Notes under the pieces: model-generated | Database searches by the model: none | Seen by the model: the letters and a program-made list of their open reading frames with translations, nothing else | Told to the model about the DNA's origin: nothing | Program-made: the position numbers and the translations under genes | DNA from: an uncultured Holophagae bacterium | GTDB lineage: Bacteria; Acidobacteriota; Thermoanaerobaculia; Thermoanaerobaculales; Sulfomarinibacteraceae | Length of the DNA stretch: 64,000 nucleotides | Reading direction: 5' to 3' | NCBI GenBank assembly: GCA_963710645.1 | Contig: CAVQBD010000009.1 | Location: 1,551,199-1,615,198, forward strand | Shown here: positions 1 to 64,000 of the stretch, piece by piece | How positions within the stretch are numbered: position 1 is the stretch's first letter | Layout of the letters: every line of letters begins with the position of its first letter

Positions 1-1320
1 GACACGGGAGAGATGAACCTGGCCGGCGACATGATTCGACCGGAAAGCCCAATGGAGGCTTCGCGATTGGGTTTGGTCATGATCCACCAGGAGCTCAACC
101 TCGTGCCGGGTCTTTCGGTGGCGGAGAATATCTTCCTGGGTCACGAGTTGTGCCGCTGCTCCTTGATGCGGACCCGACCCATGCGCAAGACATCGGAAGA
201 ACTGCTGCACCGGCTGGGCTGCCATATTGATCCCGACGCTCCGGTGGCCTTGCTTTCTGTGGCGGAGCAACAGTTGGTGGAGATCGCTCGTGCCCTGAGG
301 GAAGAAGCTCGGGTGCTGGTGATGGACGAGCCCACCGCGGCCCTTTCCGACGCCGAGATCGAGGCTCTTTTCGACGTGATCAGATCCATCTGCCGAGACG
401 GCGTCCCGGTCATCTACATTTCTCATCGGATGAAGGAGATCTTTGCCATCGGAGACCGGGTCACGGTGATGCGGGACGGCCGTACCGTGGGAACCCGATC
501 GGTGGAGGCAACCGACGTTGGCGAGCTTGTTCGGCTGATGGTGGGCCGCACCATCGACGAACAGATCGCCAAGCGCCAGGTGCCCATCGGCGACACTGTG
601 CTGGAGGTCCGTGGGCTGGGCCGCGACGGTGTGCTCTCGCCGGTGGATCTCGCCGTGCGGTCGGGAGAGATCGTCGGTGTCGCCGGGCTCATGGGTTCAG
701 GGCGAACCGAGCTGGCCCGCGCCATTTTCGGCGCCGATCCCATCGACTCCGGGTCGGTCACGGTGGCCGACACGACCATGTTCCATCCGACGCCTTCGGC
801 GTCCATCGCCGCGGGTCTCGGATTCCTCACCGAGGACCGCAAACAACAGGGTCTCGTGCTGTTGTGCTCGGTGACCGAGAACATCACCCTGACGAGCCTC
901 GACGATGTGTCGCACTTCGGTGTGCTGGATCTCGGCGCGGAGGCCCGGCGCGCGGAGGTCCTGGTTCAGAAGCTAGGGATTCGTGCGGCCTCCCTGGATC
1001 AGGAGGTGGTGAACCTGTCCGGGGGCAACCAGCAGAAAGTCGTGCTGGCCCGGTGGCTGGCGGCCCAATGCCGTGTGCTGCTCTTCGATGAGCCCACCCG
1101 CGGCATCGACGTGGCCGGCAAGGCCGAGATCTACGAGCTGATCGGCGAGTTGGTCGAGCAGGGTGTGGCGGTGCTGCTGATCTCCAGCGAGATGCCCGAG
1201 TTACTGGGTCTTTCCGACCGAATCGCCGTTATGCACGAGGGCGCCCTCCAGGGTGTGCTGCCCCGTTCGGATCTGACCCAGGAGCGGGTGATGGCTCTCG
1301 CCCTGGGTGAGACATCCTAA
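1..1320 (+). CDS. Sugar-type ABC transporter ATP-binding protein with two nucleotide-binding domains. The 5' end is cut by the window edge.
   Basis: Track ORF 13..1320, frame open to position 1. NBD1 signature-like LSVAEQQ and Walker B VLVMDEPTAAL. NBD2 Walker A GLMGSGRTE, signature LSGGNQQK, Walker B LLFDEPTRGID. RbsA/MglA-like layout. Confidence 0.85.
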   Translation, partial: DTGEMNLAGDMIRPESPMEASRLGLVMIHQELNLVPGLSVAENIFLGHELCRCSLMRTRPMRKTSEELLHRLGCHIDPDAPVALLSVAEQQLVEIARALREEARVLVMDEPTAALSDAEIEALFDVIRSICRDGVPVIYISHRMKEIFAIGDRVTVMRDGRTVGTRSVEATDVGELVRLMVGRTIDEQIAKRQVPIGDTVLEVRGLGRDGVLSPVDLAVRSGEIVGVAGLMGSGRTELARAIFGADPIDSGSVTVADTTMFHPTPSASIAAGLGFLTEDRKQQGLVLLCSVTENITLTSLDDVSHFGVLDLGAEARRAEVLVQKLGIRAASLDQEVVNLSGGNQQKVVLARWLAAQCRVLLFDEPTRGIDVAGKAEIYELIGELVEQGVAVLLISSEMPELLGLSDRIAVMHEGALQGVLPRSDLTQERVMALALGETS

Positions 1321-1934
1321 CGATCTGACAGCACTCCCAACCGGTCCAGCCGTTCTTCGAGTTCGACGATCCCGTCGGTCAGAAAGGCCGTCAGACCCGC
1401 CCGTTGGGCCGCCTCCACGTTAACGGCCGTGTCGTCAAAAAAGCAGACCCGACTCGCGTCCACCGCGAGCTTCTGAACCACATGGTCGAAGATCTCGGCC
1501 TCGGGTTTGACCGATCCGATCTCGTTCGAGAAGAAACAGCGCTCGATAAATGGACTGATGGCCTCACTGTGCAGCGGGGTGTGGAGCTCGTTCGAGTTGC
1601 TGAGGCAGGCGAGCCGGTAGTCCTTACGGATGCGACCGAGGAGCTGCCCCGCACCGGGATAGAGACCGCGCGCCCAGCCTGTGAAGAGGTCGAGGAATGC
1701 GTCGGGGGACATGGTCAGATTCCACTCGGTGAGGGAGCCTTCCGCGAACTGCCGCGGCGTCATCTCGCCGCGTTCGAAGAGGCGAACGGACTCCGAGCTG
1801 ATCCAACGCTGGCGGACCACCGTGCGGGGCAGCGGTTTTGAAAGCAACGGGCCCATTTCCTCGAACCCGGCAAAATCGATCAAAACTCCCCCGAGATCGA
1901 AGAGCAGGACGTCAAAGAGATGATGATTGGTCAC
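1317..1934 (-). CDS. HAD-superfamily hydrolase (subfamily IA-like phosphatase)
   Basis: 205 aa. N-terminal LLFDLGGVLIDF (HAD motif I variant) and C-terminal CFFDDTAVNVEAA (motif IV). Its start overlaps the stop of the phytase gene, suggesting translational coupling. Confidence 0.75.
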   Translation of the reverse strand: MTNHHLFDVLLFDLGGVLIDFAGFEEMGPLLSKPLPRTVVRQRWISSESVRLFERGEMTPRQFAEGSLTEWNLTMSPDAFLDLFTGWARGLYPGAGQLLGRIRKDYRLACLSNSNELHTPLHSEAISPFIERCFFSNEIGSVKPEAEIFDHVVQKLAVDASRVCFFDDTAVNVEAAQRAGLTAFLTDGIVELEERLDRLGVLSDR

Positions 1935-3127
1935 GACTCCGGGATCACTCCATTGGGAGCCTTGACGAGATCGTCACCGGCGATGTCGTCCCACGAATAG
2001 AGCTGGAAGGTCCCGTCGTCCGACATGGCGACGAAGATGCCCGACGGGAACCGATCGTCGAGGACCGCCGAGGTGACCTCAGACCCGTCGCTCTCGTTGG
2101 TGGAAGTCCGCACCACCTTGACGAGCCGGTGGTCGTGCGGATCGCCGGGTTCTCCCTCACGTGTGAAGATCCGGAACGCGTTGCCCTGCTGGTCTGAGAC
2201 CAGGATGTAGCCCGTTCCGTCGTTGATCGTGTAGATCGAAATTCCCTCGCGTTGATCGGCGAAGCCATCTGTGCCGAAGATCGCGAGCTCGACGTTCGCA
2301 TCCGGGTGATCGGGGTCCGCGTGGTACTTCCTGACCCCTGCCAGCTCGTCCGAGTAGTAGACGTAGCCGAGGGAGTCGTCGATGGCCACCGATTCGATCT
2401 CGCCGAGTTCGGGCACGCCCTCGTCCATGCTGGTTGCATCGCTGAACGTCCCGAACTCGCGCACCTTGCGTCCCACAACGTGTCCGCCACCGTCATCCTC
2501 GAGCCGGTACTGCCAGAGGTAGGCCCCGGAGGGTCCGGTCTTGCGGCTGACGACTGCAAACACGGCGCTATCGGAGGGACGCTTGTAGAGCGCGATCCCC
2601 ATCGGCAGACGAAGCTCGGGAGCCTCTCCCTCGAAAACCGGGATTCCGCCGTTGTCGATCAAGGTCATCTCAGGCAGACGGAAGACTCGCAGGGTGTTTT
2701 TCGGGCGTTCGGTGGCGACGGCGATGTCGATCGTCTCGCCACCGAGGTTGAAGCCGTACTCGACGTCGATGTTGTTCATCCGCTCGAGGCCGCTGACGGA
2801 TCTTTCGGGGAGGATCCTGCCTTCGAGGTCGAAGACGAAAATCGCCCCGGCCTTGTCGGTGCCGAGGATGAGGCTCTTGCTCGGGTCATCCGGATTCAGC
2901 CAGATGGCGGGATCATCGGAGTCCCTGAGGACCTCTTCAGTCACCACCACCGGTGTGATCACTGGCCCCGGGCTCAGGTTGGTCGGGGCCGGATCGGGCT
3001 CCGTGGTCACAGGTGGTGTGTCGGGCGCGCAGGAGATAAGGCTGAAAGCCATTAGTGCGACGACACACGCAAAGATCAGGTTGCCAATGGATTCGAGTTG
3101 GGTGTGGAATCGGAGTGATCTTTTCAC
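1931..3127 (-). CDS. Beta-propeller phytase (3-phytase, BPP family), lipoprotein
   Basis: 398 aa. Signal peptide with lipobox-like LISCAP. DDPAIWLNPDDPSKSLILGTDK, NNIDVEYGF..IDIAVATER and GYILVSDQQGNAFRIF resemble Bacillus PhyC-type BPP blocks. Confidence 0.85.
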   Translation of the reverse strand: MKRSLRFHTQLESIGNLIFACVVALMAFSLISCAPDTPPVTTEPDPAPTNLSPGPVITPVVVTEEVLRDSDDPAIWLNPDDPSKSLILGTDKAGAIFVFDLEGRILPERSVSGLERMNNIDVEYGFNLGGETIDIAVATERPKNTLRVFRLPEMTLIDNGGIPVFEGEAPELRLPMGIALYKRPSDSAVFAVVSRKTGPSGAYLWQYRLEDDGGGHVVGRKVREFGTFSDATSMDEGVPELGEIESVAIDDSLGYVYYSDELAGVRKYHADPDHPDANVELAIFGTDGFADQREGISIYTINDGTGYILVSDQQGNAFRIFTREGEPGDPHDHRLVKVVRTSTNESDGSEVTSAVLDDRFPSGIFVAMSDDGTFQLYSWDDIAGDDLVKAPNGVIPES

Positions 3128-3186
3128 GGGGTTCCTCCTGTGCTTTGAGTCTTGGATGCGTCAGAGTCCGGCATGGTTCATAGCCC

Positions 3187-4260
3187 TCAGTTTTTGGGCT
3201 GGTTGTCTGGCGGCGGCGGGGCGGTTGTGGACCGCACCACCAGGCTGGGTGCCACGACCTCGTGGCGGGGCGTGGTCCGCCCCTCGTGAATACGTTCGAA
3301 CAAAAGATCCATGGCTTTTCGCCCCATGTCCTCTCCGGGCTGGTGAATGCTGGTCAGCGAGACGTGACGCAGGGCGGCCAACGAAGTGTTGTCGTAGCCG
3401 ACCAGAGAGACATCTCGGGGAATCTCCAAACCCGCCTCCTCGAGGGCGTTGAGGATGCCGATGGCGCACAGATCGTTGGCTGCGATGATGGCCGTGGGCA
3501 GCATCTGCTGTTCGAGAAGAACCTGTCCACCCCGGTAGCCACCAGATTCGGTGAACCCGCCTTCGACAATGGTCATGTGGTCGGTCAGGCCATGACGACC
3601 CATGGCCCGCTCGTACCCTGTGCGGCGTCTGCGCGCCGCCTCACTCTCACGCCCGGCCACGTGTGCGATGGCGCGGTGGCCGAGGTCCACGCAATGATCC
3701 ACCGCGATCTCGGCACCCATCTCGTTGTCGATGGTGAGGCTGTCGGTAAATTCGTCCGAGGTCCGCCGGCCGAGCACGACCACCGGCACGGCTGGCGCGG
3801 CATGTTCGATCGTGGCGTCATCGATTCTCGAGGTTGCCAGGACCAGCCCGTCGACTCTGAGTTCGAGGAAGCTCTCGATGGCCTCGGTCTCCAGATCCCG
3901 TCGGCGGTCGCTGGTGTTGATCAGGGCCTTGTAACCGAGCCCCGCGGCTTCGTTGAGGATCCCGGAGATGACATCGCCGTTGAAAGGGTTGCGAAGGTCC
4001 GACACCACCACACCGATGATCCTCGTCCGGCGCTGGACCAGACCCCGGGCCATGGCGTTTGGGCGGTAGTCCAGGTCGGTGATGGCCTGGAGAACCGCTT
4101 CCCGTCGGATACCGCTGACCCTATCGTCGCCGCGGATCACCATGGACACGAGGGATTTGGATACACCGGCTCGGTCGGCGACGTCGAGAATTGTCGGTTT
4201 GCGTCGCCGAATTGAGATTTTGGTGCTTTTTCTTGGTGGTGCCACTTGACTTCGGTCCAT
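3187..4260 (-). CDS. LacI-family transcriptional repressor
   Basis: 357 aa. N-terminal HTH TILDVADRAGVSKSLVSMVIRG followed by a periplasmic-binding-protein-like sugar-binding core. Divergent from the TonB-receptor operon. Confidence 0.9.
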   Translation of the reverse strand: MDRSQVAPPRKSTKISIRRRKPTILDVADRAGVSKSLVSMVIRGDDRVSGIRREAVLQAITDLDYRPNAMARGLVQRRTRIIGVVVSDLRNPFNGDVISGILNEAAGLGYKALINTSDRRRDLETEAIESFLELRVDGLVLATSRIDDATIEHAAPAVPVVVLGRRTSDEFTDSLTIDNEMGAEIAVDHCVDLGHRAIAHVAGRESEAARRRRTGYERAMGRHGLTDHMTIVEGGFTESGGYRGGQVLLEQQMLPTAIIAANDLCAIGILNALEEAGLEIPRDVSLVGYDNTSLAALRHVSLTSIHQPGEDMGRKAMDLLFERIHEGRTTPRHEVVAPSLVVRSTTAPPPPDNQPKN

Positions 4261-4274
4261 TCCGTGGATAGATT
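4246..4274 (+). promoter_or_regulatory. Candidate sigma70-type promoter of the TonB-receptor operon
   Basis: TTGACT (4246-4251), 17-nt spacer, TAGATT (4269-4274). The first LacI-type palindrome starts 6 nt downstream, about where the transcription start would be. Confidence 0.35.
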
Positions 4275-4279
4275 CGTAA

Positions 4280-4291
4280 TGGAACGTTCCA
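4280..4291. promoter_or_regulatory. Candidate LacI-family operator O1 (perfect palindrome TGGAACGTTCCA)
   Basis: 12-bp perfect palindrome with central CG. The identical 14-mer ATGGAACGTTCCAA occurs three times in the 233-bp LacI/TBDR intergenic region. Confidence 0.6.
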
Positions 4292-4323
4292 ATTGTATCT
4301 CAAGAAGAACGCTCTTGGCAAGA

Positions 4324-4335
4324 TGGAACGTTCCA
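4324..4335. promoter_or_regulatory. Candidate LacI-family operator O2 (TGGAACGTTCCA)
   Basis: Second identical copy, 44 bp centre-to-centre from O1. Confidence 0.6.
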
Positions 4336-4404
4336 AGGTCAATCAGAAAGGACAACAGTAATGAGATCATCCGACCCAGGGGTTTCATGTTTTCCCTCGG
4401 GGGA

Positions 4405-4416
4405 TGGAACGTTCCA
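4405..4416. promoter_or_regulatory. Candidate LacI-family operator O3 (TGGAACGTTCCA)
   Basis: Third identical copy, 81 bp centre-to-centre from O2. Confidence 0.6.
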
Positions 4417-4492
4417 ACGATCGGTTTGGGGGATCGGTCGTGCGAACTGAACGGCCCGGTTTGGGCCATGAACCAAGGAGAGGGAGGTAGCA

Positions 4493-7192
4493 ATGACGTC
4501 ACATCGTTTCACCCGATACAGGACAGTCTCAACCTTCACACTCGTGATGGCTCTGGTGTCGATCACTGCGGTGGCGCAGGACGGGACCGGGGTCATCACC
4601 GGAACGGTGACTGGATCTGCGGGCAATGCCATTGAGAGCTGTCGGGTCACCATTGAGGACATGAACAGGGAAGCCACCACCGGGATGGACGGCACATACC
4701 GGTTGGCTCCGGTACCGGCAGGAGAGAGAACCCTGGTCTTCAGTTTTCTCGGGCTGCAACCGGGAACCGCCACGGTGACGGTTGTGGCGGGTGAGACCGT
4801 CAACCTGGACATGACCCTTCTCTACGGTGGTGAGATCGAGGTTCGTGGATCACCGTTGCTGGTCGGGCAGGCAAAAGCGCTCAACCAGCAAAAGAACGCC
4901 ATCAATATCTCGAACATCGTGGCCGCCGACCAGATCGGCCGCTTCCCCGACAAGAATGCCTCCGAGGCGACCCAGCGAGTGCCCGGTGTCAGTCTGGCGC
5001 GCGACATGGGTGAGGGCCGTTACGTCATCATCCGCGGCACCGAGGCCAGGCTCAACTCGACCACGGTCAACGGCGAGCGGATTCCGTCGCCGGAAGCGGG
5101 CGTCCGGAACGTCGCCCTCGACACCATCCCGGCTGATCTCCTGGGCTCGATCGTGGTTTCGAAGGCCCTGAGACCGGACATGGACGGCGACTCCATCGGC
5201 GGCACCGTCGATCTGGTGACCATGAGGGCTCCCGAAGAGACTCGGGTGTCGGCCGCCCTTGGTTTTGGCTACAGCGAGCTGATGGAAGAAACAGCCCCCA
5301 CCGGCACTGCCACCTTCGGGACTCGATTCGGACCCGATTCGAAGTGGGGTGTGCTGGTATCGGGAAGTTATAGCGACACCAAGCGTGGGGCCGACAACAT
5401 CGAGCCGGCGTACGACGACGGCGAACTCGAAGAACTCGAGATGCGCGATTACACCACCGAGCGTCAGCGGTCCGGCATCACAGCCGACCTCGACTACCGG
5501 GCAAACGCCCGCTCGAACTACTATCTCCGCGGTCTTTGGACCAACTACGTCGACGATGAAATCCGGCGCGCCAAGACCAACAAGGTTGCCGATGAGGAAC
5601 TCGAGCGATCGCTCAAGGACCGCAAGCAGGAGTCCTACATCAACTCCATTTCCTTCGGCGGCGAGAACAACATCGGTGAGGCCTTCGTCCTCGACTACCG
5701 CGTGATGTACAACAAATCACAAGAAGAAACCGACCACCAGTACACCTCGGCCTTCGAGATGGGAGACGTGATCTTTGATACCAACGTCAGTCCCGATTCC
5801 ATCGACCCGAACAACATTCAGGCCAATCCGCTAAACGAGGATCCCGCCGATTTCTGGTTCGCGGACATCGAGGACCTGAGCAAGCAAGCCCACGAGGAGG
5901 ACTTTGTCCTCGCCGCCAACCTCACCAAGGGCTTCTACAAAAACGCAGGTTTCAGCGGGCTTTGGAAGGTGGGCGCGAAGTACCGGACCAAGAACAAAGA
6001 CCAAAACTACGACGTCTACGACCTCGAGGCGGATGACGACTTGAACATGGTTCCGTTTCTGGACGACTGGAACTCCGAGACCCCGTTCTTCAACGGGATC
6101 TATGGTGATCAAATTTTCCCGTTCCAGGACCCCGATCTCATGAGGGAGCTCGGCGCGAGCGGGCTCCTGGAATCCGAGAGAAATCTGGAGGAGGATCTCG
6201 CCGACTTCGATATCACCGAGGACACCCTGGCCGCCTATGCCCTGGGCGAATTCCTCTTCGGCGCGAAATCCACCTTCATGGGTGGCGTTCGAGTGGAGAG
6301 CACGTCGGATGACTACATGGCCTACGAGCTGATCCTGGATGAAGAAGGAGACGCGGTGTCGCTGTTGCCGGTTTATGGCGACAAGAGTTGGACCGAGTGG
6401 CTGCCCCAGTTCCACTTCATCTACAAGACCGGAAACGACTCTCAGCTCCGCGCCGCCATCACCCGCAGTCTGGCCCGGCCAAACTTCGAGGACATGGCCC
6501 CGTGGCGGCTGACCAACCTGGAGGACCGTGAAGTCGAACTCGGCAATCCCGATCTGGATGTCACCACCGCCTGGAACCTCGATCTCATGTGGGAGAAGTA
6601 CCTGCAACCGGTGGGCATCCTCTCGGCTGGGGTCTTCTACAAAGACCTGACCGACTACATCTACATCTTCCAGGTCGATGACGTCATCGAAGGCGAAGAT
6701 GTGGAAATCACCCAGCCGCGAAACGGCGACAAGGGCACCTTGGCGGGCCTCGAGTTCGCCTTCCAAAACCAGTTCACAAACTGGGATGGATTCTGGGGAG
6801 GATTTGGTCTCTACCTCAACTACACCTACGTCGACTCCGACGCCAAGTACCCGGACCGTGAGTCTACCTCGCTGCCCGGGCAGTCGGAACACGTGGGCAA
6901 CCTCGCGCTGGTCTACGAGAAGTACGGCATCACCACCCGGCTGGCATACAACTACAACGGCAAACAGCTGATTGAGGTTGGCGGGGACGCCGACGAGGAT
7001 ATTTATGTCGACGACCACGGCCAGCTCGACTTCATGTTCCGTATCCAGGTCGCGAAGAGGTTCAGCATCATCGCCGAGATCATCAACATCACCGACGAGC
7101 CGTACACCGCCTATGAAGGCACCCCGGACCGGATCCGCCAGCAGGAGTACTACAGCTGGTGGGCGACGCTCGGCGTGAGGTTCGACCTTTAG
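4493..7192 (+). CDS. TonB-dependent outer-membrane receptor with N-terminal carboxypeptidase-regulatory-like domain
   Basis: 899 aa. Signal peptide, CarbopepD_reg-like GVITGTVTG...GTYRLAPVPAGERTLVFSFLG, plug region (NISNIVAADQIGRFPDKNASEA) and long beta-barrel ending ...TLGVRFDL. Strong SD GGAGAGGGAGG upstream. Confidence 0.9.
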   Translation: MTSHRFTRYRTVSTFTLVMALVSITAVAQDGTGVITGTVTGSAGNAIESCRVTIEDMNREATTGMDGTYRLAPVPAGERTLVFSFLGLQPGTATVTVVAGETVNLDMTLLYGGEIEVRGSPLLVGQAKALNQQKNAINISNIVAADQIGRFPDKNASEATQRVPGVSLARDMGEGRYVIIRGTEARLNSTTVNGERIPSPEAGVRNVALDTIPADLLGSIVVSKALRPDMDGDSIGGTVDLVTMRAPEETRVSAALGFGYSELMEETAPTGTATFGTRFGPDSKWGVLVSGSYSDTKRGADNIEPAYDDGELEELEMRDYTTERQRSGITADLDYRANARSNYYLRGLWTNYVDDEIRRAKTNKVADEELERSLKDRKQESYINSISFGGENNIGEAFVLDYRVMYNKSQEETDHQYTSAFEMGDVIFDTNVSPDSIDPNNIQANPLNEDPADFWFADIEDLSKQAHEEDFVLAANLTKGFYKNAGFSGLWKVGAKYRTKNKDQNYDVYDLEADDDLNMVPFLDDWNSETPFFNGIYGDQIFPFQDPDLMRELGASGLLESERNLEEDLADFDITEDTLAAYALGEFLFGAKSTFMGGVRVESTSDDYMAYELILDEEGDAVSLLPVYGDKSWTEWLPQFHFIYKTGNDSQLRAAITRSLARPNFEDMAPWRLTNLEDREVELGNPDLDVTTAWNLDLMWEKYLQPVGILSAGVFYKDLTDYIYIFQVDDVIEGEDVEITQPRNGDKGTLAGLEFAFQNQFTNWDGFWGGFGLYLNYTYVDSDAKYPDRESTSLPGQSEHVGNLALVYEKYGITTRLAYNYNGKQLIEVGGDADEDIYVDDHGQLDFMFRIQVAKRFSIIAEIINITDEPYTAYEGTPDRIRQQEYYSWWATLGVRFDL

Positions 7193-7208
7193 GGAAACGA
7201 GAAACATC

Positions 7209-8240
7209 ATGAAGGACGTGATCGTCGGCGTTGTCGGCATCGGTCGAATCGGCCGGATGCACGTGTACAACTTGGTGCACCGGATCCCATGGGCCCGGGT
7301 GAAGGCGGTGGCCAGCCCGCATATCGACGTGGACTGGGCTCGTCAAATGGACATCCCCGTGGCCACCACGGATGCCGATGCGCTGTTTCACGATCCTGAA
7401 ATTCAGGCAATCGTCATTGCTTCCCCCTCGGGGCGGCACGTCGAGCTGATTCGGCGTGCCGCCCATTCGGGAAAGCACATCTATTGTGAAAAACCGGTCG
7501 CCTTCGAGGAGGAACCCATTCTCGAGGCGATGCAAGCCGTTGAGACCGCCGGGGTTCAGCTCCAGGTGGGTTTCAATCGCCGCTTCGACCCCAGCATCTG
7601 CCGGATGGCCGAAGCGGTCCGCGACGGAGCGGTGGGCTTGGTCGAGGGTGTACGGATCGTCAACCGCGATCCGTCCGCCCCGCCCATCGATTTTGTGCGG
7701 CGGTCCGGCGGCATGTTCTTCGATTTCACGATCCACGATTTCGACACGGCCAGGTTTCTGAGCGGCAGCGAGATCGAGGAGGTCTACGCGGCAGCGGCGG
7801 TGCTGATCGACCCGGAGATCGGCGCCGCCGGTGACATCGACACTGCGCTCTTGACCCTGCGGTTGGCCAACGGCGCCCTGTGCACCATCGACAACAGCCG
7901 CCAGACTAACTACGGCTATGACCAGCGGTTCGAGGTCTTCGGATCAAAGGGTAATCTGGTGGTGGACAATCTCCGACCCACCACCATGGAGGCCTTTCTG
8001 GAAGGCGGAGTTTTTGCAGACAAGCCCCTTCCCTCGTTTCCCGATCGATACCAGGACGCATTCGTCAGCGAGCTGGAGGCCTTCGTCGGCTGCGTAGCCG
8101 ATGGTTCGCCGGTGTCGGTCACGGCCGCCGACGCGCTGGCGTCGGTGCGGGCCGCAAAAGCGGCAAGGACCTCGATGTTGGAAAACAGACCGGTGCGGGT
8201 CGCATCTGTGACGACGACCGGGGAAGGGGTCGGCCGATGA
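7209..8240 (+). CDS. Gfo/Idh/MocA-family NAD(P) oxidoreductase, inositol 2-dehydrogenase-like (paralog 1)
   Basis: 343 aa. Rossmann start VGVVGIGRIGRMH and EKP motif (IYCEKPVA), in an inositol-pathway context. Confidence 0.8.
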   Translation: MKDVIVGVVGIGRIGRMHVYNLVHRIPWARVKAVASPHIDVDWARQMDIPVATTDADALFHDPEIQAIVIASPSGRHVELIRRAAHSGKHIYCEKPVAFEEEPILEAMQAVETAGVQLQVGFNRRFDPSICRMAEAVRDGAVGLVEGVRIVNRDPSAPPIDFVRRSGGMFFDFTIHDFDTARFLSGSEIEEVYAAAAVLIDPEIGAAGDIDTALLTLRLANGALCTIDNSRQTNYGYDQRFEVFGSKGNLVVDNLRPTTMEAFLEGGVFADKPLPSFPDRYQDAFVSELEAFVGCVADGSPVSVTAADALASVRAAKAARTSMLENRPVRVASVTTTGEGVGR

Positions 8241-9235
8241 AAGAGATCATCACCGGTGTTGTGGGGGCCGGCAGGATCGGCAAACTCCACGCCGACAATT
8301 TGGTTGCGATGCCAGGGATTCGACTGAAGGCCATCGCCGATCCGTTCATCGTCCCGGACGAGTGGACGAATCGTGGGATCGCGCCGATTCTCGATCCCGA
8401 AGAGGTGATCAACGATCCCGAGATCGAAGCCGTCCTCATCTGCTCGCCGACCCCGACCCATGCGGATTTCACCGAACAGGCGGCCGAGGCCGGTAAACAC
8501 ATCTTCTGCGAAAAGCCGATCGCGCTCGATCCCGAACGGGTCCGCGAAACGCTGCGGGTCGTGGAGAGAGCCGGGGTCACGCTCCAGGTGGGTTTCAATA
8601 GGCGTTTCGACCCCACCTTCGCCAGAGTCCGCAGGGCGGTGGCCGACGGCGAAATCGGCGACATCCACATCGTCAAGGTCATGGCGCGGGATCCGGCGCC
8701 ACCTCCGGCGGAGTATGTGGCGGCCTCGGGTGGGATGTTTCTCGACATGACCATCCACGACTTCGATATGGTTCGCTTTCTCTCCGGCAGCGAGGTGGAA
8801 GAGGTCCAGGCCTTCGGCACGGTTCTGGTCGACCCCGCCATCGGGGAGGCCGGCGATGTGGATACCGCGGTGCTGACGCTCAGGCTGGCCAACGGCGCCT
8901 TGGCGGTGATCGAAAACAGCCGCCGCGCGGTGTTTGGCTACGACCAGCGAGTGGAGGTCTTTGGGTCGAAGGGGGGCGTGGAGGCGTTCAACGAGTCACC
9001 GTGCCAGGTTCGGCGGCGCACCGCCGAGGGCGAGCGTGCGGAAAACCCGCTCTACTTCTTTCTGGAGAGATACCGCCAGTCGTTCATTGCGGAGCTGGAG
9101 GCCTTTTTCACCTGCATCAGGGAAGATTCCCCGCCTCCGGTCACCGGTCGGGATGGGCTGATCCCCCTCCTCATCGGTGTGGCGGCCAAGCGGTCGATGC
9201 GCGAAAACCGACCCATACGGGTCGAGGCGCCGTGA
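8237..9235 (+). CDS. Gfo/Idh/MocA-family oxidoreductase, inositol dehydrogenase-like (paralog 2)
   Basis: 332 aa. GVVGAGRIGKLH and IFCEKPIA. Clearly paralogous to the upstream gene. ATGA start/stop overlap. Confidence 0.8.
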   Translation: MKEIITGVVGAGRIGKLHADNLVAMPGIRLKAIADPFIVPDEWTNRGIAPILDPEEVINDPEIEAVLICSPTPTHADFTEQAAEAGKHIFCEKPIALDPERVRETLRVVERAGVTLQVGFNRRFDPTFARVRRAVADGEIGDIHIVKVMARDPAPPPAEYVAASGGMFLDMTIHDFDMVRFLSGSEVEEVQAFGTVLVDPAIGEAGDVDTAVLTLRLANGALAVIENSRRAVFGYDQRVEVFGSKGGVEAFNESPCQVRRRTAEGERAENPLYFFLERYRQSFIAELEAFFTCIREDSPPPVTGRDGLIPLLIGVAAKRSMRENRPIRVEAP

Positions 9236-10578
9236 ATCCGTTCAGGTTTCTCGCCACCGGGGCGGATAAACCGCTGCTGGAGGATCAGGGCCTGATTGAC
9301 CGGCTGTACAAACGGCACCGATTGCGCATCATGCTGGCGATCACAATCGGATACGGCCTGGTCTACACTTGTCGTCTGGCGCTCTCGGTGGTCAAGAAAC
9401 CGCTGATCGATGGCGGCATCTTCACGCCGGAGCAGCTCGGGACAATCGGTTCCGCCCTGTTTTACACCTATGCCTTCGGAAAACTCACCAACGGGTTTCT
9501 CGCGGACCACGCCAACCTGAAATTGTTTTTTGCGGTCGGTGTGCTCGGTTCGGCGTTTCTGAACCTCGGCATGGGCTTCTCCACCGTGATGTGGGCTTCG
9601 GTGTTGCTGTGGGCCCTCAACGGCTGGTTCCAGGGATTCGGCGCACCCTCCGGTGCGGTGGCCATGGCCAGCTGGTTTTCAAACCGCGAACGGGGGAGGA
9701 TCTACGGCATCTGGAGCACCGCCCACGCCATCGGCGAGGGGCTCACCTTTGTGGGCGTGGCTGCGGTGGTGGCGATGTGGGGATGGCGTGCGGGTTTCTG
9801 GGCGCCGGGCCTGATGTGCATTTTCGTGGCCGGAGCCCTCTATCTGCTCATGCAGGATCGTCCACGCACCATGGGTTTGCCCGCAGTGGCCGACTGGAAG
9901 GATGACCACTGGAGCGGAGCGGAGGGTGCGGATGCCGAAAAGGGCACCTGGACGACCCAGCGCTCCATCCTGAAGATCCCCGCCATCTGGGTGCTCGCCC
10001 TGTCGAGCGCTTCGATCTACGTCACCCGCTATGCCATCAACAGCTGGGGCGTGTTGTATCTCCAGGAGGCCAAGGGCTACTCCCTGCTTCAGGCGGGCAG
10101 CGTCATCTCGGTCAACACCCTGGCCGGGATCATCGGTGCGGTGGCCTTCGGCTTCTCCTCGGACAAGATCTTCAAGGCGCGGCGACCGCCCACCAACGTG
10201 ATCTTCGCCGTCATCGAGCTTGTGGGTCTGGGGCTGATCTTCTTCGGTCCCAGCGGCCGTCCGGCCTTCATGACCTTCGCCTTCTTCATCTACGGCTTCG
10301 GCTTGACGGGGCTGATCACGTCGCTCGGCGGGCTCTTCGCGCTCGACATCGCGCCGAAGCGCGCCGCCGGGGCGGCCATGGGTTTCATCGGGGTCTTTTC
10401 CTACCTGGGTGCTGCGATCCAGGACCAGATCAGCGGCTACCTGATCGGCCAGGGAAGCACCATCGTGGACGGTGTGCGGTATTACGACTTCAGCAGTGTG
10501 ATCGTTTTCTGGGTTGGCTCGTCCATCGTATCGGCGGTTCTGGCGACCACCCTCTGGCGAGTCAAGTTACGGGACTGA
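9232..10578 (+). CDS. MFS transporter, organophosphate:Pi antiporter (GlpT/UhpC-like) family
   Basis: Track ORF 9001..10578 trimmed to the GTG at 9232 (GTGA overlap with the upstream stop). The product is multi-TM. The N-terminal RLRIMLAITIGYGLVYTCRLALSVVKKPL resembles OPA-family signature regions. Confidence 0.75.
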   Translation: MNPFRFLATGADKPLLEDQGLIDRLYKRHRLRIMLAITIGYGLVYTCRLALSVVKKPLIDGGIFTPEQLGTIGSALFYTYAFGKLTNGFLADHANLKLFFAVGVLGSAFLNLGMGFSTVMWASVLLWALNGWFQGFGAPSGAVAMASWFSNRERGRIYGIWSTAHAIGEGLTFVGVAAVVAMWGWRAGFWAPGLMCIFVAGALYLLMQDRPRTMGLPAVADWKDDHWSGAEGADAEKGTWTTQRSILKIPAIWVLALSSASIYVTRYAINSWGVLYLQEAKGYSLLQAGSVISVNTLAGIIGAVAFGFSSDKIFKARRPPTNVIFAVIELVGLGLIFFGPSGRPAFMTFAFFIYGFGLTGLITSLGGLFALDIAPKRAAGAAMGFIGVFSYLGAAIQDQISGYLIGQGSTIVDGVRYYDFSSVIVFWVGSSIVSAVLATTLWRVKLRD

Positions 10579-10587
10579 GGAACCTCA

Positions 10588-11541
10588 ATGAGCAACCGAC
10601 AGACGATATACGACGTTGCAGCGATCGGAAACTACACAAAGGACACGGTGGTCCACCCGGCGGGGACTCGCCAGGTCGACGGCGGAGGCGTTCGCTACGC
10701 GGCCTATGCGGCCGCCGGCCTCGGCTGTCGCGTCGCGGCCCTCACCAGGCTCGCCCACGAGGATGCCCGGGTTGTGGCTGATCTCGAGCAGGCCGGGGTC
10801 GACGTCTTCCCCGTCTTCACCTCGGATTCGACTCAGATGCGGCTCGAGTATCCCACCACCGACCCCGACCAGCGGACTCTCACGGCGGCCACCACCGCCG
10901 GGTCGTACACCGTGGAACACGTCGATTCAGTTGCGGCCCGCAGCTATCTGATCACCGCCTCCATTCGGGGCGAGGTTCCTGTGGAGGTTGTTCGCCGGCT
11001 TCGGGCGACCGGAGCCACCATCGCCCTCGACGTCCAGGGCTTTGTCCGCATCCGCCAGCCCGACGGGAGACTCGTGCACGCAGAGTGGCCTGACGCGTCC
11101 CTCGTACTTTCAATGGTGGACATCCTCAAGACCGATGCTGTGGAAGCCGAGTCGCTGACCGGTGAGTCGGACCCGGAAATCGCGGCGCGGCAGCTGGCCG
11201 AGCTGGGCCCGACCGAGGTGCTCGTCACCCATCGGGACGGGCTGCTCGTGCTCGCCGACGGCACGATTCATGAAGCTCGATTCCATCCCAAGGAAATGGT
11301 GGGCCGCAGTGGACGCGGCGACACCTGTCTGGGGTCGTACACCGCGGCGAGACTGGGCGTTGAGCCCGCGGAGGCCACCATCTGGGCGGCCGCGATCACC
11401 AGCCTCAAGATGGAGTCGGACGGTCCATTCCACCGAGGGATCGCCGAGGTGGAGGATCTTCTGCAACGAGAGTACGGACTGGTTCCGGGTGGACCCCCGG
11501 TTCCTGCCCCAATACCAACGGGGAACAATGCCGGGGCGTGA
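10588..11541 (+). CDS. PfkB-family carbohydrate kinase
   Basis: 317 aa. PfkB C-terminal signature region GRSGRGDTCLGSY. Occupies the same position as the kinase in Thermotoga-type iol clusters. Confidence 0.8.
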   Translation: MSNRQTIYDVAAIGNYTKDTVVHPAGTRQVDGGGVRYAAYAAAGLGCRVAALTRLAHEDARVVADLEQAGVDVFPVFTSDSTQMRLEYPTTDPDQRTLTAATTAGSYTVEHVDSVAARSYLITASIRGEVPVEVVRRLRATGATIALDVQGFVRIRQPDGRLVHAEWPDASLVLSMVDILKTDAVEAESLTGESDPEIAARQLAELGPTEVLVTHRDGLLVLADGTIHEARFHPKEMVGRSGRGDTCLGSYTAARLGVEPAEATIWAAAITSLKMESDGPFHRGIAEVEDLLQREYGLVPGGPPVPAPIPTGNNAGA

Positions 11542-11574
11542 ATCCCCGAGCTGACGAAATGGAGGAAGAAGTCC

Positions 11575-12732
11575 ATGAAAGGTATGGTTCTTGACGCGAA
11601 GTGGGATCCCAAGGCGGACTACACGGTATCGGATTGGGAGAAGGAGACGGGGAAGGCCATCACGGGAAACGCCATCTGGAGAAATCCGACGCTCGAGGTG
11701 CGTGACTGGCCCGATCCCGAACCGGGACCACAGGAGGTCGTGCTCGCGATCCAGGCCTGTGGTGTCTGCGGTTCGGATATGCACTTCTATGAGACCGATG
11801 ACCAGGACTACATCCTGTATCCCGGACTGACCAAATTTCCGACCATCCTCGGCCACGAGTTCTCGGGCAAGGTGGTGGCGACCGGGAAAGACGTCAAGCT
11901 TCTCAAGATCGGCGACATGGTGACCGTGGAGGAGATGATCTGGTGCGGCCGTTGTATTCCGTGTCGCAACGGATATCCCAACCACTGCAGCAATCTGGAA
12001 GAGATCGGTTTCACGATTCCGGGTGCGTTCGCGAATTTTATCGCCGTGGACGAAAAATTCTGTTGGAAGATCGACGCCATCGCCGAACGGTACGGTAGCG
12101 AAGAAAAGGCCTATGCCGTGGGTGCACTCACCGAGCCCACCTGCGTCGCATACAACGCCATGATCGAACGGGCCGGCGGATTCCGTCCCGGCCACTATGT
12201 GAACGTGGTTGGTGCGGGTCCCATCGGGCTCGCGGCCATCGGGATCGCCAAGGCGGCCGGTGCCGGCATCATCGCGGCATTCGAGGTTTCCCCGAAACGG
12301 CGCGAGCTGGCCAAGCTGGTGGGCGCGGATTACGTCTACGACCCTCGAGAGGTCAGCACCGGTGAGGTGCTGATGGAGCTCAGCGGCGGCGCGGGCTTCG
12401 ATTTTCACGTCGAGGCCGCAGGGGTCCCGGAGATCGCGATTCCCGAGATGGAGAAGGCGCTGGCCATCAACAGCAAGATCGTCCAGATCGGTCGTGCGGC
12501 CAAGCGAGTGCCGACCTATTTCGAGGCCTTCCAGGTCCGCCGCGCCCAGGCGTACGGGGCGCAAGGGCACTCGGGTCACGAGACCTTCCCCAACGTCATC
12601 CGCATGGTGGCCTCGGGGCGTCTCGATCTCAGCCCCATCATCACGGCGCACTACGGTCTTGACCAGACCGTCGCCGCCATCGCGAAATCGGTGGAACGGT
12701 CCGACGGCAAAATCATGGTGAACCCGAACTAG
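11575..12732 (+). CDS. iolM: Zn-dependent MDR alcohol dehydrogenase, scyllo-inosose 3-dehydrogenase (IolM)-like
   Basis: 385 aa. CGVCGSDMHFYE Zn-ligand region, GHEFSGKVV, GAGPIGLAA Rossmann. The iolM assignment rests on gene context and my recollection of the T. maritima pathway. Confidence 0.6.
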   Translation: MKGMVLDAKWDPKADYTVSDWEKETGKAITGNAIWRNPTLEVRDWPDPEPGPQEVVLAIQACGVCGSDMHFYETDDQDYILYPGLTKFPTILGHEFSGKVVATGKDVKLLKIGDMVTVEEMIWCGRCIPCRNGYPNHCSNLEEIGFTIPGAFANFIAVDEKFCWKIDAIAERYGSEEKAYAVGALTEPTCVAYNAMIERAGGFRPGHYVNVVGAGPIGLAAIGIAKAAGAGIIAAFEVSPKRRELAKLVGADYVYDPREVSTGEVLMELSGGAGFDFHVEAAGVPEIAIPEMEKALAINSKIVQIGRAAKRVPTYFEAFQVRRAQAYGAQGHSGHETFPNVIRMVASGRLDLSPIITAHYGLDQTVAAIAKSVERSDGKIMVNPN

Positions 12733-12762
12733 TCACCGAGACGAGGAATCCGGGAGTCGAGT

Positions 12763-13803
12763 ATGGACGAGTTGCGTGTCGCAGTCGTTGGCGTGGGTCG
12801 CATCGGGCTGACCCATGCCGAGCACCTGGCCCGGCGGGTGCGCGGTGCGCGGCTCGTCGCTGTCACCACGTCACGGGCTGACCGCACCGACGCAGTTCGA
12901 GCGGTCTGCTCAGACGTGGCGGTCTACCCTACCACCGAGTCCATGCTGAAGAACGAGGGCCTCGACGCGGTGGTCATCGCCAGCAGTACGTCGGCCCATG
13001 TGGACAACGTCGTGCAGTGCTCGGAAGCCGGGCTGCACATTCTGTGCGAGAAGCCCCTGTCCCTCGATCTCGATGGCTGCGACCGAGCGGTGTCGGCCGC
13101 CGATGCCGCAGGCGTGAAACTGATGATCGGTCACGTCCGCCAGTTCGATTCCGGCAACCTCGAAGCCAAGAAATTGATCGACGGGGGCGCCATTGGCCGA
13201 CCGGTGCTCTACCGGTCCATCAGCGGTGATATGGACCCGCCGCCGGCCAGCTTCGCCGACCTCGGCGTCAGTGGTGGTCTGATCCTGGACTCCATGTACC
13301 ACGACATCTACCTCGGACGCTGGCTCATGGACGACGAGGTGGTCCGTGTTTTCGGCGAAGGTGGTGCCCTGATAGATGACGGTGTGCGGTCGGTGGGAGA
13401 CGTGGACAATGCGGTGGTCAGCCTCCGGTTCGAAGGCGGTTCCATGGGGACCCTCACCGCCAGCCGAGTCACCAGGTACGGCCATGATGTGCGAGGCGAA
13501 GTGATCGGCGACGAAGGAGCGGTCCAGATCGGCCGTTATCGCCACACTCCGGTGCGGCTCATGGACCGCCATGGCATCCATCACGACATGGCCCACACCA
13601 CACCCGAGAGGATGGGTGAGGCCTTCGTCACCATGTTGCAGGCCTTTGTGGATTGCATCGTCGACGACACCCCACCTCCGGTCAACGGCCGGGACGGGGC
13701 GGCGACGCTGACGGTGGCCCTTGCAGGTCGCCGGTCGATCCAGACCGGCCAACCGGTCGAGGTTGAAACAAAAACAAGGCCGTCATCTGGCGGCAAAACA
13801 TAG
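12763..13803 (+). CDS. Gfo/Idh/MocA-family oxidoreductase, inositol dehydrogenase-like (paralog 3)
   Basis: 346 aa. VAVVGVGRIGLTHA and ILCEKPLS. Confidence 0.8.
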   Translation: MDELRVAVVGVGRIGLTHAEHLARRVRGARLVAVTTSRADRTDAVRAVCSDVAVYPTTESMLKNEGLDAVVIASSTSAHVDNVVQCSEAGLHILCEKPLSLDLDGCDRAVSAADAAGVKLMIGHVRQFDSGNLEAKKLIDGGAIGRPVLYRSISGDMDPPPASFADLGVSGGLILDSMYHDIYLGRWLMDDEVVRVFGEGGALIDDGVRSVGDVDNAVVSLRFEGGSMGTLTASRVTRYGHDVRGEVIGDEGAVQIGRYRHTPVRLMDRHGIHHDMAHTTPERMGEAFVTMLQAFVDCIVDDTPPPVNGRDGAATLTVALAGRRSIQTGQPVEVETKTRPSSGGKT

Positions 13804-13836
13804 AGCTCTCGAAAGAAGCGAGAGAAGGAGCATCAC

Positions 13837-14961
13837 ATGGCAAACGCCCCAGAAGATCCACGGTTGCTGGCCACCGATCAGCCGGATCTGTTCTTCGAGG
13901 ACAACACGGTTGGACGGTGCAAGAAAGAAGTTTGGGACGCGAGCGACGCGGAGATCGACCAGATCCTCGCCGATTACGGGATTCCGTCCCCCTGCGAGTG
14001 GGGCAAGGCCGGGTCCTATATCCAGACCACGGTGCGCCACCAGGTCGAGGCCGAGCGTCGGAAAAACGACATCGTCTTCATCCCCATAGGCTGCACCGAG
14101 CTCCACGGCCGCCACCTCCCGAGCGCCTCTGACACCCTCTATGTCAGTCAGATCCTCGAGGGTGTGCGACGTTTCACCGCCAAGAGCGGGGCTCCGGCGA
14201 GTCTCGCGCTGCCGCCGCTCAACTACGGCTCCCACCCCTATCATCATCTGGGAATGCCGGGCACGGTCATCATCCGCGAGAACATCGCCCGCGAGTTCCT
14301 CATGGATGTCATGCTGGGCCTCTGGAACGACGGTTTCCGAAAGCAGATCCTGATCAACAACCACGGTCATCTGTGGATGCTCGAGTCGGCCATCCAGCAG
14401 TTCCAGAAGCGCTACCAGCTGCCGGGCGTCTTCCGCGTCATCGACTGGCACCGGGCGGTCCGCGAGTTCTTCCGGACCGAGCCCAAGGGCGGCAAGATGG
14501 ACACCAATTTCGTCCACGCCGACGAGTCGGAGACGTCACTCGGTCTGCTGCTCCATCCCGATATGGTGGATATGGACTATGCGGTGGACACCGAGGGCAT
14601 AGGCTACCTGCCGGATGGGCACTTCGACAAGTCGGTGGATCCCTTCAGCCGGCCGAGCCGCTGGTCCGAGGGAGAGGGCCACTTCGCCATCGAGATCGCC
14701 GCGACTCCCGAGGGGGTGGTCGGTAAGGCCACCCGGGGCACCGCCGAAAAGGCCAAACGACCGGTCGCCGCAATCCTCAAGTATCTGACCCTGCTCAACG
14801 ACCAGATCCTCGAAGCCTTTCCGGCGGGCACCGTGCCACCGGTGGAGATGGTCACCCTCCGCACCGAGGCCGAGATGGAGCCCTATCTCCGCGAGCCCTT
14901 GAGTGATGGATGGAAGCCGGTCTATCAGCTGCCGCGGATCGGTCAGGGATCAAACTCGTAG
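13837..14961 (+). CDS. iolN: Creatininase-superfamily hydrolase, 3-dehydro-scyllo-inosose hydrolase (IolN)-like
   Basis: 374 aa. Creatininase-family motifs IPIGCTELHGRHLP and HADESETS. The iolN call is by context. Confidence 0.6.
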   Translation: MANAPEDPRLLATDQPDLFFEDNTVGRCKKEVWDASDAEIDQILADYGIPSPCEWGKAGSYIQTTVRHQVEAERRKNDIVFIPIGCTELHGRHLPSASDTLYVSQILEGVRRFTAKSGAPASLALPPLNYGSHPYHHLGMPGTVIIRENIAREFLMDVMLGLWNDGFRKQILINNHGHLWMLESAIQQFQKRYQLPGVFRVIDWHRAVREFFRTEPKGGKMDTNFVHADESETSLGLLLHPDMVDMDYAVDTEGIGYLPDGHFDKSVDPFSRPSRWSEGEGHFAIEIAATPEGVVGKATRGTAEKAKRPVAAILKYLTLLNDQILEAFPAGTVPPVEMVTLRTEAEMEPYLREPLSDGWKPVYQLPRIGQGSNS

Positions 14962-14971
14962 GACAACTACG

Positions 14972-15775
14972 ATGAAACTCAGCGTCGTGCTGTCAACCCA
15001 CGCCGCCGCCTTCCAGGCGGTGGCATTCAAGGGCGATTTCGAGGCCAACGTGGCCAAGATCGCCGGTTGGGGTTATGACGGTGTCGAACTCGCCGTGCGG
15101 GATCCAAATTTGGTGAACGCCGGCGAGCTCGAACGCGTCATCACCTCGCAGAATCTGGTCGTGCCCGCCATTGGCACCGGTCAGGCGTGGGGCGAGGAAG
15201 GACTTTCGTTCACCAGTGACGATGGGACGGTTCGGGCCGCAGCCATCGACCGAATCATCAGCCATATCCCGTTGGCCGAGCACCTGGACGCCATCGTGAT
15301 CTTGGGCCTGATTCGCGGTGTCACACCGGAGGGTCAGACCCACGATCAATCCATGGCCCACCTGGTGGAGGCCATCCGCGAATGCGCCGTGGCCGCCGAG
15401 GGGACCGGGGTGCGATTCGCATTGGAGCCAATGAACCGCTACGAAACTGACCTCATTCACTCGGCGGCGCAAGGGCTGGATCTGGTGGAGAGGGTGGGTC
15501 GAGACAACTTTGGATTGTTGCTCGACACCTTTCACATGAATATCGAGGAGCCCTCCATCGAGGAGAGCATCCGACTCTGCGGCGAGCGGATCTTCCATTT
15601 TCACGTGGCGGACTCGAACCGCTGGTACCCCGGAGCCGGGCATCTCGATTTCTCCTCGATTCTGCAGACTCTTGCCGAAACGGGCTTCGGCGGCTTTGTA
15701 TCCGGTGAATTCATGCCGCTGCCCGACGCCGATTCATCAGCCCAACGCGGCATTGCTCACTTGAGGAGCCTGTGA
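14972..15775 (+). CDS. iolO: Xylose-isomerase-like TIM-barrel sugar(-phosphate) isomerase/epimerase, 5-keto-L-gluconate epimerase (IolO)-like
   Basis: Track ORF 14903..15775 trimmed to the ATG at 14972 (MKLSVVLSTHA), 10 nt after the upstream stop. FALEPMNRYET and LLDTFHMNIEE are typical AP-endonuclease-2/TIM-barrel metal-site blocks. Confidence 0.65.
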   Translation: MKLSVVLSTHAAAFQAVAFKGDFEANVAKIAGWGYDGVELAVRDPNLVNAGELERVITSQNLVVPAIGTGQAWGEEGLSFTSDDGTVRAAAIDRIISHIPLAEHLDAIVILGLIRGVTPEGQTHDQSMAHLVEAIRECAVAAEGTGVRFALEPMNRYETDLIHSAAQGLDLVERVGRDNFGLLLDTFHMNIEEPSIEESIRLCGERIFHFHVADSNRWYPGAGHLDFSSILQTLAETGFGGFVSGEFMPLPDADSSAQRGIAHLRSL

Positions 15776-15814
15776 CACACGGACTGTGGGCGGCCGGCTG
15801 AACGGAGACAGTCT

Positions 15815-17290
15815 ATGAACCCGTTGGCGACTCTCGCAGGGGTGGACGATCTCGAAGTCGCACCCAGCTCCATTGTCGAGGCACAGGGCACAACCTACGC
15901 TCTGGCGACGCGCGACAACTCGAAATTCGTGGTGGTCCTCGGCGATTCGAGCGGTTTCGAGGGAGAAGATCACCGACCGGGCGGTGTACGTCTGTCTCCG
16001 GTGAGTCCATCCACACTGTCCGGGCTTCGGATGCGTCTGCCGTGGCTGCTGCCGGTTCCATTGGGGCTTCGCACCTCATTTGGTTTCGGTGACAGGCTCG
16101 GGCTCGCTACACCCGGGCACATCCGGTCCCTCCGGTCTCTCCGTGGAGCAACCCACGGCATCGCGCCCATCTTCGCCCAACAGTCGGTTCGGGAGAATTT
16201 TCGCACCGGCCGCACTCCCCGACAGGTGATGGACGATGCCGCCTGGGCGGTCTTCGAGCACGGTTGGCGCGACCCGTGGGGTGCCGATGCCGACCATCTC
16301 AAGACACCGGACGACGCCTCGAAATTCGCAGCCGCCGGCTTCACCTTCTTTACCATTGATCCGGGCGAGCATGTGGATGACGATGTGGACGCGGCCAATT
16401 TGGAGGCCAAGGTTCGAGGCCTGCCGTGGAGCTCCCTCGAGGACACCGTGGAGGATTTCGAAAGACGGTTCCTGTCTTCCCCCTTCGACCTCGAGGGCAC
16501 CTCGGTGCCATTCGACCGGGCATCGCTGTGGGGAGCCGCCGCAAAGTATGGCCGTGCTGTTGCGCACACGGCTGAGATGTATCGCCACATCGCTGCGATC
16601 ATGGAGGACCGGCCTTTCGAACTCGAGGTTTCGGTGGACGAGACCGACAGTCCGACCAGCGTGCCGGAACACATCTACATCGCGAGCGAACTGCGGCGGC
16701 TGGGGGTGCGCTGGGTGAGTCTGGCGCCCCGGTTCGTGGGACGGTTTGAAAAGGGTGTCGACTACATAGGCGACCTCGAGGAGTTCTCACGACAATTCGC
16801 TAAGCACGCTGCCGTCGCTCGCCAATTGGGACCATACAAGCTGAGCCTGCACTCTGGATCGGACAAGTTCAGCATCTACCCGGTTGCCAGTCGGCTGACC
16901 CGTCACGGTGCGAGGTCCCCCGGTCCGCTGGTCCACGTCAAGACCGCGGGAACCAGCTTCTTGGAGGCCCTGCGGGCCGTCGCCCGTGTCGATCCGGATC
17001 TGTTTCGGAGCGTCCTCGCCCTGGCGAAGGAGCGATACGAAAAGGACAAGCTGACCTACCACGTGTCGGCTGATCTTGCTCGGGTGGCCTCGCCCGAGGA
17101 CCTCGACGATTCGGAGCTCGAGGGTCTGCTCGAGCAGTTTGATGCTCGAGAGGTACTCCACGTGACCTTTGGATCCGCGCTGGATCGGTATGGCGATCCA
17201 ATCCGCGCGACCCTCGTGGAAAACAAGCAGGCGTATTCCGATGTGCTCACCTCGCACTTCGCCAAACACCTCGCGGATTTTGTGGATTGA
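15815..17290 (+). CDS. uxaE: Tagaturonate/fructuronate epimerase (UxaE)-like protein
   Basis: 491 aa. The size and the blocks SFGFGDRLGLATPGH and GADADHLK match my recollection of the UxaE family. Lies directly downstream of the IolO-like gene. Confidence 0.5.
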   Translation: MNPLATLAGVDDLEVAPSSIVEAQGTTYALATRDNSKFVVVLGDSSGFEGEDHRPGGVRLSPVSPSTLSGLRMRLPWLLPVPLGLRTSFGFGDRLGLATPGHIRSLRSLRGATHGIAPIFAQQSVRENFRTGRTPRQVMDDAAWAVFEHGWRDPWGADADHLKTPDDASKFAAAGFTFFTIDPGEHVDDDVDAANLEAKVRGLPWSSLEDTVEDFERRFLSSPFDLEGTSVPFDRASLWGAAAKYGRAVAHTAEMYRHIAAIMEDRPFELEVSVDETDSPTSVPEHIYIASELRRLGVRWVSLAPRFVGRFEKGVDYIGDLEEFSRQFAKHAAVARQLGPYKLSLHSGSDKFSIYPVASRLTRHGARSPGPLVHVKTAGTSFLEALRAVARVDPDLFRSVLALAKERYEKDKLTYHVSADLARVASPEDLDDSELEGLLEQFDAREVLHVTFGSALDRYGDPIRATLVENKQAYSDVLTSHFAKHLADFVD

Positions 17291-17394
17291 GGAGGATTTC
17301 GAGATGTGTCGCCCGATGCGCCGTGGGCCGTTTTATGGATCTCCGGCCGTTGGGCCTTTGTGATCGCTGAATTTCCCTGACCCCGGGGGACGAT

Positions 17395-18699
17395 ATGACC
17401 ATTGGAACGAGCAGCACAGCCCGCCCCCTCACCCAAAGCGAGGTTCGCGGCATCATGGCCGAAGCTCTAGACCATCTCGAGCTGGATGGTCAGCGGATAT
17501 TGGTCATCATTCCCGATGGGACCCGTACCGCGCCCATCCCCCTCATGAGGCGTCTGTTCAGTGAGTTGCTTGGTTCACGGGTCGAAAAAATCGACTACCT
17601 TGTGGCCCTCGGAACCCACCCACCCATGGACGACGGCGCCCTGTCCCGTCTACTGGGCACCAAGGTGCTCGACGGCAAGGCTGGATCTTCGAGGGTCTTC
17701 AACCATCGATGGGATGTGGAAGAGACCTTTGTCACCCTGGGCACGGTGCCCGCCGCCGAGGTGGCTGCAGCCAGCGGCGGCCGACTCGAGCTCGACATTC
17801 CGGTGCGCCTCAATCGGTTGGTGGGCGAGCCGGACGGTTCGAGCCCCTATGATTTGATCGTGGTCTGCGGCCCGGTATTCCCCCATGAGGTCGCGGGATT
17901 TTCCGGCGGAAACAAGTACTTCGTGCCCGGGGTCGCGGGCCCCGAGATCATCAACGTGACCCACTGGATCGGGGCCCTGGTCACCAGCCGCGAGATCATT
18001 GGCGTCGCCGACACCCCGGTGCGGCGGCTGATCGATCGCGCGGCGTCCCATGTTGCAACCCCCACCCTGTTGGTGGCCATGGTGCTCGAGGGCACATCGC
18101 TCCACGGGCTCTTCGTCGGTGGGATGGAGGAGACCTGGCGTGCTGCCGCGAGGTTGTCGGCCGAGCTGGACATCGAATGGGTCGACAAGCCCTTTGAAAG
18201 GGTGCTGTCCATGGTGCCCGAGATGTATGACGATCTGTGGACCGGCGCCAAGGGTATGTACAAGCTCGAACCCGCCATCGCCGATGGCGGCGAGGTGGTG
18301 GTCTACGCGCCGCACATCACCGAGGTCTCTTATGTCCACGGGCGGTGGCTGGACGAGATCGGTTACCACGTCCGAGATTACTTCGTCGAACAGTGGCATC
18401 GATTTATGCATGTGCCCTGGGGCGTGATCGCCCACTCCACCCATCTCCGGGGCGACGGCAGCTTCATCGACGGCGTCGAGCGGCCACGGATCCGGGTGAC
18501 TCTGGCCACCGGAATCCCGCGGGAGCGCTGCGAGTCCATCGGTCTCGGCTACCTGGACCCCGCGACGGTGGACCCGGAGGAATGGGCCGGGCGGGAGGAG
18601 GAGGGCGTGATGCTGGTTCGAAGGGCCGGCGAACGGCTGTACCGACTGAAAGAGGAGATCCCGGCGACGAGACTTTCCAGTTCACAGGAGGGGAACTGA
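17395..18699 (+). CDS. LarA-family (nickel-pincer-cofactor dependent) 2-hydroxyacid racemase/epimerase homolog
   Basis: 434 aa. DUF2088/LarA N-terminal pattern ILVIIPDGTRTAP. FPHEVAGFSGGNKYFVPG carries the His and the Lys that tethers the cofactor in LarA. Confidence 0.75.
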   Translation: MTIGTSSTARPLTQSEVRGIMAEALDHLELDGQRILVIIPDGTRTAPIPLMRRLFSELLGSRVEKIDYLVALGTHPPMDDGALSRLLGTKVLDGKAGSSRVFNHRWDVEETFVTLGTVPAAEVAAASGGRLELDIPVRLNRLVGEPDGSSPYDLIVVCGPVFPHEVAGFSGGNKYFVPGVAGPEIINVTHWIGALVTSREIIGVADTPVRRLIDRAASHVATPTLLVAMVLEGTSLHGLFVGGMEETWRAAARLSAELDIEWVDKPFERVLSMVPEMYDDLWTGAKGMYKLEPAIADGGEVVVYAPHITEVSYVHGRWLDEIGYHVRDYFVEQWHRFMHVPWGVIAHSTHLRGDGSFIDGVERPRIRVTLATGIPRERCESIGLGYLDPATVDPEEWAGREEEGVMLVRRAGERLYRLKEEIPATRLSSSQEGN

Positions 18700-18730
18700 C
18701 AGGCCGGCACGGACCTATCAGGCCTGAGGA

Positions 18731-18772
18731 AGAAAATGAGAAATGAGAAATGAAAAATGAAGGACGTGAAAA
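18731..18772. repeat. Heptamer-periodic tandem array (AGAAAAT GAGAAAT GAGAAAT GAAAAAT ...)
   Basis: About 6 units of 7 nt, read directly, in the 159-bp gap between the LarA-like gene and phoD. Confidence 0.8.
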
Positions 18773-18858
18773 TCGAGACTCGGATTTCGGGACTCGTAAA
18801 TGTCTGATAACGAGAATGTGGTGGTGGCCAATGAGCCATCACCTGTGGAAGGTTTGAC

Positions 18859-20298
18859 ATGAGATTATCCTCCGTTGTTTCGCGATGCGTAATGCTCTCG
18901 CTGATTGTTTTCACCCTGACGTCACCCGCACTGGCCGCGTCGCGGGACGACGATGGGTACCCGAGGCTGATGCAGGGTCCAATGGTGGGGACCGTGACTC
19001 CTACCGAGGCACATATCTGGCTTCGAACCACGGGCGAGTATGTCGTCACCATCGAGTACGGCACCGGCTTCGAACTTCGATCGGCTCTCACCACCGAACC
19101 GGTGACGGCGAGCAAGACTGCGGACTACACGCTGGTGGTGACGATCCCAGATCTCCAACCCGCCACCGAGTACTTCTACCGCGTACTGGTCGACGGCCAG
19201 GGCGACAAATATCTCGAGGAATATCCGCCGTTCCGATTCAAGACCGCACCGGCCCCGGGAACCAGCGCCAGCTTCAGGGTCGGCTTCGGTTCCTGTCCCA
19301 AATACCAGGATGACCGGATGCAGCCGATCTGGCCGGTCATCTCGGGATTCGAACCGGATCTGTTTTTCTGGATTGGGGACAACATCTACGGCGACACCCT
19401 CGACCCGGACATCCTGCGTGAGGAGTACCGCCGCCAGCGCGATGTCCCCGGGTTGCAACCCCTGCTGCACAACACCTCGCACCTCGCCGTCTGGGATGAT
19501 CATGATTTCGCGCTCAACAACCACGATCGAACCAACCCCATCAAGGACCGGGCGCTCGAGGTGTTCAAGGACTACTGGGCCAACCCTGCCTACGGACTGC
19601 CCGATGTACCGGGTGTGTTCTACAGCTACAGCTTCGGCGACGTTGATTTCTTTTTCATCGACGATCGCTATTACCGGGATCCCAACTCGGATCCGGACAC
19701 CCCGGAGAAGACCATGTTGGGACCCGCCCAGTTTGACTGGCTGCTCGAGCGGTTGTCGGCGAGCACAGCGGTCTTCAAGGTGATCGTATCGGGAAGCGGC
19801 TTCAGCAAGGCCAAGGGCGAGGGCGGCGACTCGTGGGCCGCGTTTCTCAACGAACGGAACAGGCTTTTTGACTTCATTCGGGACGAGGAGATCAGCGGCG
19901 TGGTCCTGCTGACGGGCGACTCCCACGTGGGCGAACTCAACGTGATTCCGTGGTCGGAGCGGGGCGGCTACGATCTCTACGATCTCGTGAGTTCGCCACT
20001 GGCCCAGCGCAACCCGGATTCATGGCTGCACCGGAGACCCGAGCGGCGCATCCGTCCGGTGTACTTCAGGGGAAGCAGTGTCGGCGTGGTGGACTTTCTG
20101 CTCGATGATCCGCCACGCTTGATGTACCGCATCATCGACATCCACGGCCGCAACGTCTGGGAGCCATTCGTTGTGCGGGCGGACGAGCTGGTCAACGGCG
20201 TGACATCCTGGCCCGATAAGGTCCACAGCGATTCCAGACAACGCCAGGAGAACTACGATGCTGGCAAGGGCTATTACGAGATCGAGGCGGAGGACTAG
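18859..20298 (+). CDS. phoD: PhoD-family alkaline phosphatase/phosphodiesterase, secreted
   Basis: 479 aa. Signal peptide. FWIGDNIYGD, AVWDDHDF and LLTGDSHVGE metallophosphatase blocks typical of PhoD. Confidence 0.85.
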   Translation: MRLSSVVSRCVMLSLIVFTLTSPALAASRDDDGYPRLMQGPMVGTVTPTEAHIWLRTTGEYVVTIEYGTGFELRSALTTEPVTASKTADYTLVVTIPDLQPATEYFYRVLVDGQGDKYLEEYPPFRFKTAPAPGTSASFRVGFGSCPKYQDDRMQPIWPVISGFEPDLFFWIGDNIYGDTLDPDILREEYRRQRDVPGLQPLLHNTSHLAVWDDHDFALNNHDRTNPIKDRALEVFKDYWANPAYGLPDVPGVFYSYSFGDVDFFFIDDRYYRDPNSDPDTPEKTMLGPAQFDWLLERLSASTAVFKVIVSGSGFSKAKGEGGDSWAAFLNERNRLFDFIRDEEISGVVLLTGDSHVGELNVIPWSERGGYDLYDLVSSPLAQRNPDSWLHRRPERRIRPVYFRGSSVGVVDFLLDDPPRLMYRIIDIHGRNVWEPFVVRADELVNGVTSWPDKVHSDSRQRQENYDAGKGYYEIEAED

Positions 20299-20301
20299 CC
20301 G

Positions 20302-21504
20302 GTGACAAACAATTGCCATTGCCGTGGGTTTCGCGGCTCCTTTGCTGGTTCACTCGTCGTTCATCTGACGGTGCTGACGCTCGTCCTCATGGCAGGCGGG
20401 CTGGGCGCTGAAGCGGCGGAATCTCCGGACGGGGAACTGGTCTTCATCGTTGCCGCGGACATGAGGAACTTCGCCGCGGACGGTGTGTGGTCAAAGAATT
20501 TCTCGGGCGCGTGCGAGGCGGTGAAAAAGGTCGGTGCGGGTTCCTTCATGGTCAGTCCGGGTGACCTCGATGTGGATCCGCCGTCGGCGGTCAGGGACAT
20601 GGTGAGTACGGTCCTCGGCGACGACTATCCGTGGTACCCCATCCTCGGCAACCACGACCCCGAGTCTCCTTCCACCATGAAGTACCTGCGCGAGTACAGC
20701 CAGAGTGTGCCCAACGTGGTGAATCGGGGGCCAAAGGGTTGTGAGGCCACCACCTATTCCTTTGACTGGTCGAACGTCCACTTCGTGGTGCTCAATCAGT
20801 ATTTCGACGGCGTCAAGGACTGGGGTGTCGAGGGTGACGTGGTTCCCGATCTATTGGAGTGGCTCGAGGCGGATCTGGCCGCCAACACAAAGGACCGCGT
20901 CTTTGTCCTCGGACACGAGCCGCTGATCGTCATGCCCGACATGGACAACGGGCGGATCCGCCACCAGGGCAACTCCCTCGACGAGCACCCGGAGAACATG
21001 TTCCAGTTCCTCAAGTTATTGAAGGAGTACGAAGTTGTGGCCTATATCTGCGGTCACACCCACAACACCTCCTATTCGAACATCAACGGCGTGTGGCAGC
21101 TCGATGCAGGTCACGCCCGGGGCCTCGAGGAGGCCTCTTACGCCGACCGAATGTACGCCGCCATCTCCGCAGCGATCGAGACCGGACGGGCCCATGGCGT
21201 CGGCGAGGCGGAGTCCATCAGGCAACTGTATAGAGACGACGCCTATCACGTGGACTATTGGTTCAAATACCTGGGGCTGGCGGGCCAACCTGTGGTTCAA
21301 ACCATGGCCCAGTTCTACGACGAGTACGGTACCGACCCCGGTGCACGAGACCGGTACTACGAAGCTCAGATCAAGGGCCGGGGCCAGACCCCAAGCACGT
21401 TTTTGAAAGTCACGGTGGGCGCGGCGAAGGTCACGGTGGATTTTTATCGCGACGACGCACATGGCGGGCCATACACTCTGCGAGAGACCCTCATTCTGGA
21501 TTGA
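20302..21504 (+). CDS. Calcineurin-like metallophosphoesterase, secreted
   Basis: 400 aa, GTG start. Signal/TM segment. SPGDLD, GNHD, VLGHEP and CGHTHN motifs. Confidence 0.8.
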   Translation: MTNNCHCRGFRGSFAGSLVVHLTVLTLVLMAGGLGAEAAESPDGELVFIVAADMRNFAADGVWSKNFSGACEAVKKVGAGSFMVSPGDLDVDPPSAVRDMVSTVLGDDYPWYPILGNHDPESPSTMKYLREYSQSVPNVVNRGPKGCEATTYSFDWSNVHFVVLNQYFDGVKDWGVEGDVVPDLLEWLEADLAANTKDRVFVLGHEPLIVMPDMDNGRIRHQGNSLDEHPENMFQFLKLLKEYEVVAYICGHTHNTSYSNINGVWQLDAGHARGLEEASYADRMYAAISAAIETGRAHGVGEAESIRQLYRDDAYHVDYWFKYLGLAGQPVVQTMAQFYDEYGTDPGARDRYYEAQIKGRGQTPSTFLKVTVGAAKVTVDFYRDDAHGGPYTLRETLILD

Positions 21505-23604
21505 GTGAATCCGTACGACGGGTATGTGATGGTAGACACCGACACGAATCAAGCGCTGATCAGGTTCGGGCGAGTGGCGTTGATCGTGACGGTGTTCATA
21601 TTTCTCAGCCCAATTCTCGCCGTCGCGATGGAGCTCGAAGGCGTGCGTCTCAGCTCGAAACCGACGATCGATGGCGTTGTGGACGAGGCTGTGTGGTCAG
21701 AGGCGGCGGTTGCCGAGGGATTCGTTCAGTTTGTGCCCAAGTTCGGACAACCCTCTCCATATCGAACGGTGGTCCTCGTGGGCTCCACCGAGGATGCCCT
21801 GTACGTCGCCTTCAAGTGCTTCGATCCCGAGTCGAAGGACATCTCCGCCGCGGTGACGTCTCGTGATGGTTCCCTAGAAAATGATGACTCTGTCGCCCTC
21901 CTCCTCGATACCTTCCACGACCAGCGGAGGGCCTACTACTTCATCACCAACACCCTCGGGGTTCAGGGGGATGGCAAGGTGGCCGACAACGGTCGGGTGG
22001 TGGAGAACGAGTGGGATGGGACGTGGGAGTGCGCCTCCAGCAGATCGGCGGACGGCTGGACGAGCGAGTTCGCGATTCCATTCAGGATGCTCCGCTTCAG
22101 CGGTGGTGAAGACACTACCTGGGGCATTAATTTTCACAGATACGTCCCCCGCCGGCTCGAGACATCGGTGTGGTCGGGTCCCGGGGAGTCGGAGTGGCGG
22201 GTCTCGAGTTTCGGGCAACTGACGGGGCTCGATCTTCGAACCACGGAAGCCAAGAAGTACGCCATCATCCCTTACGGGCTTGCGGTGGTGGAGAAGGGCC
22301 AGGAGCCCCATTACGAGGCGGGGGTAGATCTCAGGTTTCGGATTGCCCAGGGGCTGAGCGCCGATCTGACGTTGAATCCCGACTTCGCCCTCGTGGAAGC
22401 CGATGTGGAGCAGATCAACCTCACCAGATACGAGCTCTTTGTTCCGGAAAAAAGACCCTTCTTCCTTGAAGGCAACGAGATGTTCGATCAGCGGATCCGT
22501 CAGTTCTACAGCCGGCGGATCGGCGACATCGATTGGGGCGGCAAGCTCACCGGCAATGTGTTGGGCTTCGACGTGGCCGCCATCGCCTCGGTGGCCGATC
22601 TCCATCCGGATGAAGATCTCGAAAACGTGGACGATTCGGCGGACTACGCCGTGGTGCGTCTCCAGCGGGGGATTTTCGGCGGCTCGACGGTGGGGCTACT
22701 GGCGGCGAACCGTAGCGTCGGCTCGGACCGAGCCGGGTCCTTTGGCCTGGACACGACCCTCTTCTTCACCGAAACCATCGGCATGACAGCCCAATTTCTC
22801 CGCTCCCACGGGCCCGAGCACGACGGTGCCCAGGGTTGGTTTCTGAGACCGGCATATGACTCGGCCAACTCCCATTTTCACATCAGGTACACCAACCTCG
22901 ATGTGGGTCTCAAGGACAACGTCAACGCGATCGGTTTTTTGGAGGACGACGACCGCAAGGAGTTCGACACCGAAGTCAAACACATTTTTTGGTTCGAGAG
23001 CAGTGCGTTTGAGAGGCTCGAGGGCAAGATCAACTACAACCGCTTCTGGAGTCAGGACGGGATCCTGAGGAGCTGGGAGCTGGAATCCGATGTGGAGATC
23101 GTATTCACGAACTTCTGGCAGGTCGAGCTTTCCTACGTGGATGCCTACGAGCTCTTTGAAAAGGAGTACCGTAACTCAATCACTAGCCTGCAGGTGGGCT
23201 GGGACAACCGGGCCGGCAAGTTCTTTGCCGTCGAGGTGGGGACCGGAAAGAACTTCGACTCGGATCTGAGGCTGGCGACCCTCGAGACGGGGCTCATCCT
23301 GTTCAGCGCGCTGGATCTGTCATACGAGGCCACCTGGCTCGATCTCGACCCGGACCCGGAGAACGAGAGCACGTGGATCCATGTCTTCCGGGTGAACTAC
23401 CACTTCACGAACGACCTCTATGTCAATCTCTTCTGGCAGACAAACTCGGTCATCCAGAAGGAGAACATCCAACTCCTCGCCGTGTGGCGATTCATGCCTC
23501 CGTTCGGGTCGCTCCAGGTGGCATATCAGCGCGGGACCTCGGAGATCGGGACCCCGTCGGATCAGGGAGACTCGCTCTTCACGAAGTTGCAGTGGGTGTT
23601 CTGA
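21505..23604 (+). CDS. DUF5916 / carbohydrate-binding-family-9-like outer-membrane-associated protein
   Basis: 699 aa. The start is uncertain: GTG at 21505 or ATG at 21529. N-terminal KPTIDGVVDEAVWSEA...FVQFVPKFGQP is typical of CBM9-like/DUF5916 proteins. The C-terminal part is beta-rich and ends in F. Confidence 0.6.
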   Translation: MNPYDGYVMVDTDTNQALIRFGRVALIVTVFIFLSPILAVAMELEGVRLSSKPTIDGVVDEAVWSEAAVAEGFVQFVPKFGQPSPYRTVVLVGSTEDALYVAFKCFDPESKDISAAVTSRDGSLENDDSVALLLDTFHDQRRAYYFITNTLGVQGDGKVADNGRVVENEWDGTWECASSRSADGWTSEFAIPFRMLRFSGGEDTTWGINFHRYVPRRLETSVWSGPGESEWRVSSFGQLTGLDLRTTEAKKYAIIPYGLAVVEKGQEPHYEAGVDLRFRIAQGLSADLTLNPDFALVEADVEQINLTRYELFVPEKRPFFLEGNEMFDQRIRQFYSRRIGDIDWGGKLTGNVLGFDVAAIASVADLHPDEDLENVDDSADYAVVRLQRGIFGGSTVGLLAANRSVGSDRAGSFGLDTTLFFTETIGMTAQFLRSHGPEHDGAQGWFLRPAYDSANSHFHIRYTNLDVGLKDNVNAIGFLEDDDRKEFDTEVKHIFWFESSAFERLEGKINYNRFWSQDGILRSWELESDVEIVFTNFWQVELSYVDAYELFEKEYRNSITSLQVGWDNRAGKFFAVEVGTGKNFDSDLRLATLETGLILFSALDLSYEATWLDLDPDPENESTWIHVFRVNYHFTNDLYVNLFWQTNSVIQKENIQLLAVWRFMPPFGSLQVAYQRGTSEIGTPSDQGDSLFTKLQWVF

Positions 23605-23635
23605 CCCCCGGACAATTTGGTGACCCCAATCGATC

Positions 23636-24421
23636 TCAGATCGTCATCGCCGTGAAACCGCCGTCCACCCGGATGACGGTGCCGGTGACAAAGGACGAGG
23701 CCTTTTCAGATGCGAGCCACACCACCGCGCCGGCAAGCTCCTCGGGCTCGCCAAATCTTCCCATGGGGGTGTGGCCCATGATGGACGCCACCCGCTCCTC
23801 GGTGAGGATCTTGCGGTTTTGTTCGGCGGGGAAGAACCCGGGTGCCACGGCGTTGACCCGCACGCCATGGGGCGCCCACTCGCGGGCCAGGAATTGGGTG
23901 AGGTTGTTGACCCCGGCCTTGGTGATGGAGTAGGTGTAGACCTTGCTCAGCGGCGGCCCGGACGAGGCCGACGAGATGTTGATCACCGAGCCGCCGTCGC
24001 CCTGGTCGACCATCCGGCCGCCGAAGATCTGACACGCAAGATGCATGCTGGTGAGATTGACCCGTAGGATCCGCTCCCATTCATCAAGAGTGATGTCGAA
24101 GAATGGGGTGGCCGAATTGATCCCCGGAGCGTTGAGCAGGATGTCCACCCGGCCCCACTCCGACACCACCTGGTCGCAGGCGCGGCGAAGATCGATCTCG
24201 CTTGTGGCGTCCACCTGGAGGTCGATGGCATCGGTGCCGTTGGCGTCGCGGATGCTCCTGGCTCGCTCCTCGGCCGCGCCGGCATCCAGGTCCAGCACCG
24301 CGACTTTGGCCCCTGCTTTTCCGAGGGCCTCAGCCATGGCCCCGCCCAGAACTCCGCCCGAGCCGATGGTCACCGCCACCTTGCCAACAAGTGAGAACAT
24401 TTCACTGATGTACATGCTCAT
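23636..24421 (-). CDS. Short-chain dehydrogenase/reductase (SDR)
   Basis: Track ORF 23636..24592 trimmed to the ATG at 24421, which has GGGAG 6 nt upstream. TIGSGGVLGG cofactor motif, YSITKAG catalytic YxxxK. Confidence 0.85.
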   Translation of the reverse strand: MSMYISEMFSLVGKVAVTIGSGGVLGGAMAEALGKAGAKVAVLDLDAGAAEERARSIRDANGTDAIDLQVDATSEIDLRRACDQVVSEWGRVDILLNAPGINSATPFFDITLDEWERILRVNLTSMHLACQIFGGRMVDQGDGGSVINISSASSGPPLSKVYTYSITKAGVNNLTQFLAREWAPHGVRVNAVAPGFFPAEQNRKILTEERVASIMGHTPMGRFGEPEELAGAVVWLASEKASSFVTGTVIRVDGGFTAMTI

Positions 24422-24666
24422 GGTTGACTCCCGGCCCGATCCATTGAACGTTGAAAGGGATGATGGCCCTGGTGGGTCCCGCTGACCTTGTCCCAGGGCG
24501 TGATCGCTCAACCATTCTAGGGCAAGGTCGGGCATACCAGAAGGGCTGCCCTCGGGGAGATGACCAACCACTCCGGTCATTTCTAGATTCATTGTGATGA
24601 ATGCCGAGAAACGGAGCCGGGAAGACCTATTATGGACCGGTGAAATCGACAGCGTTGGACGGGAAC

Positions 24667-26174
<1,508 letters not shown>

Positions 26175-26178
<4 letters not shown>

Positions 26179-27734
26179 GACGGAAGAGAGCACTCGAGGC
26201 GATCGAGGACTTCAATGGTTTCTGGGATTTGGTCATTGTCGGGGGCGGTGCCACCGGGCTTGGTGCGGCGGTGGATGCATCGGCCCGTGGCTACAAGACC
26301 CTACTGCTGGAGCAGCACGACTTTTCCAAGGGCACGTCCAGCCGGAGCACGAAACTGGTTCACGGCGGTGTTCGGTATTTGCGGCAGGGCAATGTGTCGC
26401 TGGTATTGGAGGCGCTCCACGAACGAGGGCTGCTGGCGCAGAACGCACCTCATCTGGTGCGCAATCAGTCATTCATCGTTCCCATTTACGACTGGTGGGA
26501 GGGGCCCTTCTACGGGATCGGGCTCAAGGTCTACGACAAGCTGGCGGGCCGTCTCGGTATCAAACCCTCCGAGGGGCTGTCGCGGGAGGAGACGCTGAAG
26601 AGGATTCCGAACCTCGAGCCCGAGGGTCTGCGTGGCGGAGTGCTCTACTACGACGGCCAGTTCGACGACTCGAGACTGGCAATCGATCTCGCCCGCACTG
26701 CGGTCCGACACGGCGGAACCGTCATCAACTACATGCGGGTCGAAGGACTGCTCAAGATCGGCGGCATGGTGTCGGGGGTCCGCGCCCGGGACCTGGAGAC
26801 GGGCAAGGAGCTTGTGATCAACGCACGGGTGGTGGTCAACGCCACCGGGGTCTTCACCGATCAGGTCCGGGTCATGGATGATCCACAGAGCCGGCCCATG
26901 GTCACCCCGAGCCAGGGCACCCATCTCGTGCTGGCCAGGGATTTCCTGCCGGGAAATGTGGCCATCATGGTGCCCCAGACCACCGACGGTCGGGTCCTCT
27001 TCGCGGTGCCGTGGCACGATAGGGTTGTGGTCGGCACCACCGACGTGGAGGTTGACGAGCCGACGCTGGAGCCGCGGGCCCTTCCCGAGGAAGTGGACTT
27101 CATCCTCGAAAATGCCTCGAGCTACATGGCCAAGGACCCGCAACGCTCCGATGTGCTGAGCGTGTTCGCCGGCCTTCGGCCGCTGGTGACGGCTGACGAC
27201 GATGAAGAGACTTCGAAGATCTCCCGCGACCACACGGTGGTGGTCTCCGAATCGGGTCTGGTGACAATCACCGGCGGCAAGTGGACCACCTACCGGAAGA
27301 TGGCCCAGGACGTCGTGGACCAGGCGGCCATGGTGGCCGGGCTGGTTCCCCATCCCTGTCCCACCGAGACCCTACGTATTCACAGCTGGCTCAAACATGT
27401 GGATCCCTCGGATCCTCTCCACGTCTATGGCTCGGATGCCCCGGCGCTGCGCAAACTCGTTCAAAAGGACCGCAAGTTGGGCGAGCCGCTCGACGAACGG
27501 CTGCCGGTGATTGGAGCGCAGGTGGTGTGGGCGGTGGAAAAGGAGATGGGTCGAACCGTGGAGGACGTGCTCGCCCGGCGGACTCGCGCCCTGCTGCTGG
27601 ACGCGCGGGCCAGCGTCGCGGTGGCGCCACAGGTGGCCAAGCTCATGGCACGCTGGCTGCGCAAGGGCCGGAAATGGCAGGCCGAGCAGGTTGAGGCCTA
27701 CACCGCCGTCGCCAGTGGTTATATCTTGGACTGA
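26175..27734 (+). CDS. glpD: FAD-dependent glycerol-3-phosphate dehydrogenase
   Basis: 519 aa. [21 protein letters not shown] motif and [22 protein letters not shown] overlap with glpK. Confidence 0.9.
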
Positions 27735-27740
27735 CAAAAA

Positions 27741-27855
27741 GTGAATAGTAAATAGTGAATAGTGAATAGTAAATAGACCGAGTTGGGGTCCCCACGCCCT
27801 TGCCGGACGGGAGGGGGCATATTCACTATTCACTATTTACTATTCACTTATTACT
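27741..27855. repeat. Pair of inverted heptamer arrays (GTGAATA/GTAAATA x5 and its complement x5) forming a perfect 27-bp inverted repeat
   Basis: 27741-27767 is the exact reverse complement of 27821-27847, checked base by base, with a 53-nt spacer. It lies between the convergent glpD and peroxiredoxin genes. The right arm contains the peroxiredoxin stop codon. Confidence 0.9.
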
Positions 27856-28461
27856 TGAGCTGCGCGACACCCCCAGCGACGCGAGCCGCTGGGCGATTTG
27901 GGTCCCGTGGGAGCCCGCGTCCACCTCGGTGATGATGTCCAAGATGGTGCCGTCGACGCCGATGATGAAGGTCCACCGCTCCGGGTACGACCGACCTTCG
28001 TGGACCACCCCGTAGGCCTTGGCAGTCTTTTTGTCCGGGTCGCTCAAGACCGGGTAGTCCAGATCGAGGGTCTTGGCGAACCGTCTATTAGTCTCGGGCG
28101 AGTCGCAACTGGCGGCGAAAAGGGCGATATCAAAGGCATCGAGGCCCGATCCGTCGGAGGTGGGGAGTTCGATTGCCTTGCCGCTTTCGAGTTCGACCAT
28201 CTGCGCATGGGTTCGTCCGCTGGCACGCAGCGAATCGCACTCGCTGGTTCAGCCGCCGGTGAAGGCCTTGGGGAACCAGGCGAGGACGACCACCTGCTTG
28301 TCGTGCAAGTCGTCGAGCGTGTGAGTCTCGCCGTCGCTGCCGGGAAGCTCGAAGGCGGGCGCTGGGTCGCCGATTCCCAGGGCGGGTGGGCCGGCAACCA
28401 CCGTGAGAGAGGCGCAGGTCATTGCGATACCCAAGACACAGATCGAAGGGAACGGTTTCAT
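27844..28461 (-). CDS. Secreted AhpC/TSA (BCP-like) peroxiredoxin with in-frame TGA at the peroxidatic Cys position: candidate selenoprotein, or alternatively a nonsense pseudogene
   Basis: Track ORFs 28249..28461 and 27844..28200 are in the same frame (offset 261 nt), separated only by the TGA at 28249-28251. Read-through gives ...VVVLAWFPKAFTGG-U-TSECDSLRA..., matching the Prx motif FxPxxFTxxC-T.E. Signal peptide at the N-terminus. Confidence 0.6.
28228..28246 (-). promoter_or_regulatory. Candidate bacterial SECIS-like hairpin just 3' of the in-frame UGA
   Basis: The mRNA reads UGA AC-CAGCGA-GUGCGAU-UCGCUG: a 6-bp stem (7 with G-U) and a loop starting GU. A second possible hairpin, CUGCG...CGCAG, lies 22-51 nt after the UGA. 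Neither was evaluated with a model. Confidence 0.3.
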
Positions 28462-28509
28462 CAGATACCTCTCTCTGGGTGGGCCTCGAGATTGGTCACC
28501 CGGGGCACA

Positions 28510-29505
28510 CTATTCGATGTGCTCGAGCAGGGAACGAGCCGTCGGGGCATCGGGACTGTCAGGGTCGAGCTCGAGGAACGCGCTGAAAGCCTCCTTCGCA
28601 CATTGGGTGTCAACGAGCTTGTTGCAGGTCAGACCGAGCTGGAACTTGGCCGGCGCCAGGTCCGGTTGCCGTTCCAGGATCACTTCGAGGAGCGCCCTGG
28701 ATTGCGCGTACCTGTTGTGGTCAAACAACGCCACCGAGTGCGTCAGGAGTTCGCTCGAGACCATCTCGGGCTTGACATCGGCGAGTCGCTGCGCCCACTT
28801 CACCATCCCTTCGGTGTTCCCCATCATCAATTCGGCGTAGTAGGCGGTGCCCAAAGCCTCCTCATTGTCGGGCTCGAATTCGAGCAGTTTCTCAGCCGCG
28901 TCGGCTGCGATCGCGTACTCGTCCTGAGCGATGGCCGCTGCAGCGATCGCGCGGTAGGCCTCGGGAAAATCAGGGTCGAGCTTGGAGGCCTCCTGGAACA
29001 TTGACAGTGCGATGAGGTAGTTCTCGGCCTGGAGAGCTCCAACCCCCTCGTTGAAGACTGATATGGCCTCCATGCGTTGGGCATTCGCCTGCAGTTCGGC
29101 GTCATCGACCGCCGCAGCGGTGGTGGCGGGATCTTCCGCAATCGTCGATTCATCCAGCGTAGGGAGGGTGAAAATAACCCTCGCTGGATCATTGGGGTCG
29201 GGATGGAACGTCGCCTCGGCGGTAGCGTACCCCTCCAGCGCCGCGGTGATTGTGTAGGTTTGATTCCAGTCAGGCACCCGCAGTTTGAAGGTGCCGTTCT
29301 TTTTTGTGGTGGTGGTGGGCTGGGGTCCGGCCGCCTGTGCGACCGCGGTGATGACTGCTCCGGCGAGAGGCTCGCCACTCATGTCCACGACCTCGCCTTG
29401 TATGGTGGTCGGCCCACCAGCGAAGGTGACGCTGGTCATCGTCGCCAGTGTGAGAACAAGAACAGCTGCCTCAAGAACAGTCGATATCTTATGAAGGTGT
29501 TTCAC
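28510..29505 (-). CDS. Secreted protein with carboxypeptidase-regulatory-like N-domain and TPR repeats
   Basis: 331 aa. Signal peptide. IQGEVVDMSGEPLAGAVITA...TFKLRVPDW (CarbopepD_reg-like). The C-terminal half has TPR-like AxxYxxAL repeats. Confidence 0.65.
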   Translation of the reverse strand: MKHLHKISTVLEAAVLVLTLATMTSVTFAGGPTTIQGEVVDMSGEPLAGAVITAVAQAAGPQPTTTTKKNGTFKLRVPDWNQTYTITAALEGYATAEATFHPDPNDPARVIFTLPTLDESTIAEDPATTAAAVDDAELQANAQRMEAISVFNEGVGALQAENYLIALSMFQEASKLDPDFPEAYRAIAAAAIAQDEYAIAADAAEKLLEFEPDNEEALGTAYYAELMMGNTEGMVKWAQRLADVKPEMVSSELLTHSVALFDHNRYAQSRALLEVILERQPDLAPAKFQLGLTCNKLVDTQCAKEAFSAFLELDPDSPDAPTARSLLEHIE

Positions 29506-29597
29506 TGCAAGCCCCCAGAGATTTCAGAATTCGTGACAGCGGCAGAAACCAGGTTCAACCCGCCCCGCCGTGAATCTGGCGAGCACTATACCGTGTT

Positions 29598-29674
29598 CGG
29601 GACTCGGGACTCGGGACTCGGATGAAGCAGCCGCTCGTGCGCTCCGATCAACCGAATCCCGAGCCCTGAGCCCC
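29598..29674. repeat. Inverted heptamer arrays: CGGGACT x3.5 (29598-29622) and CCGAATC CCGAGCC CTGAGCC CC (29652-29674)
   Basis: Read directly. The two arms are about 19/23 complementary, including a G-U-compatible position. Confidence 0.75.
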
Positions 29675-29738
29675 GTTGGCTTCAGGACCCCAAGACCTCA
29701 AGACCATGGTGCGGGTGGGGGGCCGTGATCCCCGGTGC

Positions 29739-29873
29739 TTAGTCGCGGCCGGAGGCGAGGTCCAGCATGATGTCACCATCGTCGATGGTGAGCCCGGTGA
29801 GATCAAAATAGAAACCGAACCAACGTCGGATCAGTGAGTGAATATTCCGCAACAGTCTTGGTGAGTGTCTCAT
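29739..29873 (-). CDS. Candidate small protein (44 aa), unknown function
   Basis: MRHSPRLLRNIHSLIRRWFGFYFDLTGLTIDDGDIMLDLASGRD. The ATG is preceded by GGAAGGAGA at 6-nt spacing and lies 22 nt downstream of the hydrolase stop. No family recognised. Confidence 0.35.
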   Translation of the reverse strand: MRHSPRLLRNIHSLIRRWFGFYFDLTGLTIDDGDIMLDLASGRD

Positions 29874-29895
29874 TGCGTCTCCTTCCTGACATCCG

Positions 29896-30657
29896 TCAGG
29901 CAGCACTTTGGGAATCAGATTCGTGGGGCGTGGATACATTTTTCAAAAAACGACCTCGCTCGGCGATGAAATCGGTGACCGCATCGACCACCGAGGGATC
30001 CCGCAAGATCCGACGGTGCCCAAGCCCCTCGGTGGTGTGCATTACCGCCTCGGGCAACGAATGGGCGAGGTGTCTTCCCTCGCTCCACTGAATTTCTGGG
30101 TCGCTGTGGTCATGGATGATCAGGCTGTCGTTGTGCAGCTCCGATGCGAGCCGCCACGGCTCCACATCGTTCCATTGGAAGTTGAAGCGACGTTCCAGCC
30201 GCCGTCGCATACGCTCGACAACGTCCGGGCTGAAGCCCGTCATCTCACCGAACCAATCGGTCAAGGCTGTGGTGCGAGCGGCAGGTGCCAACAACACCAG
30301 ACGGTCGGCGGCCAAACCACGTCGACTCGCTCCAAGGAGGACCGCCGCAGCACCCAGAGAGTGCCCGACAACTCCGGCGAACGGGCCGTACTCCTTGGCC
30401 ACCGCCATCAGTCCGTCGGTGTGGCGGAAGAGATTGGATGTGTGACCAGGGGCTGCGCCGTGGGCCGGTGCGTCGTAGGCCACCACGCGGTATCCGGCAG
30501 CCGCGAGGGATGCGGCGAACGCACCGAGTTGGAGACCCCGCCCGGTCCACCCGTGCACCAGCAGCACGGTGTGTGGACCTTCGCCCCACACCCAAACCGG
30601 AAGAGCGCCGTGCGGCGAGACTCTTTCTTCACGGCGGGCGCCGGTGGCCCAGTCCAA
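29896..30657 (-). CDS. Alpha/beta-fold hydrolase
   Basis: 253 aa. VLLVHGWTGRG and nucleophile elbow GHSLGAAA. Confidence 0.8.
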   Translation of the reverse strand: MDWATGARREERVSPHGALPVWVWGEGPHTVLLVHGWTGRGLQLGAFAASLAAAGYRVVAYDAPAHGAAPGHTSNLFRHTDGLMAVAKEYGPFAGVVGHSLGAAAVLLGASRRGLAADRLVLLAPAARTTALTDWFGEMTGFSPDVVERMRRRLERRFNFQWNDVEPWRLASELHNDSLIIHDHSDPEIQWSEGRHLAHSLPEAVMHTTEGLGHRRILRDPSVVDAVTDFIAERGRFLKNVSTPHESDSQSAA

Positions 30658-30771
30658 CTCCCGACGGGGGGTGCGTGAGCGCAGCGAGGTGGTGAACAGC
30701 CGTTCGGCCAGCCACGCCGCAACCGCTGGCGCCCATGTGCTGAGAAGGGCGAATGATCTGTTGATATTGGG

Positions 30772-30794
30772 AGCACGACCGATCGTGCTTTTTT
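30772..30794 (+). terminator. Intrinsic-terminator-like hairpin with no upstream plus-strand gene
   Basis: AGCACGA-CCGA-TCGTGCT followed by TTTTT(G). Located in the 330-bp divergent region between the hydrolase (-) and the GT2 gene (+). Confidence 0.45.
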
Positions 30795-30987
30795 GTCAAT
30801 ACCCAATCTTGGAGTCGAAAGTCAAAAGTGCTAGCCTGCACGTCGATCCGCCGGGTCAACCAACCCATCGCGGCACGTCGATTGGGTATTGGTTGTTTCA
30901 CCACGGGGATTCTCGATTACGATTGTTGATTGAAAGTGGCCCGGGCAGCGAAGACATCGAGCGAGTTGCAGCGAATTCGCGAAGTCG

Positions 30988-31677
30988 GTGGATCCATTGA
31001 TCAGCATCGTCATTCCAGCCCTGAACGAGGCGCGGGCCCTCCCGGCCACCCTCGAGTCCGTCGCATCGCAGACCGGACCGCTGGAGGTGATTGTGGCTGA
31101 CGGCAGCAGCGACGACCGCACCGTCGAGATCGTCCGCGGGTTTGCCGCGGCGGGTCACCGGGTGCGCTGCGTTCAGGCCCCGCGCGGACGGGCGCGCCAG
31201 ATGAACGCCGGCGCGGTGGTCGCGGGTGGGGATTGGCTGTTGTTCCTGCACGCGGACACCAAGTTGCCGGAGGGTGCCGTGCGCGGTATCGCTGCCCTCC
31301 CCGATGCGGTCCAGGCGGGCTGCTTCCACCAACTCTTTGACACACCGAGCCGATTTCTGCGCGCGCTGTCCTGGATGCACAACAAACGGTTTTTTTTCAC
31401 ACGGGTGATGTACGGAGACCAGGCCATATTCATCCGCCGAAAGCTGTTCGATGAGATTGGCGGCTTTCCTGACCGGCCGATGGAGGACGTGGCCTTCAGC
31501 CTTGCCCTCCGGCAGAAGACCAAGCCCATCATGTTGCCTGCGGTGGTGCGCACCGGTGCTCGCAAGTTCGAGCAGATGGGTCATTGGCGCGCCCTCCGTC
31601 ACTCGGTTCTGCTCCTGCTGAGGTTCCGTCGCGGCGCCGATGTTTCGGGGGACCGGTTTTTCGACGAGTATCGCTAG
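30988..31677 (+). CDS. Family-2 glycosyltransferase, resembling the TIGR04283 'rSAM/selenodomain-associated' transferase family
   Basis: 229 aa. SIVIPALNEA, EVIVADGSSDDRT, GRARQMNAGA, LLFLHADTKLP, YGDQAIFIRRKLFDEIGGFPDRPMEDV. The family assignment is from memory of its consensus. Confidence 0.7.
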   Translation: MDPLISIVIPALNEARALPATLESVASQTGPLEVIVADGSSDDRTVEIVRGFAAAGHRVRCVQAPRGRARQMNAGAVVAGGDWLLFLHADTKLPEGAVRGIAALPDAVQAGCFHQLFDTPSRFLRALSWMHNKRFFFTRVMYGDQAIFIRRKLFDEIGGFPDRPMEDVAFSLALRQKTKPIMLPAVVRTGARKFEQMGHWRALRHSVLLLLRFRRGADVSGDRFFDEYR

Positions 31678-31753
31678 GTGGAGCAGCGGGCAGTACCGCC
31701 CGCCCGGAATCGTACTGCCCACTTGACACGCGCCTTCTAATGGGTGGCAACCT

Positions 31754-31861
31754 GCCGGCGGCAGCGATTGTGGCCTGGGCCGGGAGGGATGTGGCGGGGG
31801 GTGACCCGGCCACTGGCCACTCGCTGGTGACGGCTGGTCACCGCGGCCGCAGGCCGCGAGT
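31754..31861. mobile_element. MITE-like GC-rich repeat, copy 1, flanked by 5-bp direct repeat AACCT
   Basis: It shares its termini with the copy at 52199-52320: GCCGGCGGCAGCGATYGTGGCC on the left and GGCCACTCGCTGGTGACGG...CCGCGGCC-loop-GGCCGCGAG on the right. AACCT occurs at 31749-31753 and 31862-31866. Confidence 0.5.
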
Positions 31862-31921
31862 AACCTCGGGGAGTGCCATCAGAATAGGGGCGCGATGAAA
31901 TCAGTGAATCGAAGCGAACGC
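31862..31921 (+). repeat. Partial, diverged copy of the 149-bp intergenic element (3' module)
   Basis: AACCTCGGGGAG...AAATCAGTGAATCGAAGCGAACGC aligns with 52053-52113 and with the reverse complement of 59700-59760. Confidence 0.6.
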
Positions 31922-32084
31922 TCGGGGAGCCTCCATCGCGCCCCGATTCTCATTGCGCCCCCCGTGAGGATGCCAGGCACGCCGATTCGCCCAATCGAGA
32001 CGGGTCATGTCTGCGGCCGCGGCGAATCGGGATGCCAGGCACCTCCGAGGGACGCGCCCTACGCTCCGGGTTGGCGGGGGACCC

Positions 32085-32168
32085 CATGCCTCATACCCCA
32101 CAACCCATACCCCGGGTGGGCGAAGGTCAACCCGGAACTCGCAACCCTCAACCCGAAACTCCTCAACG
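32085..32168. repeat. Heptamer-periodic arrays in one register (CATACCC/CACAACC then TCAACCC/GCAACCC/GAAACTC)
   Basis: 12 consecutive 7-nt units, read directly. The array runs into the stop codon of the patatin gene (32163-32165). Confidence 0.75.
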
Positions 32169-33059
32169 TCCCAGGAGCTTCTTGAGATACGGCAACTGCT
32201 GTTCCGCGGTCCTCTCCCCCTGCTCGATGACATAGGAGAACTTACCGGTGTCGAAGAGACCAACTCGCTGATCGAAGTCGGGCAACACCGGAATGATCTC
32301 GGCGTGGTGGGCGAGATTGTGAAACGCGTAGCTCGCCCGCAGCAGATTATTGGTGTACACGCTGTTGAGCTGGAAGGCGTAGCGAGTTGCTGACTTGATT
32401 TTGCGCGGGTACTCGGCCTCAAAACCCATGGCCAGAATGATCTCCGCTCCCTCGCGAATGGCCACATCAACCGGCAGGGGATTGGAAAGACAGCCGTCGA
32501 CGAGCATGCGATCGCCCACCTGCCAGGCGGGCCAGACGTAAGGTATGGCGATGCTGGCGCGGATCGCGTCGAAGAGCCGGCCCTCGGAAAGGACGACCTT
32601 CTCGCCGCTGTGGAGATCGGTTGTGGAGATGTGAAGCGGCGTCACGGTGTCGTCAAAGGTTCGGTCACCGAAGCCCTCAGCCAACAAGCGATTCAATGCG
32701 TCGTCGCTGATCAGGCTGAACCGGCTGTCGAAGGCGAAGAACTTGGGTAGGAAGATGCTCGCCACCGCCCTGAGATTCCGCGATGCCGTGACCTCTCGGG
32801 TCCACAGCTTTTTGGTCAGGGCCTCGACCTCTTCAAGATCGGCATTGAGGGCCATCATGGTCGTGAAGAGCGTTCCTCCGCTACAACCGACAAAAAGATC
32901 GATGGGGATGTTCTCCCGATGGAGGACCCGCCACAATCCGAGGGCCGCGGCGCATTTGACCGCTCCGGATCCCACTACGAGAGCGATCTGGGGGGTGTTT
33001 TTTGAATTGTCAGCCATCGTGTGCTCCGTTTCTCTGTGGATCGTCGCCTCGAACACCAT
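32163..33059 (-). CDS. Patatin-like phospholipase
   Basis: 298 aa (alternative start MADNSK at 33017). Oxyanion GSGAVKCAA, lipase motif GCSGG, catalytic Asp context VDGCLSNPLP. Confidence 0.85.
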   Translation of the reverse strand: MVFEATIHRETEHTMADNSKNTPQIALVVGSGAVKCAAALGLWRVLHRENIPIDLFVGCSGGTLFTTMMALNADLEEVEALTKKLWTREVTASRNLRAVASIFLPKFFAFDSRFSLISDDALNRLLAEGFGDRTFDDTVTPLHISTTDLHSGEKVVLSEGRLFDAIRASIAIPYVWPAWQVGDRMLVDGCLSNPLPVDVAIREGAEIILAMGFEAEYPRKIKSATRYAFQLNSVYTNNLLRASYAFHNLAHHAEIIPVLPDFDQRVGLFDTGKFSYVIEQGERTAEQQLPYLKKLLGR

Positions 33060-35001
33060 CGTCCTGGCGTCGGACCGCCAGCAGGGTCACGTCGTCGCTC
33101 TGATCCGCCCCCGCCGCGTGGCGCCTGACGTCGTCCTCGATACGGTCAAGCAGCTCTTCCGGGGTCCGGCTCGGGTCGCGGATCAGCTCCATGAGGCGTT
33201 GTTCGGTGTACTGGGAACCGTCGGTGCTGAGGGCCTCCGGAACACCGTCGGTGAAGGCCAGCAACGTGTCACCAATCTCCAGTTGAACGTATTTCACCGT
33301 GCAGTTGGATCCTGGGACCAGGCCGACCGCCGGTCCGGTGGGGCCGAGCCGGCTCATGGTTCCGTCGGCGCGGAGCACGATTGCGGGATCGTGACCTGCA
33401 TTGGCGTACTCGAGGATCCCGGTGACCGGATCGATTACCCCGAAGAATGCCGTCGCAAACATGTTCGCGTGATCATGGATGGTGGCCATGTAATCGTTGG
33501 CAAAGCTCAGGGCCGAGGCCGGCAGCGGAGAACCGTCGGCGGCCTCGCGCTCGCTCGCCGCTCGCAAAAGGCTCCGTGATAGGGCCATGAACAGGGCTGC
33601 TCCGACTCCCTTGTCGCACACGTCCGCAACCACCACCACGACGCGGCCGGACGGTACCGTGAAGACGTCATAGAAGTCCCCCGACACCTGGCGTGCGGAG
33701 TGCAACCGGGCGGCGAGCTGCCAGCCCTCGAAGCGAGGCATATGGGACGGAAGGAATTCGGTCTGGATCTCGCGTCCGATCTCCAATTCTCGTTCCGCCA
33801 GCGTCCGTGCTCGTTCGGCCTCTTCGAAGAGCCTCGCATTGCCGATGGCCGTGGCCACGTGAGTGACGTACTGCTCGATGGTCAACTGGTCCTGCTCGGA
33901 GAAATTAAAGGGCATGTGGTTGCTGCCGAGAAACAGGGAACCCACCATCTTCTCCTGGACCTCGAGTGGACAGAGCAGCAGCGCTCGCATGGGGTTGATC
34001 TGGTGGATCTCGCGGTCGACCGGGTGCATTCTCGCGATTCTGTCGTCGTCGATTGTGTTTAAAAAGACAGGATCTCGTTCCACCATGCTTCGGACGAATA
34101 CGCTTCCCGTGGCGTCGAGCGGGACGGATATTCCTTTGAGAGCATCGGCCAATTCGGGCGTGGTGCCAGGTCCGAGAAAGCGATCAAGCACGAGCTGTTG
34201 GTTTTCTTCATCAAACATCAGCGTGCCCACCTGATCGAAGATGAAGATTTTGCGCAGGCTCCGGAGAACCATTTCAAGGACCTCGTCCAGATCGAGGGTG
34301 GCATTGACAGTGCGCGCCACCTCGTTGATCTCGATGCTCTCGGCCACAGCCAGCTCGAGCATCTGGGACTGTTCGATCACCTTGCTGTTGGTCTCGCGGA
34401 GCTCGCGTCTGGTGGTGACCAGGTCCTTGGTGGTGTGATTGACCCAGTACGAGGACGTCCACATGGCCCCAGCCACGAAGAGCAGACAGAGATTCGTGGT
34501 CAACAGGCTGGGATTGAACTGTGGATGGAATCCGACAACCGGTAGCGTGATCGCGGCTCCGGCAGCCATGGCCGCCGAGCCGCGGGTCAGAAACCGGACG
34601 CCCCCCATCATGAGTTCGAAAGCAATCAGCGCGACCACGAGGATGCCGGCGGCCAGCGGGCTGAAACCGGTCATCCCGGCAAAGACCCCAATCACAAAAC
34701 CGTCACCGACCAGGTTGCGATATCCAGCCGCTTTCTGATCACTTGCCCTGGAAGCGACGAGATGGGCAAGCAGAGGCCATGCCACGCCGATGACGAGCAC
34801 AGCAGTCATCAAAAACACCGGTCGGTCCAACATGGTGGACGCGGTAATCAACCCCCCCAGCACTCCGCACACCAGACGTGGTAGGAAGGAAACCCGAACG
34901 ACGGGGTGCAGTTTTCCGGTTGGCGGTTGCATGACCAGTGAATCCACTACTCCAGAAAAGATACGGAATCTCATTTTAATTTCGCAATCTCCTCCGGTCA
35001 A
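33010..35001 (-). CDS. Membrane-anchored GAF-domain PP2C (SpoIIE/RsbU-type) serine phosphatase
   Basis: 663 aa. Multi-TM N-terminal third, a GAF-like middle and a SpoIIE-type C-terminus (GREIQTEFLP, SGDFYDVF, VVVADVCDKGVGAALFMA, TDGVPEA). Confidence 0.85.
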   Translation of the reverse strand: MTGGDCEIKMRFRIFSGVVDSLVMQPPTGKLHPVVRVSFLPRLVCGVLGGLITASTMLDRPVFLMTAVLVIGVAWPLLAHLVASRASDQKAAGYRNLVGDGFVIGVFAGMTGFSPLAAGILVVALIAFELMMGGVRFLTRGSAAMAAGAAITLPVVGFHPQFNPSLLTTNLCLLFVAGAMWTSSYWVNHTTKDLVTTRRELRETNSKVIEQSQMLELAVAESIEINEVARTVNATLDLDEVLEMVLRSLRKIFIFDQVGTLMFDEENQQLVLDRFLGPGTTPELADALKGISVPLDATGSVFVRSMVERDPVFLNTIDDDRIARMHPVDREIHQINPMRALLLCPLEVQEKMVGSLFLGSNHMPFNFSEQDQLTIEQYVTHVATAIGNARLFEEAERARTLAERELEIGREIQTEFLPSHMPRFEGWQLAARLHSARQVSGDFYDVFTVPSGRVVVVVADVCDKGVGAALFMALSRSLLRAASEREAADGSPLPASALSFANDYMATIHDHANMFATAFFGVIDPVTGILEYANAGHDPAIVLRADGTMSRLGPTGPAVGLVPGSNCTVKYVQLEIGDTLLAFTDGVPEALSTDGSQYTEQRLMELIRDPSRTPEELLDRIEDDVRRHAAGADQSDDVTLLAVRRQDDGVRGDDPQRNGAHDG

Positions 35002-35074
35002 GCTGGCTCAGGCCGGGAAAAACCTTGACCCGCAGTGGTTGTCTCACGCAAAATACAGAGACTGAATATCAAAG

Positions 35075-35542
35075 ATGAGACTGCACGACCGACTCGAACT
35101 CGCCGCTACGCTGGAAAACATCCCACGTTTTCGAGCCTTTATTGAAGACGCCTGCGCACGGGGCGGGGCTTCGGCCGATGACTGCTTCGCCATCAAGCTT
35201 GCGGTGGACGAGGTCTGCACCAACATCATCGAGCACGGCTATGGGCCGGACCATCACGGCGCGATCTCGTTGATCGTCGATGTCGCCGAGGGCGAGATCC
35301 GCGTGGCGGTGGTGGACACCGGTCGCCCCTTCGCCCCGGAGGAGGCCCCGGTGCCCGACCTGGAGGCGCCGTGGCAGGATCGCCCCATCGGCGGTCTCGG
35401 CTGGCACCTGATCCGGAACATGGTGGACGAAATTCGATATCGAACAGACGGCGCGGAGAATCGGTTGACGCTGGTCAAGAAATTCGCCGAGACATCCGGC
35501 CCCGGCAATGAAGAGGAGCGCGACAATGGACGTGATGATTGA
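35075..35542 (+). CDS. Anti-sigma-factor-type serine kinase (RsbW/SpoIIAB-like HATPase)
   Basis: 155 aa. KLAVDEVCTNIIEHGY (N-box) and GGLGWHLIRNMVDE (G-box). Confidence 0.8.
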   Translation: MRLHDRLELAATLENIPRFRAFIEDACARGGASADDCFAIKLAVDEVCTNIIEHGYGPDHHGAISLIVDVAEGEIRVAVVDTGRPFAPEEAPVPDLEAPWQDRPIGGLGWHLIRNMVDEIRYRTDGAENRLTLVKKFAETSGPGNEEERDNGRDD

Positions 35543-35864
35543 ACAGCAGGGAGACGTTTCCGTGGTCTCGGTGACGGGCAGTATCGACGCGCTCACCGCG
35601 GACCAGTTGACCCAGGCGTTTGAAGAGCAAATTGGTGCAGGTCAGGTCAGCCTGGTGGCGGATTTTTCAGGTGTGGACTACACCTCGAGCGCGGGGCTTC
35701 GCGCGTTGCTCGGTGCCATGAAATCAAGCCGGAGCGGCGGCGGCGACCTCCGCCTGGCCGGGATCCGAAGCGACGTCTACCGGGTGCTCGAGATGAGCGG
35801 GTTCACCACTATCCTGAAGACCTTCGACGACGTGGACCAGGCCATCGCCAGTTTCGGTTCGTGA
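35526..35864 (+). CDS. STAS-domain anti-sigma-factor antagonist (RsbV/SpoIIAA-like)
   Basis: Track ORF 35508..35864 trimmed to MDVMIEQQGDVSVVSVTGSIDA. Contains DFSGVDYTSSAGLRAL with the phosphorylatable Ser. Confidence 0.85.
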   Translation: MDVMIEQQGDVSVVSVTGSIDALTADQLTQAFEEQIGAGQVSLVADFSGVDYTSSAGLRALLGAMKSSRSGGGDLRLAGIRSDVYRVLEMSGFTTILKTFDDVDQAIASFGS

Positions 35865-35878
35865 CGCTACTGCGTCAC
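35861..35878 (+). terminator. Hairpin at the end of the rsbW/rsbV-like operon
   Basis: GTGACGC-TACT-GCGTCAC followed by the T-rich TCTCTTTG. The stop codon lies inside the stem. Confidence 0.35.
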
Positions 35879-35933
35879 TCTCTTTGAACTACGAATCCGC
35901 AGTTTTCAGTGACTGCGAGGGCCCTCCGCGGAC

Positions 35934-35978
35934 AGTAAATAATTTGCAATTTGCAATTTGCAATTTGCAATCTGTAAT
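35934..35978. repeat. Heptamer tandem array (AATTTGC x4 plus degenerate flanking units)
   Basis: Read directly. Lies between the convergent STAS gene and carB. Confidence 0.85.
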
Positions 35979-35996
35979 GGGTGGACGGGCGGGGAG

Positions 35997-38900
35997 TCAG
36001 CCCCCGTACTCCCGCCACGGCCGGACCTTGAGCTGGTCGATAGGGACGCGCTCCAGGGCCTCGGTAAGGCGCTCGGCGAGCTGGCGGTTGGTGATCAAGG
36101 GCACCCCGAAGTCCACCGCGGTGCGGCGGATGATGTAGTCGTTGGTCAGCTCTTCCTTCTGGAAGTGCTTCGGGATGTTGATCACGAGATCGAGCCGGCC
36201 CTCCTTGATGAAGTCCACAGCGTTGGGTTGGGCTTTGTCCAGCGGCCAATGCAGGACCGTGGTCTCGATCCCCTTGTCGGCCAGGAAATCGGCGGTGCCC
36301 TGGGTGGCGTAGAGTTCGACGCCAAGCTTGACCAGCCGGCGGGCGCTGTCCTGGAACGCGGCCTTGGACTCGATGGGGCCGGTGGACAGCAGGGCGTTCT
36401 TGATCGGTAGTTTGAAGCCCACCGCGATCAACGCCTTGAGGAACGCCTCGTCGAAGTCCCAGCCGAGACACGCGACCTCGCCGGTGGAGGCCATCTCCAC
36501 ACCGAGGGTGGGGTCGGCGCCCTCGAGCCGAGTGAATGAGAAATGCGGGGCCTTGACTCCCACGTAGTCGAGGTCGAGGTGGGACCTCTCGTCCGTCTCC
36601 ACGGGCCGCCCCATCATGACCCGGGTTGCGGCGTCGATGAAGTTGCGTTTGAGGACCTTTGACACGAATGGGAAGGAGCGTGACGCCCGCAGGTTGCACT
36701 CGATCACCATCACCCTATTGTCCTTGGCAAGGAACTGGATGTTGAAGGGTCCGGTGATGTTCATGGACCGCGCCACCTGGGTGGTGATCACGCGGACTCT
36801 CCGCATGGTCTCCAGATAGGTGCGCTGCGGCGGCAGGACCAGGGTGGCGTCACCCGAGTGGACGCCGGCGTTCTCCACGTGTTCGGACACCGCTGAGCAC
36901 ACCAACTCGCCATCGCGGGCGACCGCGTCGACGTCGATCTCCTTGGCGTTCTCGATGAATTTGGACACCACCACCGGGTGGTCGGGTGAAATGTCCACTG
37001 CCTTGTCCAGGAAGATGGTGAGCTCCTCGTCAGTGCCGGCCACAGCCATGGCCGCGCCGGACAGTACGTAGGACGGACGGACGATGACGGGATAGCCGTG
37101 TTGGTGGGCGAAGCGTTGGGTCTCGTCCACCGAACTGAGCTCCTGCCAGGCCGGTTGTGGCACGCCAAGCTTTTCGAGCAGGCTCGAGAAACTGTGCCGG
37201 TTCTCGGCGCGGTCGATGGATCGGGGTGAGGTTCCAAGCACTCGCATGCCCATCTCGTGGCAGCGGAGGGCGAGATTGTTCGGCACCTGTCCGCCCATTG
37301 AGAGCATGATTCCGAGCGGCGTTTCCTTGCTGTAGATCTCGGACACCGCTTCAAAGCTCAGCTCGTCAAAGTACAAACGGTCGCACTCGTCGTAGTCGGT
37401 GCTGACGGTTTCCGGGTTGTGGTTGACCATCAGAGTCCGGTAGCCGAGCTCCCGCAGGGTTCGGGCCGCATTGACGCAACACCAATCGAACTCCACCGAG
37501 GAACCGATCCGGTAGGCCCCCGGGCCGAGGATCATCACGGCCCCCTCTTGGCCGTAGGTGACGTCGTCCTCGGTTCCGTTGTAGGTCAGGTAGAGGTAGT
37601 TTGTCGCGGCGGGATACTCAGCCGCCAGCGTGTCGATTTGTTTGACGGCCGGGTGGAGCTTGAGCTTGTGCCGGCTCTCACGCACTCGGTCCTCGTCGGC
37701 GCCGACGGCAATCCCGATCTGGAAGTCCGAAAAGCCGTGCTGCTTCGCCTCGAGCATCAACTCGTGATCGATTTCTTCGAGATCGCGGGTTTCGAGTCTT
37801 TGGGCAATGGCCACGATGTTGGCAATCTTGTCCAGGAACCAGTGGTCGATGTGGGTGATCTCGTGGATCTCGTCCACAGATATTCCGGTGCGGATCGCCT
37901 CCGCGACGGCGAAAATCCTCTGTTCGGTGGGCTCGGCCAGAGCAGTTCTGAGATCATCGAATGTCATGCGGTCGTTGAGAACCAGGCCCCGTGCGCCGGT
38001 CTCGGTCATCCGCAATGCTTTCTGCAGGGTTTCCTCGAGCCGGCGGCCGATGGCCATGACCTCTCCCACCGACTTCATGGCTGATCCGATCCGCTGTTCC
38101 ACTCCGGGGAACTTCTGGAAGTCCCACCTGGGCGCCTTGACCACCACGTAGTCCAGAGCCGGCTCGAAGCAGGCGCAGGTGGAGCGGGTGACCGAGTTCT
38201 CAACCTCGGTGAGGGAAAAACCGAGCGCGAGCTTTGCCGCCACAAAGGCCAGTGGGTAGCCGGTGGCCTTGGAGGCCAGGGCCGACGACCGTGACAGCCG
38301 GGCGTTGATCTCGATCACGCGGTAGCCCTCGCCGGTGGGCGAAAGGGCGTACTGGATGTTGCACTCACCAACGATGCCCAGGTGCCGGACCACCCGAGTG
38401 GCGATCTCGCGAAGTTGGTGGTATTCGGAGTTGTCGAGGGTCTGGGATGGGGCCACAACCAGACTCTCACCGGTGTGGATGCCCATGGGATCGATGTTCT
38501 CCATGTTGCACACGGTGATGCAGTTGTCGTAGGCGTCCCGCATCACCTCGTATTCGATCTCTTTCCAACCCTCGAGATACTCCTCCACCAGAACCTGTTC
38601 GGTATGGGCGAAGGCCTTTTTCGCCAGTTTTCTGAGTTCCTCCTCGGTGCGGCAGATGCCGGACCCGAGTCCACCCAGGGCGAAGGCCACCCGGGCCATG
38701 CATGGGAAGCCGATCTCGAGGCCGGCCGCCACCGCCTCATCGATGCTGGTTGTAGGTCGGCTGCGGGGGACATCCACCTCTACCTCGGCTAGGCGCGCCA
38801 CGAAGCGTTCTCGGTCCTCGGTGTCGAGCACCGACTCGATGGGTGCGCCCAGGACGCGAATGCCGTGTTTCTCCAGCAGGCCCTGGCGGTAGAGCTCGAC

Positions 38901-39194
38901 GCCGCAGTTGAGAGCCGTCTGGCCGCCAAACCCGAGGAGAATCCCGTCGGGCTTTTCCTTCTCGATCACCTGTTCCACAAATTCGGGCGTGACCGGGATG
39001 AAGTAGATCTCGTCCGCGAGGTGTTCCGAGGTCTGGATCGTGGCCACGTTGGGGTTGATGAGCACGGTCCGGATGCCCTCTTCTTTGAGGGCCTTGATCG
39101 CCTGGCTGCCGGAGTAGTCGAATTCGCCCGCTTCGCCGATTTTCAGCGCAGAGCTCCCGAGCACGAGGACGGTGTTGGGAAGGTCGTTTCTCAT
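35997..39194 (-). CDS. carB: Carbamoyl-phosphate synthase large subunit
   Basis: 1065 aa. Duplicated ATP-grasp halves and an MGS-like C-terminus. Unmistakable CarB blocks throughout. Confidence 0.97.
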   Translation of the reverse strand: MRNDLPNTVLVLGSSALKIGEAGEFDYSGSQAIKALKEEGIRTVLINPNVATIQTSEHLADEIYFIPVTPEFVEQVIEKEKPDGILLGFGGQTALNCGVELYRQGLLEKHGIRVLGAPIESVLDTEDRERFVARLAEVEVDVPRSRPTTSIDEAVAAGLEIGFPCMARVAFALGGLGSGICRTEEELRKLAKKAFAHTEQVLVEEYLEGWKEIEYEVMRDAYDNCITVCNMENIDPMGIHTGESLVVAPSQTLDNSEYHQLREIATRVVRHLGIVGECNIQYALSPTGEGYRVIEINARLSRSSALASKATGYPLAFVAAKLALGFSLTEVENSVTRSTCACFEPALDYVVVKAPRWDFQKFPGVEQRIGSAMKSVGEVMAIGRRLEETLQKALRMTETGARGLVLNDRMTFDDLRTALAEPTEQRIFAVAEAIRTGISVDEIHEITHIDHWFLDKIANIVAIAQRLETRDLEEIDHELMLEAKQHGFSDFQIGIAVGADEDRVRESRHKLKLHPAVKQIDTLAAEYPAATNYLYLTYNGTEDDVTYGQEGAVMILGPGAYRIGSSVEFDWCCVNAARTLRELGYRTLMVNHNPETVSTDYDECDRLYFDELSFEAVSEIYSKETPLGIMLSMGGQVPNNLALRCHEMGMRVLGTSPRSIDRAENRHSFSSLLEKLGVPQPAWQELSSVDETQRFAHQHGYPVIVRPSYVLSGAAMAVAGTDEELTIFLDKAVDISPDHPVVVSKFIENAKEIDVDAVARDGELVCSAVSEHVENAGVHSGDATLVLPPQRTYLETMRRVRVITTQVARSMNITGPFNIQFLAKDNRVMVIECNLRASRSFPFVSKVLKRNFIDAATRVMMGRPVETDERSHLDLDYVGVKAPHFSFTRLEGADPTLGVEMASTGEVACLGWDFDEAFLKALIAVGFKLPIKNALLSTGPIESKAAFQDSARRLVKLGVELYATQGTADFLADKGIETTVLHWPLDKAQPNAVDFIKEGRLDLVINIPKHFQKEELTNDYIIRRTAVDFGVPLITNRQLAERLTEALERVPIDQLKVRPWREYGG

Positions 39195-40297
39195 GCGTTC
39201 CTCCCCTTCACCACCGTGGCGAAGTCGTCAAAAATCCAAGCCGAGTCCACCGGTCCCGGGTTCGCCTCGGGGTGAAACTGAACACTCCGGATCGGCTTGG
39301 AAACGTGACGTATGCCCTCCACTGTGTCGTCGTTGGCGTTGACGAACCACAGCTGCCAGTCCGGGGGCAGCGAGTCGGCGCGGACGGCGAAGCCGTGGTT
39401 CTGGGAGGTGATCACACACCGCCTGCCGCGCTCTCCGGAGGGCAGCATCTCGACACACGGTTGGTTCTGGCTGCGGTGGCCAAAGGGCAGTTTGAAGGTC
39501 TCAGCGCCGGCGGCCAACGCCAGGAGTTGATTGCCGAGGCAGATTCCCAGGATCGGCACATCCAGCGCCAGTGCGCGTTCGATATTGCGAATCGCCGCCG
39601 AGCACATCCTGGGATTGCCAGGCCCATTGGAGATCAACAGCCCGTCAAAGGCCATGCCGGGAAAATAGTGATCGTGGGGTACTCGAACCACATCCAGACC
39701 GCGGTCGAGCATGCTGCGGATGATGCTCGTCTTGCAGCCACAGTCGAGAAGCGCCACCGTTGGGGCACCGTCCAACCTACACCTGTAGTGGACCACGTCG
39801 TCGACGCTGACCGTGGCCACGAGGTCGGTGGCGTTGGGATCCACAAGGGTCACTCCTTCGGTGGTTCCCCGGGGCTCGATGGCGCCGAGCATCGTGCCTT
39901 TTTCGCGGAGTCGCTTGGTCAATGCGCGGGTGTCCACCGCGGCCAGGGCCGGGATGCCCTCGCCGGTGAGCCAGGCGTGGAGAGATCGGGTGGCAAGGTG
40001 GTGGCTGTAGCGCTCTGAGTTCTCCCAAACCACCAGCCCCGCCGCCTGGATTTTTTCGGACTCGAAACCCACCGGCAGTCCCCGGTCGTCGAGGCCATAA
40101 GGTGGCACGCCGTAGTTTCCCACGAGGGGATAGGTGAGCACCAAGATCTGACCCGCGTATGACGGATCGGTGAGCGACTCCGGATACCCCACCATGCCGG
40201 TGTTGAAGACCACCTCTCCGGCGACCGGCTCTTCGGCACCAAACGCGATTCCCTCGAAGACAGACCCGTCCTCGAGCCGCAACCGTCCTCGTCCCAT
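39191..40297 (-). CDS. carA: Carbamoyl-phosphate synthase small (glutaminase) subunit
   Basis: Track ORF 39191..40582 trimmed to MGRGRLRLEDGSVFEG (369 aa). GICLGNQLL catalytic Cys and QFHPE. Overlaps the carB start. Confidence 0.95.
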   Translation of the reverse strand: MGRGRLRLEDGSVFEGIAFGAEEPVAGEVVFNTGMVGYPESLTDPSYAGQILVLTYPLVGNYGVPPYGLDDRGLPVGFESEKIQAAGLVVWENSERYSHHLATRSLHAWLTGEGIPALAAVDTRALTKRLREKGTMLGAIEPRGTTEGVTLVDPNATDLVATVSVDDVVHYRCRLDGAPTVALLDCGCKTSIIRSMLDRGLDVVRVPHDHYFPGMAFDGLLISNGPGNPRMCSAAIRNIERALALDVPILGICLGNQLLALAAGAETFKLPFGHRSQNQPCVEMLPSGERGRRCVITSQNHGFAVRADSLPPDWQLWFVNANDDTVEGIRHVSKPIRSVQFHPEANPGPVDSAWIFDDFATVVKGRNA

Positions 40298-40455
40298 CAA
40301 CACCCCCGTCGTACAACCGCCCCGATCTGGATCCGACGGCGTCCGACCGGGGCCGCATCGTGGTTCTGGGGCGGGAGTGTAACAGGTCGAATCAGGGTGC
40401 CGGTGGGTCGGTTCCCCGTCCGCCGACGCCCGCTGGCAGCGGCGCGGCCGGTGAG

Positions 40456-40484
40456 TTGACCTGGGGTGGATCCTCACATAGCAT
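40456..40484 (+). promoter_or_regulatory. Candidate sigma70-type promoter giving a leaderless BLUF mRNA
   Basis: TTGACC (40456-40461), 17-nt spacer, TAGCAT (40479-40484). The ATG at 40491 lies 7 nt after the -10 element, and there is no SD sequence. Confidence 0.35.
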
Positions 40485-40490
40485 CTGTCA

Positions 40491-40916
40491 ATGTTCAAGA
40501 GAATCAAATACGTGAGTCGGTTCGAAAAACCAATGTCCGCGGATGCCATCGAGCAGATCGGCGAACTGTCGCGGAAAAACAACGAGAGTCTCGGCCTGAC
40601 AGGCCTCCTGATGTCATCCGGCGGGATCTTCTATCAGGTGCTGGAAGGACCGGCGGAAGCAGTGGACGATGTCTACCGGCGTATCGTCGCCGACGGACGT
40701 CATACGGATCTGGTGCTCATCAGCTCCGTGGAAAACGTGGAGCGCCTGTTCCCGGACTGGTCCATGGAAACCATCAACCTGGACGCGGACTCTCACGTCC
40801 GACTGTTCCCGTTGAAGGCGCTGATCAAGGCCGTGTTCGAGCAGAGTCGTCTGATGGAGAACATGATGTGGGCCATCGAGCGCACGGTGCAGCACGAGAT
40901 GCGGCGGAGTGACTGA
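40491..40916 (+). CDS. Short BLUF-domain blue-light FAD photoreceptor
   Basis: 141 aa. The conserved Tyr (RIKYVSRF), Gln (GIFYQVLEG), DGRH and WSM are all present. Confidence 0.9.
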   Translation: MFKRIKYVSRFEKPMSADAIEQIGELSRKNNESLGLTGLLMSSGGIFYQVLEGPAEAVDDVYRRIVADGRHTDLVLISSVENVERLFPDWSMETINLDADSHVRLFPLKALIKAVFEQSRLMENMMWAIERTVQHEMRRSD

Positions 40917-40954
40917 CGGAATCTCGCCTTAGGGCGGTGGGTTCTAGAAACAGC

Positions 40955-42799
40955 ATGGTCAACCGACGCCTCCGTCGCGTGTGCCTGCTCGGGCTTGTTT
41001 TGGCGTTCTCCGCCTTGTCCGTCCAAGCAGAGGAACAATGCCAGTGGCGTTGGGATGGGGTTGAGCGCGTGGTCGTTGTGGGTGACGTTCACGGCGCCTA
41101 TGACTCGCTCATCGGCATTCTCCGCGAGGCCGGTTTGATCGACGCCGACACCATCTGGTCCGGCGGCGAGGACCACCTGGTCATGCTGGGCGACCTCGTG
41201 GATCGGGGCCCCGACTCCAGAAAGGCGCTGGCCCTGATCATGCGGCTCCAGCACGAGGCGGAGGAGGCCGGCGGCCGGGTTCACGTGGTGCTCGGCAACC
41301 ATGAGGTCATGGATCTGGTTGGCGAACTCAGCTACGTCAACCCCTCCGAGTTTGCAGCCTTCTCAAAGGAGGAGGATGCCAAGCAACGCAAGGCGGCCTT
41401 CAAGCGAACGCTGAAGTCGTCGGTGTCGCAGAACGGCGATCTCGGCAAGATGCGCAAGGTCTTCGCCAACAGGTATCCCCCCGGCTACTTCGGTCACCGC
41501 CAAGCCTTCTCCCCGGACGGCCTCTACGGAAAGTGGCTGTTGCGTCAGTCGGTCCTCGTGGTGGTGAACGACGTCGCCTTTGTTCACGGCGGCCTGCCCC
41601 CGATGCTGCTGGAAATCGAGCCGGACCAGATCAATCCGGTGGCCATGGGCGAGCTGCGGCAATTCATGGATGCCCGCCAGCGGTTGATGGAGTTCGGGGT
41701 GCTTGGGCCGGAGATGTCGTACAACCAGCAGATCAGCCAGGTCAGTGAGATTGTCGAAGATCCGACGAGCCGGCCGGAGGTCGTGGCCGCTGCCAAGCAG
41801 CTCTTCCAGGCGGCCGAAGGTATGGTCTTCCGCCGGGACGGCCCCCTCTGGTATCGCGGGCTCGCGCTTAACCCCGAGGTTGACGAACAGGCTCTGGTGG
41901 ACGACGTGCTCGAGCACGTGGGGGCCGATCGTGTGATCGTGGGCCACACCCCGGTCCACACCGACAGAATCGCGACCCGGTTCGACGGTGCCGTGGTCAT
42001 GGCCGACACCGGGATGCTGACCGAGCATTATGGCGGACGGGCGTCCGCGGTGGAGATGACAGATGGGGTTCTCTCTGCGCTCTACACCGGTGAGGGCGCG
42101 ATGGCGCTCGAGGACCAGCGGTGGGACCTGACTCCCGGTCTATTCAGCGGACCCGATGAGGTGGTGGTGTTTCTCGAGTCGGCGCCGGCGGTCTCCATTG
42201 AATTGGTCGGGTCTGGGTCCACCCATCCCAAGGAAGTGATCCTGGCGGATAACGGTCGCCGGTGTCGCGCCATCTTCAAGGATGTGGACGAGGGAGATCG
42301 GAGCTACGCGAACGAGATCGCCGCCTTCAAGCTGGACCGCATGCTTGGTCTCGGCATGGTCCCACCCACCGTGGTGCGCGAGATCAACGGCACCACCGGC
42401 TCGCTCCAACTCTATGTGGAGAACGCCATCAACGAAGAAGACCGGCTGGCCGAGGACCTCTGGCCCGCAGACAGGAGTGGCTTCCAAGAGCAACGGGAAC
42501 GCGCCGGTGTCTTCGACGTGCTGATCTTCAATATCGACCGGAACGGCAGCAACACTCTCATCACCACCAACGACTGGCAGATCCACCTCATCGACCACGA
42601 GCAGGCACTCAAACCCAGCCTGCCGAGTCCGTACCACCTCGAGGACGGGCGCGGCTTGCTCGATGGGGATTTTGCTGCAGCGCTGGCGGCGCTCGACCCG
42701 GAGGAAGTCCGCGCCGAGATCGGGGATCTGCTCACAGACCAGGAGATCGATGCGCTCTTCGAACGGCGCGATTTGATCCTAGCCGACGACACTGAATAG
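40955..42799 (+). CDS. Exported fusion protein: PPP-family metallophosphatase domain plus PI3/PI4-kinase-like domain
   Basis: The track ORF starts at 40937. I prefer the ATG at 40955. Signal/anchor segment LLGLVLAFSALSVQA. PPP motifs GDVHG, GDLVDRG, GNHE. The C-terminus has AIFKD, LDRMLGLGMVPPTVVRE, GSLQLYVE, FNIDRNGSN and LIDHEQAL, which look like kinase VAIK/catalytic-loop/DFG equivalents. Confidence 0.65.
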   Translation: MVNRRLRRVCLLGLVLAFSALSVQAEEQCQWRWDGVERVVVVGDVHGAYDSLIGILREAGLIDADTIWSGGEDHLVMLGDLVDRGPDSRKALALIMRLQHEAEEAGGRVHVVLGNHEVMDLVGELSYVNPSEFAAFSKEEDAKQRKAAFKRTLKSSVSQNGDLGKMRKVFANRYPPGYFGHRQAFSPDGLYGKWLLRQSVLVVVNDVAFVHGGLPPMLLEIEPDQINPVAMGELRQFMDARQRLMEFGVLGPEMSYNQQISQVSEIVEDPTSRPEVVAAAKQLFQAAEGMVFRRDGPLWYRGLALNPEVDEQALVDDVLEHVGADRVIVGHTPVHTDRIATRFDGAVVMADTGMLTEHYGGRASAVEMTDGVLSALYTGEGAMALEDQRWDLTPGLFSGPDEVVVFLESAPAVSIELVGSGSTHPKEVILADNGRRCRAIFKDVDEGDRSYANEIAAFKLDRMLGLGMVPPTVVREINGTTGSLQLYVENAINEEDRLAEDLWPADRSGFQEQRERAGVFDVLIFNIDRNGSNTLITTNDWQIHLIDHEQALKPSLPSPYHLEDGRGLLDGDFAAALAALDPEEVRAEIGDLLTDQEIDALFERRDLILADDTE

Positions 42800-42892
42800 G
42801 GTCAATCTCTCGTCGTGCCGCCACTCGCGCCGCCACAACCTACCAACCCACGACCTCATCCCGGGAGATCCCGGGCTGGCTGTCGCCCTGTA

Positions 42893-43120
42893 TCAGTAGT
42901 AGGGCACGGCGACCGGCGGTCCGACCACGACGACGCCACCGCCACCGTATCCCGGATAACCGCCGTAACCCCAGCCGGGACCGTAGCCACCATAGCCGTA
43001 GCCGTGGCTCACCCCCACATACGTTGTTGTCGAGCCGTCAGCGGAAGTGCAGCCGGTCAACCACAGGACTGCGACCACAACCAGGAGAAGGGACGCCAGC
43101 GTCCGCATTGGATGTTTCAT
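42893..43120 (-). CDS. Small Gly/Tyr-rich lipoprotein
   Basis: 75 aa. Lipobox LTGC followed by GYGYGGYGPGWGYGGYPGYGGGG. Overlaps the stop of the upstream VOC gene. Confidence 0.55.
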   Translation of the reverse strand: MKHPMRTLASLLLVVVAVLWLTGCTSADGSTTTYVGVSHGYGYGGYGPGWGYGGYPGYGGGGVVVVGPPVAVPYY

Positions 43121-43971
43121 TTCGAGGCCCCCTCTTCTTTGCGCTGGTAGACGAAGAACGCCGCTCCGCTTGGGTCGGCGAGCAGGGCCACCGAACCGAG
43201 GCTGCTGAATGTACCGGGCTTTGCCAGGACGGTGCCGCCGAGCGTTGGGGTGCGGGCGAGCACGTCTTCGAGATTGGCCACCAGAAGGTACGGCGCCCAG
43301 ATCGGTTCGACCTTATCGTGCGGGGTCTTCACCAGCCCCGCCCGTATCTGGCCCCCCGTCTTGAAGACCTGGTAGGGCGCACCCCCGACATCGGTCTGGT
43401 CCTTTTCGTAACCGACGACCTTCTCGTAGAAGGCGGCGGCGGAGTCCGGGTCCCGGGCCCACAGCTCGGCCCAAACCCAGCTGCCGGGTCCACGGTCACC
43501 GCCCAGGGTCGTGACCGGGTCGAGCAACATCACCGGGACTCCCTCGGAATCGGAGATGACGGCATAGCGGGCGTAACCCACGGAGTCGGCGGGTTGGACG
43601 TGAACGGTCGAGCCGCGTTTTGATGCCCGTTTGACCGCCTTGTCCACGTCGTCAACCACGATGCCGGCAAGCCAGAAAGCCCCGTTGACGTCAGGCTTCT
43701 GGTTTGGGATCTGGCTGATACCGGCGATGGGCCGGCCGTTGTGGACCACCACGTAGTGCTGTGGAGTGTGTACCTGTATCTCCCAACCGAAGAGCTCGCG
43801 GTAGAAATCCAGCACGGCGTCGGCGTCCTCGGTGAGCAGATCGAACCAGACCACCGCCCCGGGGGCCGGGGGAGCCGACGGTTGAGAATTCTGCGCGTCA
43901 GCGTGTCCGATGGGCATGACAGCCAGCCCGATAAATATCAGAGCGATGGTGGCCGTTTTTCGGATGTTCAT
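43117..43971 (-). CDS. Secreted VOC (glyoxalase/bleomycin-resistance fold) family protein, two repeats
   Basis: Track ORF 43117..44280 trimmed to MNIRKTATIALIF (signal peptide), preceded by GAAGGAG. The VWFDL...FYRELFGW and WAELW...FYEKVVGY repeat pattern is typical of VOC tandem domains. Confidence 0.7.
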   Translation of the reverse strand: MNIRKTATIALIFIGLAVMPIGHADAQNSQPSAPPAPGAVVWFDLLTEDADAVLDFYRELFGWEIQVHTPQHYVVVHNGRPIAGISQIPNQKPDVNGAFWLAGIVVDDVDKAVKRASKRGSTVHVQPADSVGYARYAVISDSEGVPVMLLDPVTTLGGDRGPGSWVWAELWARDPDSAAAFYEKVVGYEKDQTDVGGAPYQVFKTGGQIRAGLVKTPHDKVEPIWAPYLLVANLEDVLARTPTLGGTVLAKPGTFSSLGSVALLADPSGAAFFVYQRKEEGASK

Positions 43972-44065
43972 GAAAACTCCTTCACCGAGTGTGTACGCAC
44001 AACCGATCCACGAAGATACAGCAATTAGGGAGATCCTTGGATTCCCGGGACCATGAGAAGCTGTT

Positions 44066-44078
44066 GGTGCCAGGCACC
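44066..44078. repeat. 13-bp perfect palindrome GGTGCCAGGCACC
   Basis: Read directly in the VOC/mscS intergenic region. The same 13-mer occurs at 54387-54399, and near-copies GGATGCCAGGCAC at 31968 and 32029. Confidence 0.7.
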
Positions 44079-44356
44079 GTCGCAGATGTCGCGATCTCGT
44101 GCTCCGTTGCACGACGGTGCATTCCCGACCGCTCCCCGAGGTGCCCCAGAATGATGCGACTCGAGGGCTGATGACGCGATCAGGTCCCGACATTGTGAAC
44201 GACGCACGCCGCTCCCGCACCCACTCCCTGCATGGCTCGCTCCCGCTTTGCTCCCTGCTCCTGCGCCTCTCCCCCCCCACCCCCCTGGCGATGCAAACAC
44301 GCCTGCGCTAAGGTGTGGGTTCCAAAAAACTAAAGAGGCACGAGAGGAGAAGACGC

Positions 44357-45190
44357 ATGGAACAGAATTTCGATGGTTTGATTGAAAACGTGATGACCCT
44401 GATCTCGACCTGGGGGCTTCGAGTGATCGGCGCGATTGCGCTGCTGATCGTCGGCCGGATGGTTGCCGGCGCGGTGCGCCGCGGTATGCGCCGGATGATG
44501 AAACGGGCCGATGCCGATCCGACCCTGATCCCCTTCGCGTCGAGCATGGTCTATTACCTGGTGATCGCCTTTGTGCTGATCGCCGTGCTCGGCATCTTCG
44601 GTATCCCCACCGCATCATTCGTGGCGGTGCTCGGCGCCGCGGGGCTGGCTGTGGGACTCGCTCTGCAGGGCACGCTGTCGAACTTTGCGGCCGGGGTGAT
44701 GCTGCTCGTTTTTCGTCCCTTCAAGGTAGGTGATCTGGTGGAGGTCGGCGGCCAGCTCGGTGTGGTCCAGGCGATCGGGATCTTCACGACCACCATGAAC
44801 AGCCTCGACAACAAGCGCGTCATCCAACCCAACTCCCAGGTCTTCTCGGGCACCATCGTCAACTACAACGGCAACGACACCCGCCGCGTGGACATGGTGA
44901 TGGGGATTGACTACGGAGACAACATCGGGGTGGCGATGGAGACCATCGATCGCATCGTCAAGGCCCATCCCAAGGTTCTGGCAGAACCCGAGGTTCAGAT
45001 CGCCGTGTCCAACCTGGGCGACTCCTCGGTGGATCTCGTGGTGCGGCCGTGGTGCGTCCCGGCAGACTACTGGACCGTCTATTTCGATCTGACCAGGCAG
45101 ATGAAGGAGGGCCTCGAGACCGCCGGTTGCTCGATCCCGTTCCCGCAGCGCGATGTCCATCTGTATCAAGAGAAGAGCGCGATGGCGTAA
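44357..45190 (+). CDS. MscS-family mechanosensitive channel
   Basis: Track ORF trimmed to MEQNFDGL (GAGGAGAAG upstream). TM3/beta-domain blocks GLALQGTLSNFAAGVMLLVFRPFKVGD. Confidence 0.9.
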   Translation: MEQNFDGLIENVMTLISTWGLRVIGAIALLIVGRMVAGAVRRGMRRMMKRADADPTLIPFASSMVYYLVIAFVLIAVLGIFGIPTASFVAVLGAAGLAVGLALQGTLSNFAAGVMLLVFRPFKVGDLVEVGGQLGVVQAIGIFTTTMNSLDNKRVIQPNSQVFSGTIVNYNGNDTRRVDMVMGIDYGDNIGVAMETIDRIVKAHPKVLAEPEVQIAVSNLGDSSVDLVVRPWCVPADYWTVYFDLTRQMKEGLETAGCSIPFPQRDVHLYQEKSAMA

Positions 45191-45196
45191 TCCGGA

Positions 45197-45260
45197 GAGC
45201 AGGGAGCAGAACCCCTGCCCCTGAGGGTGGTTTCGGGTGACGAATTCCGGGTTTCGGGCT
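45197..45260. repeat. Heptamer-periodic segment including a 9-bp bulged hairpin (45200-45223) just after the mscS stop
   Basis: GAGCAGG GAGCAGA ACCCCTG CCCCTGA, then GGTTTCG recurring at a 21-nt spacing (45229 and 45250). Confidence 0.5.
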
Positions 45261-45298
45261 GATCCGTCTTCGGTCGGGTAAAAAAACCCGGAACCCTG

Positions 45299-45332
45299 AA
45301 AAAACCGCCCACCCGGGTTCCCGGATGGGCGG
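45299..45332 (-). terminator. Rho-independent terminator of the beta-helix protein gene
   Basis: The minus strand reads CCGCCCA-tccgggaacccggg-TGGGCGG followed by TTTTTT, 28 nt after the stop at 45360. Confidence 0.6.
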
Positions 45333-45359
45333 TGGATTGTGCAACCGTGATCGACTGAA

Positions 45360-47546
45360 CTAGCGCATGATCTCCGGCCAGGCGGAAGTGTCACCCGACT
45401 CGAAACCGTCATCGAAAATGCGGAGTGACCGAATTTCGGCCTCGGCCTCATTGTCCGACGGGTTGGCGTCGATCAGGTAGTCGGGGAGAGTGGCCGTTCC
45501 TGCCACCACCAGGACGCCTGTAAACGGGTCAGGCACGGCTCCGATGGCGGTGTAGGTGACGCTTCCACCAACTGGCAGGTCGGCCAGGTCGTCGATGTTG
45601 CCCGCTCCCTGGTTGGAGCAGGTACCACCACCTGCACCGACGCAGATCCAACCGATACCGCCCAACTCAGCCTGGAAGTCCACCTCGACCTCGACCTCGG
45701 CAGCGGCGTCAGGACCGGCATTGCTGACGGTGATGGAAAGTTCCGCATTGTCACCGTCGTCGAGGATCTGGGTTGACGGCGTCATGGTCATTGTGAGATC
45801 GGCGCCGCCCGTGACGGTCACTGGGAGCTCCAGGGTGGCAAAATCAACGGTGGCGCTGATGGCGTAGAAACCCGGGGCCGCACCGGCGGTAAATGTGCTT
45901 GATGTCGCCCCGAGAACGGTACCGGCATCGGCCGGGTCCATGGTGCCGCCGGTGGCGTCAAAAAACACCGGAGTGCCGTCGGGAAGAGTGCCCATGCCGG
46001 AGGTGTCCGCGCCGTCGGAGTTGAATATCAAAGAGGCGTCGGCCGTCGCCTGACCCCCCACTGGGATGATGGTCTGATTCAGTTCGAGGCCGAGCACCAG
46101 CCATGGGTCGGCATCCAGGAATCCGGCGGTGCCGGTGTAGAGCGCCGGATCGCAGTCACCGATGCCGGGTCCATCGTTACAGCCCCACCAGTTGTTCTCG
46201 GCCATGATCTCGGCGTCGTCTGATCGCACCCCCACGCCGTTGCCGGCAAGGCGGTTGAACGCGAGATAGGCCTTGCTCATTTTGGTGCCGGACGCGAGAT
46301 CGTCGGTGTGGACCCACACGCCGGTTCCGTTGCCCAACACGGTGTTGTATTCGACAACAACCGGAAGCACCGAGGCGGGCGGGCTTGAGGTGTAGTTGTC
46401 GCCGATCCAGTGGAAACCAATGTTGGCGCCGATGGAGACGTTGTGGATGTAGCTGACTGTGGTGGTGTCGGACGAGTGAGAGGTGACGCGGAAGGCGCGC
46501 TGGAGATTCAGCTCGGGGTCGTTGTCCAGTGATTCGTTGACAAAGATGTTGCCGTTCACCTCGATGTTCGAGTCGTGGCCGTGTGCGTTCTCCCAGATGC
46601 CGTAGATGCGCTCCGAATTGCCTGCCTGGGCGCCGGTGATTCGAATCAGGTTGTCGGTGATGACCAGCCCGTCGTACCCTGCGCCGCCGCTGGTGTTCGA
46701 TTGCAGGGCTACACAGGATGAGCTTTCGGGATCAGCGGCAGCGGCGCTACCGGGGATGACCACCTCGTTGCCCTCGATGGTCTGGTTGGTGCCGAAGGCG
46801 AGGTGGAACGCGATGTTCTGCCACGGTTCGCCTGTCGCGAGGGTGTGATTGCCGGGAATGTCCGCGGGCATCTCGATGAGGTTGTTGCGCACGGTGACGT
46901 CGTTGAAATCGCCCGCGGCGGTGAAGAACATGCCGAGGGTCCAGTCGAAACCGCGCAGCTCGAGATTCTCGATGGTCCAGCCGTGGTAGGTACCCTCGAA
47001 GAGGGCGAGAAACCCCTCGTAGTAGATATCGAGATCCGGAAGTTCCCAGGGCCCGAGAACCACCGCGTCGCCAAGTTCGGTGGCGTAGATTCGCACGTTG
47101 TCCACGCCGCCTGGGGGGATCACCGCGTAGTCGGCTGCGGCCCAGGAGGCCATGGCGTTGGGTTCGTTCCAGTCAAAGAGGCCGAGCAGCCTGACCTCGG
47201 TGCCGTCGCCGAGCAGCTCCACCGACTGTATGGCGTTGTCGATCCGGGTGAAGTCGTTGTCGTCGGGTTGAGGAACACTTCCGGTGGTGGCCACCGACTC
47301 CACCAGCACGGTGAGCCCACCCTCGGTGGTGAGCAGACTGATGCCCCTGCTCCAGGAGTCCGGTGAACCCTCGGGGATGTGGTGTTCTGGCATCCGGACG
47401 ACGCTGCGGTCGACGTCGCTCGAATTGACGTCCGCCACCTGGATCGTGACCTTGTCAGCCGCCTCGGCTGATGGTGCCCAGATGAAGGTCATGACCAACA
47501 GGGTGGCCACCAGGAATGAGTTTTGGAGCAGAGATCGCTTTGACAT
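45360..47546 (-). CDS. Secreted right-handed beta-helix protein with C-terminal DUF11-like repeat domain
   Basis: 728 aa. Signal peptide ending AEA. Repetitive NxxI/V..G beta-helix-like segments. The C-terminal LTMTMTPS...ELSITVSNAGPDAAAEVEVEVDF resembles the DUF11 conserved repeat. Confidence 0.6.
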   Translation of the reverse strand: MSKRSLLQNSFLVATLLVMTFIWAPSAEAADKVTIQVADVNSSDVDRSVVRMPEHHIPEGSPDSWSRGISLLTTEGGLTVLVESVATTGSVPQPDDNDFTRIDNAIQSVELLGDGTEVRLLGLFDWNEPNAMASWAAADYAVIPPGGVDNVRIYATELGDAVVLGPWELPDLDIYYEGFLALFEGTYHGWTIENLELRGFDWTLGMFFTAAGDFNDVTVRNNLIEMPADIPGNHTLATGEPWQNIAFHLAFGTNQTIEGNEVVIPGSAAAADPESSSCVALQSNTSGGAGYDGLVITDNLIRITGAQAGNSERIYGIWENAHGHDSNIEVNGNIFVNESLDNDPELNLQRAFRVTSHSSDTTTVSYIHNVSIGANIGFHWIGDNYTSSPPASVLPVVVEYNTVLGNGTGVWVHTDDLASGTKMSKAYLAFNRLAGNGVGVRSDDAEIMAENNWWGCNDGPGIGDCDPALYTGTAGFLDADPWLVLGLELNQTIIPVGGQATADASLIFNSDGADTSGMGTLPDGTPVFFDATGGTMDPADAGTVLGATSSTFTAGAAPGFYAISATVDFATLELPVTVTGGADLTMTMTPSTQILDDGDNAELSITVSNAGPDAAAEVEVEVDFQAELGGIGWICVGAGGGTCSNQGAGNIDDLADLPVGGSVTYTAIGAVPDPFTGVLVVAGTATLPDYLIDANPSDNEAEAEIRSLRIFDDGFESGDTSAWPEIMR

Positions 47547-47848
47547 CTCGGTTTCTCCCTTTGGTAGAAATTCGGTCTGTTCCGTCGAAAAAAGGCCGGA
47601 ACCGCTGTTCCGGCGAAAACTTCCCTTCTAATGAGTACCCGTGTGGCTAATAAAAATAGGGGCCTCGTGGGGTCCGGGGACCGGACCGGAAAAATGAACG
47701 AGGGCCCGCGACCGCGGGCCCTCTCTCGGAGTTTCCGGGCCGGACAGCCCGGAGGAGGGTTGGTCGGATGGGGCTTGGGGAGATTCCGCCATCCGATCTG
47801 TCGACAGGAAAGAGTCTATTCAGTGAGTGTTGAGTTGACGTCAAGCTG

Positions 47849-49138
47849 GTGTTCGGATGTTGCGAGGTGGGACCGGCGTGGGACAATTACGGCGTGACGC
47901 AGTTCATATCACGTGCCGAGGCGATCGAACTCGACCTGAGGGACCCGTTGGCAGGAAGCCGCCAGGAGTTCATGATCCCGGAGGGTGTCGTCTACCTCGA
48001 CGGCAACTCCTTGGGTCCGCTCCCAAAGCGCACCCTTGACCGGATCCAGCGGCTGATGACGGTGGAATGGGGAGAGGACCTCATCCGGAGTTGGACCGAT
48101 CACGGGTGGATCGACATGCCCGGGCAGATTTCGGCGGCGGTTGCGCCACTGATCGGAGCGGAGCCCGACGAGATTGCGGTGGCGGATTCGGTGTCGGTCA
48201 ATCTCTTCAAATTGCTGGGGGCCGGTCTGCGGCTGAGCCAGGGTCGTCGGGTCATTCTCACCGAAGAGGAGAACTTCCCCACCGATCAGTACATCGCCCA
48301 GGGGCTCGTTGAGCTGATGGCGGATCGGGCTTCGTTGCGAGTCGTGCCCCGAAGTGAGGTCGCCGACGCTCTCGATGAGGACGTGGCCGTGCTGATGCTC
48401 ACCCAGGTGGATTTTCGCAGCGGCGAGATTCACGATCTCCGGGATTGGAACGAGGCAGCCGAGGCGGTCGGCGCGCTGACCCTGTGGGATCTCTCCCACT
48501 CCGCGGGCGCGATTCCGGTGGACCTTGGTGACGCCGGCGCCGACCTTGCGGTTGGCTGCGGCTACAAGTACCTCAACGGCGGCCCCGGTGCACCTGCCTT
48601 CGCCTATGTTGCGCGCCGGCACCACGGCCGCCTGCGGTCTCCTCTGTGGGGCTGGATGGGTCATGCTGCGCCGTTCGACTTTGGTACCGACTACCGGCCG
48701 GCGCCGGGGGTGTCATCGCTCATCGTCGGCACGCCACCTATCTTGAGCCTTGCCGCCCTCCAATGCGGTGTCGAGACCGTGGCCGAGATCGGAATCCACC
48801 GTTTGCGGGCAAAGTCCATCGAGCTCGGCGAGATGTTCATCGCGGGTGTGGAAAGCACGTGTGACGGCCAGGGATTCGAGCTGGCCTCACCTCGAGATCC
48901 GCAGCGTCGGGGGAGCCACGTGTCGTTCCACCACCCGGATGGCTACGCCATTGTTCAGGCTCTCATCGCGCGTGGAGTCATCGGCGATTTCCGGGTCCCG
49001 GATCTGCTCCGTTTTGGATTTGCCCCCGCGTACCTGAGATTTGTCGAGGTTTGGGATGCGGTGGCTGCATTGGCCGAGATCATGGAGGCGCGGCAATGGG
49101 ATCAACCACGATTTCGGGTGCGGGCGAAGGTCACGTGA
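47849..49138 (+). CDS. kynU: Kynureninase
   Basis: 429 aa (alternative GTG start at 47894). YLDGNSLGPLP and PLP-Lys block GCGYKYLNGGPGAPAF. Confidence 0.85.
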   Translation: MFGCCEVGPAWDNYGVTQFISRAEAIELDLRDPLAGSRQEFMIPEGVVYLDGNSLGPLPKRTLDRIQRLMTVEWGEDLIRSWTDHGWIDMPGQISAAVAPLIGAEPDEIAVADSVSVNLFKLLGAGLRLSQGRRVILTEEENFPTDQYIAQGLVELMADRASLRVVPRSEVADALDEDVAVLMLTQVDFRSGEIHDLRDWNEAAEAVGALTLWDLSHSAGAIPVDLGDAGADLAVGCGYKYLNGGPGAPAFAYVARRHHGRLRSPLWGWMGHAAPFDFGTDYRPAPGVSSLIVGTPPILSLAALQCGVETVAEIGIHRLRAKSIELGEMFIAGVESTCDGQGFELASPRDPQRRGSHVSFHHPDGYAIVQALIARGVIGDFRVPDLLRFGFAPAYLRFVEVWDAVAALAEIMEARQWDQPRFRVRAKVT

Positions 49139-49139
49139 G

Positions 49140-50045
49140 TTGCGGAAGATTCACCTTCTTGCCGTGGTGCTGGTGGCGGCCCAGTCCATCGGTGCCCAGG
49201 AGCGTCCGGTGATGAAGGCAGCCGACGCGATGGCCCTCCCTCGTTCCGAGGCGCAACACGTGATCGCCTACGGGAGGGGACCACTGCAATTCGGCGAGCT
49301 TCGGCTGCCCGACGGCGCCGGATCCCATCCGGTGGCTCTGGTGATCCATGGCGGTTGCTGGTTGGCCGAGTACGATCTCGGCTATATGTCATCCTTCGCG
49401 GCCGCGCTTGGCTCGGAGGGGATCGCCACCTGGAGCATCGAATACCGGCGGGTTGGCAATGACGGCGGCGGGTGGCCCGGGACCTTTGAAGACGTGGCCG
49501 CGGCGGCTGATCATCTCCGTAAGATCGCGGCCGACCATCACCTCGACCTCGCGCGGGTGGTGGCGGTTGGTCATTCCGCCGGTGGACATCTGGCCCTGTG
49601 GCTTGCCGCCCGAAACCGGCTGCCGTCCAACGACCCCCTCCGCGGACCTGCGCCGCTGGATCTCGCGGGAGTTGTGAGTCTTGCCGGGATTCCGGATCTT
49701 GCGGGGTTCGCTTCACCCGAGGGGTGTGGCGCCGCTGTTTCCGGACTCCTGGGCGGTCGGCCGGCGGATCACCCCGAGAGACTGCGCAGGGTGTCGCCGA
49801 TCCGGATGGTGCCGTCGGGCGTACCGCAGGTTCTGGTGATTGGGGAGCTCGACCCGATCGTGCCCCGCGCCCAGGCCGACGATTACCTGGCTGCCGCCGG
49901 CGGGGCCGTCGGGAACGTCGGGCTGAAGGAGGTCGCTGGAGTCGGCCATTTCGAACTCGTGAACCCCGCCTGCGAGGCGTGGCCCACCGTCAAAGCCGCG
50001 ATCCACGAGATGCTGGGATCCGAGCGTGAGGACGACGCCGGCTAG
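49140..50045 (+). CDS. Alpha/beta hydrolase (esterase/arylformamidase-like), probable signal peptide
   Basis: Track ORF 49041..50045. I favour the TTG at 49140 (LRKIHLLAVVLVAAQSIGA). HGGCW oxyanion motif and GHSAGGHLA nucleophile elbow. Confidence 0.65.
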   Translation: MRKIHLLAVVLVAAQSIGAQERPVMKAADAMALPRSEAQHVIAYGRGPLQFGELRLPDGAGSHPVALVIHGGCWLAEYDLGYMSSFAAALGSEGIATWSIEYRRVGNDGGGWPGTFEDVAAAADHLRKIAADHHLDLARVVAVGHSAGGHLALWLAARNRLPSNDPLRGPAPLDLAGVVSLAGIPDLAGFASPEGCGAAVSGLLGGRPADHPERLRRVSPIRMVPSGVPQVLVIGELDPIVPRAQADDYLAAAGGAVGNVGLKEVAGVGHFELVNPACEAWPTVKAAIHEMLGSEREDDAG

Positions 50046-50051
50046 CCCGGG

Positions 50052-50330
50052 CTAGTCCATCCCGATCGAGAACATACGCTCCAAATCGTGTTGGGAGAAC
50101 GCTCGGAAGGCGATCAAGGTCTCTGACGAAATGATGCCCTCGGCGGTGAGCATCTTCTCGGTGACCAGCGAGGCGATCTGCTCCTCTCCCGAGCAGCGGA
50201 CGATGGCCACCAGGTCGACCTGACCGGCCACCGAATAGACCTCGGACACGCCGTCGAATTGAACCAGGGTCTGGGCCACCTCGTTGATTCGATCGTTTTG
50301 TACGTTGAGCAGGATGATTGCCGTGACCAT
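50052..50330 (-). CDS. Stand-alone Lrp/AsnC ligand-binding (RAM) domain protein with no HTH
   Basis: 92 aa. VTAIILLNVQ...VSEVYSVAGQVDLVAIV is the typical AsnC_trans_reg fold pattern. Confidence 0.65.
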   Translation of the reverse strand: MVTAIILLNVQNDRINEVAQTLVQFDGVSEVYSVAGQVDLVAIVRCSGEEQIASLVTEKMLTAEGIISSETLIAFRAFSQHDLERMFSIGMD

Positions 50331-50419
50331 GGGTCCTCCCGTGTGCCCCGTCCGGGCACCCCATCATACTCCGCGATGATGTCGTTCGCGGGTGCTATGC
50401 TGCGCCGTCCGGAGAACGA

Positions 50420-51778
50420 ATGACCCGACCCTTCGAGCCCCCGAGCCGCGCTGAATTCGCCGCCATGCTTCGCCTGGCGGGGCCGGTGGTTGTGGTGCAG
50501 GTGGGTCTGATGCTCATGGGTGTGGTGGATATCATGGTGGTGGGGAGGGTATCGGCCAACGCCCTGGCGGCTGTCGCCCTGGGCCACGTGTCCGTCATGA
50601 CTATTGTGTCCTTCGGGCTGGGAACGCTCATGGTGGTGGATCCGCTGGTGTCCCAAGCTATCGGTGCCCGCGACCGTTTGGCGGTGCGGCGGACCTTTCA
50701 ACGGTGTCTCTTCATGACCGTCTTGATCGCCCTTCCAGCGATCGTTCTCTTGATCCCGGTGAAACCGGTGCTGGTGTTTCTCCGACAGCCTGTGGAGACG
50801 GTGCCCCTCGCCGCGGGCTATGTCCACCGTTGTCTGCCGGGGTTGTTGCCATTCTTCGGATTCATAGTGCTCCGCCAGACCCTGCAGGCCATGGAACGCA
50901 TGCGGCCCATCGTGCTGACCATTGTGGGGGCCAACGGATTGAATCTGTTGCTTGACCTCGCCCTGGTGCACGGCCGCTGGGGATTTCCGGCCCTCGGTCC
51001 ACTGGGATCGGCATGGGCCACCACCATCAGCCGACTCACTCTGTTTGTCGGACTGGCTTTCGCCGCCCGCCGGGATCTGGCGCCTCTTGTGGCACGTTTC
51101 GATCGAGAGGCCGTGAAGCTGATGCCCCTTCTGAGGACCCTCAAATTGGGGATCCCCATCGGTCTTCAGATTCAGCTCGAATTCACCTCTGTGAGCGCCA
51201 TCGCCCTGATGATGGGTGGTATGGGAGCCGTCACCATGGCCGCCCACCAGGTGGCCATCAATCTGGCGGCCCTCACCTTCATGGTGCCTCTGGGGGTGTC
51301 GGCCGCGTCGGCGATCCGCGTCGGACACGCTGTTGGTCGGAATGATCAGGGTGGAGTCCGCCGTGCGGCTTCGGCGGCGCTCATTTGCGGCGCCGGTTTC
51401 ATGACGTGCACTGCCGTCCTGTTCCTCCTCCTGCCCCGACAGCTGGCCTCGGCCTACACCCCGGAGGTCGAGGTGCTCGTGCTGGCCGCCTTGCTGATTC
51501 CCATCGCCGGCGTCTTCCAGATCTTCGACGGTCTGCAGATCGTGTCGGCCGGTATTTTACGTGGCCTCGGAGACACCCGTGCACCCATGCTGATCAATCT
51601 ATTCGGCTTCTGGCTGATCGGCATTCCGGTGAGCATCCTGTTGGCCTTCCGCCTCGGGCTGGGTCCCCAGGGTCTTTGGTGGGGCTTTGTGGTGGGCCTC
51701 GCGGTGGTGTCGACCATGCTGCTTCTGCGAATCGGCTCAAAGTTGTCGCGGCCGGTGGAGCGCGTCACCGTCGAGTGA
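50420..51778 (+). CDS. MATE-family efflux transporter
   Basis: 452 aa, 12-TM pattern, with internally duplicated MatE-like halves. Confidence 0.85.
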   Translation: MTRPFEPPSRAEFAAMLRLAGPVVVVQVGLMLMGVVDIMVVGRVSANALAAVALGHVSVMTIVSFGLGTLMVVDPLVSQAIGARDRLAVRRTFQRCLFMTVLIALPAIVLLIPVKPVLVFLRQPVETVPLAAGYVHRCLPGLLPFFGFIVLRQTLQAMERMRPIVLTIVGANGLNLLLDLALVHGRWGFPALGPLGSAWATTISRLTLFVGLAFAARRDLAPLVARFDREAVKLMPLLRTLKLGIPIGLQIQLEFTSVSAIALMMGGMGAVTMAAHQVAINLAALTFMVPLGVSAASAIRVGHAVGRNDQGGVRRAASAALICGAGFMTCTAVLFLLLPRQLASAYTPEVEVLVLAALLIPIAGVFQIFDGLQIVSAGILRGLGDTRAPMLINLFGFWLIGIPVSILLAFRLGLGPQGLWWGFVVGLAVVSTMLLLRIGSKLSRPVERVTVE

Positions 51779-51906
51779 ACCCCCTCCCGCCCGGTCGGGA
51801 ACAAGGAGCAAGGAACATCCCCCGCCCGCTCAGGCAGCAGGGAGTAGCCCCGCCCACCTGGAGTCTGGGGGCGCTTTGGGCGGGCTTGCCACTCCGGGTA
51901 CCTTCA

Positions 51907-51941
51907 AGTTGAACGTTAAACGTTGAATGTTCCCACCCACC
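51907..51941. repeat. Heptamer-periodic array AGTTGAA CGTTAAA CGTTGAA TGTTCCC ACCCACC
   Basis: Read directly. A related array, ..CAATTTT GAATGTT GAGTTTC CACCCAA, occurs at 57791-57818. Confidence 0.7.
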
Positions 51942-51970
51942 CTCCAGGATTGTGAGAGGCCGCGTTGATC

Positions 51971-52119
51971 GGGCGTGCCGTCTCCGACGATTTTAAGTTG
52001 GGGCCGAACCTCTATCGTGCCACGATGGGTCCCAAATATCGTCGGAGGGGGCAACCTCGGGGAGCGCGATTGGGAGATGCTTGCGTCGAAGTCAGCAAAT
52101 CGAAGCGAGCGCGCGGGCC
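51971..52119 (+). repeat. 149-bp conserved intergenic element, copy B (possible structured RNA or REP/BIME-like unit)
   Basis: Aligns without gaps to the reverse complement of 59694-59842, with about 121/149 identical by my hand count. Contains the 10-bp stem CTCCGACGAT (51982-51991) / ATCGTCGGAG (52038-52047). Confidence 0.8.
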
Positions 52120-52180
52120 GTGCCCAGGTTGTAGGCCCCGCACACCCGGGTTGACATGGAGGAGGGAAGACTGATCATTT

Positions 52181-52198
52181 TACTGCCTACTGCCAACT
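52181..52198. repeat. Heptamer array TACTGCC TACTGCC (left flank of MITE-like copy 2)
   Basis: Read directly. The same CTACTGC unit resumes at 52321-52348 and occurs again at 54481-54494. Confidence 0.75.
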
Positions 52199-52320
52199 CG
52201 CCGGCGGCAGCGATCGTGGCCGTGGCCGTGTGCGGTGACGCGAGACGCACAAGAAGGTGGACTGGCAGGCCTACGGCCACTCGCTGGTGACGGGGAGTCG
52301 CCGCGGCCATCGGCCGCGAG
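52199..52320. mobile_element. MITE-like GC-rich repeat, copy 2, flanked by 5-bp direct repeat CAACT and sitting inside a CTACTGC heptamer array
   Basis: Its termini match those of copy 1 (31754-31861). CAACT occurs at 52194-52198 and 52321-52325. Conserved hairpins: GGTGAC/GTCGCC (G-U-compatible change relative to copy 1) and CGCGGCC-ATC-GGCCGCG (loop GCA in copy 1). Confidence 0.5.
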
Positions 52321-52348
52321 CAACTGCCTACTGCCTACTGCCTACGAG
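52321..52348. repeat. Heptamer array CAACTGC CTACTGC CTACTGC CTACGAG
   Basis: Read directly, 67 nt upstream of acs. Confidence 0.8.
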
Positions 52349-52414
52349 ACAGCGACTCAAAATGGTCCCTGCTAAAGTAAGAGGCCACTGACCCCACAGC
52401 GAGAGGTATGGCCC

Positions 52415-54379
52415 ATGACCGAACCCAAGGACATTTACCCGCCGAAGCCCCACATCGCCGAACGAGCCCACATCGGTTCGATGGCGGAGTACGAACGGCT
52501 CTACCGTCTCTCTCTCGACGATCCCGAGTCCTTCTGGGGCAAGCAGGCGGAGCGGATCAGCTGGTTCCATCCTTGGAATGAGGTCTACGACCACGACTAT
52601 GACAACGTTGATTTCGGCTGGTTCCTTGGCGGGCGCCTGAACGCGTGCTTCAACTGTGTCGATCGCCATCTGAGCACCCGCGGCGACCAGGACGCCATCA
52701 TCTGGGCCAAGGACGAGCCCGGCGAATACCAGCACATCAGCTACCGCCAGCTCAAGCACGAGGTCAGCCGGGTGGCCAACGTCCTCAAGGTCCACGGGGT
52801 GCGTCGCGGCGATCGGGTCTGCCTCTACATGCCCATGATCCCGGAGCTGGCCTACACCATGCTCGCGTGTGCGCGCATCGGCGCCGTCCATTCCATCGTC
52901 TTTGGTGGATTCAGCTCCGAGTCCATTCGGGACCGGATCCTCGATGCTGGCGCTCAGGTCGTGGTGACCGCCAACCAGGGTCTCCGAGGCGGGCGAGTGC
53001 TCCACCTCAAGGAGACCGTGGACCGCGCTGTGGACGGCCTCGATCTGGTCAAGACGGTGCTGGTGGCGCGGCGCACCGACGCCGAGGTGCCCATGAAACC
53101 CGGCCGGGATCACTGGCTCGACGAGGAGTGTCGGAAACAGCGCTCCACCTGCACCTATCAGTGGATGGGTTCGGAGGATCCGCTGTTCATCCTCTATACG
53201 TCGGGATCCACCGGCAAGCCCAAGGGGGTGCTCCACACCACCGGGGGCTACATGGTCTATGCCGCCATGACCCACGAGCTGGTCTTCGACTACCACCCCG
53301 GAGACATCTACTTCTGCGCAGCCGACATAGGCTGGATCACCGGCCACAGCTACATCATCTACGGACCGCTGGCCAACGGCGCCACCACAGTGATGTTCGA
53401 GTCGGTGCCCAACTACCCCGACGCGGGCCGCTATTGGCGGGTGGTGGACGACTTGGGGGTGAATATCTTCTACACCGCGCCCACTGCCATCCGCGCCATC
53501 AACCGCGCTGGGGATGACCACGTCACAGGGTCTTCGCGGGAGTCATTGCGCATTCTGGGCACCGTGGGCGAGCCCATCAACCCGGACACCTGGCGCTGGT
53601 ACCACGATGTGGTGGGCGAGGGTCGGTGCGCCATCGTCGATACATGGTGGCAGACCGAGACCGGCGGCATCCTGATGACGCCATTGCCCGGGGTCACGCC
53701 GCTGAAGCCGGGATCGGCCACCCTCCCCTTCTTCGGGATCAAGCCGCTGGTTGTGGATGATGAGGGCGCGATCCTCTCCGGCGACGAGGTGACCGGCAAT
53801 CTCTGTCTCGAACGAACCTGGCCGGGCCAGGCTCGAACCGTGTGGGGCGACCACGAGCGCTTTCACGAGACCTACTTCACCCAGTTCCCGGGGCTCTACT
53901 TCACCGGTGACGGCTGTCGTCGCGACCGGGACGGCTACTACTGGATCACCGGCCGGGTGGACGATGTCATCAACGTGTCGGGCCACCGCATGGGCACCGC
54001 CGAGGTGGAGAGTGCGCTGGTTGCCCACGACGCGGTGGCCGAGGCTGCGGTTGTGGGTTTTCCCCATGACATCAAGGGACAGGGCATCTTCGCTTACGTC
54101 ATTCTCAACCTTTCCTCCGAGGGCGAAACCGAACCTAACGAGTTGGTGGGCGCCCTCAAGGAGCAGGTGCGTCACGTCATCGGTCCCATCGCCACACCCG
54201 ATGAGATTCTGATCGTGCCCGGGCTGCCCAAGACCCGCTCGGGCAAGATCATGCGCCGCATCCTGCGCAACATCGCCGCCGGCGAGTACACCGACATGGG
54301 TAACATCACCACTCTGGCGGATCCCGAGATCGTCGACACACTCATCACCGCCCACAAGGAACTCGTTGCAGAGGACTAA
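52415..54379 (+). CDS. acs: Acetyl-CoA synthetase (AMP-forming)
   Basis: 654 aa. [15 protein letters not shown]-binding motif, WWQTETGG, and the C-terminal [11 protein letters not shown] with the regulatory Lys. Confidence 0.97.
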
Positions 54380-54385
54380 AATAGT

Positions 54386-54400
54386 CGGTGCCAGGCACCG
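54386..54400. repeat. 15-bp perfect palindrome CGGTGCCAGGCACCG, 7 nt after the acs stop
   Basis: Read directly. Same core as at 44066-44078. Confidence 0.7.
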
Positions 54401-54480
54401 GCTCCCGCGTTCGGTTCGCCTCGCTGATCTCTGAGCTCTGCACTCTGGGCGGGAGGGGGCCGCGCCCTGCTCCCAGCACC

Positions 54481-54494
54481 CTACTGCCTACTGC
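54481..54494. repeat. Heptamer array CTACTGC x2, preceded by GATCTCT GAGCTCT GCACTCT at 54426-54446
   Basis: Read directly in the acs / K+ channel intergenic region. Confidence 0.65.
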
Positions 54495-54520
54495 CTCGAC
54501 TCATGTAAGATCATCCCACG

Positions 54521-55276
54521 ATGTCCGACCCGTCTCAGAGCCGCAGCTTCTTTGGCGCCCATCCCCACCGCAATATGTTCGTGGCCTTCCTGGTCATCCT
54601 CATCGCGGCGGTGTTGTTACCCAAGGAAATCATCGGTGGCCGGCTCTACGACTTCATGGTGGCCGGCATCTTCATGGTGGCCCTGCTGGAGACCGCGAGA
54701 ACACGTCGGAACAAGGTTGTGGCGCTGGCCATCGGCCTGCCGGCCATCGCCGCCCGTCTTTTCTTGTTGTACGCTGACGATTCCCGCGCCATCAACGGTT
54801 CGGTGCTCATGTTGAGCGCCATCTTCTTCGCCTACCTGATCTGGAATCTCCTCCGTGGTCTTTTTACGGGCGATCGCATCACCAGCGAGCGGGTCTTCGG
54901 TGCCCTCACGGCCTACCTGTGTATCGGGCTGCTGTTCGCTCTGATCTACGCCCATGTCCACTTCCGAGATCCCACCGCGTTCAGAATTCCCAACGAGCTT
55001 GTTGTGACCGCCAGCGATTCGGAAGCCCTGACCGTGCCGTCCTTTACCTACTTCAGTTTTGTGACCCTGACGACTCTGGGCTACGGCGATTTCGTACCCC
55101 TTTCCGAAAAGGCGCGCAGCCTGGCCTGGTTGGAGGCGATCATCGGACAGCTCTTTCTTGCGGTGTTGGTGGGCGGGCTGGTGGGGGTGTTCTTTGCCGA
55201 GGCAGCCAATCAAGCCGCTCAAGCCACCTTCAGAGACGGCCGGAAGGACGACACGAAGTCCTCGAAGGGCGAGTGA
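54521..55276 (+). CDS. Potassium-channel family protein
   Basis: 251 aa. Several TM helices and a pore loop with selectivity filter TLTTLGYGDF. Confidence 0.8.
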   Translation: MSDPSQSRSFFGAHPHRNMFVAFLVILIAAVLLPKEIIGGRLYDFMVAGIFMVALLETARTRRNKVVALAIGLPAIAARLFLLYADDSRAINGSVLMLSAIFFAYLIWNLLRGLFTGDRITSERVFGALTAYLCIGLLFALIYAHVHFRDPTAFRIPNELVVTASDSEALTVPSFTYFSFVTLTTLGYGDFVPLSEKARSLAWLEAIIGQLFLAVLVGGLVGVFFAEAANQAAQATFRDGRKDDTKSSKGE

Positions 55277-55303
55277 CCTGGTCCTTCTGACCTAAGATCA
55301 ACT

Positions 55304-55373
55304 CGGAGCCCCGAGCCCCGAGCCCCGAGCCCCGAGCCCCGAATTTCGAATTTCGAATTTCGAATTTCGAATT
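55304..55373. repeat. Two abutting in-register heptamer arrays: CCGAGCC x5, then TCGAATT x5
   Basis: 10 consecutive 7-nt units, read directly. The composition switches from GC-rich to AT-rich with no change of phase. Confidence 0.9.
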
Positions 55374-55387
55374 TTTCCATCATGAAC

Positions 55388-55418
55388 AAAGCCGCCCTCC
55401 GGGATGGAGGGCGGCTTT
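55388..55418. terminator. Strong GC hairpin between convergent genes (bidirectional terminator candidate)
   Basis: AAAGCCGCCCTCC-GGGAT-GGAGGGCGGCTTT. T-runs follow on both strands (TTTAGG on plus, TTTGTTC on minus). Confidence 0.55.
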
Positions 55419-55445
55419 AGGTTCTTGACCGAGATGTCCTGTGCC

Positions 55446-56147
55446 CTACTGCTTGTACTGGGCGTCGTGCTCTTTCTTGATGTCCTTCCACGTCTTTTTG
55501 AACTCCTTCGCTTCCTCCTCGGTCAGGATCCGGAAGGGCACCTGCAACGCACTGCCGGCGAACTTCAAGTTGAGGTAGTGTTGGCCGGTCGTGATGCCGT
55601 CAGGGATGTGGAAGTAGACGCGGCCGACACAGGCCTTCTGCCAGTTGAGGTCCACCTGGTCGTATGCTAGACCGCGTCCTGGCTGCGAGATGTCGGTGAA
55701 GAAGCCGATTCGGCACGGGAGCGTCACGCTGGACGGGAAGTAGTTGATGGAGTCGTGGACCATGTTGGCCCGCGCGTCGAGGGCCCGGAGGTTCGCCTTG
55801 CTGAACTCCTCCTGGCTGGCCAGCGCGATGGTGGAACCGTCTGGCAGCTGGACCGAGATGTCGCCGCGTGTGATGGTCTGGTCCTTGACCCCTTGTCGCA
55901 CGGTCAGGCCCAGATCGAGCAGCATCCACTTCTCCCCAACCGAGTCGTTGGCCACCCGGTAGCCCAGGGTGGCGAATCCTTCGTTGTTGTACGCCATCCT
56001 CACGTACTGTCCAGTGAGTGTGAAGACCTCCGGCACCACCGGGCTTGGAGCCTTGATATCCTGGGCCGTGGCGACTGGCGCCCCCAAGCTGATCACGAGA
56101 ATGCTGATGACACCGAGCAGGCCGAGTTTTTTGGTTTCCATATCCAA
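55446..56147 (-). CDS. Secreted hypothetical protein
   Basis: 233 aa. Signal peptide LGLLGVISILVISLGAPVATAQD. Lys/Glu-rich C-terminal tail. No family recognised. Confidence 0.55.
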   Translation of the reverse strand: MDMETKKLGLLGVISILVISLGAPVATAQDIKAPSPVVPEVFTLTGQYVRMAYNNEGFATLGYRVANDSVGEKWMLLDLGLTVRQGVKDQTITRGDISVQLPDGSTIALASQEEFSKANLRALDARANMVHDSINYFPSSVTLPCRIGFFTDISQPGRGLAYDQVDLNWQKACVGRVYFHIPDGITTGQHYLNLKFAGSALQVPFRILTEEEAKEFKKTWKDIKKEHDAQYKQ

Positions 56148-56353
56148 GTCCTTTTTATGATTACCGTGAATCTGAGACCCGGTGCGTTTTTCAGCGGTCG
56201 GGTCAGGCGGTTACGATACACAATGGGATCATGAAGTGTACCAGTGCGCGACGTCCTCGGGGCCACCCGGCCATCCTGGATGTGATCGATACATCGGGAG
56301 AGCAATTGCCGACCCACCACCCCGCGAATCCACAGCGGTATATTGGTCTTGCG

Positions 56354-57772
56354 ATGCACGATCTCCCTCATGTCCAGGAAGCAGCGGATCGGCCGGGGAT
56401 TTCAAACGTGACCGGGCTGGTAGTGGTTGTCGTCGGTTTCATGCTGTCAAGGGTCTACTTCTGGTGGCTCGGGGTTCGCTTCGAGACCTCGTCGCTCCAG
56501 TGGTACTGGCAGGTGCTCGACCCGCAGCTGCTGGCAACCAGGCTTGCGGAGAGCGTCTTCTTCTTGCACGCCCAGCCGCCGCTGTTCAATCTAATGGTGG
56601 GCGTCGGTCTCAAGCTGTCACCGGATCATGTCGGGCTGGTCTTCCACCTGGTGTATCTCGGTCTGGGACTCGTGCTGGCGGTGGTGATCTACCGGATGTT
56701 GACCCGGTTCGGGCTGTCGCCGCTCATCGCCGCGGTGTTTGTTCTGCTCTACGCCACCTCGCCCAACTGGCTGATGTACGAGAACTGGCTGTTCTACGAT
56801 TTTCCCAACGCAGTGCTCCTCGTCTTTGCCGGCGCGGCGTTGCTGGTTTTCAGTCGAACCTCATCGATTGGCTGGCTGGCCCTTTTCTTTGTCCTGCTCG
56901 CCGCGGTGGTCTGGACCCGTAGTCTTTTTCACCTGGTGTGGTTTGTGGGATGCGTGGGGCTCGTGATGGTGGCCAGACCGCGGCGCTGGCGTGCGATCGC
57001 CGCGGCTGCGGCGGTGCCGATTTTGTTGATCGTCGCGCTGTTTGCCAAAAACCTGGTGGTCTTCGACTTCTTTGGATCGAGTTCGTGGCTGGGGATGAGC
57101 CTCACCAGGCTCACCACGGCCGTGATGGATCCGCCGGAGCGCGGAGCATGGGTGGACGAGGGGCGATTGTCACGGGTGGCGTTGGTGCCGCCCTTCAGTC
57201 CCATCGCGGTCTACGAGTCGGCGGGCGTGCCGGTGCCAGATTGCGGAATACCGGTCCTCGGCTGGCGGCTCAGATCCACCGGCGCGCCCAACTTCAACCA
57301 CGCCGCCTACCTCCAGATCTCACGGATGAGCCTGGACGACGCCAAGGTGGTGATCCGGAGTCGGCCGGGTCTCTACCTGGGTTCGGTGGCTCGGTCGAGC
57401 GGTCGCTTCTTCTGGTCACCGGTCAACTACCCGCCCTTCCGCAACAATCTGGTGGCCACCGCCTCGACCTACAGGCTCTTCGAGTCCACGGTGAACCTGC
57501 CGCCAGTGGCGGCCATACTGGGGTTTCTCGCAGTGGCCTATGGTGGGATCCGGGGGTGGCGTTGGCTGCGCGGGTCGGGATCGGGTGACGACGCTTTCTT
57601 CGCTTTCTCCGTATTCACCATTACATGGGTCTTTTGTGTGAGCAGTTTGTTGGAGCTCGGTGAGAACTTCCGTTTCAGGTTCGCCGTGGAGCCGCTTGTG
57701 GTCGTCATCCTTGGCGCCATGGTTGCTGATTTGATGAGACGAAGGGGCAACGAAGAAGGCAGTGAGTCGTGA
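56354..57772 (+). CDS. Polytopic membrane protein, possibly GT-C-like glycosyltransferase
   Basis: Track ORF 56231..57772 trimmed to MHDLPHV. Many TM segments. FLHAQPPLFNL is reminiscent of the HPPL loop of PMT/ArnT-type enzymes. Weak assignment. Confidence 0.5.
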   Translation: MHDLPHVQEAADRPGISNVTGLVVVVVGFMLSRVYFWWLGVRFETSSLQWYWQVLDPQLLATRLAESVFFLHAQPPLFNLMVGVGLKLSPDHVGLVFHLVYLGLGLVLAVVIYRMLTRFGLSPLIAAVFVLLYATSPNWLMYENWLFYDFPNAVLLVFAGAALLVFSRTSSIGWLALFFVLLAAVVWTRSLFHLVWFVGCVGLVMVARPRRWRAIAAAAAVPILLIVALFAKNLVVFDFFGSSSWLGMSLTRLTTAVMDPPERGAWVDEGRLSRVALVPPFSPIAVYESAGVPVPDCGIPVLGWRLRSTGAPNFNHAAYLQISRMSLDDAKVVIRSRPGLYLGSVARSSGRFFWSPVNYPPFRNNLVATASTYRLFESTVNLPPVAAILGFLAVAYGGIRGWRWLRGSGSGDDAFFAFSVFTITWVFCVSSLLELGENFRFRFAVEPLVVVILGAMVADLMRRRGNEEGSES

Positions 57773-57776
57773 ATCG

Positions 57777-57875
57777 GAGTTTTGAGTGCTCAATTTTGAA
57801 TGTTGAGTTTCCACCCAACCGTTTGGAAGCGGCCAGGAACAATTCAATACTGAGAATTGAGAATTCAAAATTTCC
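57777..57875. repeat. Two AT-rich heptamer-periodic arrays (GAGTTTT GAGTGCT CAATTTT GAATGTT GAGTTTC, and ..GAATTGA GAATTCA AAATTTC)
   Basis: Read directly in the gap upstream of the radical SAM gene. The left array is related to 51907-51941. Confidence 0.6.
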
Positions 57876-57937
57876 GGCAGTCGTCCAACGAAATTAAAAC
57901 GGCTGCACCAGACTCGGTTCATGAGGAGCGCCGCGCC

Positions 57938-59368
57938 ATGAAGGTATTGCTTGTCAACCCCGACTACGCCATCGAACGCTACATGGGCAAGCACTTCGGT
58001 AGGATGGGGTGGGTCATGCCGCCCATGGGTGTGCTCTACCTTGCAGCCCAACTCGAGCGTGACGGGATCGGCGTCAGGGTCTACGACGCCCAGGTGGAAC
58101 AGCGGCCTCTCGCAGAGGTTTTGGGTGATTACAGCCCTCAGATCGTTGGAATCACCTGCGCCACCGCCCTGGTGGAGAGCACCTTTGCCGCGGCCAGGCT
58201 GGTGAAGGAGCACGACCCCTCGGCAGTGGTGTTGGCTGGTGGAGTCCACCCCACAGTGAGGCCTGAGGAAATGCTCCGCTGCGCCGATGTGGACATCGCG
58301 GTGCGCGGCGAAGGGATGATCAGCCAGGTGGAGATCGCCCGCGCCGTGGAAGGCGACGGAGATTTCACCCACATCAGGGGCATCAGCTACCGGCGCGACG
58401 GTGAGATCGTCCACAACCAGGCACGGCCGCTCGAGCAAAACGTGGATTCCTTCCCCTTCCCGGCTCGGCACCTGGTGCCCATGGACGTCTACCGCATGAG
58501 CCCGGATCTCAGCATTCGCAGGCCCTACGACATCGTGTTCGGGGCCTTTGGGTGTCCTTTCGACTGTGTCTTCTGCGCCGCGCAGGTGGTGATGGGGGGC
58601 AGCTTCAGAATGCGGTCCGTGGACAACATCATGGAGGAGATCGACCTGGTGGTGCGGGACTACCAGCCACGGTCACTGCTCATGGGCGACGACAACTTCG
58701 TCATCTCCCCGGAACGCACCATGGAATTCTGCGAGAAGTACCGCGCGCGGGGATATCACCGGACGTTGCCCTGGCAGATCGCCACCCGGGTGGACTCGGT
58801 GGATCCCGAGATCCTCCAGGCCCTGGCCGATGCCGGCTGCTATTTGGTGTCCTTCGGCATCGAAAGCGCCGTGCCGCGTTTGCTCGACACCGTGGAAAAA
58901 GGCGCGAGGCCCGATCAGGCGGAGGCGGCGGTGAGGTGGGCTAAGGAGGCGGGGCTCAAGGTGCGGGCCACCCTCATCCTGGGCTTGCCGGGGGAAACCC
59001 GTGCGGAGAGCCTCGAAACCATCGCCTTTGCCAAACGCCTTCCCATCGACCAGGTCCGCTTCGCACTGGCCACGCCCTATCCGGGGACCCGGCTGTGGGA
59101 GATCGCCCTCGAGGAAGGCTCGCTTCGGGTGGATGACTGGATCGAGCTGAGCTCCATGGGCGGATACCGCGAAGGCGACATCGTCTACGTGCCCGAAGGC
59201 CGCGAATCTGAAGAGCTCAAGAAGCTCCAGCGGCAGGCCAACTTCTCTTTCTATTTTCGGCCCAAGATCATGCTCGGCTTTGCCACCCGAGTACGGTCAT
59301 TGGAGGATGTGAGCGAGTACGTCCGCGGCGCCTGGGGTCTCTTGCGCGCCACTATCGCGCCGTATTGA
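57938..59368 (+). CDS. B12-binding-domain radical SAM protein
   Basis: Track ORF trimmed to MKVLLVNPD. N-terminal cobalamin-binding-like Rossmann domain (PPMGVLYLAA), then the FGCPFDCVFCA CxxxCxxC cluster motif and an ELP3-like TIM barrel. Confidence 0.88.
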   Translation: MKVLLVNPDYAIERYMGKHFGRMGWVMPPMGVLYLAAQLERDGIGVRVYDAQVEQRPLAEVLGDYSPQIVGITCATALVESTFAAARLVKEHDPSAVVLAGGVHPTVRPEEMLRCADVDIAVRGEGMISQVEIARAVEGDGDFTHIRGISYRRDGEIVHNQARPLEQNVDSFPFPARHLVPMDVYRMSPDLSIRRPYDIVFGAFGCPFDCVFCAAQVVMGGSFRMRSVDNIMEEIDLVVRDYQPRSLLMGDDNFVISPERTMEFCEKYRARGYHRTLPWQIATRVDSVDPEILQALADAGCYLVSFGIESAVPRLLDTVEKGARPDQAEAAVRWAKEAGLKVRATLILGLPGETRAESLETIAFAKRLPIDQVRFALATPYPGTRLWEIALEEGSLRVDDWIELSSMGGYREGDIVYVPEGRESEELKKLQRQANFSFYFRPKIMLGFATRVRSLEDVSEYVRGAWGLLRATIAPY

Positions 59369-59693
59369 TATTCCACCGCCCACCCGTTGTTAGACCTTTA
59401 ACTTCAGGTTCATCCGGGGAATCGTGGGGTGGCGATTCTGCGCGCCCGTCTCCGTGCCCGGATTCAGGCGGCAGGGGCAGCGACGGCAATCAGGTACAGC
59501 GTCCGTGATCGGCGGCTGCGTCAGCGATCAGGGGCCGAGGCGGTGATCAGGTGGGATTGCCCCGGATTACGGTCGCTGTTCACCGATGCTGCCATCTGCC
59601 CCGGGCACCGGTTGCTGTCCCTGTCCCTGTCCCGGCCGCAGCCGACTGCCGCTGATCGCTGATAGCTATCGCAGACACTGGCGCCGGAATCCG

Positions 59694-59842
59694 GGCCCTT
59701 GCGTTCGCTTCGATTCACTGACTTCGACGCGCCCATCTCCCAACCGTGCTCCCCGAGGGAGCCCCCTCTGACGATATTTGGTACTCGTCGCGGCAAGCTG
59801 CCTGTTCGACCTCAACCCAAAATCGTCAGAGACGGCACGCCC
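59694..59842 (-). repeat. 149-bp conserved intergenic element, copy C (inverted relative to copy B)
   Basis: Its reverse complement aligns to 51971-52119. The stem here is CTCTGACGAT (59766-59775) / ATCGTCAGAG (59822-59831), a compensatory C:G to T:A change relative to copy B. Confidence 0.8.
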
Positions 59843-59881
59843 GCCTGTCGCGCCCACGTCGCTCCGGGTGGGCGGGTGGTC

Positions 59882-59909
59882 TAGCCCCCAGATCCTAGCC
59901 CCTAGTCCC
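59882..59909. repeat. Heptamer array TAGCCCC CAGATCC TAGCCCC TAGTCCC
   Basis: Read directly. Overlaps the stop codon of the GT-C gene (59902-59904). A separate 6-nt array, CTGTCC x3, lies at 59615-59632. Confidence 0.7.
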
Positions 59910-62163
59910 TTGAAGGGCTCGTCCACCAACCACTGGTGGGGCTGGCGGGCTCGAAATTGAGGCCCAGGAGCACCACACCGAGGCGACGGGTGTCGGCTCC
60001 GTTCCCGCTCTCCGATGGGATGTAGGCGTCACTGAGAAGCCCGATGTCAGCCCCGCCATCGGCGATTTCGGCTGAATCGATGAACATCGAGACGAGCGAC
60101 TCTTCGGGTGTGAGCTCTCCTGCGAACCCCACGTCCAGGCTCTTTCTCCGGATCAGCAGGTTGGCTGGAGTTGGGCGGGGCGAGGCCAGCCGAAGAACCA
60201 GCTCGCCGGGTTCGTCCAAAGCGAGCCGGAGACGGGCCTCGGGTGCGAGCCAGACGCCGCGTCCCAAATCCTCAAAGCTCTCAGGTTGGTAGGCACCCTC
60301 GATCTCCAGCCGGAGTTTGAAGCGGTCGTTTTCGGTGGCGGCCGGCCCGCCAAAGGCGGCCCCGGGCGGTCGGACCACGACACCCAGTAGCTGCGTTGAC
60401 AGGGGTCTGTTGTCTCCGCTGCCCGGAGGGTAGCCGGAGGTGCGCGACAAACGCACGATGATCGGGCAGGCCGATGCCTGCTCGAGCCGGGTCCAGAGAT
60501 GTGCGGTTGGTGCGTCGCCGTCGAACTCAATGGACAGCCCCCCGGCTTCCATCGTCACCACCAGGGGTGCGGGACCGACAGCGGGTCGCAAAGCCAACCC
60601 CACCAGGGTGCCCGCCGGGGCCGGCGGCAACCACAGCTCGGCCGAGGGACCCGCCCACATGAAGGGCGTGCCGTCGGGCAGATGCTCCCGGGTCCACCAC
60701 TGGCCCACCGGCAGAGGTGGGTTGGAGATGAGTTCGGCTGATAGGAAGCGATTCTGCGTCAAGGGTTCGAGATCTTCGGACACCCGCCCGTAGGACCGAG
60801 TATCGCCGGTGAGTGACGGCATGTAGAGGTGGGGGTGAACCGTTGCCACCAGCCACGGCGTTGTGACGCCGAGCCAGGGCTCCGGTGCCCGCGGCGACAA
60901 GACCATGGGTGGGACCGGGTCACCGTTCGCCTCGAGCAGGTGCCACCAATACGAGGAGAAGACGTGGACCTCCGGCTCCACCACCACCGTCCACTGGCGC
61001 TGGGTGGCAACCGACGCGGCCCGGGTCGTTGCCTCCCAGGCTCCGAAGAGTTCGTCATGCTGTTCTTCGAGCAAGGGCAGCGACTTCCAAGCGACAACAC
61101 CGGCCACCCCGAGGGTGCCCGCCACCGCCACGGGGAGCGGCGCCAACGAGGCAGCACCGGCGAGCAGCGGCGCCAGCGCCACCTGGATACCCACCGAGTA
61201 GCGGGCGTAGGACCTATTCTGAAGGGCGTAGAGCTGAGCTGCGGTCAGTCCAATGATGATCAACCACGTAGTGGCGGCCCTGGGACCGACCCGTCGCCAC
61301 CAGACGAGGAGCCCCACCGCGGCGGCCGCCAGCAGAATGGCAGCGATGCCGGGTCCGCCAACGCCATTGGACATCCCTAAATTTTCGAGACCGGGCTTGT
61401 TGAGGTGCAGCCGCGCGGTGTGGAAGTCGGCGTGGGTTACGAACGGCTCGAGAAAGGCCGCCCAACCGCCCTCGAGATGGGCCATGACGGCCACCGAGAT
61501 TGTAACCAGCGCCAGCCCGGCCAGGAGACCGGGCAGGATCCTCCGAACGGGTCGCACCGTGTTGACGCCCACCAGCCAGAGCAGGGCCAGGGTGGGCAGC
61601 AGGATCGGCCGGACCAGGAAGGCTGCGGTCAGCAGCGGGGTGAACCAGGTGACGCGGCGGCCATCAAGTCCGCCCGGAATCATCGCGGCGGCCGCCAGGG
61701 CGAGGGTCACGGCTGCCCAGGTTGAAAAACCTCGCACAGAGTAGAGCCACGGCCCGGGCAGAAAGAGCACCAGCAGGGCGGCAGCGGTGGCCACCGCGGG
61801 CGGGGCCACCTTGCGGCCGAGGATCGACAGCGGCCACAGGGCCAGCACCGAGGCGATGGCCGATAGCCACTGCAGCGCCTGGTAGGGTGAGCCGGCCAAT
61901 GGTCGCAGCAGATTCCCGAGGGTTAGCAGACCGGGGAAGCCGGGCGGCTGTGGAAAGTGGGCGGCGAGCTCGAAGTGGAGCATGCCGCGGGCAAAGATGG
62001 TTTCATCCCACTCCCACGGACCGGAGGCCATCAGACAGGCCCGCGACAACACCAGGGCTACCGTGGCGGCCACGGTCAACACGACGTCCAAACGACGGTC
62101 GTCCAGGCCCCAAAGGAGGAGCAAAGATCCCCGTTTCGTGTCCACTGGAGTCGCGGCTGTCAT
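59902..62163 (-). CDS. GT-C-fold (ArnT/PMT-like) membrane glycosyltransferase with large C-terminal extracytoplasmic domain
   Basis: 753 aa. The first loop, PWEWDETIFARG...HFPQPPGFP, has the DE motif and HxPP-like loop of GT39/GT83 enzymes. About 11 TM segments, then about 350 aa of soluble sequence. Confidence 0.65.
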   Translation of the reverse strand: MTAATPVDTKRGSLLLLWGLDDRRLDVVLTVAATVALVLSRACLMASGPWEWDETIFARGMLHFELAAHFPQPPGFPGLLTLGNLLRPLAGSPYQALQWLSAIASVLALWPLSILGRKVAPPAVATAAALLVLFLPGPWLYSVRGFSTWAAVTLALAAAAMIPGGLDGRRVTWFTPLLTAAFLVRPILLPTLALLWLVGVNTVRPVRRILPGLLAGLALVTISVAVMAHLEGGWAAFLEPFVTHADFHTARLHLNKPGLENLGMSNGVGGPGIAAILLAAAAVGLLVWWRRVGPRAATTWLIIIGLTAAQLYALQNRSYARYSVGIQVALAPLLAGAASLAPLPVAVAGTLGVAGVVAWKSLPLLEEQHDELFGAWEATTRAASVATQRQWTVVVEPEVHVFSSYWWHLLEANGDPVPPMVLSPRAPEPWLGVTTPWLVATVHPHLYMPSLTGDTRSYGRVSEDLEPLTQNRFLSAELISNPPLPVGQWWTREHLPDGTPFMWAGPSAELWLPPAPAGTLVGLALRPAVGPAPLVVTMEAGGLSIEFDGDAPTAHLWTRLEQASACPIIVRLSRTSGYPPGSGDNRPLSTQLLGVVVRPPGAAFGGPAATENDRFKLRLEIEGAYQPESFEDLGRGVWLAPEARLRLALDEPGELVLRLASPRPTPANLLIRRKSLDVGFAGELTPEESLVSMFIDSAEIADGGADIGLLSDAYIPSESGNGADTRRLGVVLLGLNFEPASPTSGWWTSPSRD

Positions 62164-62233
62164 ACCAGGCGATGATACCTCGCGCCTGGCGAGGAGCGCC
62201 TCGCGCGAGAGTGATCATTGTCTACAGAACGCC

Positions 62234-63505
<1,272 letters not shown>

Positions 63506-63731
63506 ACGGGTACTTTTCCTTCTGCGGGCGCACCACCGCCATGGGCGGTCGCGCCGCTTGTACGCTTCCGGCTCATTTTGAAACGGGAGACTTGCCGGTG
63601 AGGCTGCCGTCCGGGCTGGGGTGCCCTGCGTGGTGTCGGATCTGCGCGACTGGCCGCCGTGAGGGGCGTCGCGGGTGGACGACTGAGATAGCCTCTCACG
63701 TTTTGTTCCGAAAGGCAAGCTGGAGGCGTTC

Positions 63732-64000
63732 CTACTGTCCCGGAATGCCCAGGGTGCCTGGCCGAAATCGATAGATGAAGTAGGGCGCTGATCGGCGGAT
63801 GTGTGTCTTCGAACGCATCACCTGGTCCGGAATCGCACTGTCGGCCACGTAGAGCCATCCATCCGGACCGAAACTGAGGGCGTCGGCCCACCGAATGCGT
63901 GGTGTTCTGATCAGGGTCTCGAGGAGCCGGTCTGAACCGACCCTCATCACCGCGCCGTGTTCCACGTCGGTGATGAAGACGTTCCCCTCCACATCGGTGC
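63732..64000 (-). CDS. C-terminal part of a beta-propeller protein (SMP-30/gluconolactonase/LRE-like). The 5' end lies beyond the window.
   Basis: The frame is open to the window edge. ALSFGPDGWLYVADS is typical of 6-bladed propeller lactonase-like proteins. Weak call. Confidence 0.4.
   Translation of the reverse strand, partial: TDVEGNVFITDVEHGAVMRVGSDRLLETLIRTPRIRWADALSFGPDGWLYVADSAIPDQVMRSKTHIRRSAPYFIYRFRPGTLGIPGQ

Follow-up and report, generated by a model that had tools for sequence, protein, structure and literature searches.

The window, as we call the whole 64,000-nucleotide stretch of DNA analysed here, belongs to a GC-rich (63%), Thermoanaerobaculia-like acidobacterial genome that is not cyanobacterial. 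Short tandem arrays of heptanucleotides lie beside many of its genes, including a glycerol-3-phosphate-oxidase-like gene (26175-27734, + strand) and a radical-SAM gene whose true start is the ATG at 57938, downstream of a hairpin built from two arrays. Of the sites listed in a preliminary description of this DNA, those at 18734, 27736, 27820, 29597, 35941, 52323, 55306 and 55341 are strong, and those at 29650, 32085, 32128, 51907, 54424, 57777/57837 and 59881 are degenerate but real, while only two units are present at 45197, 52181 and 54480 (Table 1).

Table 1. Heptamer arrays and adjoining features of the window, with array sizes in units (x). TRF, detected by Tandem Repeats Finder; L001-L003, related loci.
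Position	Feature	Setting	Detection and remarks
18734..18760	(AAATGAG) x3.9	35 nt past stop of gene 17395-18699(+); tandem intergenic region	TRF, 95% matches; no inverted partner
27736..27776	Hairpin left arm GTGAATA/GTAAATA x5.9	2 nt past stop of 26175-27734(+)	TRF
27777..27819	GC-rich 43-nt spacer, loop and inner stem	Between the 27736 and 27820 arms
27820..27856	Hairpin right arm TATTCAC x5.1	Covers stop 27844-27846 of ORF 27844-28200(-)	TRF
29597..29621	(TCGGGAC) x3.6, perfect		TRF
29650..29676	CCGAATCCCGAGCCCTGAGCCCCG		Imperfect inverted partner of 29597 array
32085..32112	Degenerate CATGCCT CATACCC CACAACC CATACCC		Lag-7 identity 0.71
32128..32159	Degenerate (CAACCCG) x4.6	4 nt short of stop of patatin-like gene 32163-33059(-)	TRF, 72% matches
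35941..35971	(AATTTGC) x4.4, perfect	Convergent genes; 26 nt from stop of carB-like 35997-39194(-)	TRF; followed by AATCTGTAATGGGTGGACGGGCGG, similar to the non-orthologous L001 9862 region
45197..45227	Two-unit mini-arrays GAGCAGG GAGCAGA and CCCCTGCCCCTG		Small hairpin; orthologous L001 site has GCAGGGC x4.7 and AATTCGA x3.3
51798..51817	(GGAACAA) x2.9	20 nt past stop of MatE gene 50420-51778(+)	TRF
51907..51930	Degenerate AGTTGAA CGTTAAA CGTTGAA TGT		Followed by CCCACCCACCC, then dispersed element A
52181..52194	(TACTGCC) x2	5' side of dispersed element B (52188-52325)
52323..52345	(ACTGCCT) x3.3, perfect	3' side of element B; acetyl-CoA synthetase gene starts 70 nt downstream	TRF
54424..54451	Degenerate CTGATCT CTGAGCT CTGCACT CTGGGCG (CTGNNCT x4)	After acetyl-CoA synthetase gene	Kept in L001
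54480..54496	(CCTACTG) x2.4	56 nt (8 x 7) past 54424 array, beyond a GC hairpin	TRF; kept at L001 12457
55306..55340	(GAGCCCC) x5, perfect	30 nt past stop of K-channel-like gene 54521-55276(+)	TRF
55341..55374	(GAATTTC) x4.9	Contiguous and in register with 55306 array	TRF; unit four transitions from that of 55306; followed by conserved hairpin AAAGCCGCCCTCCGGGATGGAGGGCGGCTTT
57777..57807 (+)	T-rich left arm GAGTTTT GAGTGCT CAATTTT GAATGTT GAG	5 nt past stop of gene 56231-57772(+)	Intercistronic hairpin
57837..57872 (+)	A-rich right arm of 57777 hairpin
59650..59672	Weak CGCTGAT CGCTGAT AGCTATC	Adjoins element A (reverse-complement copy, 59694-59843)	TRF
59881..59910	Degenerate CTAGCCC CCAGATC CTAGCCC CTAGTCC	Covers stop 59902-59904 of gene 59902-62163(-)	TRF, 69% matches

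Excess of period 7 in the window and its relatives

Among tandem periods in the window, 7 alone was strongly over-represented. TRF found 17 arrays of period 7 against 1, 3 and 1 of periods 5, 6 and 8, and all 7 of its period-9 arrays were coding. When exact runs of at least 12 matched bases were counted, period 7 gave 7, period 14 gave 3 and period 6 gave 2, with none for the rest of periods 4-15. A strict sliding test, which required 18 or more matches out of 21 at the given lag and used first-order Markov shuffles as control, returned 6 segments for period 7, 4 for period 14 and 2 for period 21, all inside the intergenic DNA (5,432 bases, 8.5% of the window), while the remaining periods from 2 to 20 gave 0 and the shuffles 0.0. 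At 16 of 21 matches, period 7 yielded 9 intergenic segments and no coding ones. These counts confirm the pervasive intergenic period-7 arrays that the preliminary description had reported by eye.

The nearest relatives of the window are Thermoanaerobaculia/"Sulfomarinibacteraceae" MAGs of Acidobacteriota, and they share this trait. Period 7 was the commonest class in 424 kb from metagenome relatives (54 arrays), with 6-12 arrays per 16-22 kb in L001-L004, 5-6 each in L010, L019 and L034, and 0-1 in most distant GC-rich loci. In 53 kb of intergenic DNA from the lineage, observed over expected counts for period 7 were 37/3.5 at 2-2.5 copies, 24/0.1 at 2.5-3.5 copies and 14/0.0 at 3.5 or more, compared with 33/16, 8/0.5 and 1/0 for period 6 and 8/1.4, 2/0 and 1/0 for period 8. 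Period 7 stands far above 5, 6, 8 and 9 in the intergenic DNA of window and lineage, the comparison proposed in the preliminary description, and the heptamer arrays are a lineage-wide trait of a Thermoanaerobaculia subclade. Assembly artefacts do not account for them: no array exceeds 41 nt, and those at 55306-55374 recur with the same copy numbers in a second, independent MAG (L001, 13285-13352). No description of heptamer repeats in Acidobacteriota or Thermoanaerobaculia was found in the literature searched.

Placement, size and unit composition

The arrays are concentrated outside genes, with 93 in 64.7 kb of intergenic DNA and 35 in 551 kb of coding DNA. They occupy 21 of 79 convergent spacers (27%) and 32 of 134 tandem ones (24%) but only 2 of 75 divergent ones (3%; Fisher p = 4.5e-6), and their median distance from the stop codon is 17 nt, so that the suggested siting at gene 3' ends is borne out with strong statistical support from the spacer classes. 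Overlap with a stop codon had been described for three arrays and holds for two (27844-27846 and 59902-59904); three further arrays begin or end 1-4 nt from a stop (27734, 32163, 57772). Neighbouring arrays had also been described as staying in register, which holds for the contiguous pair 55306/55341 and the spaced pairs 27736/27820 and 54424/54480, but 29597/29650, 32085/32128 and 52181/52323 break it, and register is therefore not a rule.

Array size has its mode at 4-5 units and falls steeply above 5.5. The claimed variety of unit sequences, confined to intergenic DNA, is real (58 canonical units in 100 arrays), and the majority are AT-rich, 58% having at most two G/C. No enrichment was seen for sense-strand stop codons in the arrays (39/74 vs 40.2 expected) or for self-complementarity of the unit (15 vs 15.4), G3/C3 runs in GC-rich units were not significantly enriched (11/26 vs 8.2, p = 0.135), and AT-rich units recurred no more often than in shuffled-unit controls. 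Strain-level change in copy number was not seen either, as four arrays are identical in a 99.8%-identical stretch of L002 and L003. The 5+5 copies at 55306-55374 are likewise the same in the window and L001 despite about 15% divergence of the flanking genes, and by our reading of that alignment the spacer holding them is more conserved than those genes. Since copy numbers are unchanged in both comparisons, any slippage is not fast.

Inverted pairs and hairpins

Among 47 pairs of neighbouring arrays, 24 are reverse complements with at most one mismatch per unit, where we estimate a chance rate of about 1% per pair. Each arm has 4-5 units (about 30 nt) and the spacer 30-45 nt, giving a stem of about 30 bp that is mostly A/U-rich. 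In the 27736/27820 pair, a 33-nt inverted repeat (I3) with 97% complementarity, the variant unit GTAAATA of one arm is mirrored at the same position of the other, and the predicted stem of about 30 bp has -60 kcal/mol on either strand. Many arrays lack an inverted partner, including those at 18734, 35941, 52323 and 55306/55341, and a role for hairpins would therefore cover only part of the set.

At one orthologous site in five genomes the arms are 69-88% identical and the flanking genes 75-90%. Identity of the spacer between the arms drops to 35-45% for 8 of the 10 pairwise comparisons, and only the two closest pairs of genomes keep more (63% and 76%). In the arm alignment 88% of cells are paired, and six pairs carry G-C to A-U double changes; slid partners gave 0-2, and 12 of 500 shuffles matched the observed value. 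The arms stay complementary between genomes while the loop changes freely, and the arm sequence is kept in addition to the pairing. These observations bear on whether the arrays are functionless products of slippage that survive wherever they do no harm. The diversity of units, the failure of every sequence-level test (stops, self-complementarity, G3/C3 runs) and the differences between orthologous spacers of different species, which hold other units, other copy numbers or no array, would all fit such neutral debris. We nevertheless consider it unlikely, given arms conserved like coding DNA around a randomised spacer, compensatory changes within them, a narrow mode of copy number and, at 55306-55374, an unchanged copy number in a spacer that we read as better conserved than its flanking genes.

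Transition mismatches between arms are compatible with G.U pairing on the transcribed strand in 20 cases and on the antisense strand in 8, over 28 sites that partly represent orthologous hairpins. In co-directional hairpins the transcribed strand is the more stable in 13 of 17. For example, the 57777-57872 hairpin folds at -38.5 on the + strand and -28.6 on the - strand (G.U pairs 5 and 1), and for 29597/29650 the - strand, that of the flanking genes, is more stable by 11 kcal/mol. Asymmetry in G.U pairs and strand stability are together suggestive of action at the RNA level, though transcription-coupled mutation bias could also produce the G.U asymmetry. Thirteen pairs are skewed in composition, and 11 of them place the T-rich arm first (5') and the A-rich arm last (3'), the reverse of the A-tract, hairpin, U-tract order of a canonical terminator.

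REPINs, or REP doublets, consist of two inverted arms with a short spacer that form an extragenic hairpin near gene 3' ends, with arms conserved above the loop; their arms are not known to be tandem heptamers, and they form large near-identical families tied to a RAYT transposase. The paired arrays resemble them in inverted arms of about 30 nt, short spacer, siting and conservation of arms above loop, and by this analogy could be small non-autonomous mobile palindromes (REPIN/MITE-like) that spread by transposition as opposed to growing in place. In keeping with this, an element with AATTATG arms, an inner stem CATCGCA...TGCGATG and a varying loop lies at two non-orthologous sites per contig in L123, L124 and L129. 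The window and L001 both have the 57777-57872 hairpin, which the orthologous 40-nt spacer of L002/L003 lacks, and arrays flank dispersed elements (in the window A and B; also L001 2121/2386 and L108 6249-6752). Against it, the unit differs at every hairpin or array of the window, which therefore holds no multi-copy family, and many arrays are unpaired. No target-site duplications were recognisable, and no transposase or RAYT occurred among the 20 window proteins (about 40% of the genes) scanned against Pfam. We regard mobility as a rather improbable source of the pairs.

Known heptamer systems and a proposed origin

The preliminary description was not aware of an equivalent in a GC-rich non-cyanobacterial genome, but such arrays have been described in Xanthomonas (PMC4692102), Geobacter (PMC2700814) and Burkholderia. 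The heptamer arrays here are thus an already described kind of repeat, as in those bacteria and in cyanobacteria. What is new is their anatomy, namely siting after stops, bias among spacer classes, 4-5 units, inverted-pair hairpins and co-varying arms. Among long simple-sequence repeats, heptamers rank first in abundance in many bacteria, Burkholderia and Actinobacteria among them, and, contrary to the earlier statement that nothing was known to fix the period at 7, slippage set by the polymerase footprint has been put forward as a hypothesis (Mrazek et al. 2007, as cited in PMC4692102 and PMC4679880). As quoted in the same two papers, the LSSR 5-11 class of Mrazek, Guo and Shah (2007) occurs in free-living bacteria with large genomes, GC-rich ones included, and matches our arrays in its dominant 7-nt tandem units, mostly intergenic position and many unit sequences; the 3'-end bias, paired-hairpin architecture and arm covariation are quantified here.

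Two Xanthomonas genomes (65% GC) hold 186 and 183 GGGAATC-type arrays, which prefer about four units and in large part form inverted convergent pairs capable of stem-loops (Rehm et al. 2015, PMC4692102). Most lie 0-50 bp from a stop codon or overlap it, few lie between divergent genes, most are transcribed, and neither length nor sequence is conserved from one species to the next (PMC4692102). The window's arrays are alike in GC-rich host, unit number, inverted pairing, proximity to stops, scarcity in divergent spacers and a length and sequence that vary among species, and the 29597 unit, read as GGGACTC, fits the Xanthomonas (GGGANTN)n pattern. Xanthomonas, however, has essentially one G-rich family, read as quadruplex-forming, whereas our arrays draw on many units, mostly AT-rich, which rules out quadruplexes as a general explanation. 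Action through a G-quadruplex or i-motif, as proposed for the G-rich heptamers of Xanthomonas and Nostoc, is accordingly extremely improbable: several GC-rich arrays do read (G3-4 N3-4)n on one strand (GAGCCCC x5, CTAGCCC, CAACCCG, TCGGGAC and GCAGGGC of L001), but the 58% of units with at most two G/C are unable to form such structures, G3/C3 runs show no significant excess, and the G-rich strand is inconsistently oriented relative to transcription.

The label STRR-like fits as far as tandem heptanucleotides with several units per genome in intergenic DNA are concerned, as in Calothrix and Anabaena. None of the STRR1-3 consensus units is present here, so the arrays do not belong to the cyanobacterial STRR family itself; the phylum also differs, and inverted pairs, common here, are few in Nostoc (PMC4692102). 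In Geobacter metallireducens, tandem heptanucleotides come in families of four units and families of five, at dozens of sites, and the MTYCTGA x5 class is drawn as strand-switching, i.e. palindromic (PMC2700814). Those arrays share the exact size of 4-5 heptamers, but they belong to multi-copy families built on one consensus; some lie inside genes, and their annotation is as regulator sites or RNA elements (PMC2700814). Here the unit changes per site and the arrays are extragenic. TAACTGA direct repeats occur in the intergenic DNA of Beggiatoaceae, cyanobacteria and Bacteroidetes, mixed with other heptamers in some genomes, mainly just upstream of start codons, with a proposed role in regulating translation (PMC4679880). 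That unit is absent here, and our arrays follow stops instead of preceding starts.

A cold-shock protein has been suggested as a binder of heptamer repeats (PMC4679880), and the arrays could be iterated sites for such a protein, which would bind single-stranded RNA over 7 nt, or for a regulator, as proposed for the Geobacter elements of four and five heptamers. Four to five phased units are typical of cooperative binding, arm sequence is kept in the five genomes beyond mere pairing, and units of the GARTTTT type turn up in different genera at sites that are not orthologous (window 57777, L001 15831, L005/L010/L015/L034/L051, L110, L124/L129). Even so, the units are too diverse for one sequence-specific protein, divergent, promoter-bearing spacers are almost free of arrays, and recurrence of AT-rich units reaches shuffled-unit controls at most, making protein binding very unlikely.

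The arrays are probably heptanucleotide long simple-sequence repeats of the class to which cyanobacterial STRR and the Xanthomonas and Geobacter arrays belong, working as follows. A 7-nt unit would duplicate and then expand by slipped-strand synthesis, the replication or repair machinery of the lineage strongly favouring steps of 7 nt. Period 7 is in excess at 2, 3 and 3.5 or more copies, and slippage and the reason for 7 are borrowed from the published polymerase-footprint hypothesis. Arrays would persist only where harmless. Selection would keep them out of coding DNA, 7 not being divisible by 3, and out of divergent, promoter-bearing spacers, which are almost free of them, and they would therefore build up in the transcribed stretch just past stops, where they are in fact observed. 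About half of the neighbouring arrays are inverted pairs that form long, mostly A/U-rich hairpins, which in the transcript may act as 3'-end or intercistronic stem-loops, whether for 3'-end protection, as processing sites or as terminators without a U-tract. Arrays that have no partner would be by-products, either more recent or in decay. The size mode of 4-5 units, with no monotonic decay, is unlike what simple slippage predicts.

Heptamer arrays in the window and in related genomes

The heptamer-array phenomenon is real and strongly non-random. In the window, Tandem Repeats Finder (TRF) returned 17 arrays of period 7 as opposed to 1, 3 and 1 of periods 5, 6 and 8, and all seven arrays of period 9 were within genes. 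Exact lag-match runs of at least 12 bases numbered seven at period 7, three at period 14 and two at period 6, with none at the remaining periods from 4 to 15. When at least 18 lag-matches were required in a sliding stretch of 21, with first-order Markov shuffles as the control, we found six segments of period 7, four and two at its multiples 14 and 21, none at other periods from 2 to 20, and 0.0 in the shuffles. Head-to-tail iteration of 7-nt units beyond chance length amounts to 6-9 strong segments in the window, compared to 0.0-0.1 in shuffles. All of the strong arrays are intergenic, where intergenic DNA is the remainder after a crude GC3-based gene map (5,432 bases, 8.5% of the window).

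The preliminary description of many different heptamers in intergenic arrays was largely right, and each place it listed carries the type of array it gave, though some are degenerate and three have just two units each (see the table). Its view that neighbouring arrays keep a constant register held for three of six neighbouring pairs and failed for the other three, and of three arrays said to overlap stop codons we confirmed two (27844, 59902), while three further arrays merely abut one. An assembly artefact was ruled out, since arrays of at most 41 nt are too short to be one and recur in independent MAGs, in one case with copy numbers unchanged.

The acetyl-CoA synthetase encoded in the window has 89-91% protein identity to MAGs labelled Holophagae, Thermoanaerobaculales or 'Sulfomarinibacteraceae' (all Acidobacteriota), and L001, a locus from one of the nearest relatives, is syntenic with window positions 41932-64000 at 78-88% nucleotide identity. 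When TRF was run across 80 genomic loci, the nearest relatives (L001-L004) carried 6-12 period-7 arrays per 16-22 kb and three further loci (L010, L019, L034) carried 5-6; most distant GC-rich taxa had 0-1, and there periods 9 and 12, from coding repeats, dominate. Period 7 was also the top class (54 arrays) in 424 kb of metagenome contigs of relatives. Exact repeats were counted in 53 kb of pooled lineage intergenic DNA, and at 2-2.5, 2.5-3.5 and at least 3.5 copies the observed and expected numbers were 37/3.5, 24/0.1 and 14/0.0 for period 7, 33/16, 8/0.5 and 1/0 for period 6, and 8/1.4, 2/0 and 1/0 for period 8. The window and lineage counts thus clearly hold the excess over periods 5, 6, 8 and 9 on which the preliminary description had made its claim depend. 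The arrays are useful markers for this lineage.

Across the lineage loci, intergenic DNA holds 23 times as many arrays per base as coding DNA, with arrays in 21 of 79 convergent spacers, 32 of 134 tandem spacers and 2 of 75 divergent spacers (Fisher p = 4.5e-6). The median distance past the stop codon is 17 nt, and 31 of 74 arrays in the lineage lie within 10 nt of a stop codon or overlap it. The first 18 kb of the window are array-free because this is a tightly packed operon region almost without 3′ spacers. Arrays most often have 4-5 units, and their number drops sharply beyond 5.5. We regard it as very improbable that the arrays are iterated protein-binding sites. Since 7 = 1 mod 3, reiteration of a unit that contains a stop triplet would close every reading frame; however, sense-strand stop triplets occur in 39 of 74 cases versus 40.2 for shuffled units, and an all-frame stop barrier was rejected for lack of enrichment. 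Two other candidates fared no better: self-complementary units (6-bp palindrome plus 1) are not enriched (15 of 100, 15.4 expected), and for a single AT-rich family (GARTTWT) the largest single-linkage cluster is 66, with a mean of 70 in shuffled-unit controls.

Gene callers can be misled by the arrays: at 57857, 27844 and 59902 the start or end of an ORF reaches into one. The start of the radical-SAM/B12 gene is an ATG kept in L001-L003 and not a TTG inside an array, where longest-ORF calling was misled. An AhpC/TSA-like ORF takes its last four codons and stop codon from an array; it has 118 aa only, matches only the C-terminal half of PF00578 and has a 70-aa ORF directly upstream, and the region 27844-28461 (-) may represent a gene broken by a frameshift or else an error of sequencing.

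Coordinates of arrays, hairpins and neighbouring features (window positions unless a relative's locus or contig is named)
Feature	Position	Remark
Strong arrays	18734, 27736/27820, 29597, 35941, 52323, 55306/55341	
Degenerate arrays	29650, 32085, 32128, 51907, 54424, 57777/57837, 59881	clearly 7-periodic
Two-unit arrays	45197, 52181, 54480	
Inverted pair	27736-27856	30-bp A/T-rich stem; variant unit mirrored in both arms
Inverted pair	29597-29676	
Inverted pair	57777-57872	
Weak terminator match	27791-27775	in spacer 27777-27819; T-tail entering left arm of 27736/27820 pair
Terminator hairpin	45304-45333	45333-45304 in the consensus scan
Terminator hairpin	55393-55421	stem
GGGTGGGCGG/CCGCCCACCC-type GC motifs	32113, 45305, 51940, 59376, 59870	
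Acetyl-CoA synthetase gene	52415-54379	Pfam
AhpC/TSA-like ORF	27844-28200 (-)	
70-aa ORF	28249-28461 (-)	
Radical-SAM/B12 gene start	57938 (ATG)	TTG at 57857
14-bp palindrome ATGGAACGTTCCAA	4279-4292, 4323-4336, 4404-4417	divergent spacer 4261-4492
Apparent gap	8241-9000	paralogue of 7209-8240
Element A	51970-52119; 59694-59843; 31864-31926	second copy reverse complement, 81%
Element A, relatives	L001 11979-12052; L108 6389-6497, 6612-6659; L082 163-211	
Element B	52188-52325; 31745-31864; L001 12050-12184	first copy between CTACTGC arrays 52181 and 52323
Conserved stretch with GGTGCCAGGCACC hairpin	44040-44280; L001 2182-2368	ORF 43117-44280 (-)
GGTGCCAGGCACC- or GATGCCAGGCAC-like motifs	54387, 31970, 32032	
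Composite repeat	35941-35990; L001 9855-9900	non-orthologous
Palindrome GTCTGATTCGC-NNNN-GCGAATCAGAC	L123 8426-8460; L124 5856-5890; L129 6406-6440	
70-nt indel	L002 6139-6209; L003 325-326	

Inverted pairs and their fate between genomes

Reverse complements, at no more than one mismatch per unit, make up 24 of 47 neighbouring array pairs, where we estimate the chance expectation at about 1% per pair. Typical pairs have arms of 4-5 units with a spacer of 30-46 nt between them, often with a short GC-rich stem inside the spacer, and three inverted pairs lie in the window. In co-directional spacers, 13 of 17 hairpins (about 9 of 12 with orthologues collapsed) are stabler when folded from the transcribed strand. 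Transition mismatches between arms number 28, and G.U pairing would accommodate 20 of them on the transcribed strand and 8 on the opposite one (one-sided binomial 0.018). Read from sequence, this asymmetry in stability and G.U pairing points to constraint at the RNA level, though the sites are partly non-independent and a transcription-linked mutation bias could mimic it.

An intrinsic terminator has a GC-rich stem-loop directly before a U-tract. A canonical intrinsic (Rho-independent) terminator was rejected for the array hairpins, as a consensus scan flags none of them and, where the two arms are compositionally skewed, 11 of 13 pairs carry the T-rich arm on the 5′ side; the exception is the pair at 27736-27856, with its A-rich arm first. 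The single weak match of the scan lies in the spacer of that pair, and clear terminator hairpins are separate from the arrays and adjoin them. GC motifs recur beside many arrays and may be the lineage's usual terminator stem. No match to known RNA families was found in the window at Rfam gathering thresholds.

Comparison with relatives showed both conservation and turnover. The array GAGCCCC x5 + GAATTTC x5 (55306-55374) has identical copy numbers in the window and L001, with T/C point changes as the only differences, and by reading of the alignment its spacer is conserved above the flanking genes. Site 45197 has two degenerate units in the window versus GCAGGGC x4.7 + AATTCGA x3.3 in L001, and the hairpin at 57777-57872 is common to these two genomes and absent in the orthologous 40-nt spacer of L002 and L003, while the spacer 3′ of a K-channel-like gene has four different solutions in four related genomes. 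L002 and L003, contigs of the same MAG, are 99.8% identical over 6.6 kb and their four arrays there are identical; together with the differences between species, this suggests that arrays are stable in the short term and turn over between species. These two contigs also differ by a 70-nt indel inside a stretch that is otherwise 100% identical, and beyond about 6.9 kb their identity is 90-94%, pointing to a mixture of strains or to chimerism in the assembly. Flank-pattern, exact-protein and protein searches found no same-species sequence for a comparison of copy numbers: a 26-nt array-flank pattern had no match in metagenome contigs, exact look-ups of seven proteins gave no match for six and a 1-kb contig for one, and the protein search returned only the source contig (P0001, 1.88 Mb), the next match being an 82% relative. 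With this turnover on one side and the comparison of paired arms on the other, it is unlikely that the arrays are purely neutral repeats.

The arms were compared at one orthologous hairpin in five 'Sulfomarinibacteraceae' genomes. Arm identity is 69-88%, comparable to that of neighbouring genes (75-90%), and spacer identity is 35-45% in eight of ten genome pairs, with 63% and 76% in the two closest. TTGAGTT/AACTCAA of some genomes becomes TTGAATT/AATTCAA in others. RNAalifold paired 37 columns, and six pairs have both sides changed, as opposed to 0-2 in controls with partners shifted by 1-3 columns; 12 of 500 shuffles reached the observed number. With five sequences and low-complexity arms, the covariation is supportive, short of conclusive. 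Covarying paired arrays are good candidates for RNA hairpins at 3′ ends or between cistrons, and signals for termination and mRNA decay have hardly been studied in this phylum.

Relation to known repeats and possible mode of action

The preliminary description was aware of no equivalent of the cyanobacterial repeats in a GC-rich non-cyanobacterial genome, and its view of the arrays as novel is wrong given precedents in Xanthomonas, Burkholderia, Actinobacteria and Geobacter. According to Mrazek et al. (2007), as cited in PMC4692102 and PMC4679880, many bacteria, GC-rich Burkholderia, Xanthomonas and Actinobacteria among them, have more heptamers than any other class of long simple-sequence repeat (LSSR). 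For the period of 7, for which the preliminary description had said that no mechanism was known, a polymerase-contact explanation has been proposed in that work as cited there. Two Xanthomonas genomes have 186 and 183 heptamer arrays, with 70-75 inverted pairs, a position 0-50 bp from stop codons or overlapping them, just 7-8% between divergent genes, variability between species and transcription of most arrays (PMC4692102). Geobacter has families of four and of five tandem heptamers (PMC2700814).

The arrays described here share the 7-nt iteration, over-representation of period 7 and predominantly non-coding location of LSSRs. As in Xanthomonas, those of the window and lineage have about four units, inverted pairs, stop-codon adjacency and scarcity between divergent genes. 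In contrast, the G-rich GGGAATC/(GGGANTN)n pattern of Xanthomonas is fit by the 29597 array only, and where units there are quadruplex-capable, 58 of 100 units here (58%) have at most two G/C, in genomes of 60-65% GC, and G3 runs are unenriched. We rejected G-quadruplexes as a general cause (G3/C3 runs in 11 of 26 GC-rich units, 8.2 expected, p = 0.135), and there is hardly any chance that the arrays are G-quadruplex or i-motif elements, as the dominance of AT-rich units speaks against quadruplex chemistry as a common cause.

The cyanobacterial STRR consensus units are CCCCAAT (STRR1), TTGGTCA (STRR2) and CAACAGT (STRR3). No two tandem copies of these units, with up to two mismatches, were found on either strand of the window, and the host, unlike that of STRR repeats, is by its nearest relatives a Thermoanaerobaculia-type member of the Acidobacteriota and not a (heterocystous) cyanobacterium. 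GGGGATT and TAACTGA units are absent from the window, and GGACCGG has only scattered matches outside arrays. Since behaviours are shared without shared units, the arrays belong to, and work like, the general heptamer-repeat class and not the STRR, Xanthomonas G-rich or TAACTGA family. Such arrays are widespread and unexplained in large free-living bacterial genomes, and finding near-identical anatomy in a third or fourth unrelated phylum, with completely different and mostly AT-rich units, argues for a general mechanism or constraint and not for the G-quadruplex chemistry proposed for Xanthomonas. What is new is the phylum in which the arrays occur, the prevalence of AT-rich units that differ from site to site and the comparative evidence for maintained paired arms; none of the ten best full-text literature matches for tandem or intergenic repeats mentions Thermoanaerobaculia.

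REPIN and REP sequences have many near-identical palindromic copies per genome and are associated with RAYT (IS200/IS605-type Y1) transposases. That the arrays are REPIN- or MITE-like mobile palindromes is improbable. An AATTATG/CATCGCA element with two copies per contig, confined to three distant relatives (L123, L124 and L129), and dispersed elements bracketed by arrays would fit such mobility, but each hairpin or array in the 64-kb window has a different unit unique to its site. No transposase was found among 20 window proteins scanned against Pfam.

We consider an explanation in four steps fairly probable overall. Slipped-strand synthesis that in this lineage favours steps of 7 nt would create and extend the arrays, which as a 7-nt pattern are observed directly; the slippage itself and the reason for 7 are what we infer. 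Arrays would then persist solely in the transcribed non-coding stretch past stop codons, and a large subset would be inverted pairs with complementarity maintained, both of which are again patterns seen in the genomes. Lastly, paired arrays may act as 3′-end or intercistronic RNA stem-loops in stabilisation, processing or termination lacking a U-tract. A bolder and rather unlikely reading is that the AT-rich hairpins are a distinct, selectively maintained cis element of Thermoanaerobaculia transcripts, made or read by a dedicated factor in 7-nt register. These hairpins lie 5-20 nt past stop codons and have arms of about 30 nt, made up of 4-5 units, around a loop that is free; the factor could be, for example, a repair polymerase, an OB-fold/cold-shock-type protein or an RNA binder of ring shape. 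If true, it would offer a concrete way to test why long repeats in bacteria favour period 7, a question of long standing.

Neighbouring elements

Two dispersed elements adjoin some of the arrays. Element A (about 150 nt, non-coding) is repeatedly bracketed by heptamer arrays and has no Rfam match, and since it is absent in the orthologous spacers of L001, it was recently inserted or lost. Element B (about 135 nt) has a long GC-rich palindromic fold, and its copy at 52188 lies as if inserted into, or seeding, a CTACTGC array. The conserved stretch at 44040-44280 (81% with L001, where it is flanked by GGAATGA and GACTTTC arrays) may be non-coding, as the 5′ end of the ORF that covers it was set only by the crude gene map. 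The two non-orthologous composite repeats have in common AATT(T/C)GC repeats and AAT(C/T)TGTAATGGGTGG(A/G). At one site that is orthologous in three related contigs, the heptamer hairpin is directly followed by a conserved perfect palindrome. Longest-ORF calling was also misled at 8241-9000, where what looks like a gap of 760 nt in fact codes for a paralogue of 7209-8240, with a direct repeat of 141 nt (72% identity). The three exact copies of the 14-bp palindrome (0.05 by chance) look like putative operators at which a dimeric protein would regulate the divergent operons on either side.

Follow-up and report, generated by a model that had tools for sequence, protein, structure and literature searches.

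Two open reading frames (ORFs) of the same frame lie on the minus strand of the window, by which the whole 64,000-nucleotide stretch from an uncultured Holophagae bacterium is meant. They encode 70 aa (28461..28249) and 118 aa (28200..27844). The first-pass annotation had described the two as separated only by an in-frame TGA, and translation agreed: the region reads as 205 codons with one internal stop, and the 16 codons from the TGA to the internal ATG at 28200 are open. The peptide previously read across the stop, WFPKAFTGG-[TGA]-TSECDSLRA, was reproduced identically. Upstream of the start codon, direct reading of the sequence finds a Shine-Dalgarno-like AGAGAGAGG, the GAGG core of which is placed 6 nt 5' of the ATG. 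The features of the locus are collected in Table 1.

Table 1. Features of the peroxiredoxin locus, in positions of the window.
Feature	Coordinates	Strand	Basis or remark
Complete predicted selenoprotein gene	27844..28461	(-)	205 codons, single internal stop; AhpC/TSA-family peroxiredoxin, predicted exported
Start ATG of the peroxiredoxin gene	28461..28459	(-)	
Terminal TGA of the peroxiredoxin gene	27846..27844	(-)	
In-frame UGA, predicted Sec codon U71 (codon 71)	28251..28249	(-)	peroxidatic position of PxxxTxxU
Shine-Dalgarno-like AGAGAGAGG	28468..28476	(-)	read from sequence; putative function
Signal-peptide-like N-terminus, residues ~1-23	28393..28461	(-)	hydropathy
Cys75 codon TGC, candidate resolving Cys	28237..28239	(-)	invariant in the 87-sequence alignment; putative role
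SECIS-type hairpin UUCGCUG-CGUGC-CAGCGGA	28234..28216	(-)	within codons D76-G82
Apical loop CGUGC of the SECIS-type hairpin	28227..28223	(-)	5 nt
Arg162 codon CGG in PERWTF, conserved peroxiredoxin active-site Arg	27976..27978	(-)	invariant in alignments A1 and A4
Subfamily-specific insertion, ~22-24 residues (~80-103), predicted beta-hairpin	28153..28224	(-)	alignment gap, homologue model
33-nt inverted repeat of heptamer arrays	27736..27852		arms 27736-27768 and 27820-27852
CarboxypepD_reg + TPR protein gene, upstream neighbour	28510..29505	(-)	Pfam

The CarboxypepD_reg/TPR gene lies on the same strand, 48 nt upstream of the peroxiredoxin gene. This synteny was found only in close relatives (L001, L002 and a contig of run ERR12037370). 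The peroxiredoxin gene is convergent with a pair of genes for a glpD-like FAD oxidoreductase and a glycerol-kinase-like protein. Across 80 family loci no conserved neighbour, operon partner or reductant gene was found. The window DNA is 62.5% GC, and a raw scan of it for TGA-split frames returned 175 candidates, nearly all spurious. With a gene set based on GC3, the peroxiredoxin gene was the only TGA-split gene that remained in the window. The remaining in-frame TGA continuations proved to be adjacent complete genes, and the minus-strand ORFs at 49.1-50.0 kb were rejected because they are antisense to an alpha/beta hydrolase gene.

The sequence read through the stop, with U replaced by C, matched the Pfam family AhpC-TSA (PF00578) with 95.2 bits (3.5e-27, cutoff 26) in two stretches flanking an insertion. 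The Redoxin family was matched with 56.9 bits. The active-site motif is P64-KAF-T68-GG-U71. In alignments of 10 and 87 sequences, each of the residues P64, T68, C/U71, C75 and R162 is either invariant or conserved in 90% or more. At the column of codon 71, the smaller alignment has Cys throughout, and the larger has it in at least 90%. By sequence, the nearest solved structures are those of BCP/PrxQ and AhpE, in which residue 71 corresponds to the peroxidatic position. The proposal that the stop takes the place of the catalytic Cys was therefore upheld, since codon 71 aligns with the (near-)invariant Cys of the homologues and with the peroxidatic Cys/Ser position of BCP.

The protein is, as judged by sequence, a peroxiredoxin nearest to the BCP/PrxQ/AhpE branch of the AhpC/TSA family. 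BCP/PrxQ (E. coli BCP, 3drn, 5epf) and AhpE match it most closely in both sequence and fold. They share with the window protein the PxxxTxxC motif, the conserved Arg and a second Cys soon after the peroxidatic residue. On the other hand, the window protein differs from BCP/PrxQ in carrying a predicted Sec instead of Cys, in an N-terminal presequence of ~25 residues and in the position of the second Cys. A likely resolving Cys had been noticed after the stop, and C75 is indeed an invariant candidate. However, its spacing is +4 (U-x3-C), not the +5 of BCP/PrxQ, and in the alignment with M. tuberculosis BcpB (5epf) it precedes the resolving Cys by one position. The NCBIfam BCP equivalog model NF006960 scored 62.3 bits where the cutoff is 140, and the protein is therefore not a member of that equivalog. 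For the NCBIfam PrxU model NF040737, with a cutoff of 270, the score was 24.7 bits. Because both scores are below the cutoffs, the protein belongs to a separate AhpC/TSA subfamily.

For the fold, an AF2 model was made of P0004, a Cys homologue that has the insertion and shares 52% identity with the window protein. The model has a pLDDT of 91.3 and superposes on 3drn (Sulfolobus Bcp1), 5epf (BcpB) and 1xxu (AhpE) with target-normalised TM values of 0.77-0.81. The window protein is predicted from this homologue to have the thioredoxin-like fold of peroxiredoxins. The N-terminal residues 1-25 of the model are of low pLDDT and disordered. The insertion, which was seen as an alignment gap against P0010 and P0071, is modelled as a confident beta-hairpin with strands E85-88 and E94-97 at a pLDDT above 90. 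It is present in Sec and Cys members alike of the closest clade. These data also bear on the reading of the two ORFs as separate functional genes, one for a secreted 70-aa peptide and one for a protein of 118 aa whose translation would begin at the internal ATG. The output of gene callers is precisely this pair of 70 and 118 aa. However, neither half is a complete thioredoxin-fold domain, and the Pfam match and the modelled fold of the homologue span both halves. Besides, the 16 codons from the TGA to the ATG keep a conserved coding sequence (SLRASG...), and the internal start is shifted or absent in relatives, for example in L004. Two separate genes are thus extremely improbable.

The in-frame TGA is not confined to the window. 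A Logan assembly from run SRR21856589 covers positions 27822-29009 with 4 differences in 1188 nt and keeps the TGA; it is an independent assembly of a near-identical strain. The ERR12037370 contig repeats the split into 70 + 118 aa. The closest database relatives (P0022, P0065 and P0106; 73-79% identity) are C-terminal fragments. In the orthologous metagenome contigs that encode them (L001, L002, L003 and L004) the TGA is found at the same codon and the frame is otherwise intact; these contigs represent three distinct sequences, with read-through proteins of 68-72% amino acid identity to the window protein. The TGA is also kept in L005-L007 and others. A family-alignment scan was then run over one genome per GTDB species, and the best 80 loci were kept, of which 76 were parsed and 4 were not. 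The first-pass annotation had proposed an alignment of orthologues for Cys or TGA at this column, and both occur: among the parsed loci, codon 71 is TGA in 45 of 76 and TGC/TGT in 31 of 76. The TGA forms among these best 80 loci are distributed over Acidobacteriota, Planctomycetota, Verrucomicrobiota and Myxococcota/'Deltaproteobacteria'. Of these forms, the two nearest to the window gene belong to Ca. Sulfomarinibacter and Sulfomarinibacteraceae (64-67%). The recurrence of TGA at one codon is not due to chance.

The coding constraint was estimated from comparison of the window gene with seven TGA orthologues. After the TGA, dN/dS is 0.11-0.24, with one pair saturated; before the TGA, in the mature part, it is 0.08-0.19, at dS of ~1. 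The constraint downstream thus appears to be the same as that upstream. The alternative raised earlier was a nonsense pseudogene, in which a TGC-to-TGA mutation or a sequencing error has left the two ORFs as remnants of a Cys peroxiredoxin. TGC and TGA differ by a single base, and the databases hold the halves as separate proteins. However, a sequencing error does not agree with the independent assemblies that keep the TGA, nor a single mutated gene with its presence in 45 species representatives of at least four phyla among the best 80 loci. Degraded or frameshifted copies were not what the close relatives carry, and the frame in the window has no frameshift or further stop. The low dN/dS after the TGA is also against a pseudogene. 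A genome-wide reassignment of UGA was considered as well. TGA is the terminal codon of 38 of the 56 window genes predicted from GC3. UGA is therefore an ordinary stop in this DNA, and genome-wide reassignment is excluded.

All TGA forms can form a hairpin in the S-L-R-x-S-G codons that follow the UGA. It has a 7-bp stem and a 5-nt loop, begins 14 nt past the UGA and spans nt 15-33 after it. When the U of UGA is numbered 1, positions 18-24 pair with 30-36, and C25-G26-U27-G28-N29 form the loop. Across 46 distinct TGA sequences, 96.0% of the cells are paired. Compensatory changes on both sides were found at 5 of the 7 pairs, third-codon positions included. For instance, pair 24-30, which joins two third codon positions, is CG in 24 sequences, GC in 19 and UA in 2. 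In L060 and L069 (TCA-TTC...AAT-GG) the amino acids are altered and the pairs are kept. For covariation the score was 0.409; shuffles gave 0.159 (0 of 500 as high) and slid partners at most 0.077. In the loop, G26 and G28 never vary, and U27 is kept in at least 90%. The Arg codon of the loop is CGT in 43 of 46 TGA forms versus 6 of 27 Cys forms, and the same hairpin imposed on the 27 Cys forms is 60.3% paired. Some recent Sec-to-Cys converts in the family still carry the hairpin.

The hairpin was the only consensus structure returned by RNAalifold for the insertion clade and the no-insertion clade separately. In the 69-nt alignments RNAalifold gave only the upper hairpin of 6-7 bp and no conserved lower stem. 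The isolated window hairpin folds at -7.3 kcal/mol, and its single-sequence folding is unexceptional (z of about -1.4). Because single-sequence z-scores are weak, the comparative evidence was relied on. Competing pairings exist in the window sequence, namely an alternative register in the minimum-free-energy fold and a first hairpin, CAGCGA/UCGCUG. The latter had been put forward as starting 5 nt after the UGA. It exists, but only 2 nt separate it from the UGA, and relatives have not conserved it. It pairs positions 6-11 with 19-24; its 3' arm is shared with the conserved hairpin, with which it competes. Across relatives 66% of its cells are paired and 112 of 500 shuffles are as good, so it was ruled out as a functional hairpin. 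A second, possible stem had been placed at 22-51 nt downstream; it overlaps in part with the conserved stem-loop, which sits at 15-33 nt.

A bacterial SECIS element is described as a stem-loop that directly follows the UGA and has a G in its small apical loop (PMC1088965), and the 7-bp/5-nt CGUGN hairpin has this form. Being covarying and specific to TGA forms, the predicted hairpin fits a bacterial SECIS element. Rfam gave no match at the gathering threshold over the whole window, and near the site there was none even with the limit relaxed to an E of 10. The SECIS of E. coli fdhF is a SelB-bound hairpin in the coding sequence shortly after the UGA, with a small loop presenting G-U. The window hairpin is likewise inside the coding sequence, shortly after the UGA, and has a small G-U apical loop. 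In contrast to fdhF, its sequence is unrelated, no bulged U is evident in it and no conserved lower stem leads to the UGA. A hairpin with compensatory changes that accompanies the TGA forms specifically is hard to explain in a decaying gene. Together with the conservation of the TGA and the downstream dN/dS, it led us to reject the pseudogene, which we consider very unlikely.

The machinery for Sec insertion was searched for in the window and at the related loci. Pfam found no SelA, SelB or SelD domain among the ~50 genes of the 64-kb window, and ARAGORN saw no tRNA there and hence no tRNA(Sec). The flanks of 47 TGA loci contained no selA, selB, selC or selD, and the only tRNAs reported by ARAGORN were tRNA-Lys and tRNA-Gln. 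The window result counts against Sec insertion and is a point on the side of the pseudogene already discussed. In another reading the hairpin aids recoding and a residue other than Sec is inserted, either by SelB with a non-canonical tRNA(Cys) or by near-cognate Trp/Cys read-through. SelB-dependent UGA-to-Cys recoding with such a tRNA was reportedly described by Mukai and colleagues in 2016 and by Vargas-Rodriguez and colleagues in 2018 (both among the references of PMC8762117), and the inserted residue cannot be told from sequence alone. However, no such tRNA was seen in the 64-kb window either. The column is the classic catalytic site of Sec/Cys exchange in a family already known for Sec. 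It would also be less parsimonious to keep a costly UGA and a SECIS in 45 lineages for the sake of Cys when TGC relatives exist. A non-Sec residue is therefore improbable.

SECIS-dependent insertion of Sec at UGA71 of an AhpC/TSA peroxiredoxin with a predicted signal peptide is, in our judgement, highly probable. It is supported because the TGA is conserved, Sec and Cys alternate at the codon, purifying selection acts downstream and a covarying hairpin goes specifically with TGA at this codon. The two listed ORFs are almost certainly one gene for a peroxiredoxin with Sec as the catalytic residue.

The N-terminus of the window protein consists of MKPFPS, a hydrophobic stretch of 17 residues, ICVLGIAMTCASLTVVA, and a possible cleavage site between VVA and G. 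By a hydropathy heuristic, its maximal 10-residue Kyte-Doolittle mean is 2.46. It resembles a Sec-type signal peptide, and neither a twin-arginine motif nor a lipobox was found in it. With the same heuristic, 78 of 82 family presequences, Sec and Cys forms included, reach 1.6 or more. The family presequences are 25-30 residues long, typically with AxA before the first peroxiredoxin strand, ELKVGDxAPxF. Because a hydrophobic presequence is found in nearly all members, export appears to be a trait of the whole family, of Sec and Cys forms alike. An exported Sec-peroxiredoxin had been called unusual, and this view is not retained for a family in which the signal-peptide-like presequence is so common. 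The peroxiredoxin is probably periplasmic.

Peroxiredoxin-like selenoproteins had been noted before as known from bacterial and metagenomic surveys, and the literature confirms it. As a prokaryotic selenoprotein family, Sec-containing peroxiredoxins (Sec-Prx; PF00578/COG1225, TxxU) have been recognised since 2005 (PMC1088965, PMC2398784, PMC1794560, PMC13188914). With 43 sequences they ranked second in abundance among the families of the Sargasso Sea survey, and GOS gave 253 sequences. Genomes had yielded 12 by 2006, and Acidobacteria were by then counted among the selenoprotein-containing phyla (within PMC1088965/PMC2398784/PMC1794560). The family is also listed in a 2026 review (PMC13188914). 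The Sec-Prx of the surveys of Zhang and Gladyshev resemble the window gene in the PF00578 domain, the T-x-x-U motif with Sec at the peroxidatic position, the widespread Cys homologues and the SECIS stem-loop directly after the UGA. The window gene, as far as its sequence tells, fits the definition of this family, and since TxxU peroxiredoxins have been known so long it adds a member to it. The window clade (AWFPKAFTGG-U-TxEC) differs from the Sec-Prx of the surveys by a Cys at +4 and, in its closest members, by a 22-residue beta-hairpin insertion. The terms 'signal peptide' and 'periplasm' are nowhere used in the papers searched for them, and export is not discussed there. PrxU of Eubacterium acidaminophilum, for which the 2026 review cites its reference 83 (PMC13188914), is the experimentally characterised bacterial Sec-peroxiredoxin. 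PrxU is like the window protein in having Sec at the peroxidatic position; however, it belongs to a different peroxiredoxin subfamily, as the low score of its model indicates. The literature searched for selenoprotein, Planctomycetes and peroxiredoxin together gave nothing specific, and no papers were found on selenium use in Sulfomarinibacter.

The following mechanism is proposed. The ribosome would reach UGA71 in translation, where SelB with Sec-tRNA(Sec) would bind the hairpin 14 nt downstream through its loop CGUGC with the conserved G-U. Selenocysteine would be inserted in place of termination, and the full-length chain would presumably be exported via the Sec pathway. The selenolate of U71 may then attack a putative peroxide substrate, with Pro64, Thr68 and Arg162 responsible for the positioning. 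The selenenic acid so formed would probably be resolved by Cys75, in its presumed role, to a selenenylsulfide. A thiol reductant of the envelope, which we infer, would regenerate the enzyme.

Features that may be particular to the clade are the predicted signal peptide, the spacing U-x3-C, the insertion that forms a beta-hairpin and the predominance of Sec in Planctomycetota, Verrucomicrobiota and Acidobacteriota. As a tentative proposal, which we hold to be possible and somewhat doubtful, the AWFPKAFTGG-U-TxEC clade could be a distinct, mostly Sec-using family of envelope selenoperoxidases in four phyla (Acidobacteriota, Planctomycetota, Verrucomicrobiota and Myxococcota), mis-annotated as two ORFs, not singled out in the catalogues and working by a cycle of U-x3-C selenenylsulfide and envelope reductant. 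If true, it would be a widespread example of selenium-dependent peroxide defence beyond the cytoplasm. Confirmation of the export would place a selenoenzyme in the cell envelope.

The result is mainly an annotation correction, and current concepts are unchanged by the finding of this peroxiredoxin. In this DNA, as in dozens of MAGs of four phyla, a real enzyme is at present entered as a pair of fragments without meaning, and merging the fragments corrects both the proteome and the selenoproteome inventories. The gene would imply the use of selenocysteine by the source organism, whose closest relatives are Sulfomarinibacteraceae (Acidobacteriota). Besides, the 45 TGA and 31 Cys forms are a good natural data set for the study of Sec/Cys exchange and of the constraints that a SECIS places on coding sequence. 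Lastly, the inverted repeat of the locus is found between the glpD-like and the peroxiredoxin genes, and the peroxiredoxin's final codons, with its stop, lie in the right arm. It may have a role, for example as a structure at the transcript end.

The SECIS-like hairpin was still present in some relatives with a Cys codon at the Sec position, namely the related loci L019 (3190), L064 and L065 (3112), and L047 (3208). The hairpin was intact in L065 and L047. That of L064 has CGG in its loop, and that of L019, which stands beside the TGA forms L017 and L018, carries one mismatch. These hairpin-bearing Cys forms look like recent Sec-to-Cys conversions.

The database annotation of the relatives was also inspected. 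Among the matches listed, a U residue was found in none of the 120 database proteins. Therefore, no member of the clade was seen annotated as a selenoprotein among those matches. Two of the 120 carry Trp at the Sec/Cys position, presumably through a gene caller's translation of TGA by the TGA=Trp code. The homologous protein P0002 (JGI/ENA contig, 204 aa) is a Cys-form relative with 59% identity. About 35 residues in the middle of P0002 are abruptly divergent (…DTKPFCQGARPRLSRPERPGQVGRHGPR…), and the family sequence resumes afterwards. This pattern suggests either a compensating frameshift pair or an assembly error in its contig.

An inverted repeat, the arms of which are heptamer arrays, is located between the peroxiredoxin gene and the convergent glpD-like gene. 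The final codons and the stop of the peroxiredoxin gene come from the right arm, and for this reason the window peroxiredoxin has an extra C-terminal tail (…SSSNK) that is absent in the relatives. Several intergenic spacers of the window (62.5% GC) contain short arrays in which a 7-nt unit is repeated in tandem in 3-6 copies, and this unit differs from array to array. Heptamer arrays also appeared in the orthologous spacer of the related locus L001 (8350-8590), with units unrelated to those of the window. We take the cyanobacterial STRR repeats to be similar in form to these arrays.

Positions of the repeats and of other features in the window
Feature	Position	Strand	Remark
Inverted repeat, 33 nt	27736-27768 and 27820-27852		arms 97% complementary, 51 nt apart
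7-nt-period array	18734-18760
7-nt-period array	27736-27776
7-nt-period array	27820-27848
7-nt-period array	29597-29621
7-nt-period array	32128-32159
7-nt-period array	35941-35971
7-nt-period array	52323-52345
7-nt-period arrays	55306-55374		two distinct, adjoining: GAGCCCC x5.3, then CGAATTT x5.0
7-nt-period array	59881-59910
Three ORFs	49102-50006	minus	one frame, TGA between them
Alpha/beta hydrolase (BD-FAE)	49041-50045	plus	well-supported
Upstream neighbourhood	1934-17290		phytase, LacI-type regulator, TonB-dependent receptor, four GFO/IDH/MocA oxidoreductases, MFS transporter, PfkB kinase, xylose-isomerase-like TIM barrel, UxaE tagaturonate epimerase

The three minus-strand ORFs were considered as another TGA-split gene. 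They gave no Pfam match and are antisense to the alpha/beta hydrolase gene, and the candidate was therefore rejected as spurious. The upstream region is a carbohydrate/inositol-phosphate utilisation neighbourhood, which is unrelated to the peroxiredoxin finding.

Follow-up and report, generated by a model that had tools for sequence, protein, structure and literature searches.

Intergenic arrays of heptanucleotide repeats form a poorly understood class of sequence elements that is known from Xanthomonas, cyanobacteria and Beggiatoaceae. In Xanthomonas, 70-75 pairs of convergent arrays with the unit GGGAATC lie near stop codons or overlap them, the pairs keep their type between species but differ in length and sequence, and transcript starts and stops coincide with the repeats more often than with control positions (Rehm et al. 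2015, PMC4692102). The authors also remarked on the hairpin potential of the inverted pairs in X. campestris and X. axonopodis (PMC4692102). The STRR of cyanobacteria are tandem 7-nt units of several families that are intergenic and favour a period of seven (Mazel 1990, as summarized in PMC4692102 and PMC4679880), and inverted pairs are reported to be rare in Nostoc. Beggiatoaceae possess TAACTGA repeats, orientation-biased intergenic heptamer arrays for which post-transcriptional roles were suggested (MacGregor 2015, PMC4679880). More generally, the long simple sequence repeats (SSRs) with the strongest over-representation in many prokaryotes are heptanucleotide repeats, for which an origin by polymerase slippage was proposed (Mrazek 2007, as cited in PMC4692102 and PMC4679880). 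We found no literature on heptamer arrays in Acidobacteria, and heptamers are not mentioned in a 2025 STR survey.

Here, we describe an element that extends this class to uncultured Acidobacteriota. It is an inverted pair of heptanucleotide SSR arrays and represents one locus in a lineage-wide intergenic population of such arrays. Our preferred reading, to which we assign a probability of roughly 0.45, is that the element originated by slippage and copying between its arms and that the resulting hairpin plausibly ends or insulates the mRNAs of both adjacent genes. These genes, glpD and a peroxiredoxin gene, are convergent and separated by an intergenic gap of 109 nt. Within the window, i.e., the whole 64,000-nt stretch of DNA that was analyzed, the locus is composed as follows.

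26175-27734, plus strand: glpD, FAD-dependent glycerol-3-phosphate dehydrogenase, from the open reading frame and its translation; stop codon TGA at 27732-27734
27736-27740, plus strand: A5 run that directly precedes the left-arm heptamer units, overlapping the outer end of the arm at 27739-27740; in minus-strand RNA a U5 directly after the stem, reading CACUUUUUGUC
27737-27776, plus strand: left heptamer array, 5.9 copies of AATAGTG/AATAGTA, beginning 3 nt past the glpD stop
27739-27768, plus strand: left arm of the perfect 30-bp repeat (blastn), paired in the RNA and DNA folds
27769-27819, no strand: spacer of 51 nt with 67% GC, the first 8 nt of which prolong the left array
27805-27817, minus strand: C-tract motif CCCCCTCCCGTCC, a copy of a dispersed intergenic 13-mer that is C-rich on the peroxiredoxin-sense strand
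27820-27849, plus strand: right arm of the perfect 30-bp repeat (blastn), identical in the independent sample L169
27820-27848/27855, minus strand: right heptamer array, 4.1 copies plus a degenerate outer unit, with AATAGTR on the peroxiredoxin-sense strand
27844-28461, minus strand: peroxiredoxin (AhpC/TSA, BCP-like); stop codon TGA at 27844-27846, inside the right array

The first-pass annotation of this DNA had recognized 27741-27767 as the exact reverse complement of 27821-27847. This is true, and the perfect match is even longer: in a blastn self-comparison, 27739-27768 matches 27820-27849 at 100% over 30 nt, and with one mismatch the repeat lengthens to 33 nt at 97% identity (27736-27768 and 27820-27852). 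The spacer had been described as GC-rich and 53 nt long; its GC-richness holds, with 67% as compared to 23% in the arms (counted from the sequence), but the distance between the full arms is 51 nt, and the whole element (27736-27852) measures 117 bp. The repeat at 27739-27849 ranks first among all inverted repeats of the 64-kb window, and the 14-mer AGTRAATAGTRAAT occurs seven times at this locus and nowhere else in the window, as compared to 0.00 occurrences expected from 100 shuffles. In both arrays the 7-nt unit is iterated head to tail in at least three copies (5.9 and 4.1), and the arrays lie 3 nt (glpD side) and 0 nt (peroxiredoxin side) from the stop codons. The unit order G-A-G-G is mirrored between the arms, with the A-variant unit at the mirrored position in each, and the unit AATAGTR is private to the glpD-peroxiredoxin locus among the window and all fetched loci. 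The repeat is not an artefact of a single assembly because the right arm is identical in L169, an independent Logan assembly (SRR21856589) that is 99.66% identical to the window over 1188 nt. The L169 contig terminates within this arm; inverted arrays break short-read assemblies, and two independent contigs end near or in an arm.

The right arm was also correctly described as containing the peroxiredoxin stop codon. The last codon is located in the perfect arm and the two preceding codons in the degenerate outer unit, and the last three residues encoded by the right array are S-N-K. The predicted peroxiredoxin reading frame runs into the array up to a TGA within a unit, and its C-terminus carries five extra residues, SSSNK, as compared to homologues ending in ...LGVxxR. 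On the opposite side, homologues of glpD possess DAO and DAO_C domains and are named glycerol-3-phosphate dehydrogenase at JGI.

In its architecture the element resembles the Xanthomonas pairs, i.e., intergenic arrays of about four units, one per strand, that are placed close together near stop codons. It differs from them in its AU-rich unit, its perfect 30-bp mirror, the many different units per genome, and its occurrence in Acidobacteriota. AATAGTR has no G-run and falls outside the GGGAATC family, and since the unit lacks G-tracts there is no G-quadruplex or i-motif potential at this locus. The pair type is present at the same locus in the single relative with synteny there, L084/L085, and the other relatives lack this synteny. 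With the cyanobacterial STRR the arrays share tandem 7-nt units of several families, intergenic location and preference for period seven, but unit sequences and host taxon are different. The orientation-biased intergenic arrays of Beggiatoaceae are comparable too; unlike the arrays studied here, however, they have a single unit, are mainly located just upstream of start codons, and include one inverted case (PMC4679880). In the acidobacteriotal lineage, many unit families coexist and the same gene ends carry arrays of different sequence.

A long AU-rich stem on either strand, as had been proposed, is borne out by folding and is highly stable. The predicted structure has a free energy of -60.2 kcal/mol (z -7.7) for plus-strand RNA and of -57.6 kcal/mol (z -8.7) for minus-strand RNA, each with an uninterrupted AU-rich stem of 30 bp. 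The spacer on its own has no unusual structure (z +0.19), which rules it out as a structured RNA by itself. As single-stranded DNA the element folds with -34.3 kcal/mol (z -8.0), and this value, together with perfect 30-bp arms that are AT-rich and would melt easily, agrees with a signal at the DNA level, in which a cruciform or hairpin would serve in replication, recombination or absorption of supercoils. Yet cruciform extrusion from duplex DNA is kinetically unfavourable with a 51-nt spacer of 67% GC, so that the cruciform potential suggested in the first-pass annotation is unlikely to be realized. Moreover, the arms of L084 pair via G-U only, which helps RNA and not DNA, and no recombinase genes are associated with the locus, making a DNA signal the least probable of all readings considered here.

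The sequence context of the stem has features of a terminator. Minus-strand RNA carries UUUUUG immediately 3' of the stem, plus-strand RNA has the A5 run upstream and UUAUUACUU downstream, and the combination of a U-run 3' and an A-run 5' of the stem is thus present. Like bidirectional intrinsic terminators, the element is located between convergent stop codons and presents an A-run, a hairpin and a U-run that are readable on both strands. However, such terminators consist of a short GC-rich stem of 5-14 bp and a small loop of 3-8 nt, as compared to 30 bp, 23% GC and a branched interior of 51 nt here. A terminator scan of the 109-nt intergenic gap yielded no canonical terminator; its sole match, on the minus strand, was a weak hairpin of 5 bp that is within chance expectation, and the long 30-bp stem itself was missed by this consensus scan. 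Canonical GC-rich terminators do exist in the organism, e.g., at 55391-55418 (z -5.6). Perfect duplexes of 30 bp are substrates of RNase III, and the duplex predicted for both strands has the perfect or near-perfect double-stranded stretch of at least about two helical turns (about 20 bp) that this enzyme would recognize. No Rfam family reached its gathering score in the window, none applied to the element, and a search at E<=1 across 27500-32300 gave only a chance match outside of it; tRNA and tmRNA genes were not found either.

The element belongs to a conspicuous population of arrays. The best named relatives of the carB gene in the window (GC 0.63) are MAGs of Holophagae (86%) and Acidobacteriota (79%), and the host is therefore probably an uncultured, Holophagae-like member of the Acidobacteriota. 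At period 7 the window has eight arrays, at period 6 it has two, and at periods 5, 8, 9, and 10 it has none; all eight period-7 arrays are intergenic, though intergenic DNA makes up only about 8% of the window. Their units are mostly locus-specific (AAATGAG, AATAGTG, TCGGGAC, AATTTGC, ACTGCCT, GAGCCCC, CGAATTT). Period-7 arrays reach a density of 125 per Mb in the window, four related contigs have 207 per Mb, and unrelated bacterial loci (2.07 Mb) have 15 per Mb, i.e., the window is about eight times denser than 2 Mb of unrelated bacterial DNA. In these background loci, too, period 7 is the commonest among periods 5-11. Six arrays start only 0-3 nt from a stop codon. Downstream of the carB stop, a short tandem array is found in five of five relatives, but only in the closest one, L166 (carB 93% identical), is it orthologous to the array of the window, and there copy number and one unit position differ (ATTGCAA x4.4 in the window vs. 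ATTGCAG/A x3.9). The remaining relatives carry other units at this site. Variation of the slippage type, in copy number and unit, is therefore visible between related genomes at the carB locus, and the period-7 arrays are evolutionarily labile.

Some arrays have a preferred orientation. At every locus seen, those of the AATT-RCR type are co-oriented with the gene that has its stop codon just upstream (carB in the window; carB, 9171, and 9439 in L166; 451, 5294, and 5480 in L084). C-tracts show a similar arrangement: the 13-mer CCCCCTCCCGCCC, with further copies at 51780 and 54447, has four matches vs. 0.61 expected, CCCGCCCACCC has 14 matches vs. 5.1 expected, and 10 of 11 intergenic C-tract copies are located just past a stop codon with their C-rich side in the mRNA. 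One could thus propose that the inverted repeat is incidental and that each gene has its own sense array in the 3'-UTR (AATT-RCR or AATAGTR), which would act in single-stranded form, for instance by offering an RNA- or ssDNA-binding protein a place to assemble or by loading Rho in conjunction with the neighbouring C-tract. An inverted pair would then automatically result wherever two genes with sense arrays converge, and the AATT-RCR orientation, the constant presence of arrays behind carB and the C-tract enrichment would all be accounted for. However, the orientation bias is based on about 5-6 independent loci (p about 0.02-0.03), arrays read in gene sense have no significant A-vs-T skew (10 of 15), and the diversity of units is too great for a single sequence-specific binder. 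A private unit and a variant order that is mirrored over 30 bp would furthermore not be shared by arrays that arose independently, and we consider this proposal quite improbable. The idea that the units generally provide stop codons in all frames was discarded, as it holds for AATAGTG but fails for AATTGCR units.

To trace opposed arrays beyond this locus, the reverse complement of the unit was searched within 200 nt of each array and scored as a 14-mer. Pooled over window and relatives, five or six loci have opposed complementary arrays.

Window 27737/27820: opposed pair, 14/14
Window 29597/29653: opposed pair, 12/14, all differences being transitions
L084 7822/7995: opposed pair, 14/14, the two arrays being about 145 nt apart
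L168 5915/6007: opposed pair, 13/14, in a divergent, not a convergent, spacer
L084 5294/5480: opposed pair
L166 9171/9439: candidate pair recognized by eye, score only 9-10/14

The glpD-peroxiredoxin spacer of L084 scores 10-11/14, again with transitions. In L168 the array stem continues directly into a GC-rich apical stem, and in L034, an unrelated deltaproteobacterial MAG, an array switches to its own reverse complement with no spacer at all. The second pair of the window (29597-29675, minus strand) consists of TCGGGAC x3.6 facing a degenerate AGCCCCG array and has its stronger fold on the minus strand, in the sense of both neighbouring genes (z -6.0, as compared to -3.7 on the plus strand). 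Of two further sites that the first-pass annotation had listed as similar, the one at 29598/29652 is hence a genuine opposed pair, whereas 45200-45223 is a short, ordinary and weak hairpin (z -1.4, -0.9). Most arrays of the lineage are solitary, and opposed pairs account for about 2 of the 11 array loci in the window, so that a recruitment of heptamer arrays as hairpins does not qualify as their general role. Because more than 20 different units occur in the data, the sharing of inverse units between neighbours is not due to chance, and opposed arms must be copies of each other or co-evolve.

The gene order glpK-glpD-peroxiredoxin is kept solely in L084/L085 (glpD 83% identical). There, the spacer between glpD and the peroxiredoxin gene is 233 nt long and contains four arrays, the outer two of which abut both stop codons. 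In gene sense, both arrays of the window have the unit AATAGTR, while in L084 the unit next to the peroxiredoxin gene is AATTGCG and those next to glpD are AATTGCA/AATTACA; the same two unit positions (4 and 6) are thus altered on both arms, and the remaining arm differences in L084 are G/A. Pairing of the L084 arms, via G-U, is confined to the peroxiredoxin-sense RNA (-99.2 kcal/mol, z -5.3; z +0.7 on the other strand), a strand asymmetry that involves only two or three independent substitutions. The expectation that relatives would have paired, co-varying arms is consequently satisfied by L084/L085, i.e., by one syntenic relative and a handful of substitutions, but not by the others examined. 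L086 (glpD 91% identical; metagenome scan) is syntenic with window positions 16911-29599 at about 83% nucleotide identity, has much shorter spacers, and possesses neither the peroxiredoxin gene nor arrays. L086, L180, L081, L167, and L082 have other neighbours or no peroxiredoxin gene and no array pair was seen downstream of their glpD. On the contig carrying P0005, judged by its gene content, the peroxiredoxin gene is likewise missing or has other neighbours, and further glpD look-ups retrieved only glpD-TPR neighbourhoods that lack it. L083 has a short single GATTGAA array overlapping the stop codon, and the P0274 peroxiredoxin family is without any 3' spacer. Since relatives whose glpD is 80-91% identical (L086, L180, L081, L167, and the P0005 contig) have other neighbours or no peroxiredoxin gene and, as far as their DNA could be read, no arrays, the element is young and dispensable.

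The geometry of the element, with 33-nt arms enclosing a 51-nt core and 117 bp in all, also recalls REPINs and MITEs, and a Y1 transposase gene adjoins glpD in L081. A composite of an AACGTTR array and CCCACCCACCC even recurs at two unrelated loci (window 51905-51942 and L084 5396-5445). It is nevertheless highly unlikely that the locus is a small mobile element in which heptamer arrays form, by coincidence, the terminal inverted repeats. Neither the arms nor the spacer have a second copy in the 64-kb window or the fetched loci, on which ground an assignment to REPs, REPINs or MITEs was rejected. The flanks show no convincing target-site duplication (ACTGA vs. ACTTGA), the arms vary by whole units as SSRs do, and single arms are direct-repeat arrays and not palindromes as REPs are.

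From the anatomy, stability, array class, enrichment, and comparative pattern of the element we infer its mechanism of origin and any effect on transcripts as follows. In our preferred reading, slipped-strand replication would multiply a 7-nt unit within the stretch that separates the two convergent stop codons and is free of selection, and the arrays would grow up to the coding sequence and, on the peroxiredoxin side, overrun it. The arms would be kept identical by hairpin-templated strand switching of the quasipalindrome type or by inverted duplication. In E. coli, quasipalindrome correction by intramolecular template switching, as reportedly described by Ripley and by Lovett, makes imperfect inverted arms identical. 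It is known for point and short-patch mutations in short quasipalindromes, and its operation on arrays 50-250 nt apart would be an extension of this. Copying of the arms from each other would explain the mirrored A-variant unit, and correction of this type, if acting, would also account for the concerted unit changes in L084. The locus may thus exemplify how slippage and arm-to-arm copying could build a long perfect hairpin de novo and rewrite the C-terminus of a protein.

In RNA from either gene, the arms would then pair into the 30-bp AU-rich stem closing the GC-rich interior, and both mRNAs would gain a structured 3' end. The element may act as a non-canonical bidirectional transcript-end hairpin that stops or insulates read-through into the opposing gene, and its duplex would also suit RNase III as a substrate. 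If the arrays indeed shape transcript ends, they could supply a GC-rich genome with terminators that are cheap and evolve fast. However, several observations speak against a terminator role. As the arms begin 5 nt behind the glpD stop and ahead of the peroxiredoxin stop, each 5' arm would be partly covered by ribosomes that terminate there. An AU-rich 30-bp stem with a 51-nt interior is also unlike the GC-rich terminators that the organism otherwise uses, and one opposed pair, that of L168, is located in a divergent spacer. Further points are the solitary state of most arrays and the lack of the element in close relatives.

Almost the same probability applies to an element that is purely a neutral by-product. 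The same slippage and copying could have produced mere filler between two stop codons, with the hairpin potential as a side effect and without any function. Arrays abut or overlap stops as if only coding constraint limited their growth (six arrays at 0-3 nt, and L083), and the 0-3 nt distances would follow if slippage growth halted at this constraint. The five additional residues that the peroxiredoxin gained by reading into the array, the lack of arrays in, e.g., the close relatives L086 and L180, and the change of units from locus to locus are equally in agreement with neutrality. So is the preference for 7-bp slippage, which is described as general in bacteria in the overviews given in PMC4692102 and PMC4679880 and is visible in our background loci, too. 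On the other hand, opposed arrays with matching units are far above chance given the more than 20 units, the syntenic relative retains arm complementarity despite two unit changes, and a transcribed strand has the better fold in two informative cases. All of these points could still arise from the copying mechanism alone, though, which keeps a neutral origin a serious possibility, if one that we place somewhat behind the preferred combination of slippage, copying, and a transcript-end hairpin.

In a more far-reaching version, the heptamer arrays of this marine, Holophagae-like lineage would be more than debris of slippage, and 27736-27852 would be the bidirectional form of a clade-specific 3'-end system. 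This system would comprise sense (AAUURCR)n-type arrays that begin at the stop codon, C-tracts (CCCCCUCCCGCCC, CCCGCCCACCC) on the mRNA strand, and, where genes converge, co-evolving opposed arrays that preserve a long hairpin, the arms of the element staying complementary through selection on the RNA. We consider this unlikely.

Apart from its relation to the array, the peroxiredoxin gene has an in-frame TGA (28249-28251) at a conserved Cys position, which makes its product a candidate selenoprotein. A hairpin after the in-frame UGA is not significant as a SECIS element (z -1.2). L084, L169, and L170-L179 show the same kind of split in their peroxiredoxin gene.

Only the window and L084/L085, the relatives with the same synteny, have the (seleno)peroxiredoxin gene flanked by glpD on one side and the CarboxypepD_reg-TPR gene on the other. 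In three other relatives (L086, L180 and the contig carrying P0005), glpD is directly convergent with the TPR gene. The presence or absence of the (seleno)peroxiredoxin gene is a gene-sized insertion or deletion, of which the opposed AATAGTR heptamer arrays next to glpD (the array pair) form the 3' side. The end of the short-read contig L169, an independent Logan assembly, falls inside the right arm of this array pair, and a 3915-bp Logan contig (ERR12037370) ends a few hundred bases beyond the peroxiredoxin gene; the inverted array is probably an assembly breakpoint.

The peroxiredoxin gene itself contains an in-frame TGA:

27844-28461, minus strand, peroxiredoxin gene, in-frame TGA at 28249-28251

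In comparison with a full-length Planctomycetaceae homologue, the TGA occupies the exact place of the conserved Cys (...AWFPKAFTGG*TSEC in the window versus ...AWYPKAFTGGCTKEC in the homologue). The gene is split into two called fragments in identical manner in L084, L169 and L170-L179. Among the database matches, about 100 are C-terminal fragments of ~105 aa. Therefore, the gene probably encodes a selenocysteine peroxiredoxin. The hairpin beginning 1 nt past the UGA was statistically unremarkable (z -1.2).

Heptamer arrays also recur elsewhere. A short tandem array lies just past the carB stop codon in all five sequences compared:

Window, 35941-35971, post-carB array
L166, 5308-5334, post-carB array
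L167, 13201-13225, post-carB array
L084, 12010-12042, post-carB array
L168, ~4020-4120, post-carB array

The repeat units differ among the five except in the closest carB pair, the window and L166, whose arrays differ in copy number (4.4 versus 3.9) and at one unit position. At 55302-55418 of the window, two different perfect heptamer arrays abut, GAGCCCC (x5.3) and then CGAATTT (x5), followed by a textbook bidirectional terminator at 55391-55418 (z -5.6). In the deltaproteobacterial MAG PRO9 (L034, 3412-3461), a TACGGAA... heptamer array turns into its own reverse complement without a spacer, and the gradient of its variant units is mirrored, so opposed heptamer arrays occur outside the lineage of the window as well.

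Frequently adjoining the heptamer arrays of the window are two enriched, mainly intergenic C-tract motifs, CCCCCTCCCGCCC and CCCGCCCACCC, with copies at these and other positions:

51780-51792, C-tract motif
54447-54459, C-tract motif
27805-27817, C-tract motif
35979-35989, C-tract motif
59866-59876, C-tract motif

In 10 of the 11 intergenic copies, which lie just 3' of a stop codon, the mRNA strand is the C-rich one, and the motifs may be rut-like sites for Rho loading or a module of the REP type. A composite of an AACGTTR heptamer array and then CCCACCCACCC is present at unrelated loci in two genomes (window 51905-51942, L084 5396-5445), a hint that certain modules of array plus motif either spread or originate repeatedly.

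The three longest intergenic regions of the window harbor two repeated non-coding elements, both with internal inverted repeats:

51970-52119, ~150-nt element, 81% identical to the next copy
59694-59843, reverse, ~150-nt element
31864-31926, ~150-nt element, weaker third copy
31745-31864, ~130-nt element, 70% identical to the next copy
52191-52324, ~130-nt element

Neither element had a match in Rfam. Direct ACTGCCT heptamer arrays (52181-52197 and 52321-52345) bracket the 52191-52324 copy.

The 12-bp palindrome TGGAACGTTCCA has three exact copies, versus 0.15 expected, in a 232-bp divergent spacer:

3187-4260, minus strand, flanking gene
4280-4291, palindrome
4324-4335, palindrome
4405-4416, palindrome
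4493-7192, plus strand, flanking gene

These palindromes look like operator sites for a dimeric regulator.

Follow-up and report, generated by a model that had tools for sequence, protein, structure and literature searches.

Among the known systems closest to the element reported here are the transposons of the IS91 family (IS91, IS801, and IS1294) and their miniature one-ended derivatives, with ISCR elements and Helitrons as related forms. Members of the IS91 family produce no target-site duplication, and a target tetranucleotide (GAAC, CAAG, and similar sequences, in the sense of the transferred strand) adjoins the palindromes of their origin end, oriIS (PMC13181058, PMC3189936). The targets of IS801 are GAAC, GGAC, CAAG, and CGAC (PMC3189936), and the opposite end of these transposons, terIS, is a GC-rich palindrome beside a similar tetranucleotide (PMC13181058). 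In this family, read-through can carry adjacent DNA along, and fragments 229-679 nt in length can be mobilised in trans (PMC13181058, PMC3189936). In the IS200/IS605 family, a short guide on the 5' side of a hairpin foot recognizes the cleavage sites by base pairing with them (background section of PMC6006769). Class 3 TnpA-Y1 genes occur together with high-copy hairpins in Acidobacteria and Planctomycetes, at about 600 hairpins per genome in Acidobacteria (PMC6006769).

Here, we describe a widespread gene-less mobile DNA element of Acidobacteriota which has a conserved hairpin and is inserted beside (G/C)AAC. Two copies, both on the + strand, lie in the window, meaning the whole 64,000-nt stretch of DNA analysed, at 31752-31864 (113 nt) and 52198-52324 (127 nt). 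The first-pass annotation had recognized two copies with common ends at 31754-31861 and 52199-52320; both are real, and only their limits moved, because the family data place the boundaries best directly 3' of a CAAC. Each conserved motif has exactly two matches in the window, at the sites given by that annotation, while the chance expectation for the two motifs is 0.01 and 0.06 matches, and two matches were found in 0 of 100 shuffles. A profile built from 27 relatives likewise yields just these two copies from the window (E = 2e-19 and 4.5e-14).

The family set comprises 87 non-identical copies from Holophagae, Thermoanaerobaculia, and Sulfomarinibacteraceae MAGs and from metagenomes, with at least 120 loci in the metagenome scan and 20 genome loci. 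It agrees with the initial picture of a small, gene-less element with sharp ends, present in many copies and in unrelated contexts. At least six copies from another MAG (L002, L016, L019, L024, L044, and L045) match copy 1 at 95-98% identity. The centres of the window copies do differ, but they are not unrelated in the sense first supposed: each is the distal stem and G-rich loop of one of two subfamilies, a 47-nt class (copy 1) and a 61-nt class (copy 2), and each subfamily has relatives elsewhere. The relatives of copy 2 (L059, L113, L141, L155, and L168) always have GAGCAAC at the 3' end.

Copy 1 consists of CT, a long hairpin, a small hairpin, and the tail AGTAAC (31752-31864, + strand). 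It is preceded by the target tetranucleotide CAAC (31748-31751), within a host repeat that reads GGGTGGCAAC before and CTCGGGGAG after the insertion point. The left arm, GCCGGCGG-CAGCGA-TT-GTGGCC, is the 5' strand of the long hairpin (31754-31775) and pairs with the right arm, GGCCAC-TCGCTG-GT-GACGGC, which is the 3' strand (31815-31834); CAGCGA and GTGG of the left arm are invariant across the family. Between the arms is the distal stem with its G-rich loop, of the 47-nt-centre class (31776-31814), and in the consensus fold of alignment A2 the distal pairs covary (for example, GC 15 and AU 12). After the right arm comes an internal GGT (31836-31838), whose GT pairs with the AC of the flanking CAAC and whose first G pairs with the first base of the element. 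The small GC-rich 3' hairpin, CGCGGCC-GCA-GGCCGCG (31842-31858), is one whose structure is kept across the family while its sequence is free, and the tail AGTAAC (31859-31864) holds the element's own terminal AAC.

Copy 2 (52198-52324, + strand) belongs to the 61-nt-centre subfamily and has the same order of parts. Its target tetranucleotide CAAC (52194-52197) lies in CAACTGC, a variant unit of a CTACTGC heptamer array. The left arm spans 52200-52221 and the right arm 52275-52294, and the internal segment is GAGT (52295-52298); in the fold, GAGU pairs with ACUC, which is made up of the AC of the flanking CAAC and the element's first bases, TC. The small 3' hairpin, CGCGGCC-ATC-GGCCGCG, is at 52302-52318 and is followed by the tail AGCAAC (52319-52324).

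The first-pass annotation described a "left" and a "right" conserved end. Both are conserved, but they are imperfect inverted repeats of each other and form one long hairpin, which is then followed by the second, small hairpin. The fold belongs to the + strand, with 121 G:T against 10 A:C in the long stem. Compensatory changes were seen in 17 of the 34 pairs of the consensus fold, and in six of the seven pairs of the small hairpin (columns 97-113). RNAalifold also pairs columns 3-5 with columns 91-93, which joins the flank to the internal segment. These flank-internal pairs are L2-R18 (AT 72, TA 10), L3-R17 (CG 81, TA 4), and L4-R16 (CG 25, TA 24, GC 5), so that the pairing of flank AC with internal GT includes AT-to-TA and CG-to-TA double changes. 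The first A of AAC faces C in 77 of the 87 copies, and only AC:GT pairs. The two bases after the left AAC covary with the internal segment as well (the CG 25, TA 24, and GC 5 just given) and are therefore part of the element. The internal GT sits 3 nt 5' of the small hairpin, and GGT, or xGT in general, may act as a guide-like segment.

Directly 5' of the conserved hairpin, NAAC was found in 60 of 79 contexts (GAAC in 28, CAAC in 26, AAAC in 4, and TAAC in 2). The 3' end of the element is NG(T/C)AA(C/G), at a fixed distance after the small GC-rich hairpin; it stands at +32 to +37 after TCGCTGG in 41 of 75 contexts, and in further contexts once a shift of 1 nt or a nested insert is allowed for. 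On the right, the AAC or AAG keeps its position in the element even where the left flank differs. Left and right flanks are identical over 2 nt (AA) to 7 nt, with only AA(C) invariant in the 79 contexts, and there is therefore no duplication of fixed length. The right flank often does not match the two bases that follow the left AAC, as at L057 and L119, where GAAC is followed by TC on the left and GTAAC by CCCGGGG on the right, and also at L059, L113, and L155.

These flank rules change the reading of the 5-bp direct repeats, AACCT and CAACT, by which the window copies are bracketed. The repeats are present at both copies, as first reported, but they are not target-site duplications from a staggered cut, since the 3' AAC or AAG is the element's own end. 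Rather, they are matches of the target AAC to the element's terminal AAC, extended by one or two bases that agree by chance. Across the family, a further two-base match beyond AAC was seen at roughly 8 of 34 independent sites, versus about 2 expected; this excess could reflect the short homology requirement of a recombinase, which would count against an HUH-type enzyme. In head-to-tail arrays (L084 and L124), a single GTAACC(C/T) is common to adjacent units, and one shared AAC is what would be expected if the element's terminal AAC is itself a target. The imperfect inversion reported for the extreme termini (CTCGCCGGC and CTCGCGGCC) applies to copy 2 only, makes use of flank bases, and is absent as a family feature. 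We found no terminal inverted repeats in the family; the ends are xyGCCG... and ...NGTAAC, and the inverted repeats are internal, as the hairpin arms.

Both window copies are nested in other repeats, as had been proposed. The rest of the host repeat split by copy 1, the "149-bp element," lies at 31865-31926 (+ strand) and is 74% identical to 52053-52117 (family D8). Removal of copy 1 together with one AACCT restores GGGTGGCAACCTCGGGGAG, which matches the uninterrupted GGGGGCAACCTCGGGGAG at 52047-52064. Copy 2 interrupts the CTACTGC heptamer array (52180-52345, + strand) and lies in phase within it, with array parts at 52180-52197 and 52325-52345. Arrays of the CAACTGC type also host the subfamily of copy 2 at L141 and L168. 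Paralogous empty sites are seen for the 149-bp repeat and for REP-like hairpins, and one and the same site of the 149-bp repeat is occupied by two different subfamilies (L025 versus L016).

Related genomes provide the empty-site comparison that the first-pass annotation had called for. Copy 2 is absent from four syntenic MatE-acs loci (89-92% Acs identity), one of which (L183) has a short CTGCCTA-type array at the orthologous spot, and the MatE-acs spacer measures 639 nt here versus 184-235 nt in two relatives. For copy 1, the closest relative (L049) is about 85% identical at the nucleotide level in both flanking genes, but its intergenic region is rearranged, which makes a clean empty-site comparison impossible. 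The flanks of one further copy (L155) are chimeric, which suggests recombination between copies.

Targets include repeat modules, REP-like hairpin loops, heptamer arrays, and the antisense T-loop of tRNA genes. Hairpin loops account for 12 of 34 sites, where controls average 8.3 (p about 0.07), which is only suggestive of a preference, and no difference in mean folding energy was seen between reconstructed empty sites and mismatched flank pairs. Divergent promoter regions are avoided (3 of 35 two-sided contexts). At tRNA genes, units of 148-264 bp (L017, L022, L030, and L047) terminate at GAAC in the antisense T-loop of a tRNA piece; the tRNA-linked units (L017, L030, L047, L059, and others) stop exactly at this GAAC and carry a spare tRNA 3' piece. 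These ends would fit read-through to the next tetranucleotide, as in the one-ended transposition of IS91 and IS801, and an integrase model would explain them equally well.

The architecture is that of TSD-less, tetranucleotide-targeting single-strand transposons and not that of a classical DDE-derived MITE. We propose that the element moves as single-stranded DNA, with mobilisation in trans most likely due to an HUH-type (tyrosine) transposase. That it is a non-autonomous single-strand element of the HUH type, built like the IS91 family or IS200/IS605, seems to us about evenly poised between right and wrong. In + strand order, the element consists of two variable bases, the long hairpin, xGT, the short GC-rich hairpin, and the tail NG(T/C)AA(C/G). 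The arms of the long hairpin, GCCGNCGG-CAGCGA-bulge-GTGGCC and GGCCAC-TCGCTG-G-YGRCGG, would be the transposase-binding "origin" end, and the tail would be the "terminus" end. The element sits directly 3' of a target (G/C)AAC, with nothing duplicated. The xGT pairs with the AC of the target tetranucleotide and with the element's first base, and it could also pair with the element's own terminal AAC; one guide-like xGT may present both putative cleavage sites. The proposed left cleavage point lies in a base-paired stretch, unlike classical nick sites, which are in loops, and this weighs against an HUH-type enzyme.

The element resembles IS91 in having no target duplication, no real terminal inverted repeats, and a tetranucleotide at the origin end, and in that its other end is a GC-rich palindrome (here a covarying hairpin) beside a similar tetranucleotide. 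It differs in that no Y2 transposase was linked to it in the window or in about 1.1 Mb of flanks, it is far smaller (113-127 nt), its hosts are Acidobacteriota, and its origin side consists of a single long, conserved hairpin, with two bases of the target tetranucleotide forming part of the hairpin's base. The likeness is one of layout and published rules. With IS200/IS605 elements and their gene-less derivatives (PATEs), it shares the single-strand logic, the lack of TSDs and inverted repeats, a target tetra- or pentanucleotide 5' of the left end, and a right end formed by a similar short motif after a subterminal hairpin. In that family, however, the hairpins of the two ends are alike, at about 20-25 nt, whereas the element has two dissimilar hairpins; furthermore, a single internal GT could serve both of its ends, and no TnpA gene found in the family loci carries these ends. 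REPIN/RAYT systems are also similar: their intergenic hairpin repeats measure about 100 nt, are built on a pair of conserved arms in inverted orientation, number in the hundreds, persist for long within a lineage, and depend on an enzyme that works in trans. The element has neither a GT[AG]G nor a CnGA foot, GTGCCAGGYAC flanks the RAYT-like genes found in these taxa, and REPINs lack a defined SAAC target and a 3' tail.

A search for an enzyme covered the window and about 1.1 Mb around 92 family loci. No transposase was found in the window among the top families from Pfam scans of each member, in agreement with the first-pass annotation, and an HUH gene with the element's ends was found neither there nor in the 1.1 Mb, which also contained no recurrent recombinase. 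Comparison of 116 ORFs from 20 loci with Pfam, and clustering of 2278 ORFs from the 92 loci all against all, placed the neighbouring genes only in housekeeping families or in families of common paralogues (for example, Ser/Thr kinases with TPR repeats). No integrase lies beside the head-to-tail arrays (L084 and L124), whose flanks are ordinary genes. A Y1-motif regular expression run over the 1.1 Mb returned one RAYT-like gene, at L136. We rejected it as a partner because the gene and eight homologous loci (L171-L178) are bracketed by a different repeat, GTGCCAGGYAC, and not by the element's hairpin. There were 0 matches to the element among viral contigs, and a distant blastn search of a plasmid collection gave nothing similar. 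Copies show no orientation bias relative to neighbouring genes (55 co-oriented versus 53 opposed). The missing HUH gene with these ends and the unbiased orientation both speak against an HUH-type enzyme.

Several other explanations have to be weighed against a single-strand transposon. The element could be a folded-DNA recombination site for a tyrosine recombinase, either integron-attC-like or served by a tRNA-targeting integrase in trans, with crossover at AAC, flank identity as the shared core, and the tRNA units as attL and attR. Like attC, it folds strand-specifically into an imperfect hairpin that has an asymmetric bulge, a conserved AAC at the 5' base whose AC pairs with GT, and a variable length and tip; and like cassettes, the units of L084 and L124 are separated by a single AAC-containing core. 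The duplication of tRNA 3' ends from the T-loop onward (L017, L030, L047, and L059) and the excess of matches beyond AAC are also in keeping with a recombinase. However, many sites share only AA or AAC, below the usual overlap of 6-8 bp: a junction identity of at least 6-8 bp, as for tRNA integrases, was found only at tRNA-linked copies, and most sites have 2-5 nt. The R/L box consensus is absent (R-box RYYYAAC/GTTRRRY is unmatched, and the bases outside AAC are unpaired), cassette ORFs are lacking, no integrase or integrase platform adjoins the arrays or tRNA-linked copies, and single copies are scattered over REP-like loops, repeats, and tRNA T-loops. Nor would this explanation give a role to the small hairpin at the 3' end or to the fixed tail, and we consider a recombinase site unlikely. 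Still less probable is a non-autonomous derivative of the IS110/IS1111 type, in which the hairpin would serve as a guide resembling a bridge RNA, with the flanking repeat as the recombination core. Members of that family do insert into REP sequences and other repeats, have no inverted repeats, and leave behind short repeats of the core, and in our element part of the flank base-pairs with an internal segment. The targets, however, are alike only in SAAC, with no sign of a programmed recognition of 10-14 nt; on inspection, the variable centre has no complementarity to the flanks, and no DEDD recombinase was found nearby. We regard this as a far-fetched explanation.

An equally far-fetched one, by now largely refuted, is the classical DDE-derived MITE with 5-bp target-site duplications and a preference for AAC-containing sites. 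The 5-bp direct repeats at the window copies and at the copies within the 149-bp repeat, and the known sequence restored when the element and one repeat are removed, pointed that way, and the small size (113-127 nt), noncoding nature, and high copy number that it implied still stand. Terminal inverted repeats and arbitrary target duplications of fixed length do not: flank identity spans 2-7 nt, the bases that follow the left AAC covary internally and often differ from the right flank, and the right AAC or AAG stays in place whatever the left flank. Finally, copies might be immobile structured repeats (REP-like DNA hairpins or small RNA genes) spread by recombination or duplication together with neighbouring repeat modules. 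Strong conservation of structure on one strand, avoidance of divergent promoter regions, the usual embedding of copies in other repeats, and the chimeric flanks of L155 would all suit such a repeat. Against it are the sharp, identical ends in dozens of unrelated contexts, filled and empty states of one site in paralogous repeats, syntenic loci that lack the element, and the two subfamilies at a single site of the 149-bp repeat. In the window, Rfam models gave no match at their gathering thresholds, and relaxing E to 10 or 1 around the copies and in eight related loci brought no relevant match; the element has no terminator-like T run, and ARAGORN reported only the genuine tRNAs nearby. We judge an immobile repeat to be very unlikely.

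Going beyond a single-strand, HUH-type mode of movement, it is possible, if rather doubtful, that the copies represent an ancient and so far undescribed Acidobacteriota family of HUH-type miniature transposons. In such a family, one trinucleotide of the element would read, through base pairing, both cleavage sites, exposed hairpin loops (REP-like or antisense tRNA T-loops) would be preferred, hits in tRNA genes would have been survived by way of a captured replacement tRNA 3' half, and the arms would have been kept near-invariant across bacterial classes through a possibly domesticated enzyme.

A small element bracketed by short direct repeats has not necessarily duplicated its target; here, it was the flanks of the whole family that revealed a fixed tetranucleotide rule. 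Together with its companion repeats, the element inflates intergenic regions and will confuse the assembly and annotation of MAGs. The tRNA-linked units suggest a route for the capture and replacement of tRNA 3' halves. If the HUH-type reading is true, the element would offer a very abundant and compact (~115 nt) substrate on which to study the recognition of cleavage sites by single-strand transposases, with natural covariation and a clear target motif, and the range of IS91- or IS200-like miniature elements would extend to the Acidobacteriota, in which mobile DNA has been poorly described.

Two copies of the element are present in the window, as the first-pass annotation had claimed, and the observation is real. 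In the 64 kb, the left motif GCCGGCGGCAGCGATYGTGGCC has exactly two matches (31754 and 52200), as has the right motif GGCCACTCGCTGGTGACGG (31815 and 52275), all on the + strand; chance would give 0.01 and 0.06 matches, respectively. A profile HMM derived from 27 relatives detected only these copies. With limits set by the flank rules of the family, copy 1 occupies 31752-31864 (+) and abuts CAAC at 31748-31751, and copy 2 occupies 52198-52324 (+) and abuts CAAC at 52194-52197. The reported flanking repeats (AACCT/AACCT for copy 1 and CAACT/CAACT for copy 2) are there, the uninterrupted host sequence GGGGGCAACCTCGGGGAG stands at 52047, and the CTACTGC heptamer array interrupted by copy 2 remains in phase.

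A 19-mer genome scan returned 48 loci, of which 20 were true copies, in metagenome-assembled genomes (MAGs) of Holophagae, Candidatus Sulfomarinibacteraceae, and Thermoanaerobaculia/Thermoanaerobaculales, and the rest chance matches in coding sequence. In one Holophagae MAG, at least six copies are 95-98% identical to copy 1 and share an invariable context, GG(G/T)GGCAACCT before the element and (A/C)ACCTCGGGGAGCGC after it. A metagenome scan demanding both arms gave at least 120 loci. After removal of coding-sequence hits and duplicates, the analyzed set, among the matches listed, comprised 87 nonidentical copies and 79 flank contexts. Rfam holds no family matching the element, and nothing resembling it was found in viral and plasmid collections.

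The conserved "ends" are not separate termini, as had been proposed, but mutual inverted repeats that form one long hairpin, which is followed by a second, small hairpin. The RNAalifold consensus of 27 diverse copies contains 34 pairs, half of which (17) show compensatory double changes. The long hairpin begins at the second A of the flanking NAAC, where A-C-x pairs with x'-G-T positioned 16-18 nt past TCGCTG (AT 72 and TA 10 for the A; CG 81 and TA 4 for the C). As its stem has 121 G:T versus 10 A:C pairs, it is the + strand that folds, as single-stranded DNA or RNA. Arm sequences are almost invariant, partly through ascertainment, since the arms were the search queries; in the small 3' hairpin, structure is conserved and sequence is free, and the long hairpin has a G-rich, semiconserved tip. 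An intrinsic terminator was rejected because neither hairpin is followed by a T run. The loop of the class with a 47-nt center is purine-/G-rich and semiconserved (GGAAnGGnAGGGTGGnTGGnGG; window 31783-31806, columns 38-60 of family alignment A2) and may bind protein or be prone to G-quadruplex formation. In the longer class, a conserved internal hairpin takes its place, with GGGGnTCGCA and GGAGAGGGGG on either side.

The left tetranucleotide was GAAC in 28, CAAC in 26, AAAC in 4, and TAAC in 2 contexts (60/79), and the exceptions were mostly T-loop-derived variants such as GATT and GCAC. The 3' end of the element reads NG(T/C)AA(C/G), fixed 32-37 nt past TCGCTGG, and identity between left and right flanks ranges from AA (ends in GTAAG) to 7 nt (CTGAACT, at locus L004). 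Directly past the left AAC, two bases (xy: CC, TC, CT, GT, etc.) covary with an internal position (CG 25, TA 24, GC 5; shuffle mean, 38.8 paired) and therefore belong to the element. At loci L057 and L119, the left junction is GAAC/TC and the right flank runs on as CCCGGGG, completing a perfect target hairpin, CCCGGGG-cgtgaa-CCCCGGG. Taken together, these rules give the insertion form as target NAAC, then xy...NGTAAS, then the rest of the target, with zero duplication. AACCT is thus the target AAC versus the element AAC, plus CT (element bases 1-2 versus the next two host-repeat bases), and CAACT is AAC plus one matching base on each side. In the copy 2 subfamily, the C preceding the right-hand AAC is fixed and the 3' end is invariably GAGCAAC (L059, L113, L141, L155, and L168). 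Two extra matching bases beyond AAC occur at roughly 8 of 34 independent sites versus ~2 expected by our own estimate, so some preference for targets like the element's own left junction is possible.

Among the targets are the 149-bp repeat, in its 5' part; the loops of REP-like hairpins, of which the same MAG also has empty forms, e.g., GGCGGGTC-GTAAAA-GACCCGCC-TACAAG; arrays of heptamers with a CAAC or GAAC (copy 2 of the window, L141, L168, L063, and L116); and antisense tRNA 3'-end pieces with a T-loop reading ...TTCGAAC (L059, L072, L091, and others). AAC lies within a hairpin loop at about one-third of independent sites (P of about 0.07 versus control), which is only suggestive of a hairpin-loop preference. 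Head-to-tail arrays occur at L084 (3 x 113 bp) and L124, neighboring units sharing one GTAACC(C/T). Additionally, the element adjoins intact tRNA-Leu, tRNA-Arg, and tRNA-Phe genes, on the strand opposite the tRNA; the units measure 148-264 bp, and each terminates in a partial tRNA 3' end beginning at the T-loop. A ~37-nt mini-hairpin, GGCTTGTCACGGCGAAGCCCGAAGGGCGGAGCCGGAA, sits within the loop of the small 3' hairpin at L002 (5950-6000), L024, L044, L082, and L098, with variants at L063 and L116, so that nesting reaches three levels: mini-hairpin in element in 149-bp repeat. Just upstream of the copy at L029 are weak, subthreshold matches to Rfam Acido-Lenti-1 (5698-5725, +, and 5948-5991, -; 28.6 and 25.7 bits versus a gathering score of 37).

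Near-identical copies were found in unrelated contexts, paralogous repeats offer identical sites both filled and empty, and one 149-bp-repeat site carries different subfamilies at L016 and L025. At the syntenic kynureninase-hydrolase-AsnC-MatE-acs-channel locus, the element is missing from relatives L179, L180, and L183 and also from L181/L182, where only acs and the channel gene are held in common with the window; Acs identity is 89-92%. Next to acs, 70 nt are conserved, and L183 retains a short CTGCCTA-type array at that spot. This comparison shows presence versus absence of the element but does not resolve an empty site to the base. Between MatE and acs, the spacer measures 639 nt in the window (51776-52414), 235 nt in L179 (2766-3000), and 184 nt in L180 (2817-3000); the excess consists of repeat modules, namely, a GTTGAACGTT array, a palindrome (CTCCGACGAT...ATCGTCGGAG, 51975-52046), a 149-bp repeat, and the heptamer array that copy 2 interrupts.

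How the element moves can be weighed against these data. A DDE-type MITE with 5-bp target-site duplications, as first proposed, is very improbable: the flank statistics of the 79 contexts contradict such duplications, and the proposed terminal inverted repeat is not shared across the family. The earlier transposon-like reading holds for a mobile, nonautonomous element and fails for a duplication-making MITE. Sharp ends in many contexts and empty sites speak against a purely structural, nonmobile repeat, which we consider quite unlikely. An IS110-type element has hardly any probability, as nothing points to programmed pairing with the target. Action of a tyrosine recombinase at a folded site would account for the tRNA-linked units and the shared cores, but it leaves the 2-3-nt identity at most sites unexplained, and no integrase was found in flanks or beside arrays; we regard it as unlikely.

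Because there are no target-site duplications and no terminal inverted repeats, and because hairpins are subterminal and tetranucleotide rules govern the ends, the element would move as an HUH-type single-strand transposon, an enzyme class that we infer. A tetranucleotide of the target lies at one end, and a similar one closes the other. The closest published description is that of the IS91 family, in which a target such as GAAC or CAAG adjoins oriIS palindromes, terIS has a GC-rich palindrome beside the cleavage tetranucleotide, one-ended read-through is frequent, and miniature fragments are mobile (PMC13181058, PMC3189936). The geometry is also common to IS200/IS605, whose guide pairing with the cleavage site (PMC6006769) the AC:GT pairing of the element resembles. 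Acidobacteria are reported to have class 3 Y1 genes accompanied by odd hairpins in the hundreds (PMC6006769), a possible lead to the transposase. The window lacks a transposase among the matches listed (best 25 families per scan), as had been noted, and no recurrent transposase was found in ~1.1 Mb of flanks, nor any beside the head-to-tail arrays.

Other repeat systems lie nearby. A REP-like motif, (G/A)TGCCAGGYAC, forms a ~110-bp palindromic doublet adjoining copy 1 (31950-32060; motif at 31970 and 32032) and recurs at 44067 and 54388. Inverted ~24-nt copies of it (GTGCCAGGTACGGTGGTTGATGTT...) bracket every RAYT-like Y1_Tnp gene examined (L136 and L171-L178), whose products are ~330 aa with NHYH and YIHLNP motifs, some with a DnaA_C-like C terminus. 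These bacteria appear to have a separate REP/RAYT system, and the Y1 gene of L136 was rejected as a partner because it and eight homologous loci are bracketed by this other repeat, GTGCCAGGYAC. RAYTs are usually single-copy, which makes the two paralogues of L171 unusual (3001-3999 and 5978-6976, separated by 2 kb on a 1.3-Mb Sulfomarinibacteraceae contig). Short intergenic heptamer arrays are numerous, standing at 27736-27776, 27820-27848, 29597-29621, 35941-35971, 52180-52345, about 54480, 55306-55342, and 55340-55374, with units AAATAGT, TATTCAC, TCGGGAC, AATTTGC, CTACTGC, GAGCCCC, and CGAATTT; relatives have different heptamers at similar places, e.g., AATTCGC, AATTACG, CAGACTG, and GTTGAAC. 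The 149-bp repeat occurs at 31742-31751 plus 31865-31926 (interrupted), 52047-52117, 59759 (-), and 44142 (-). It starts GGGGGC(AA or TC)CCTCGGGGAGCGC, its conserved core ends ...GAATCGAAGCGAAC, and its CAAC version hosts the hairpin element. Since the core opens with CT directly past CAAC and closes in GAAC, it may obey the same tetranucleotide logic.

We conclude that the element is mobile and nonautonomous and is not a MITE that makes target-site duplications. Within the tetranucleotide-targeting, hairpin-ended class that inserts without them, it forms a new variant, and its family is widespread in Acidobacteriota.
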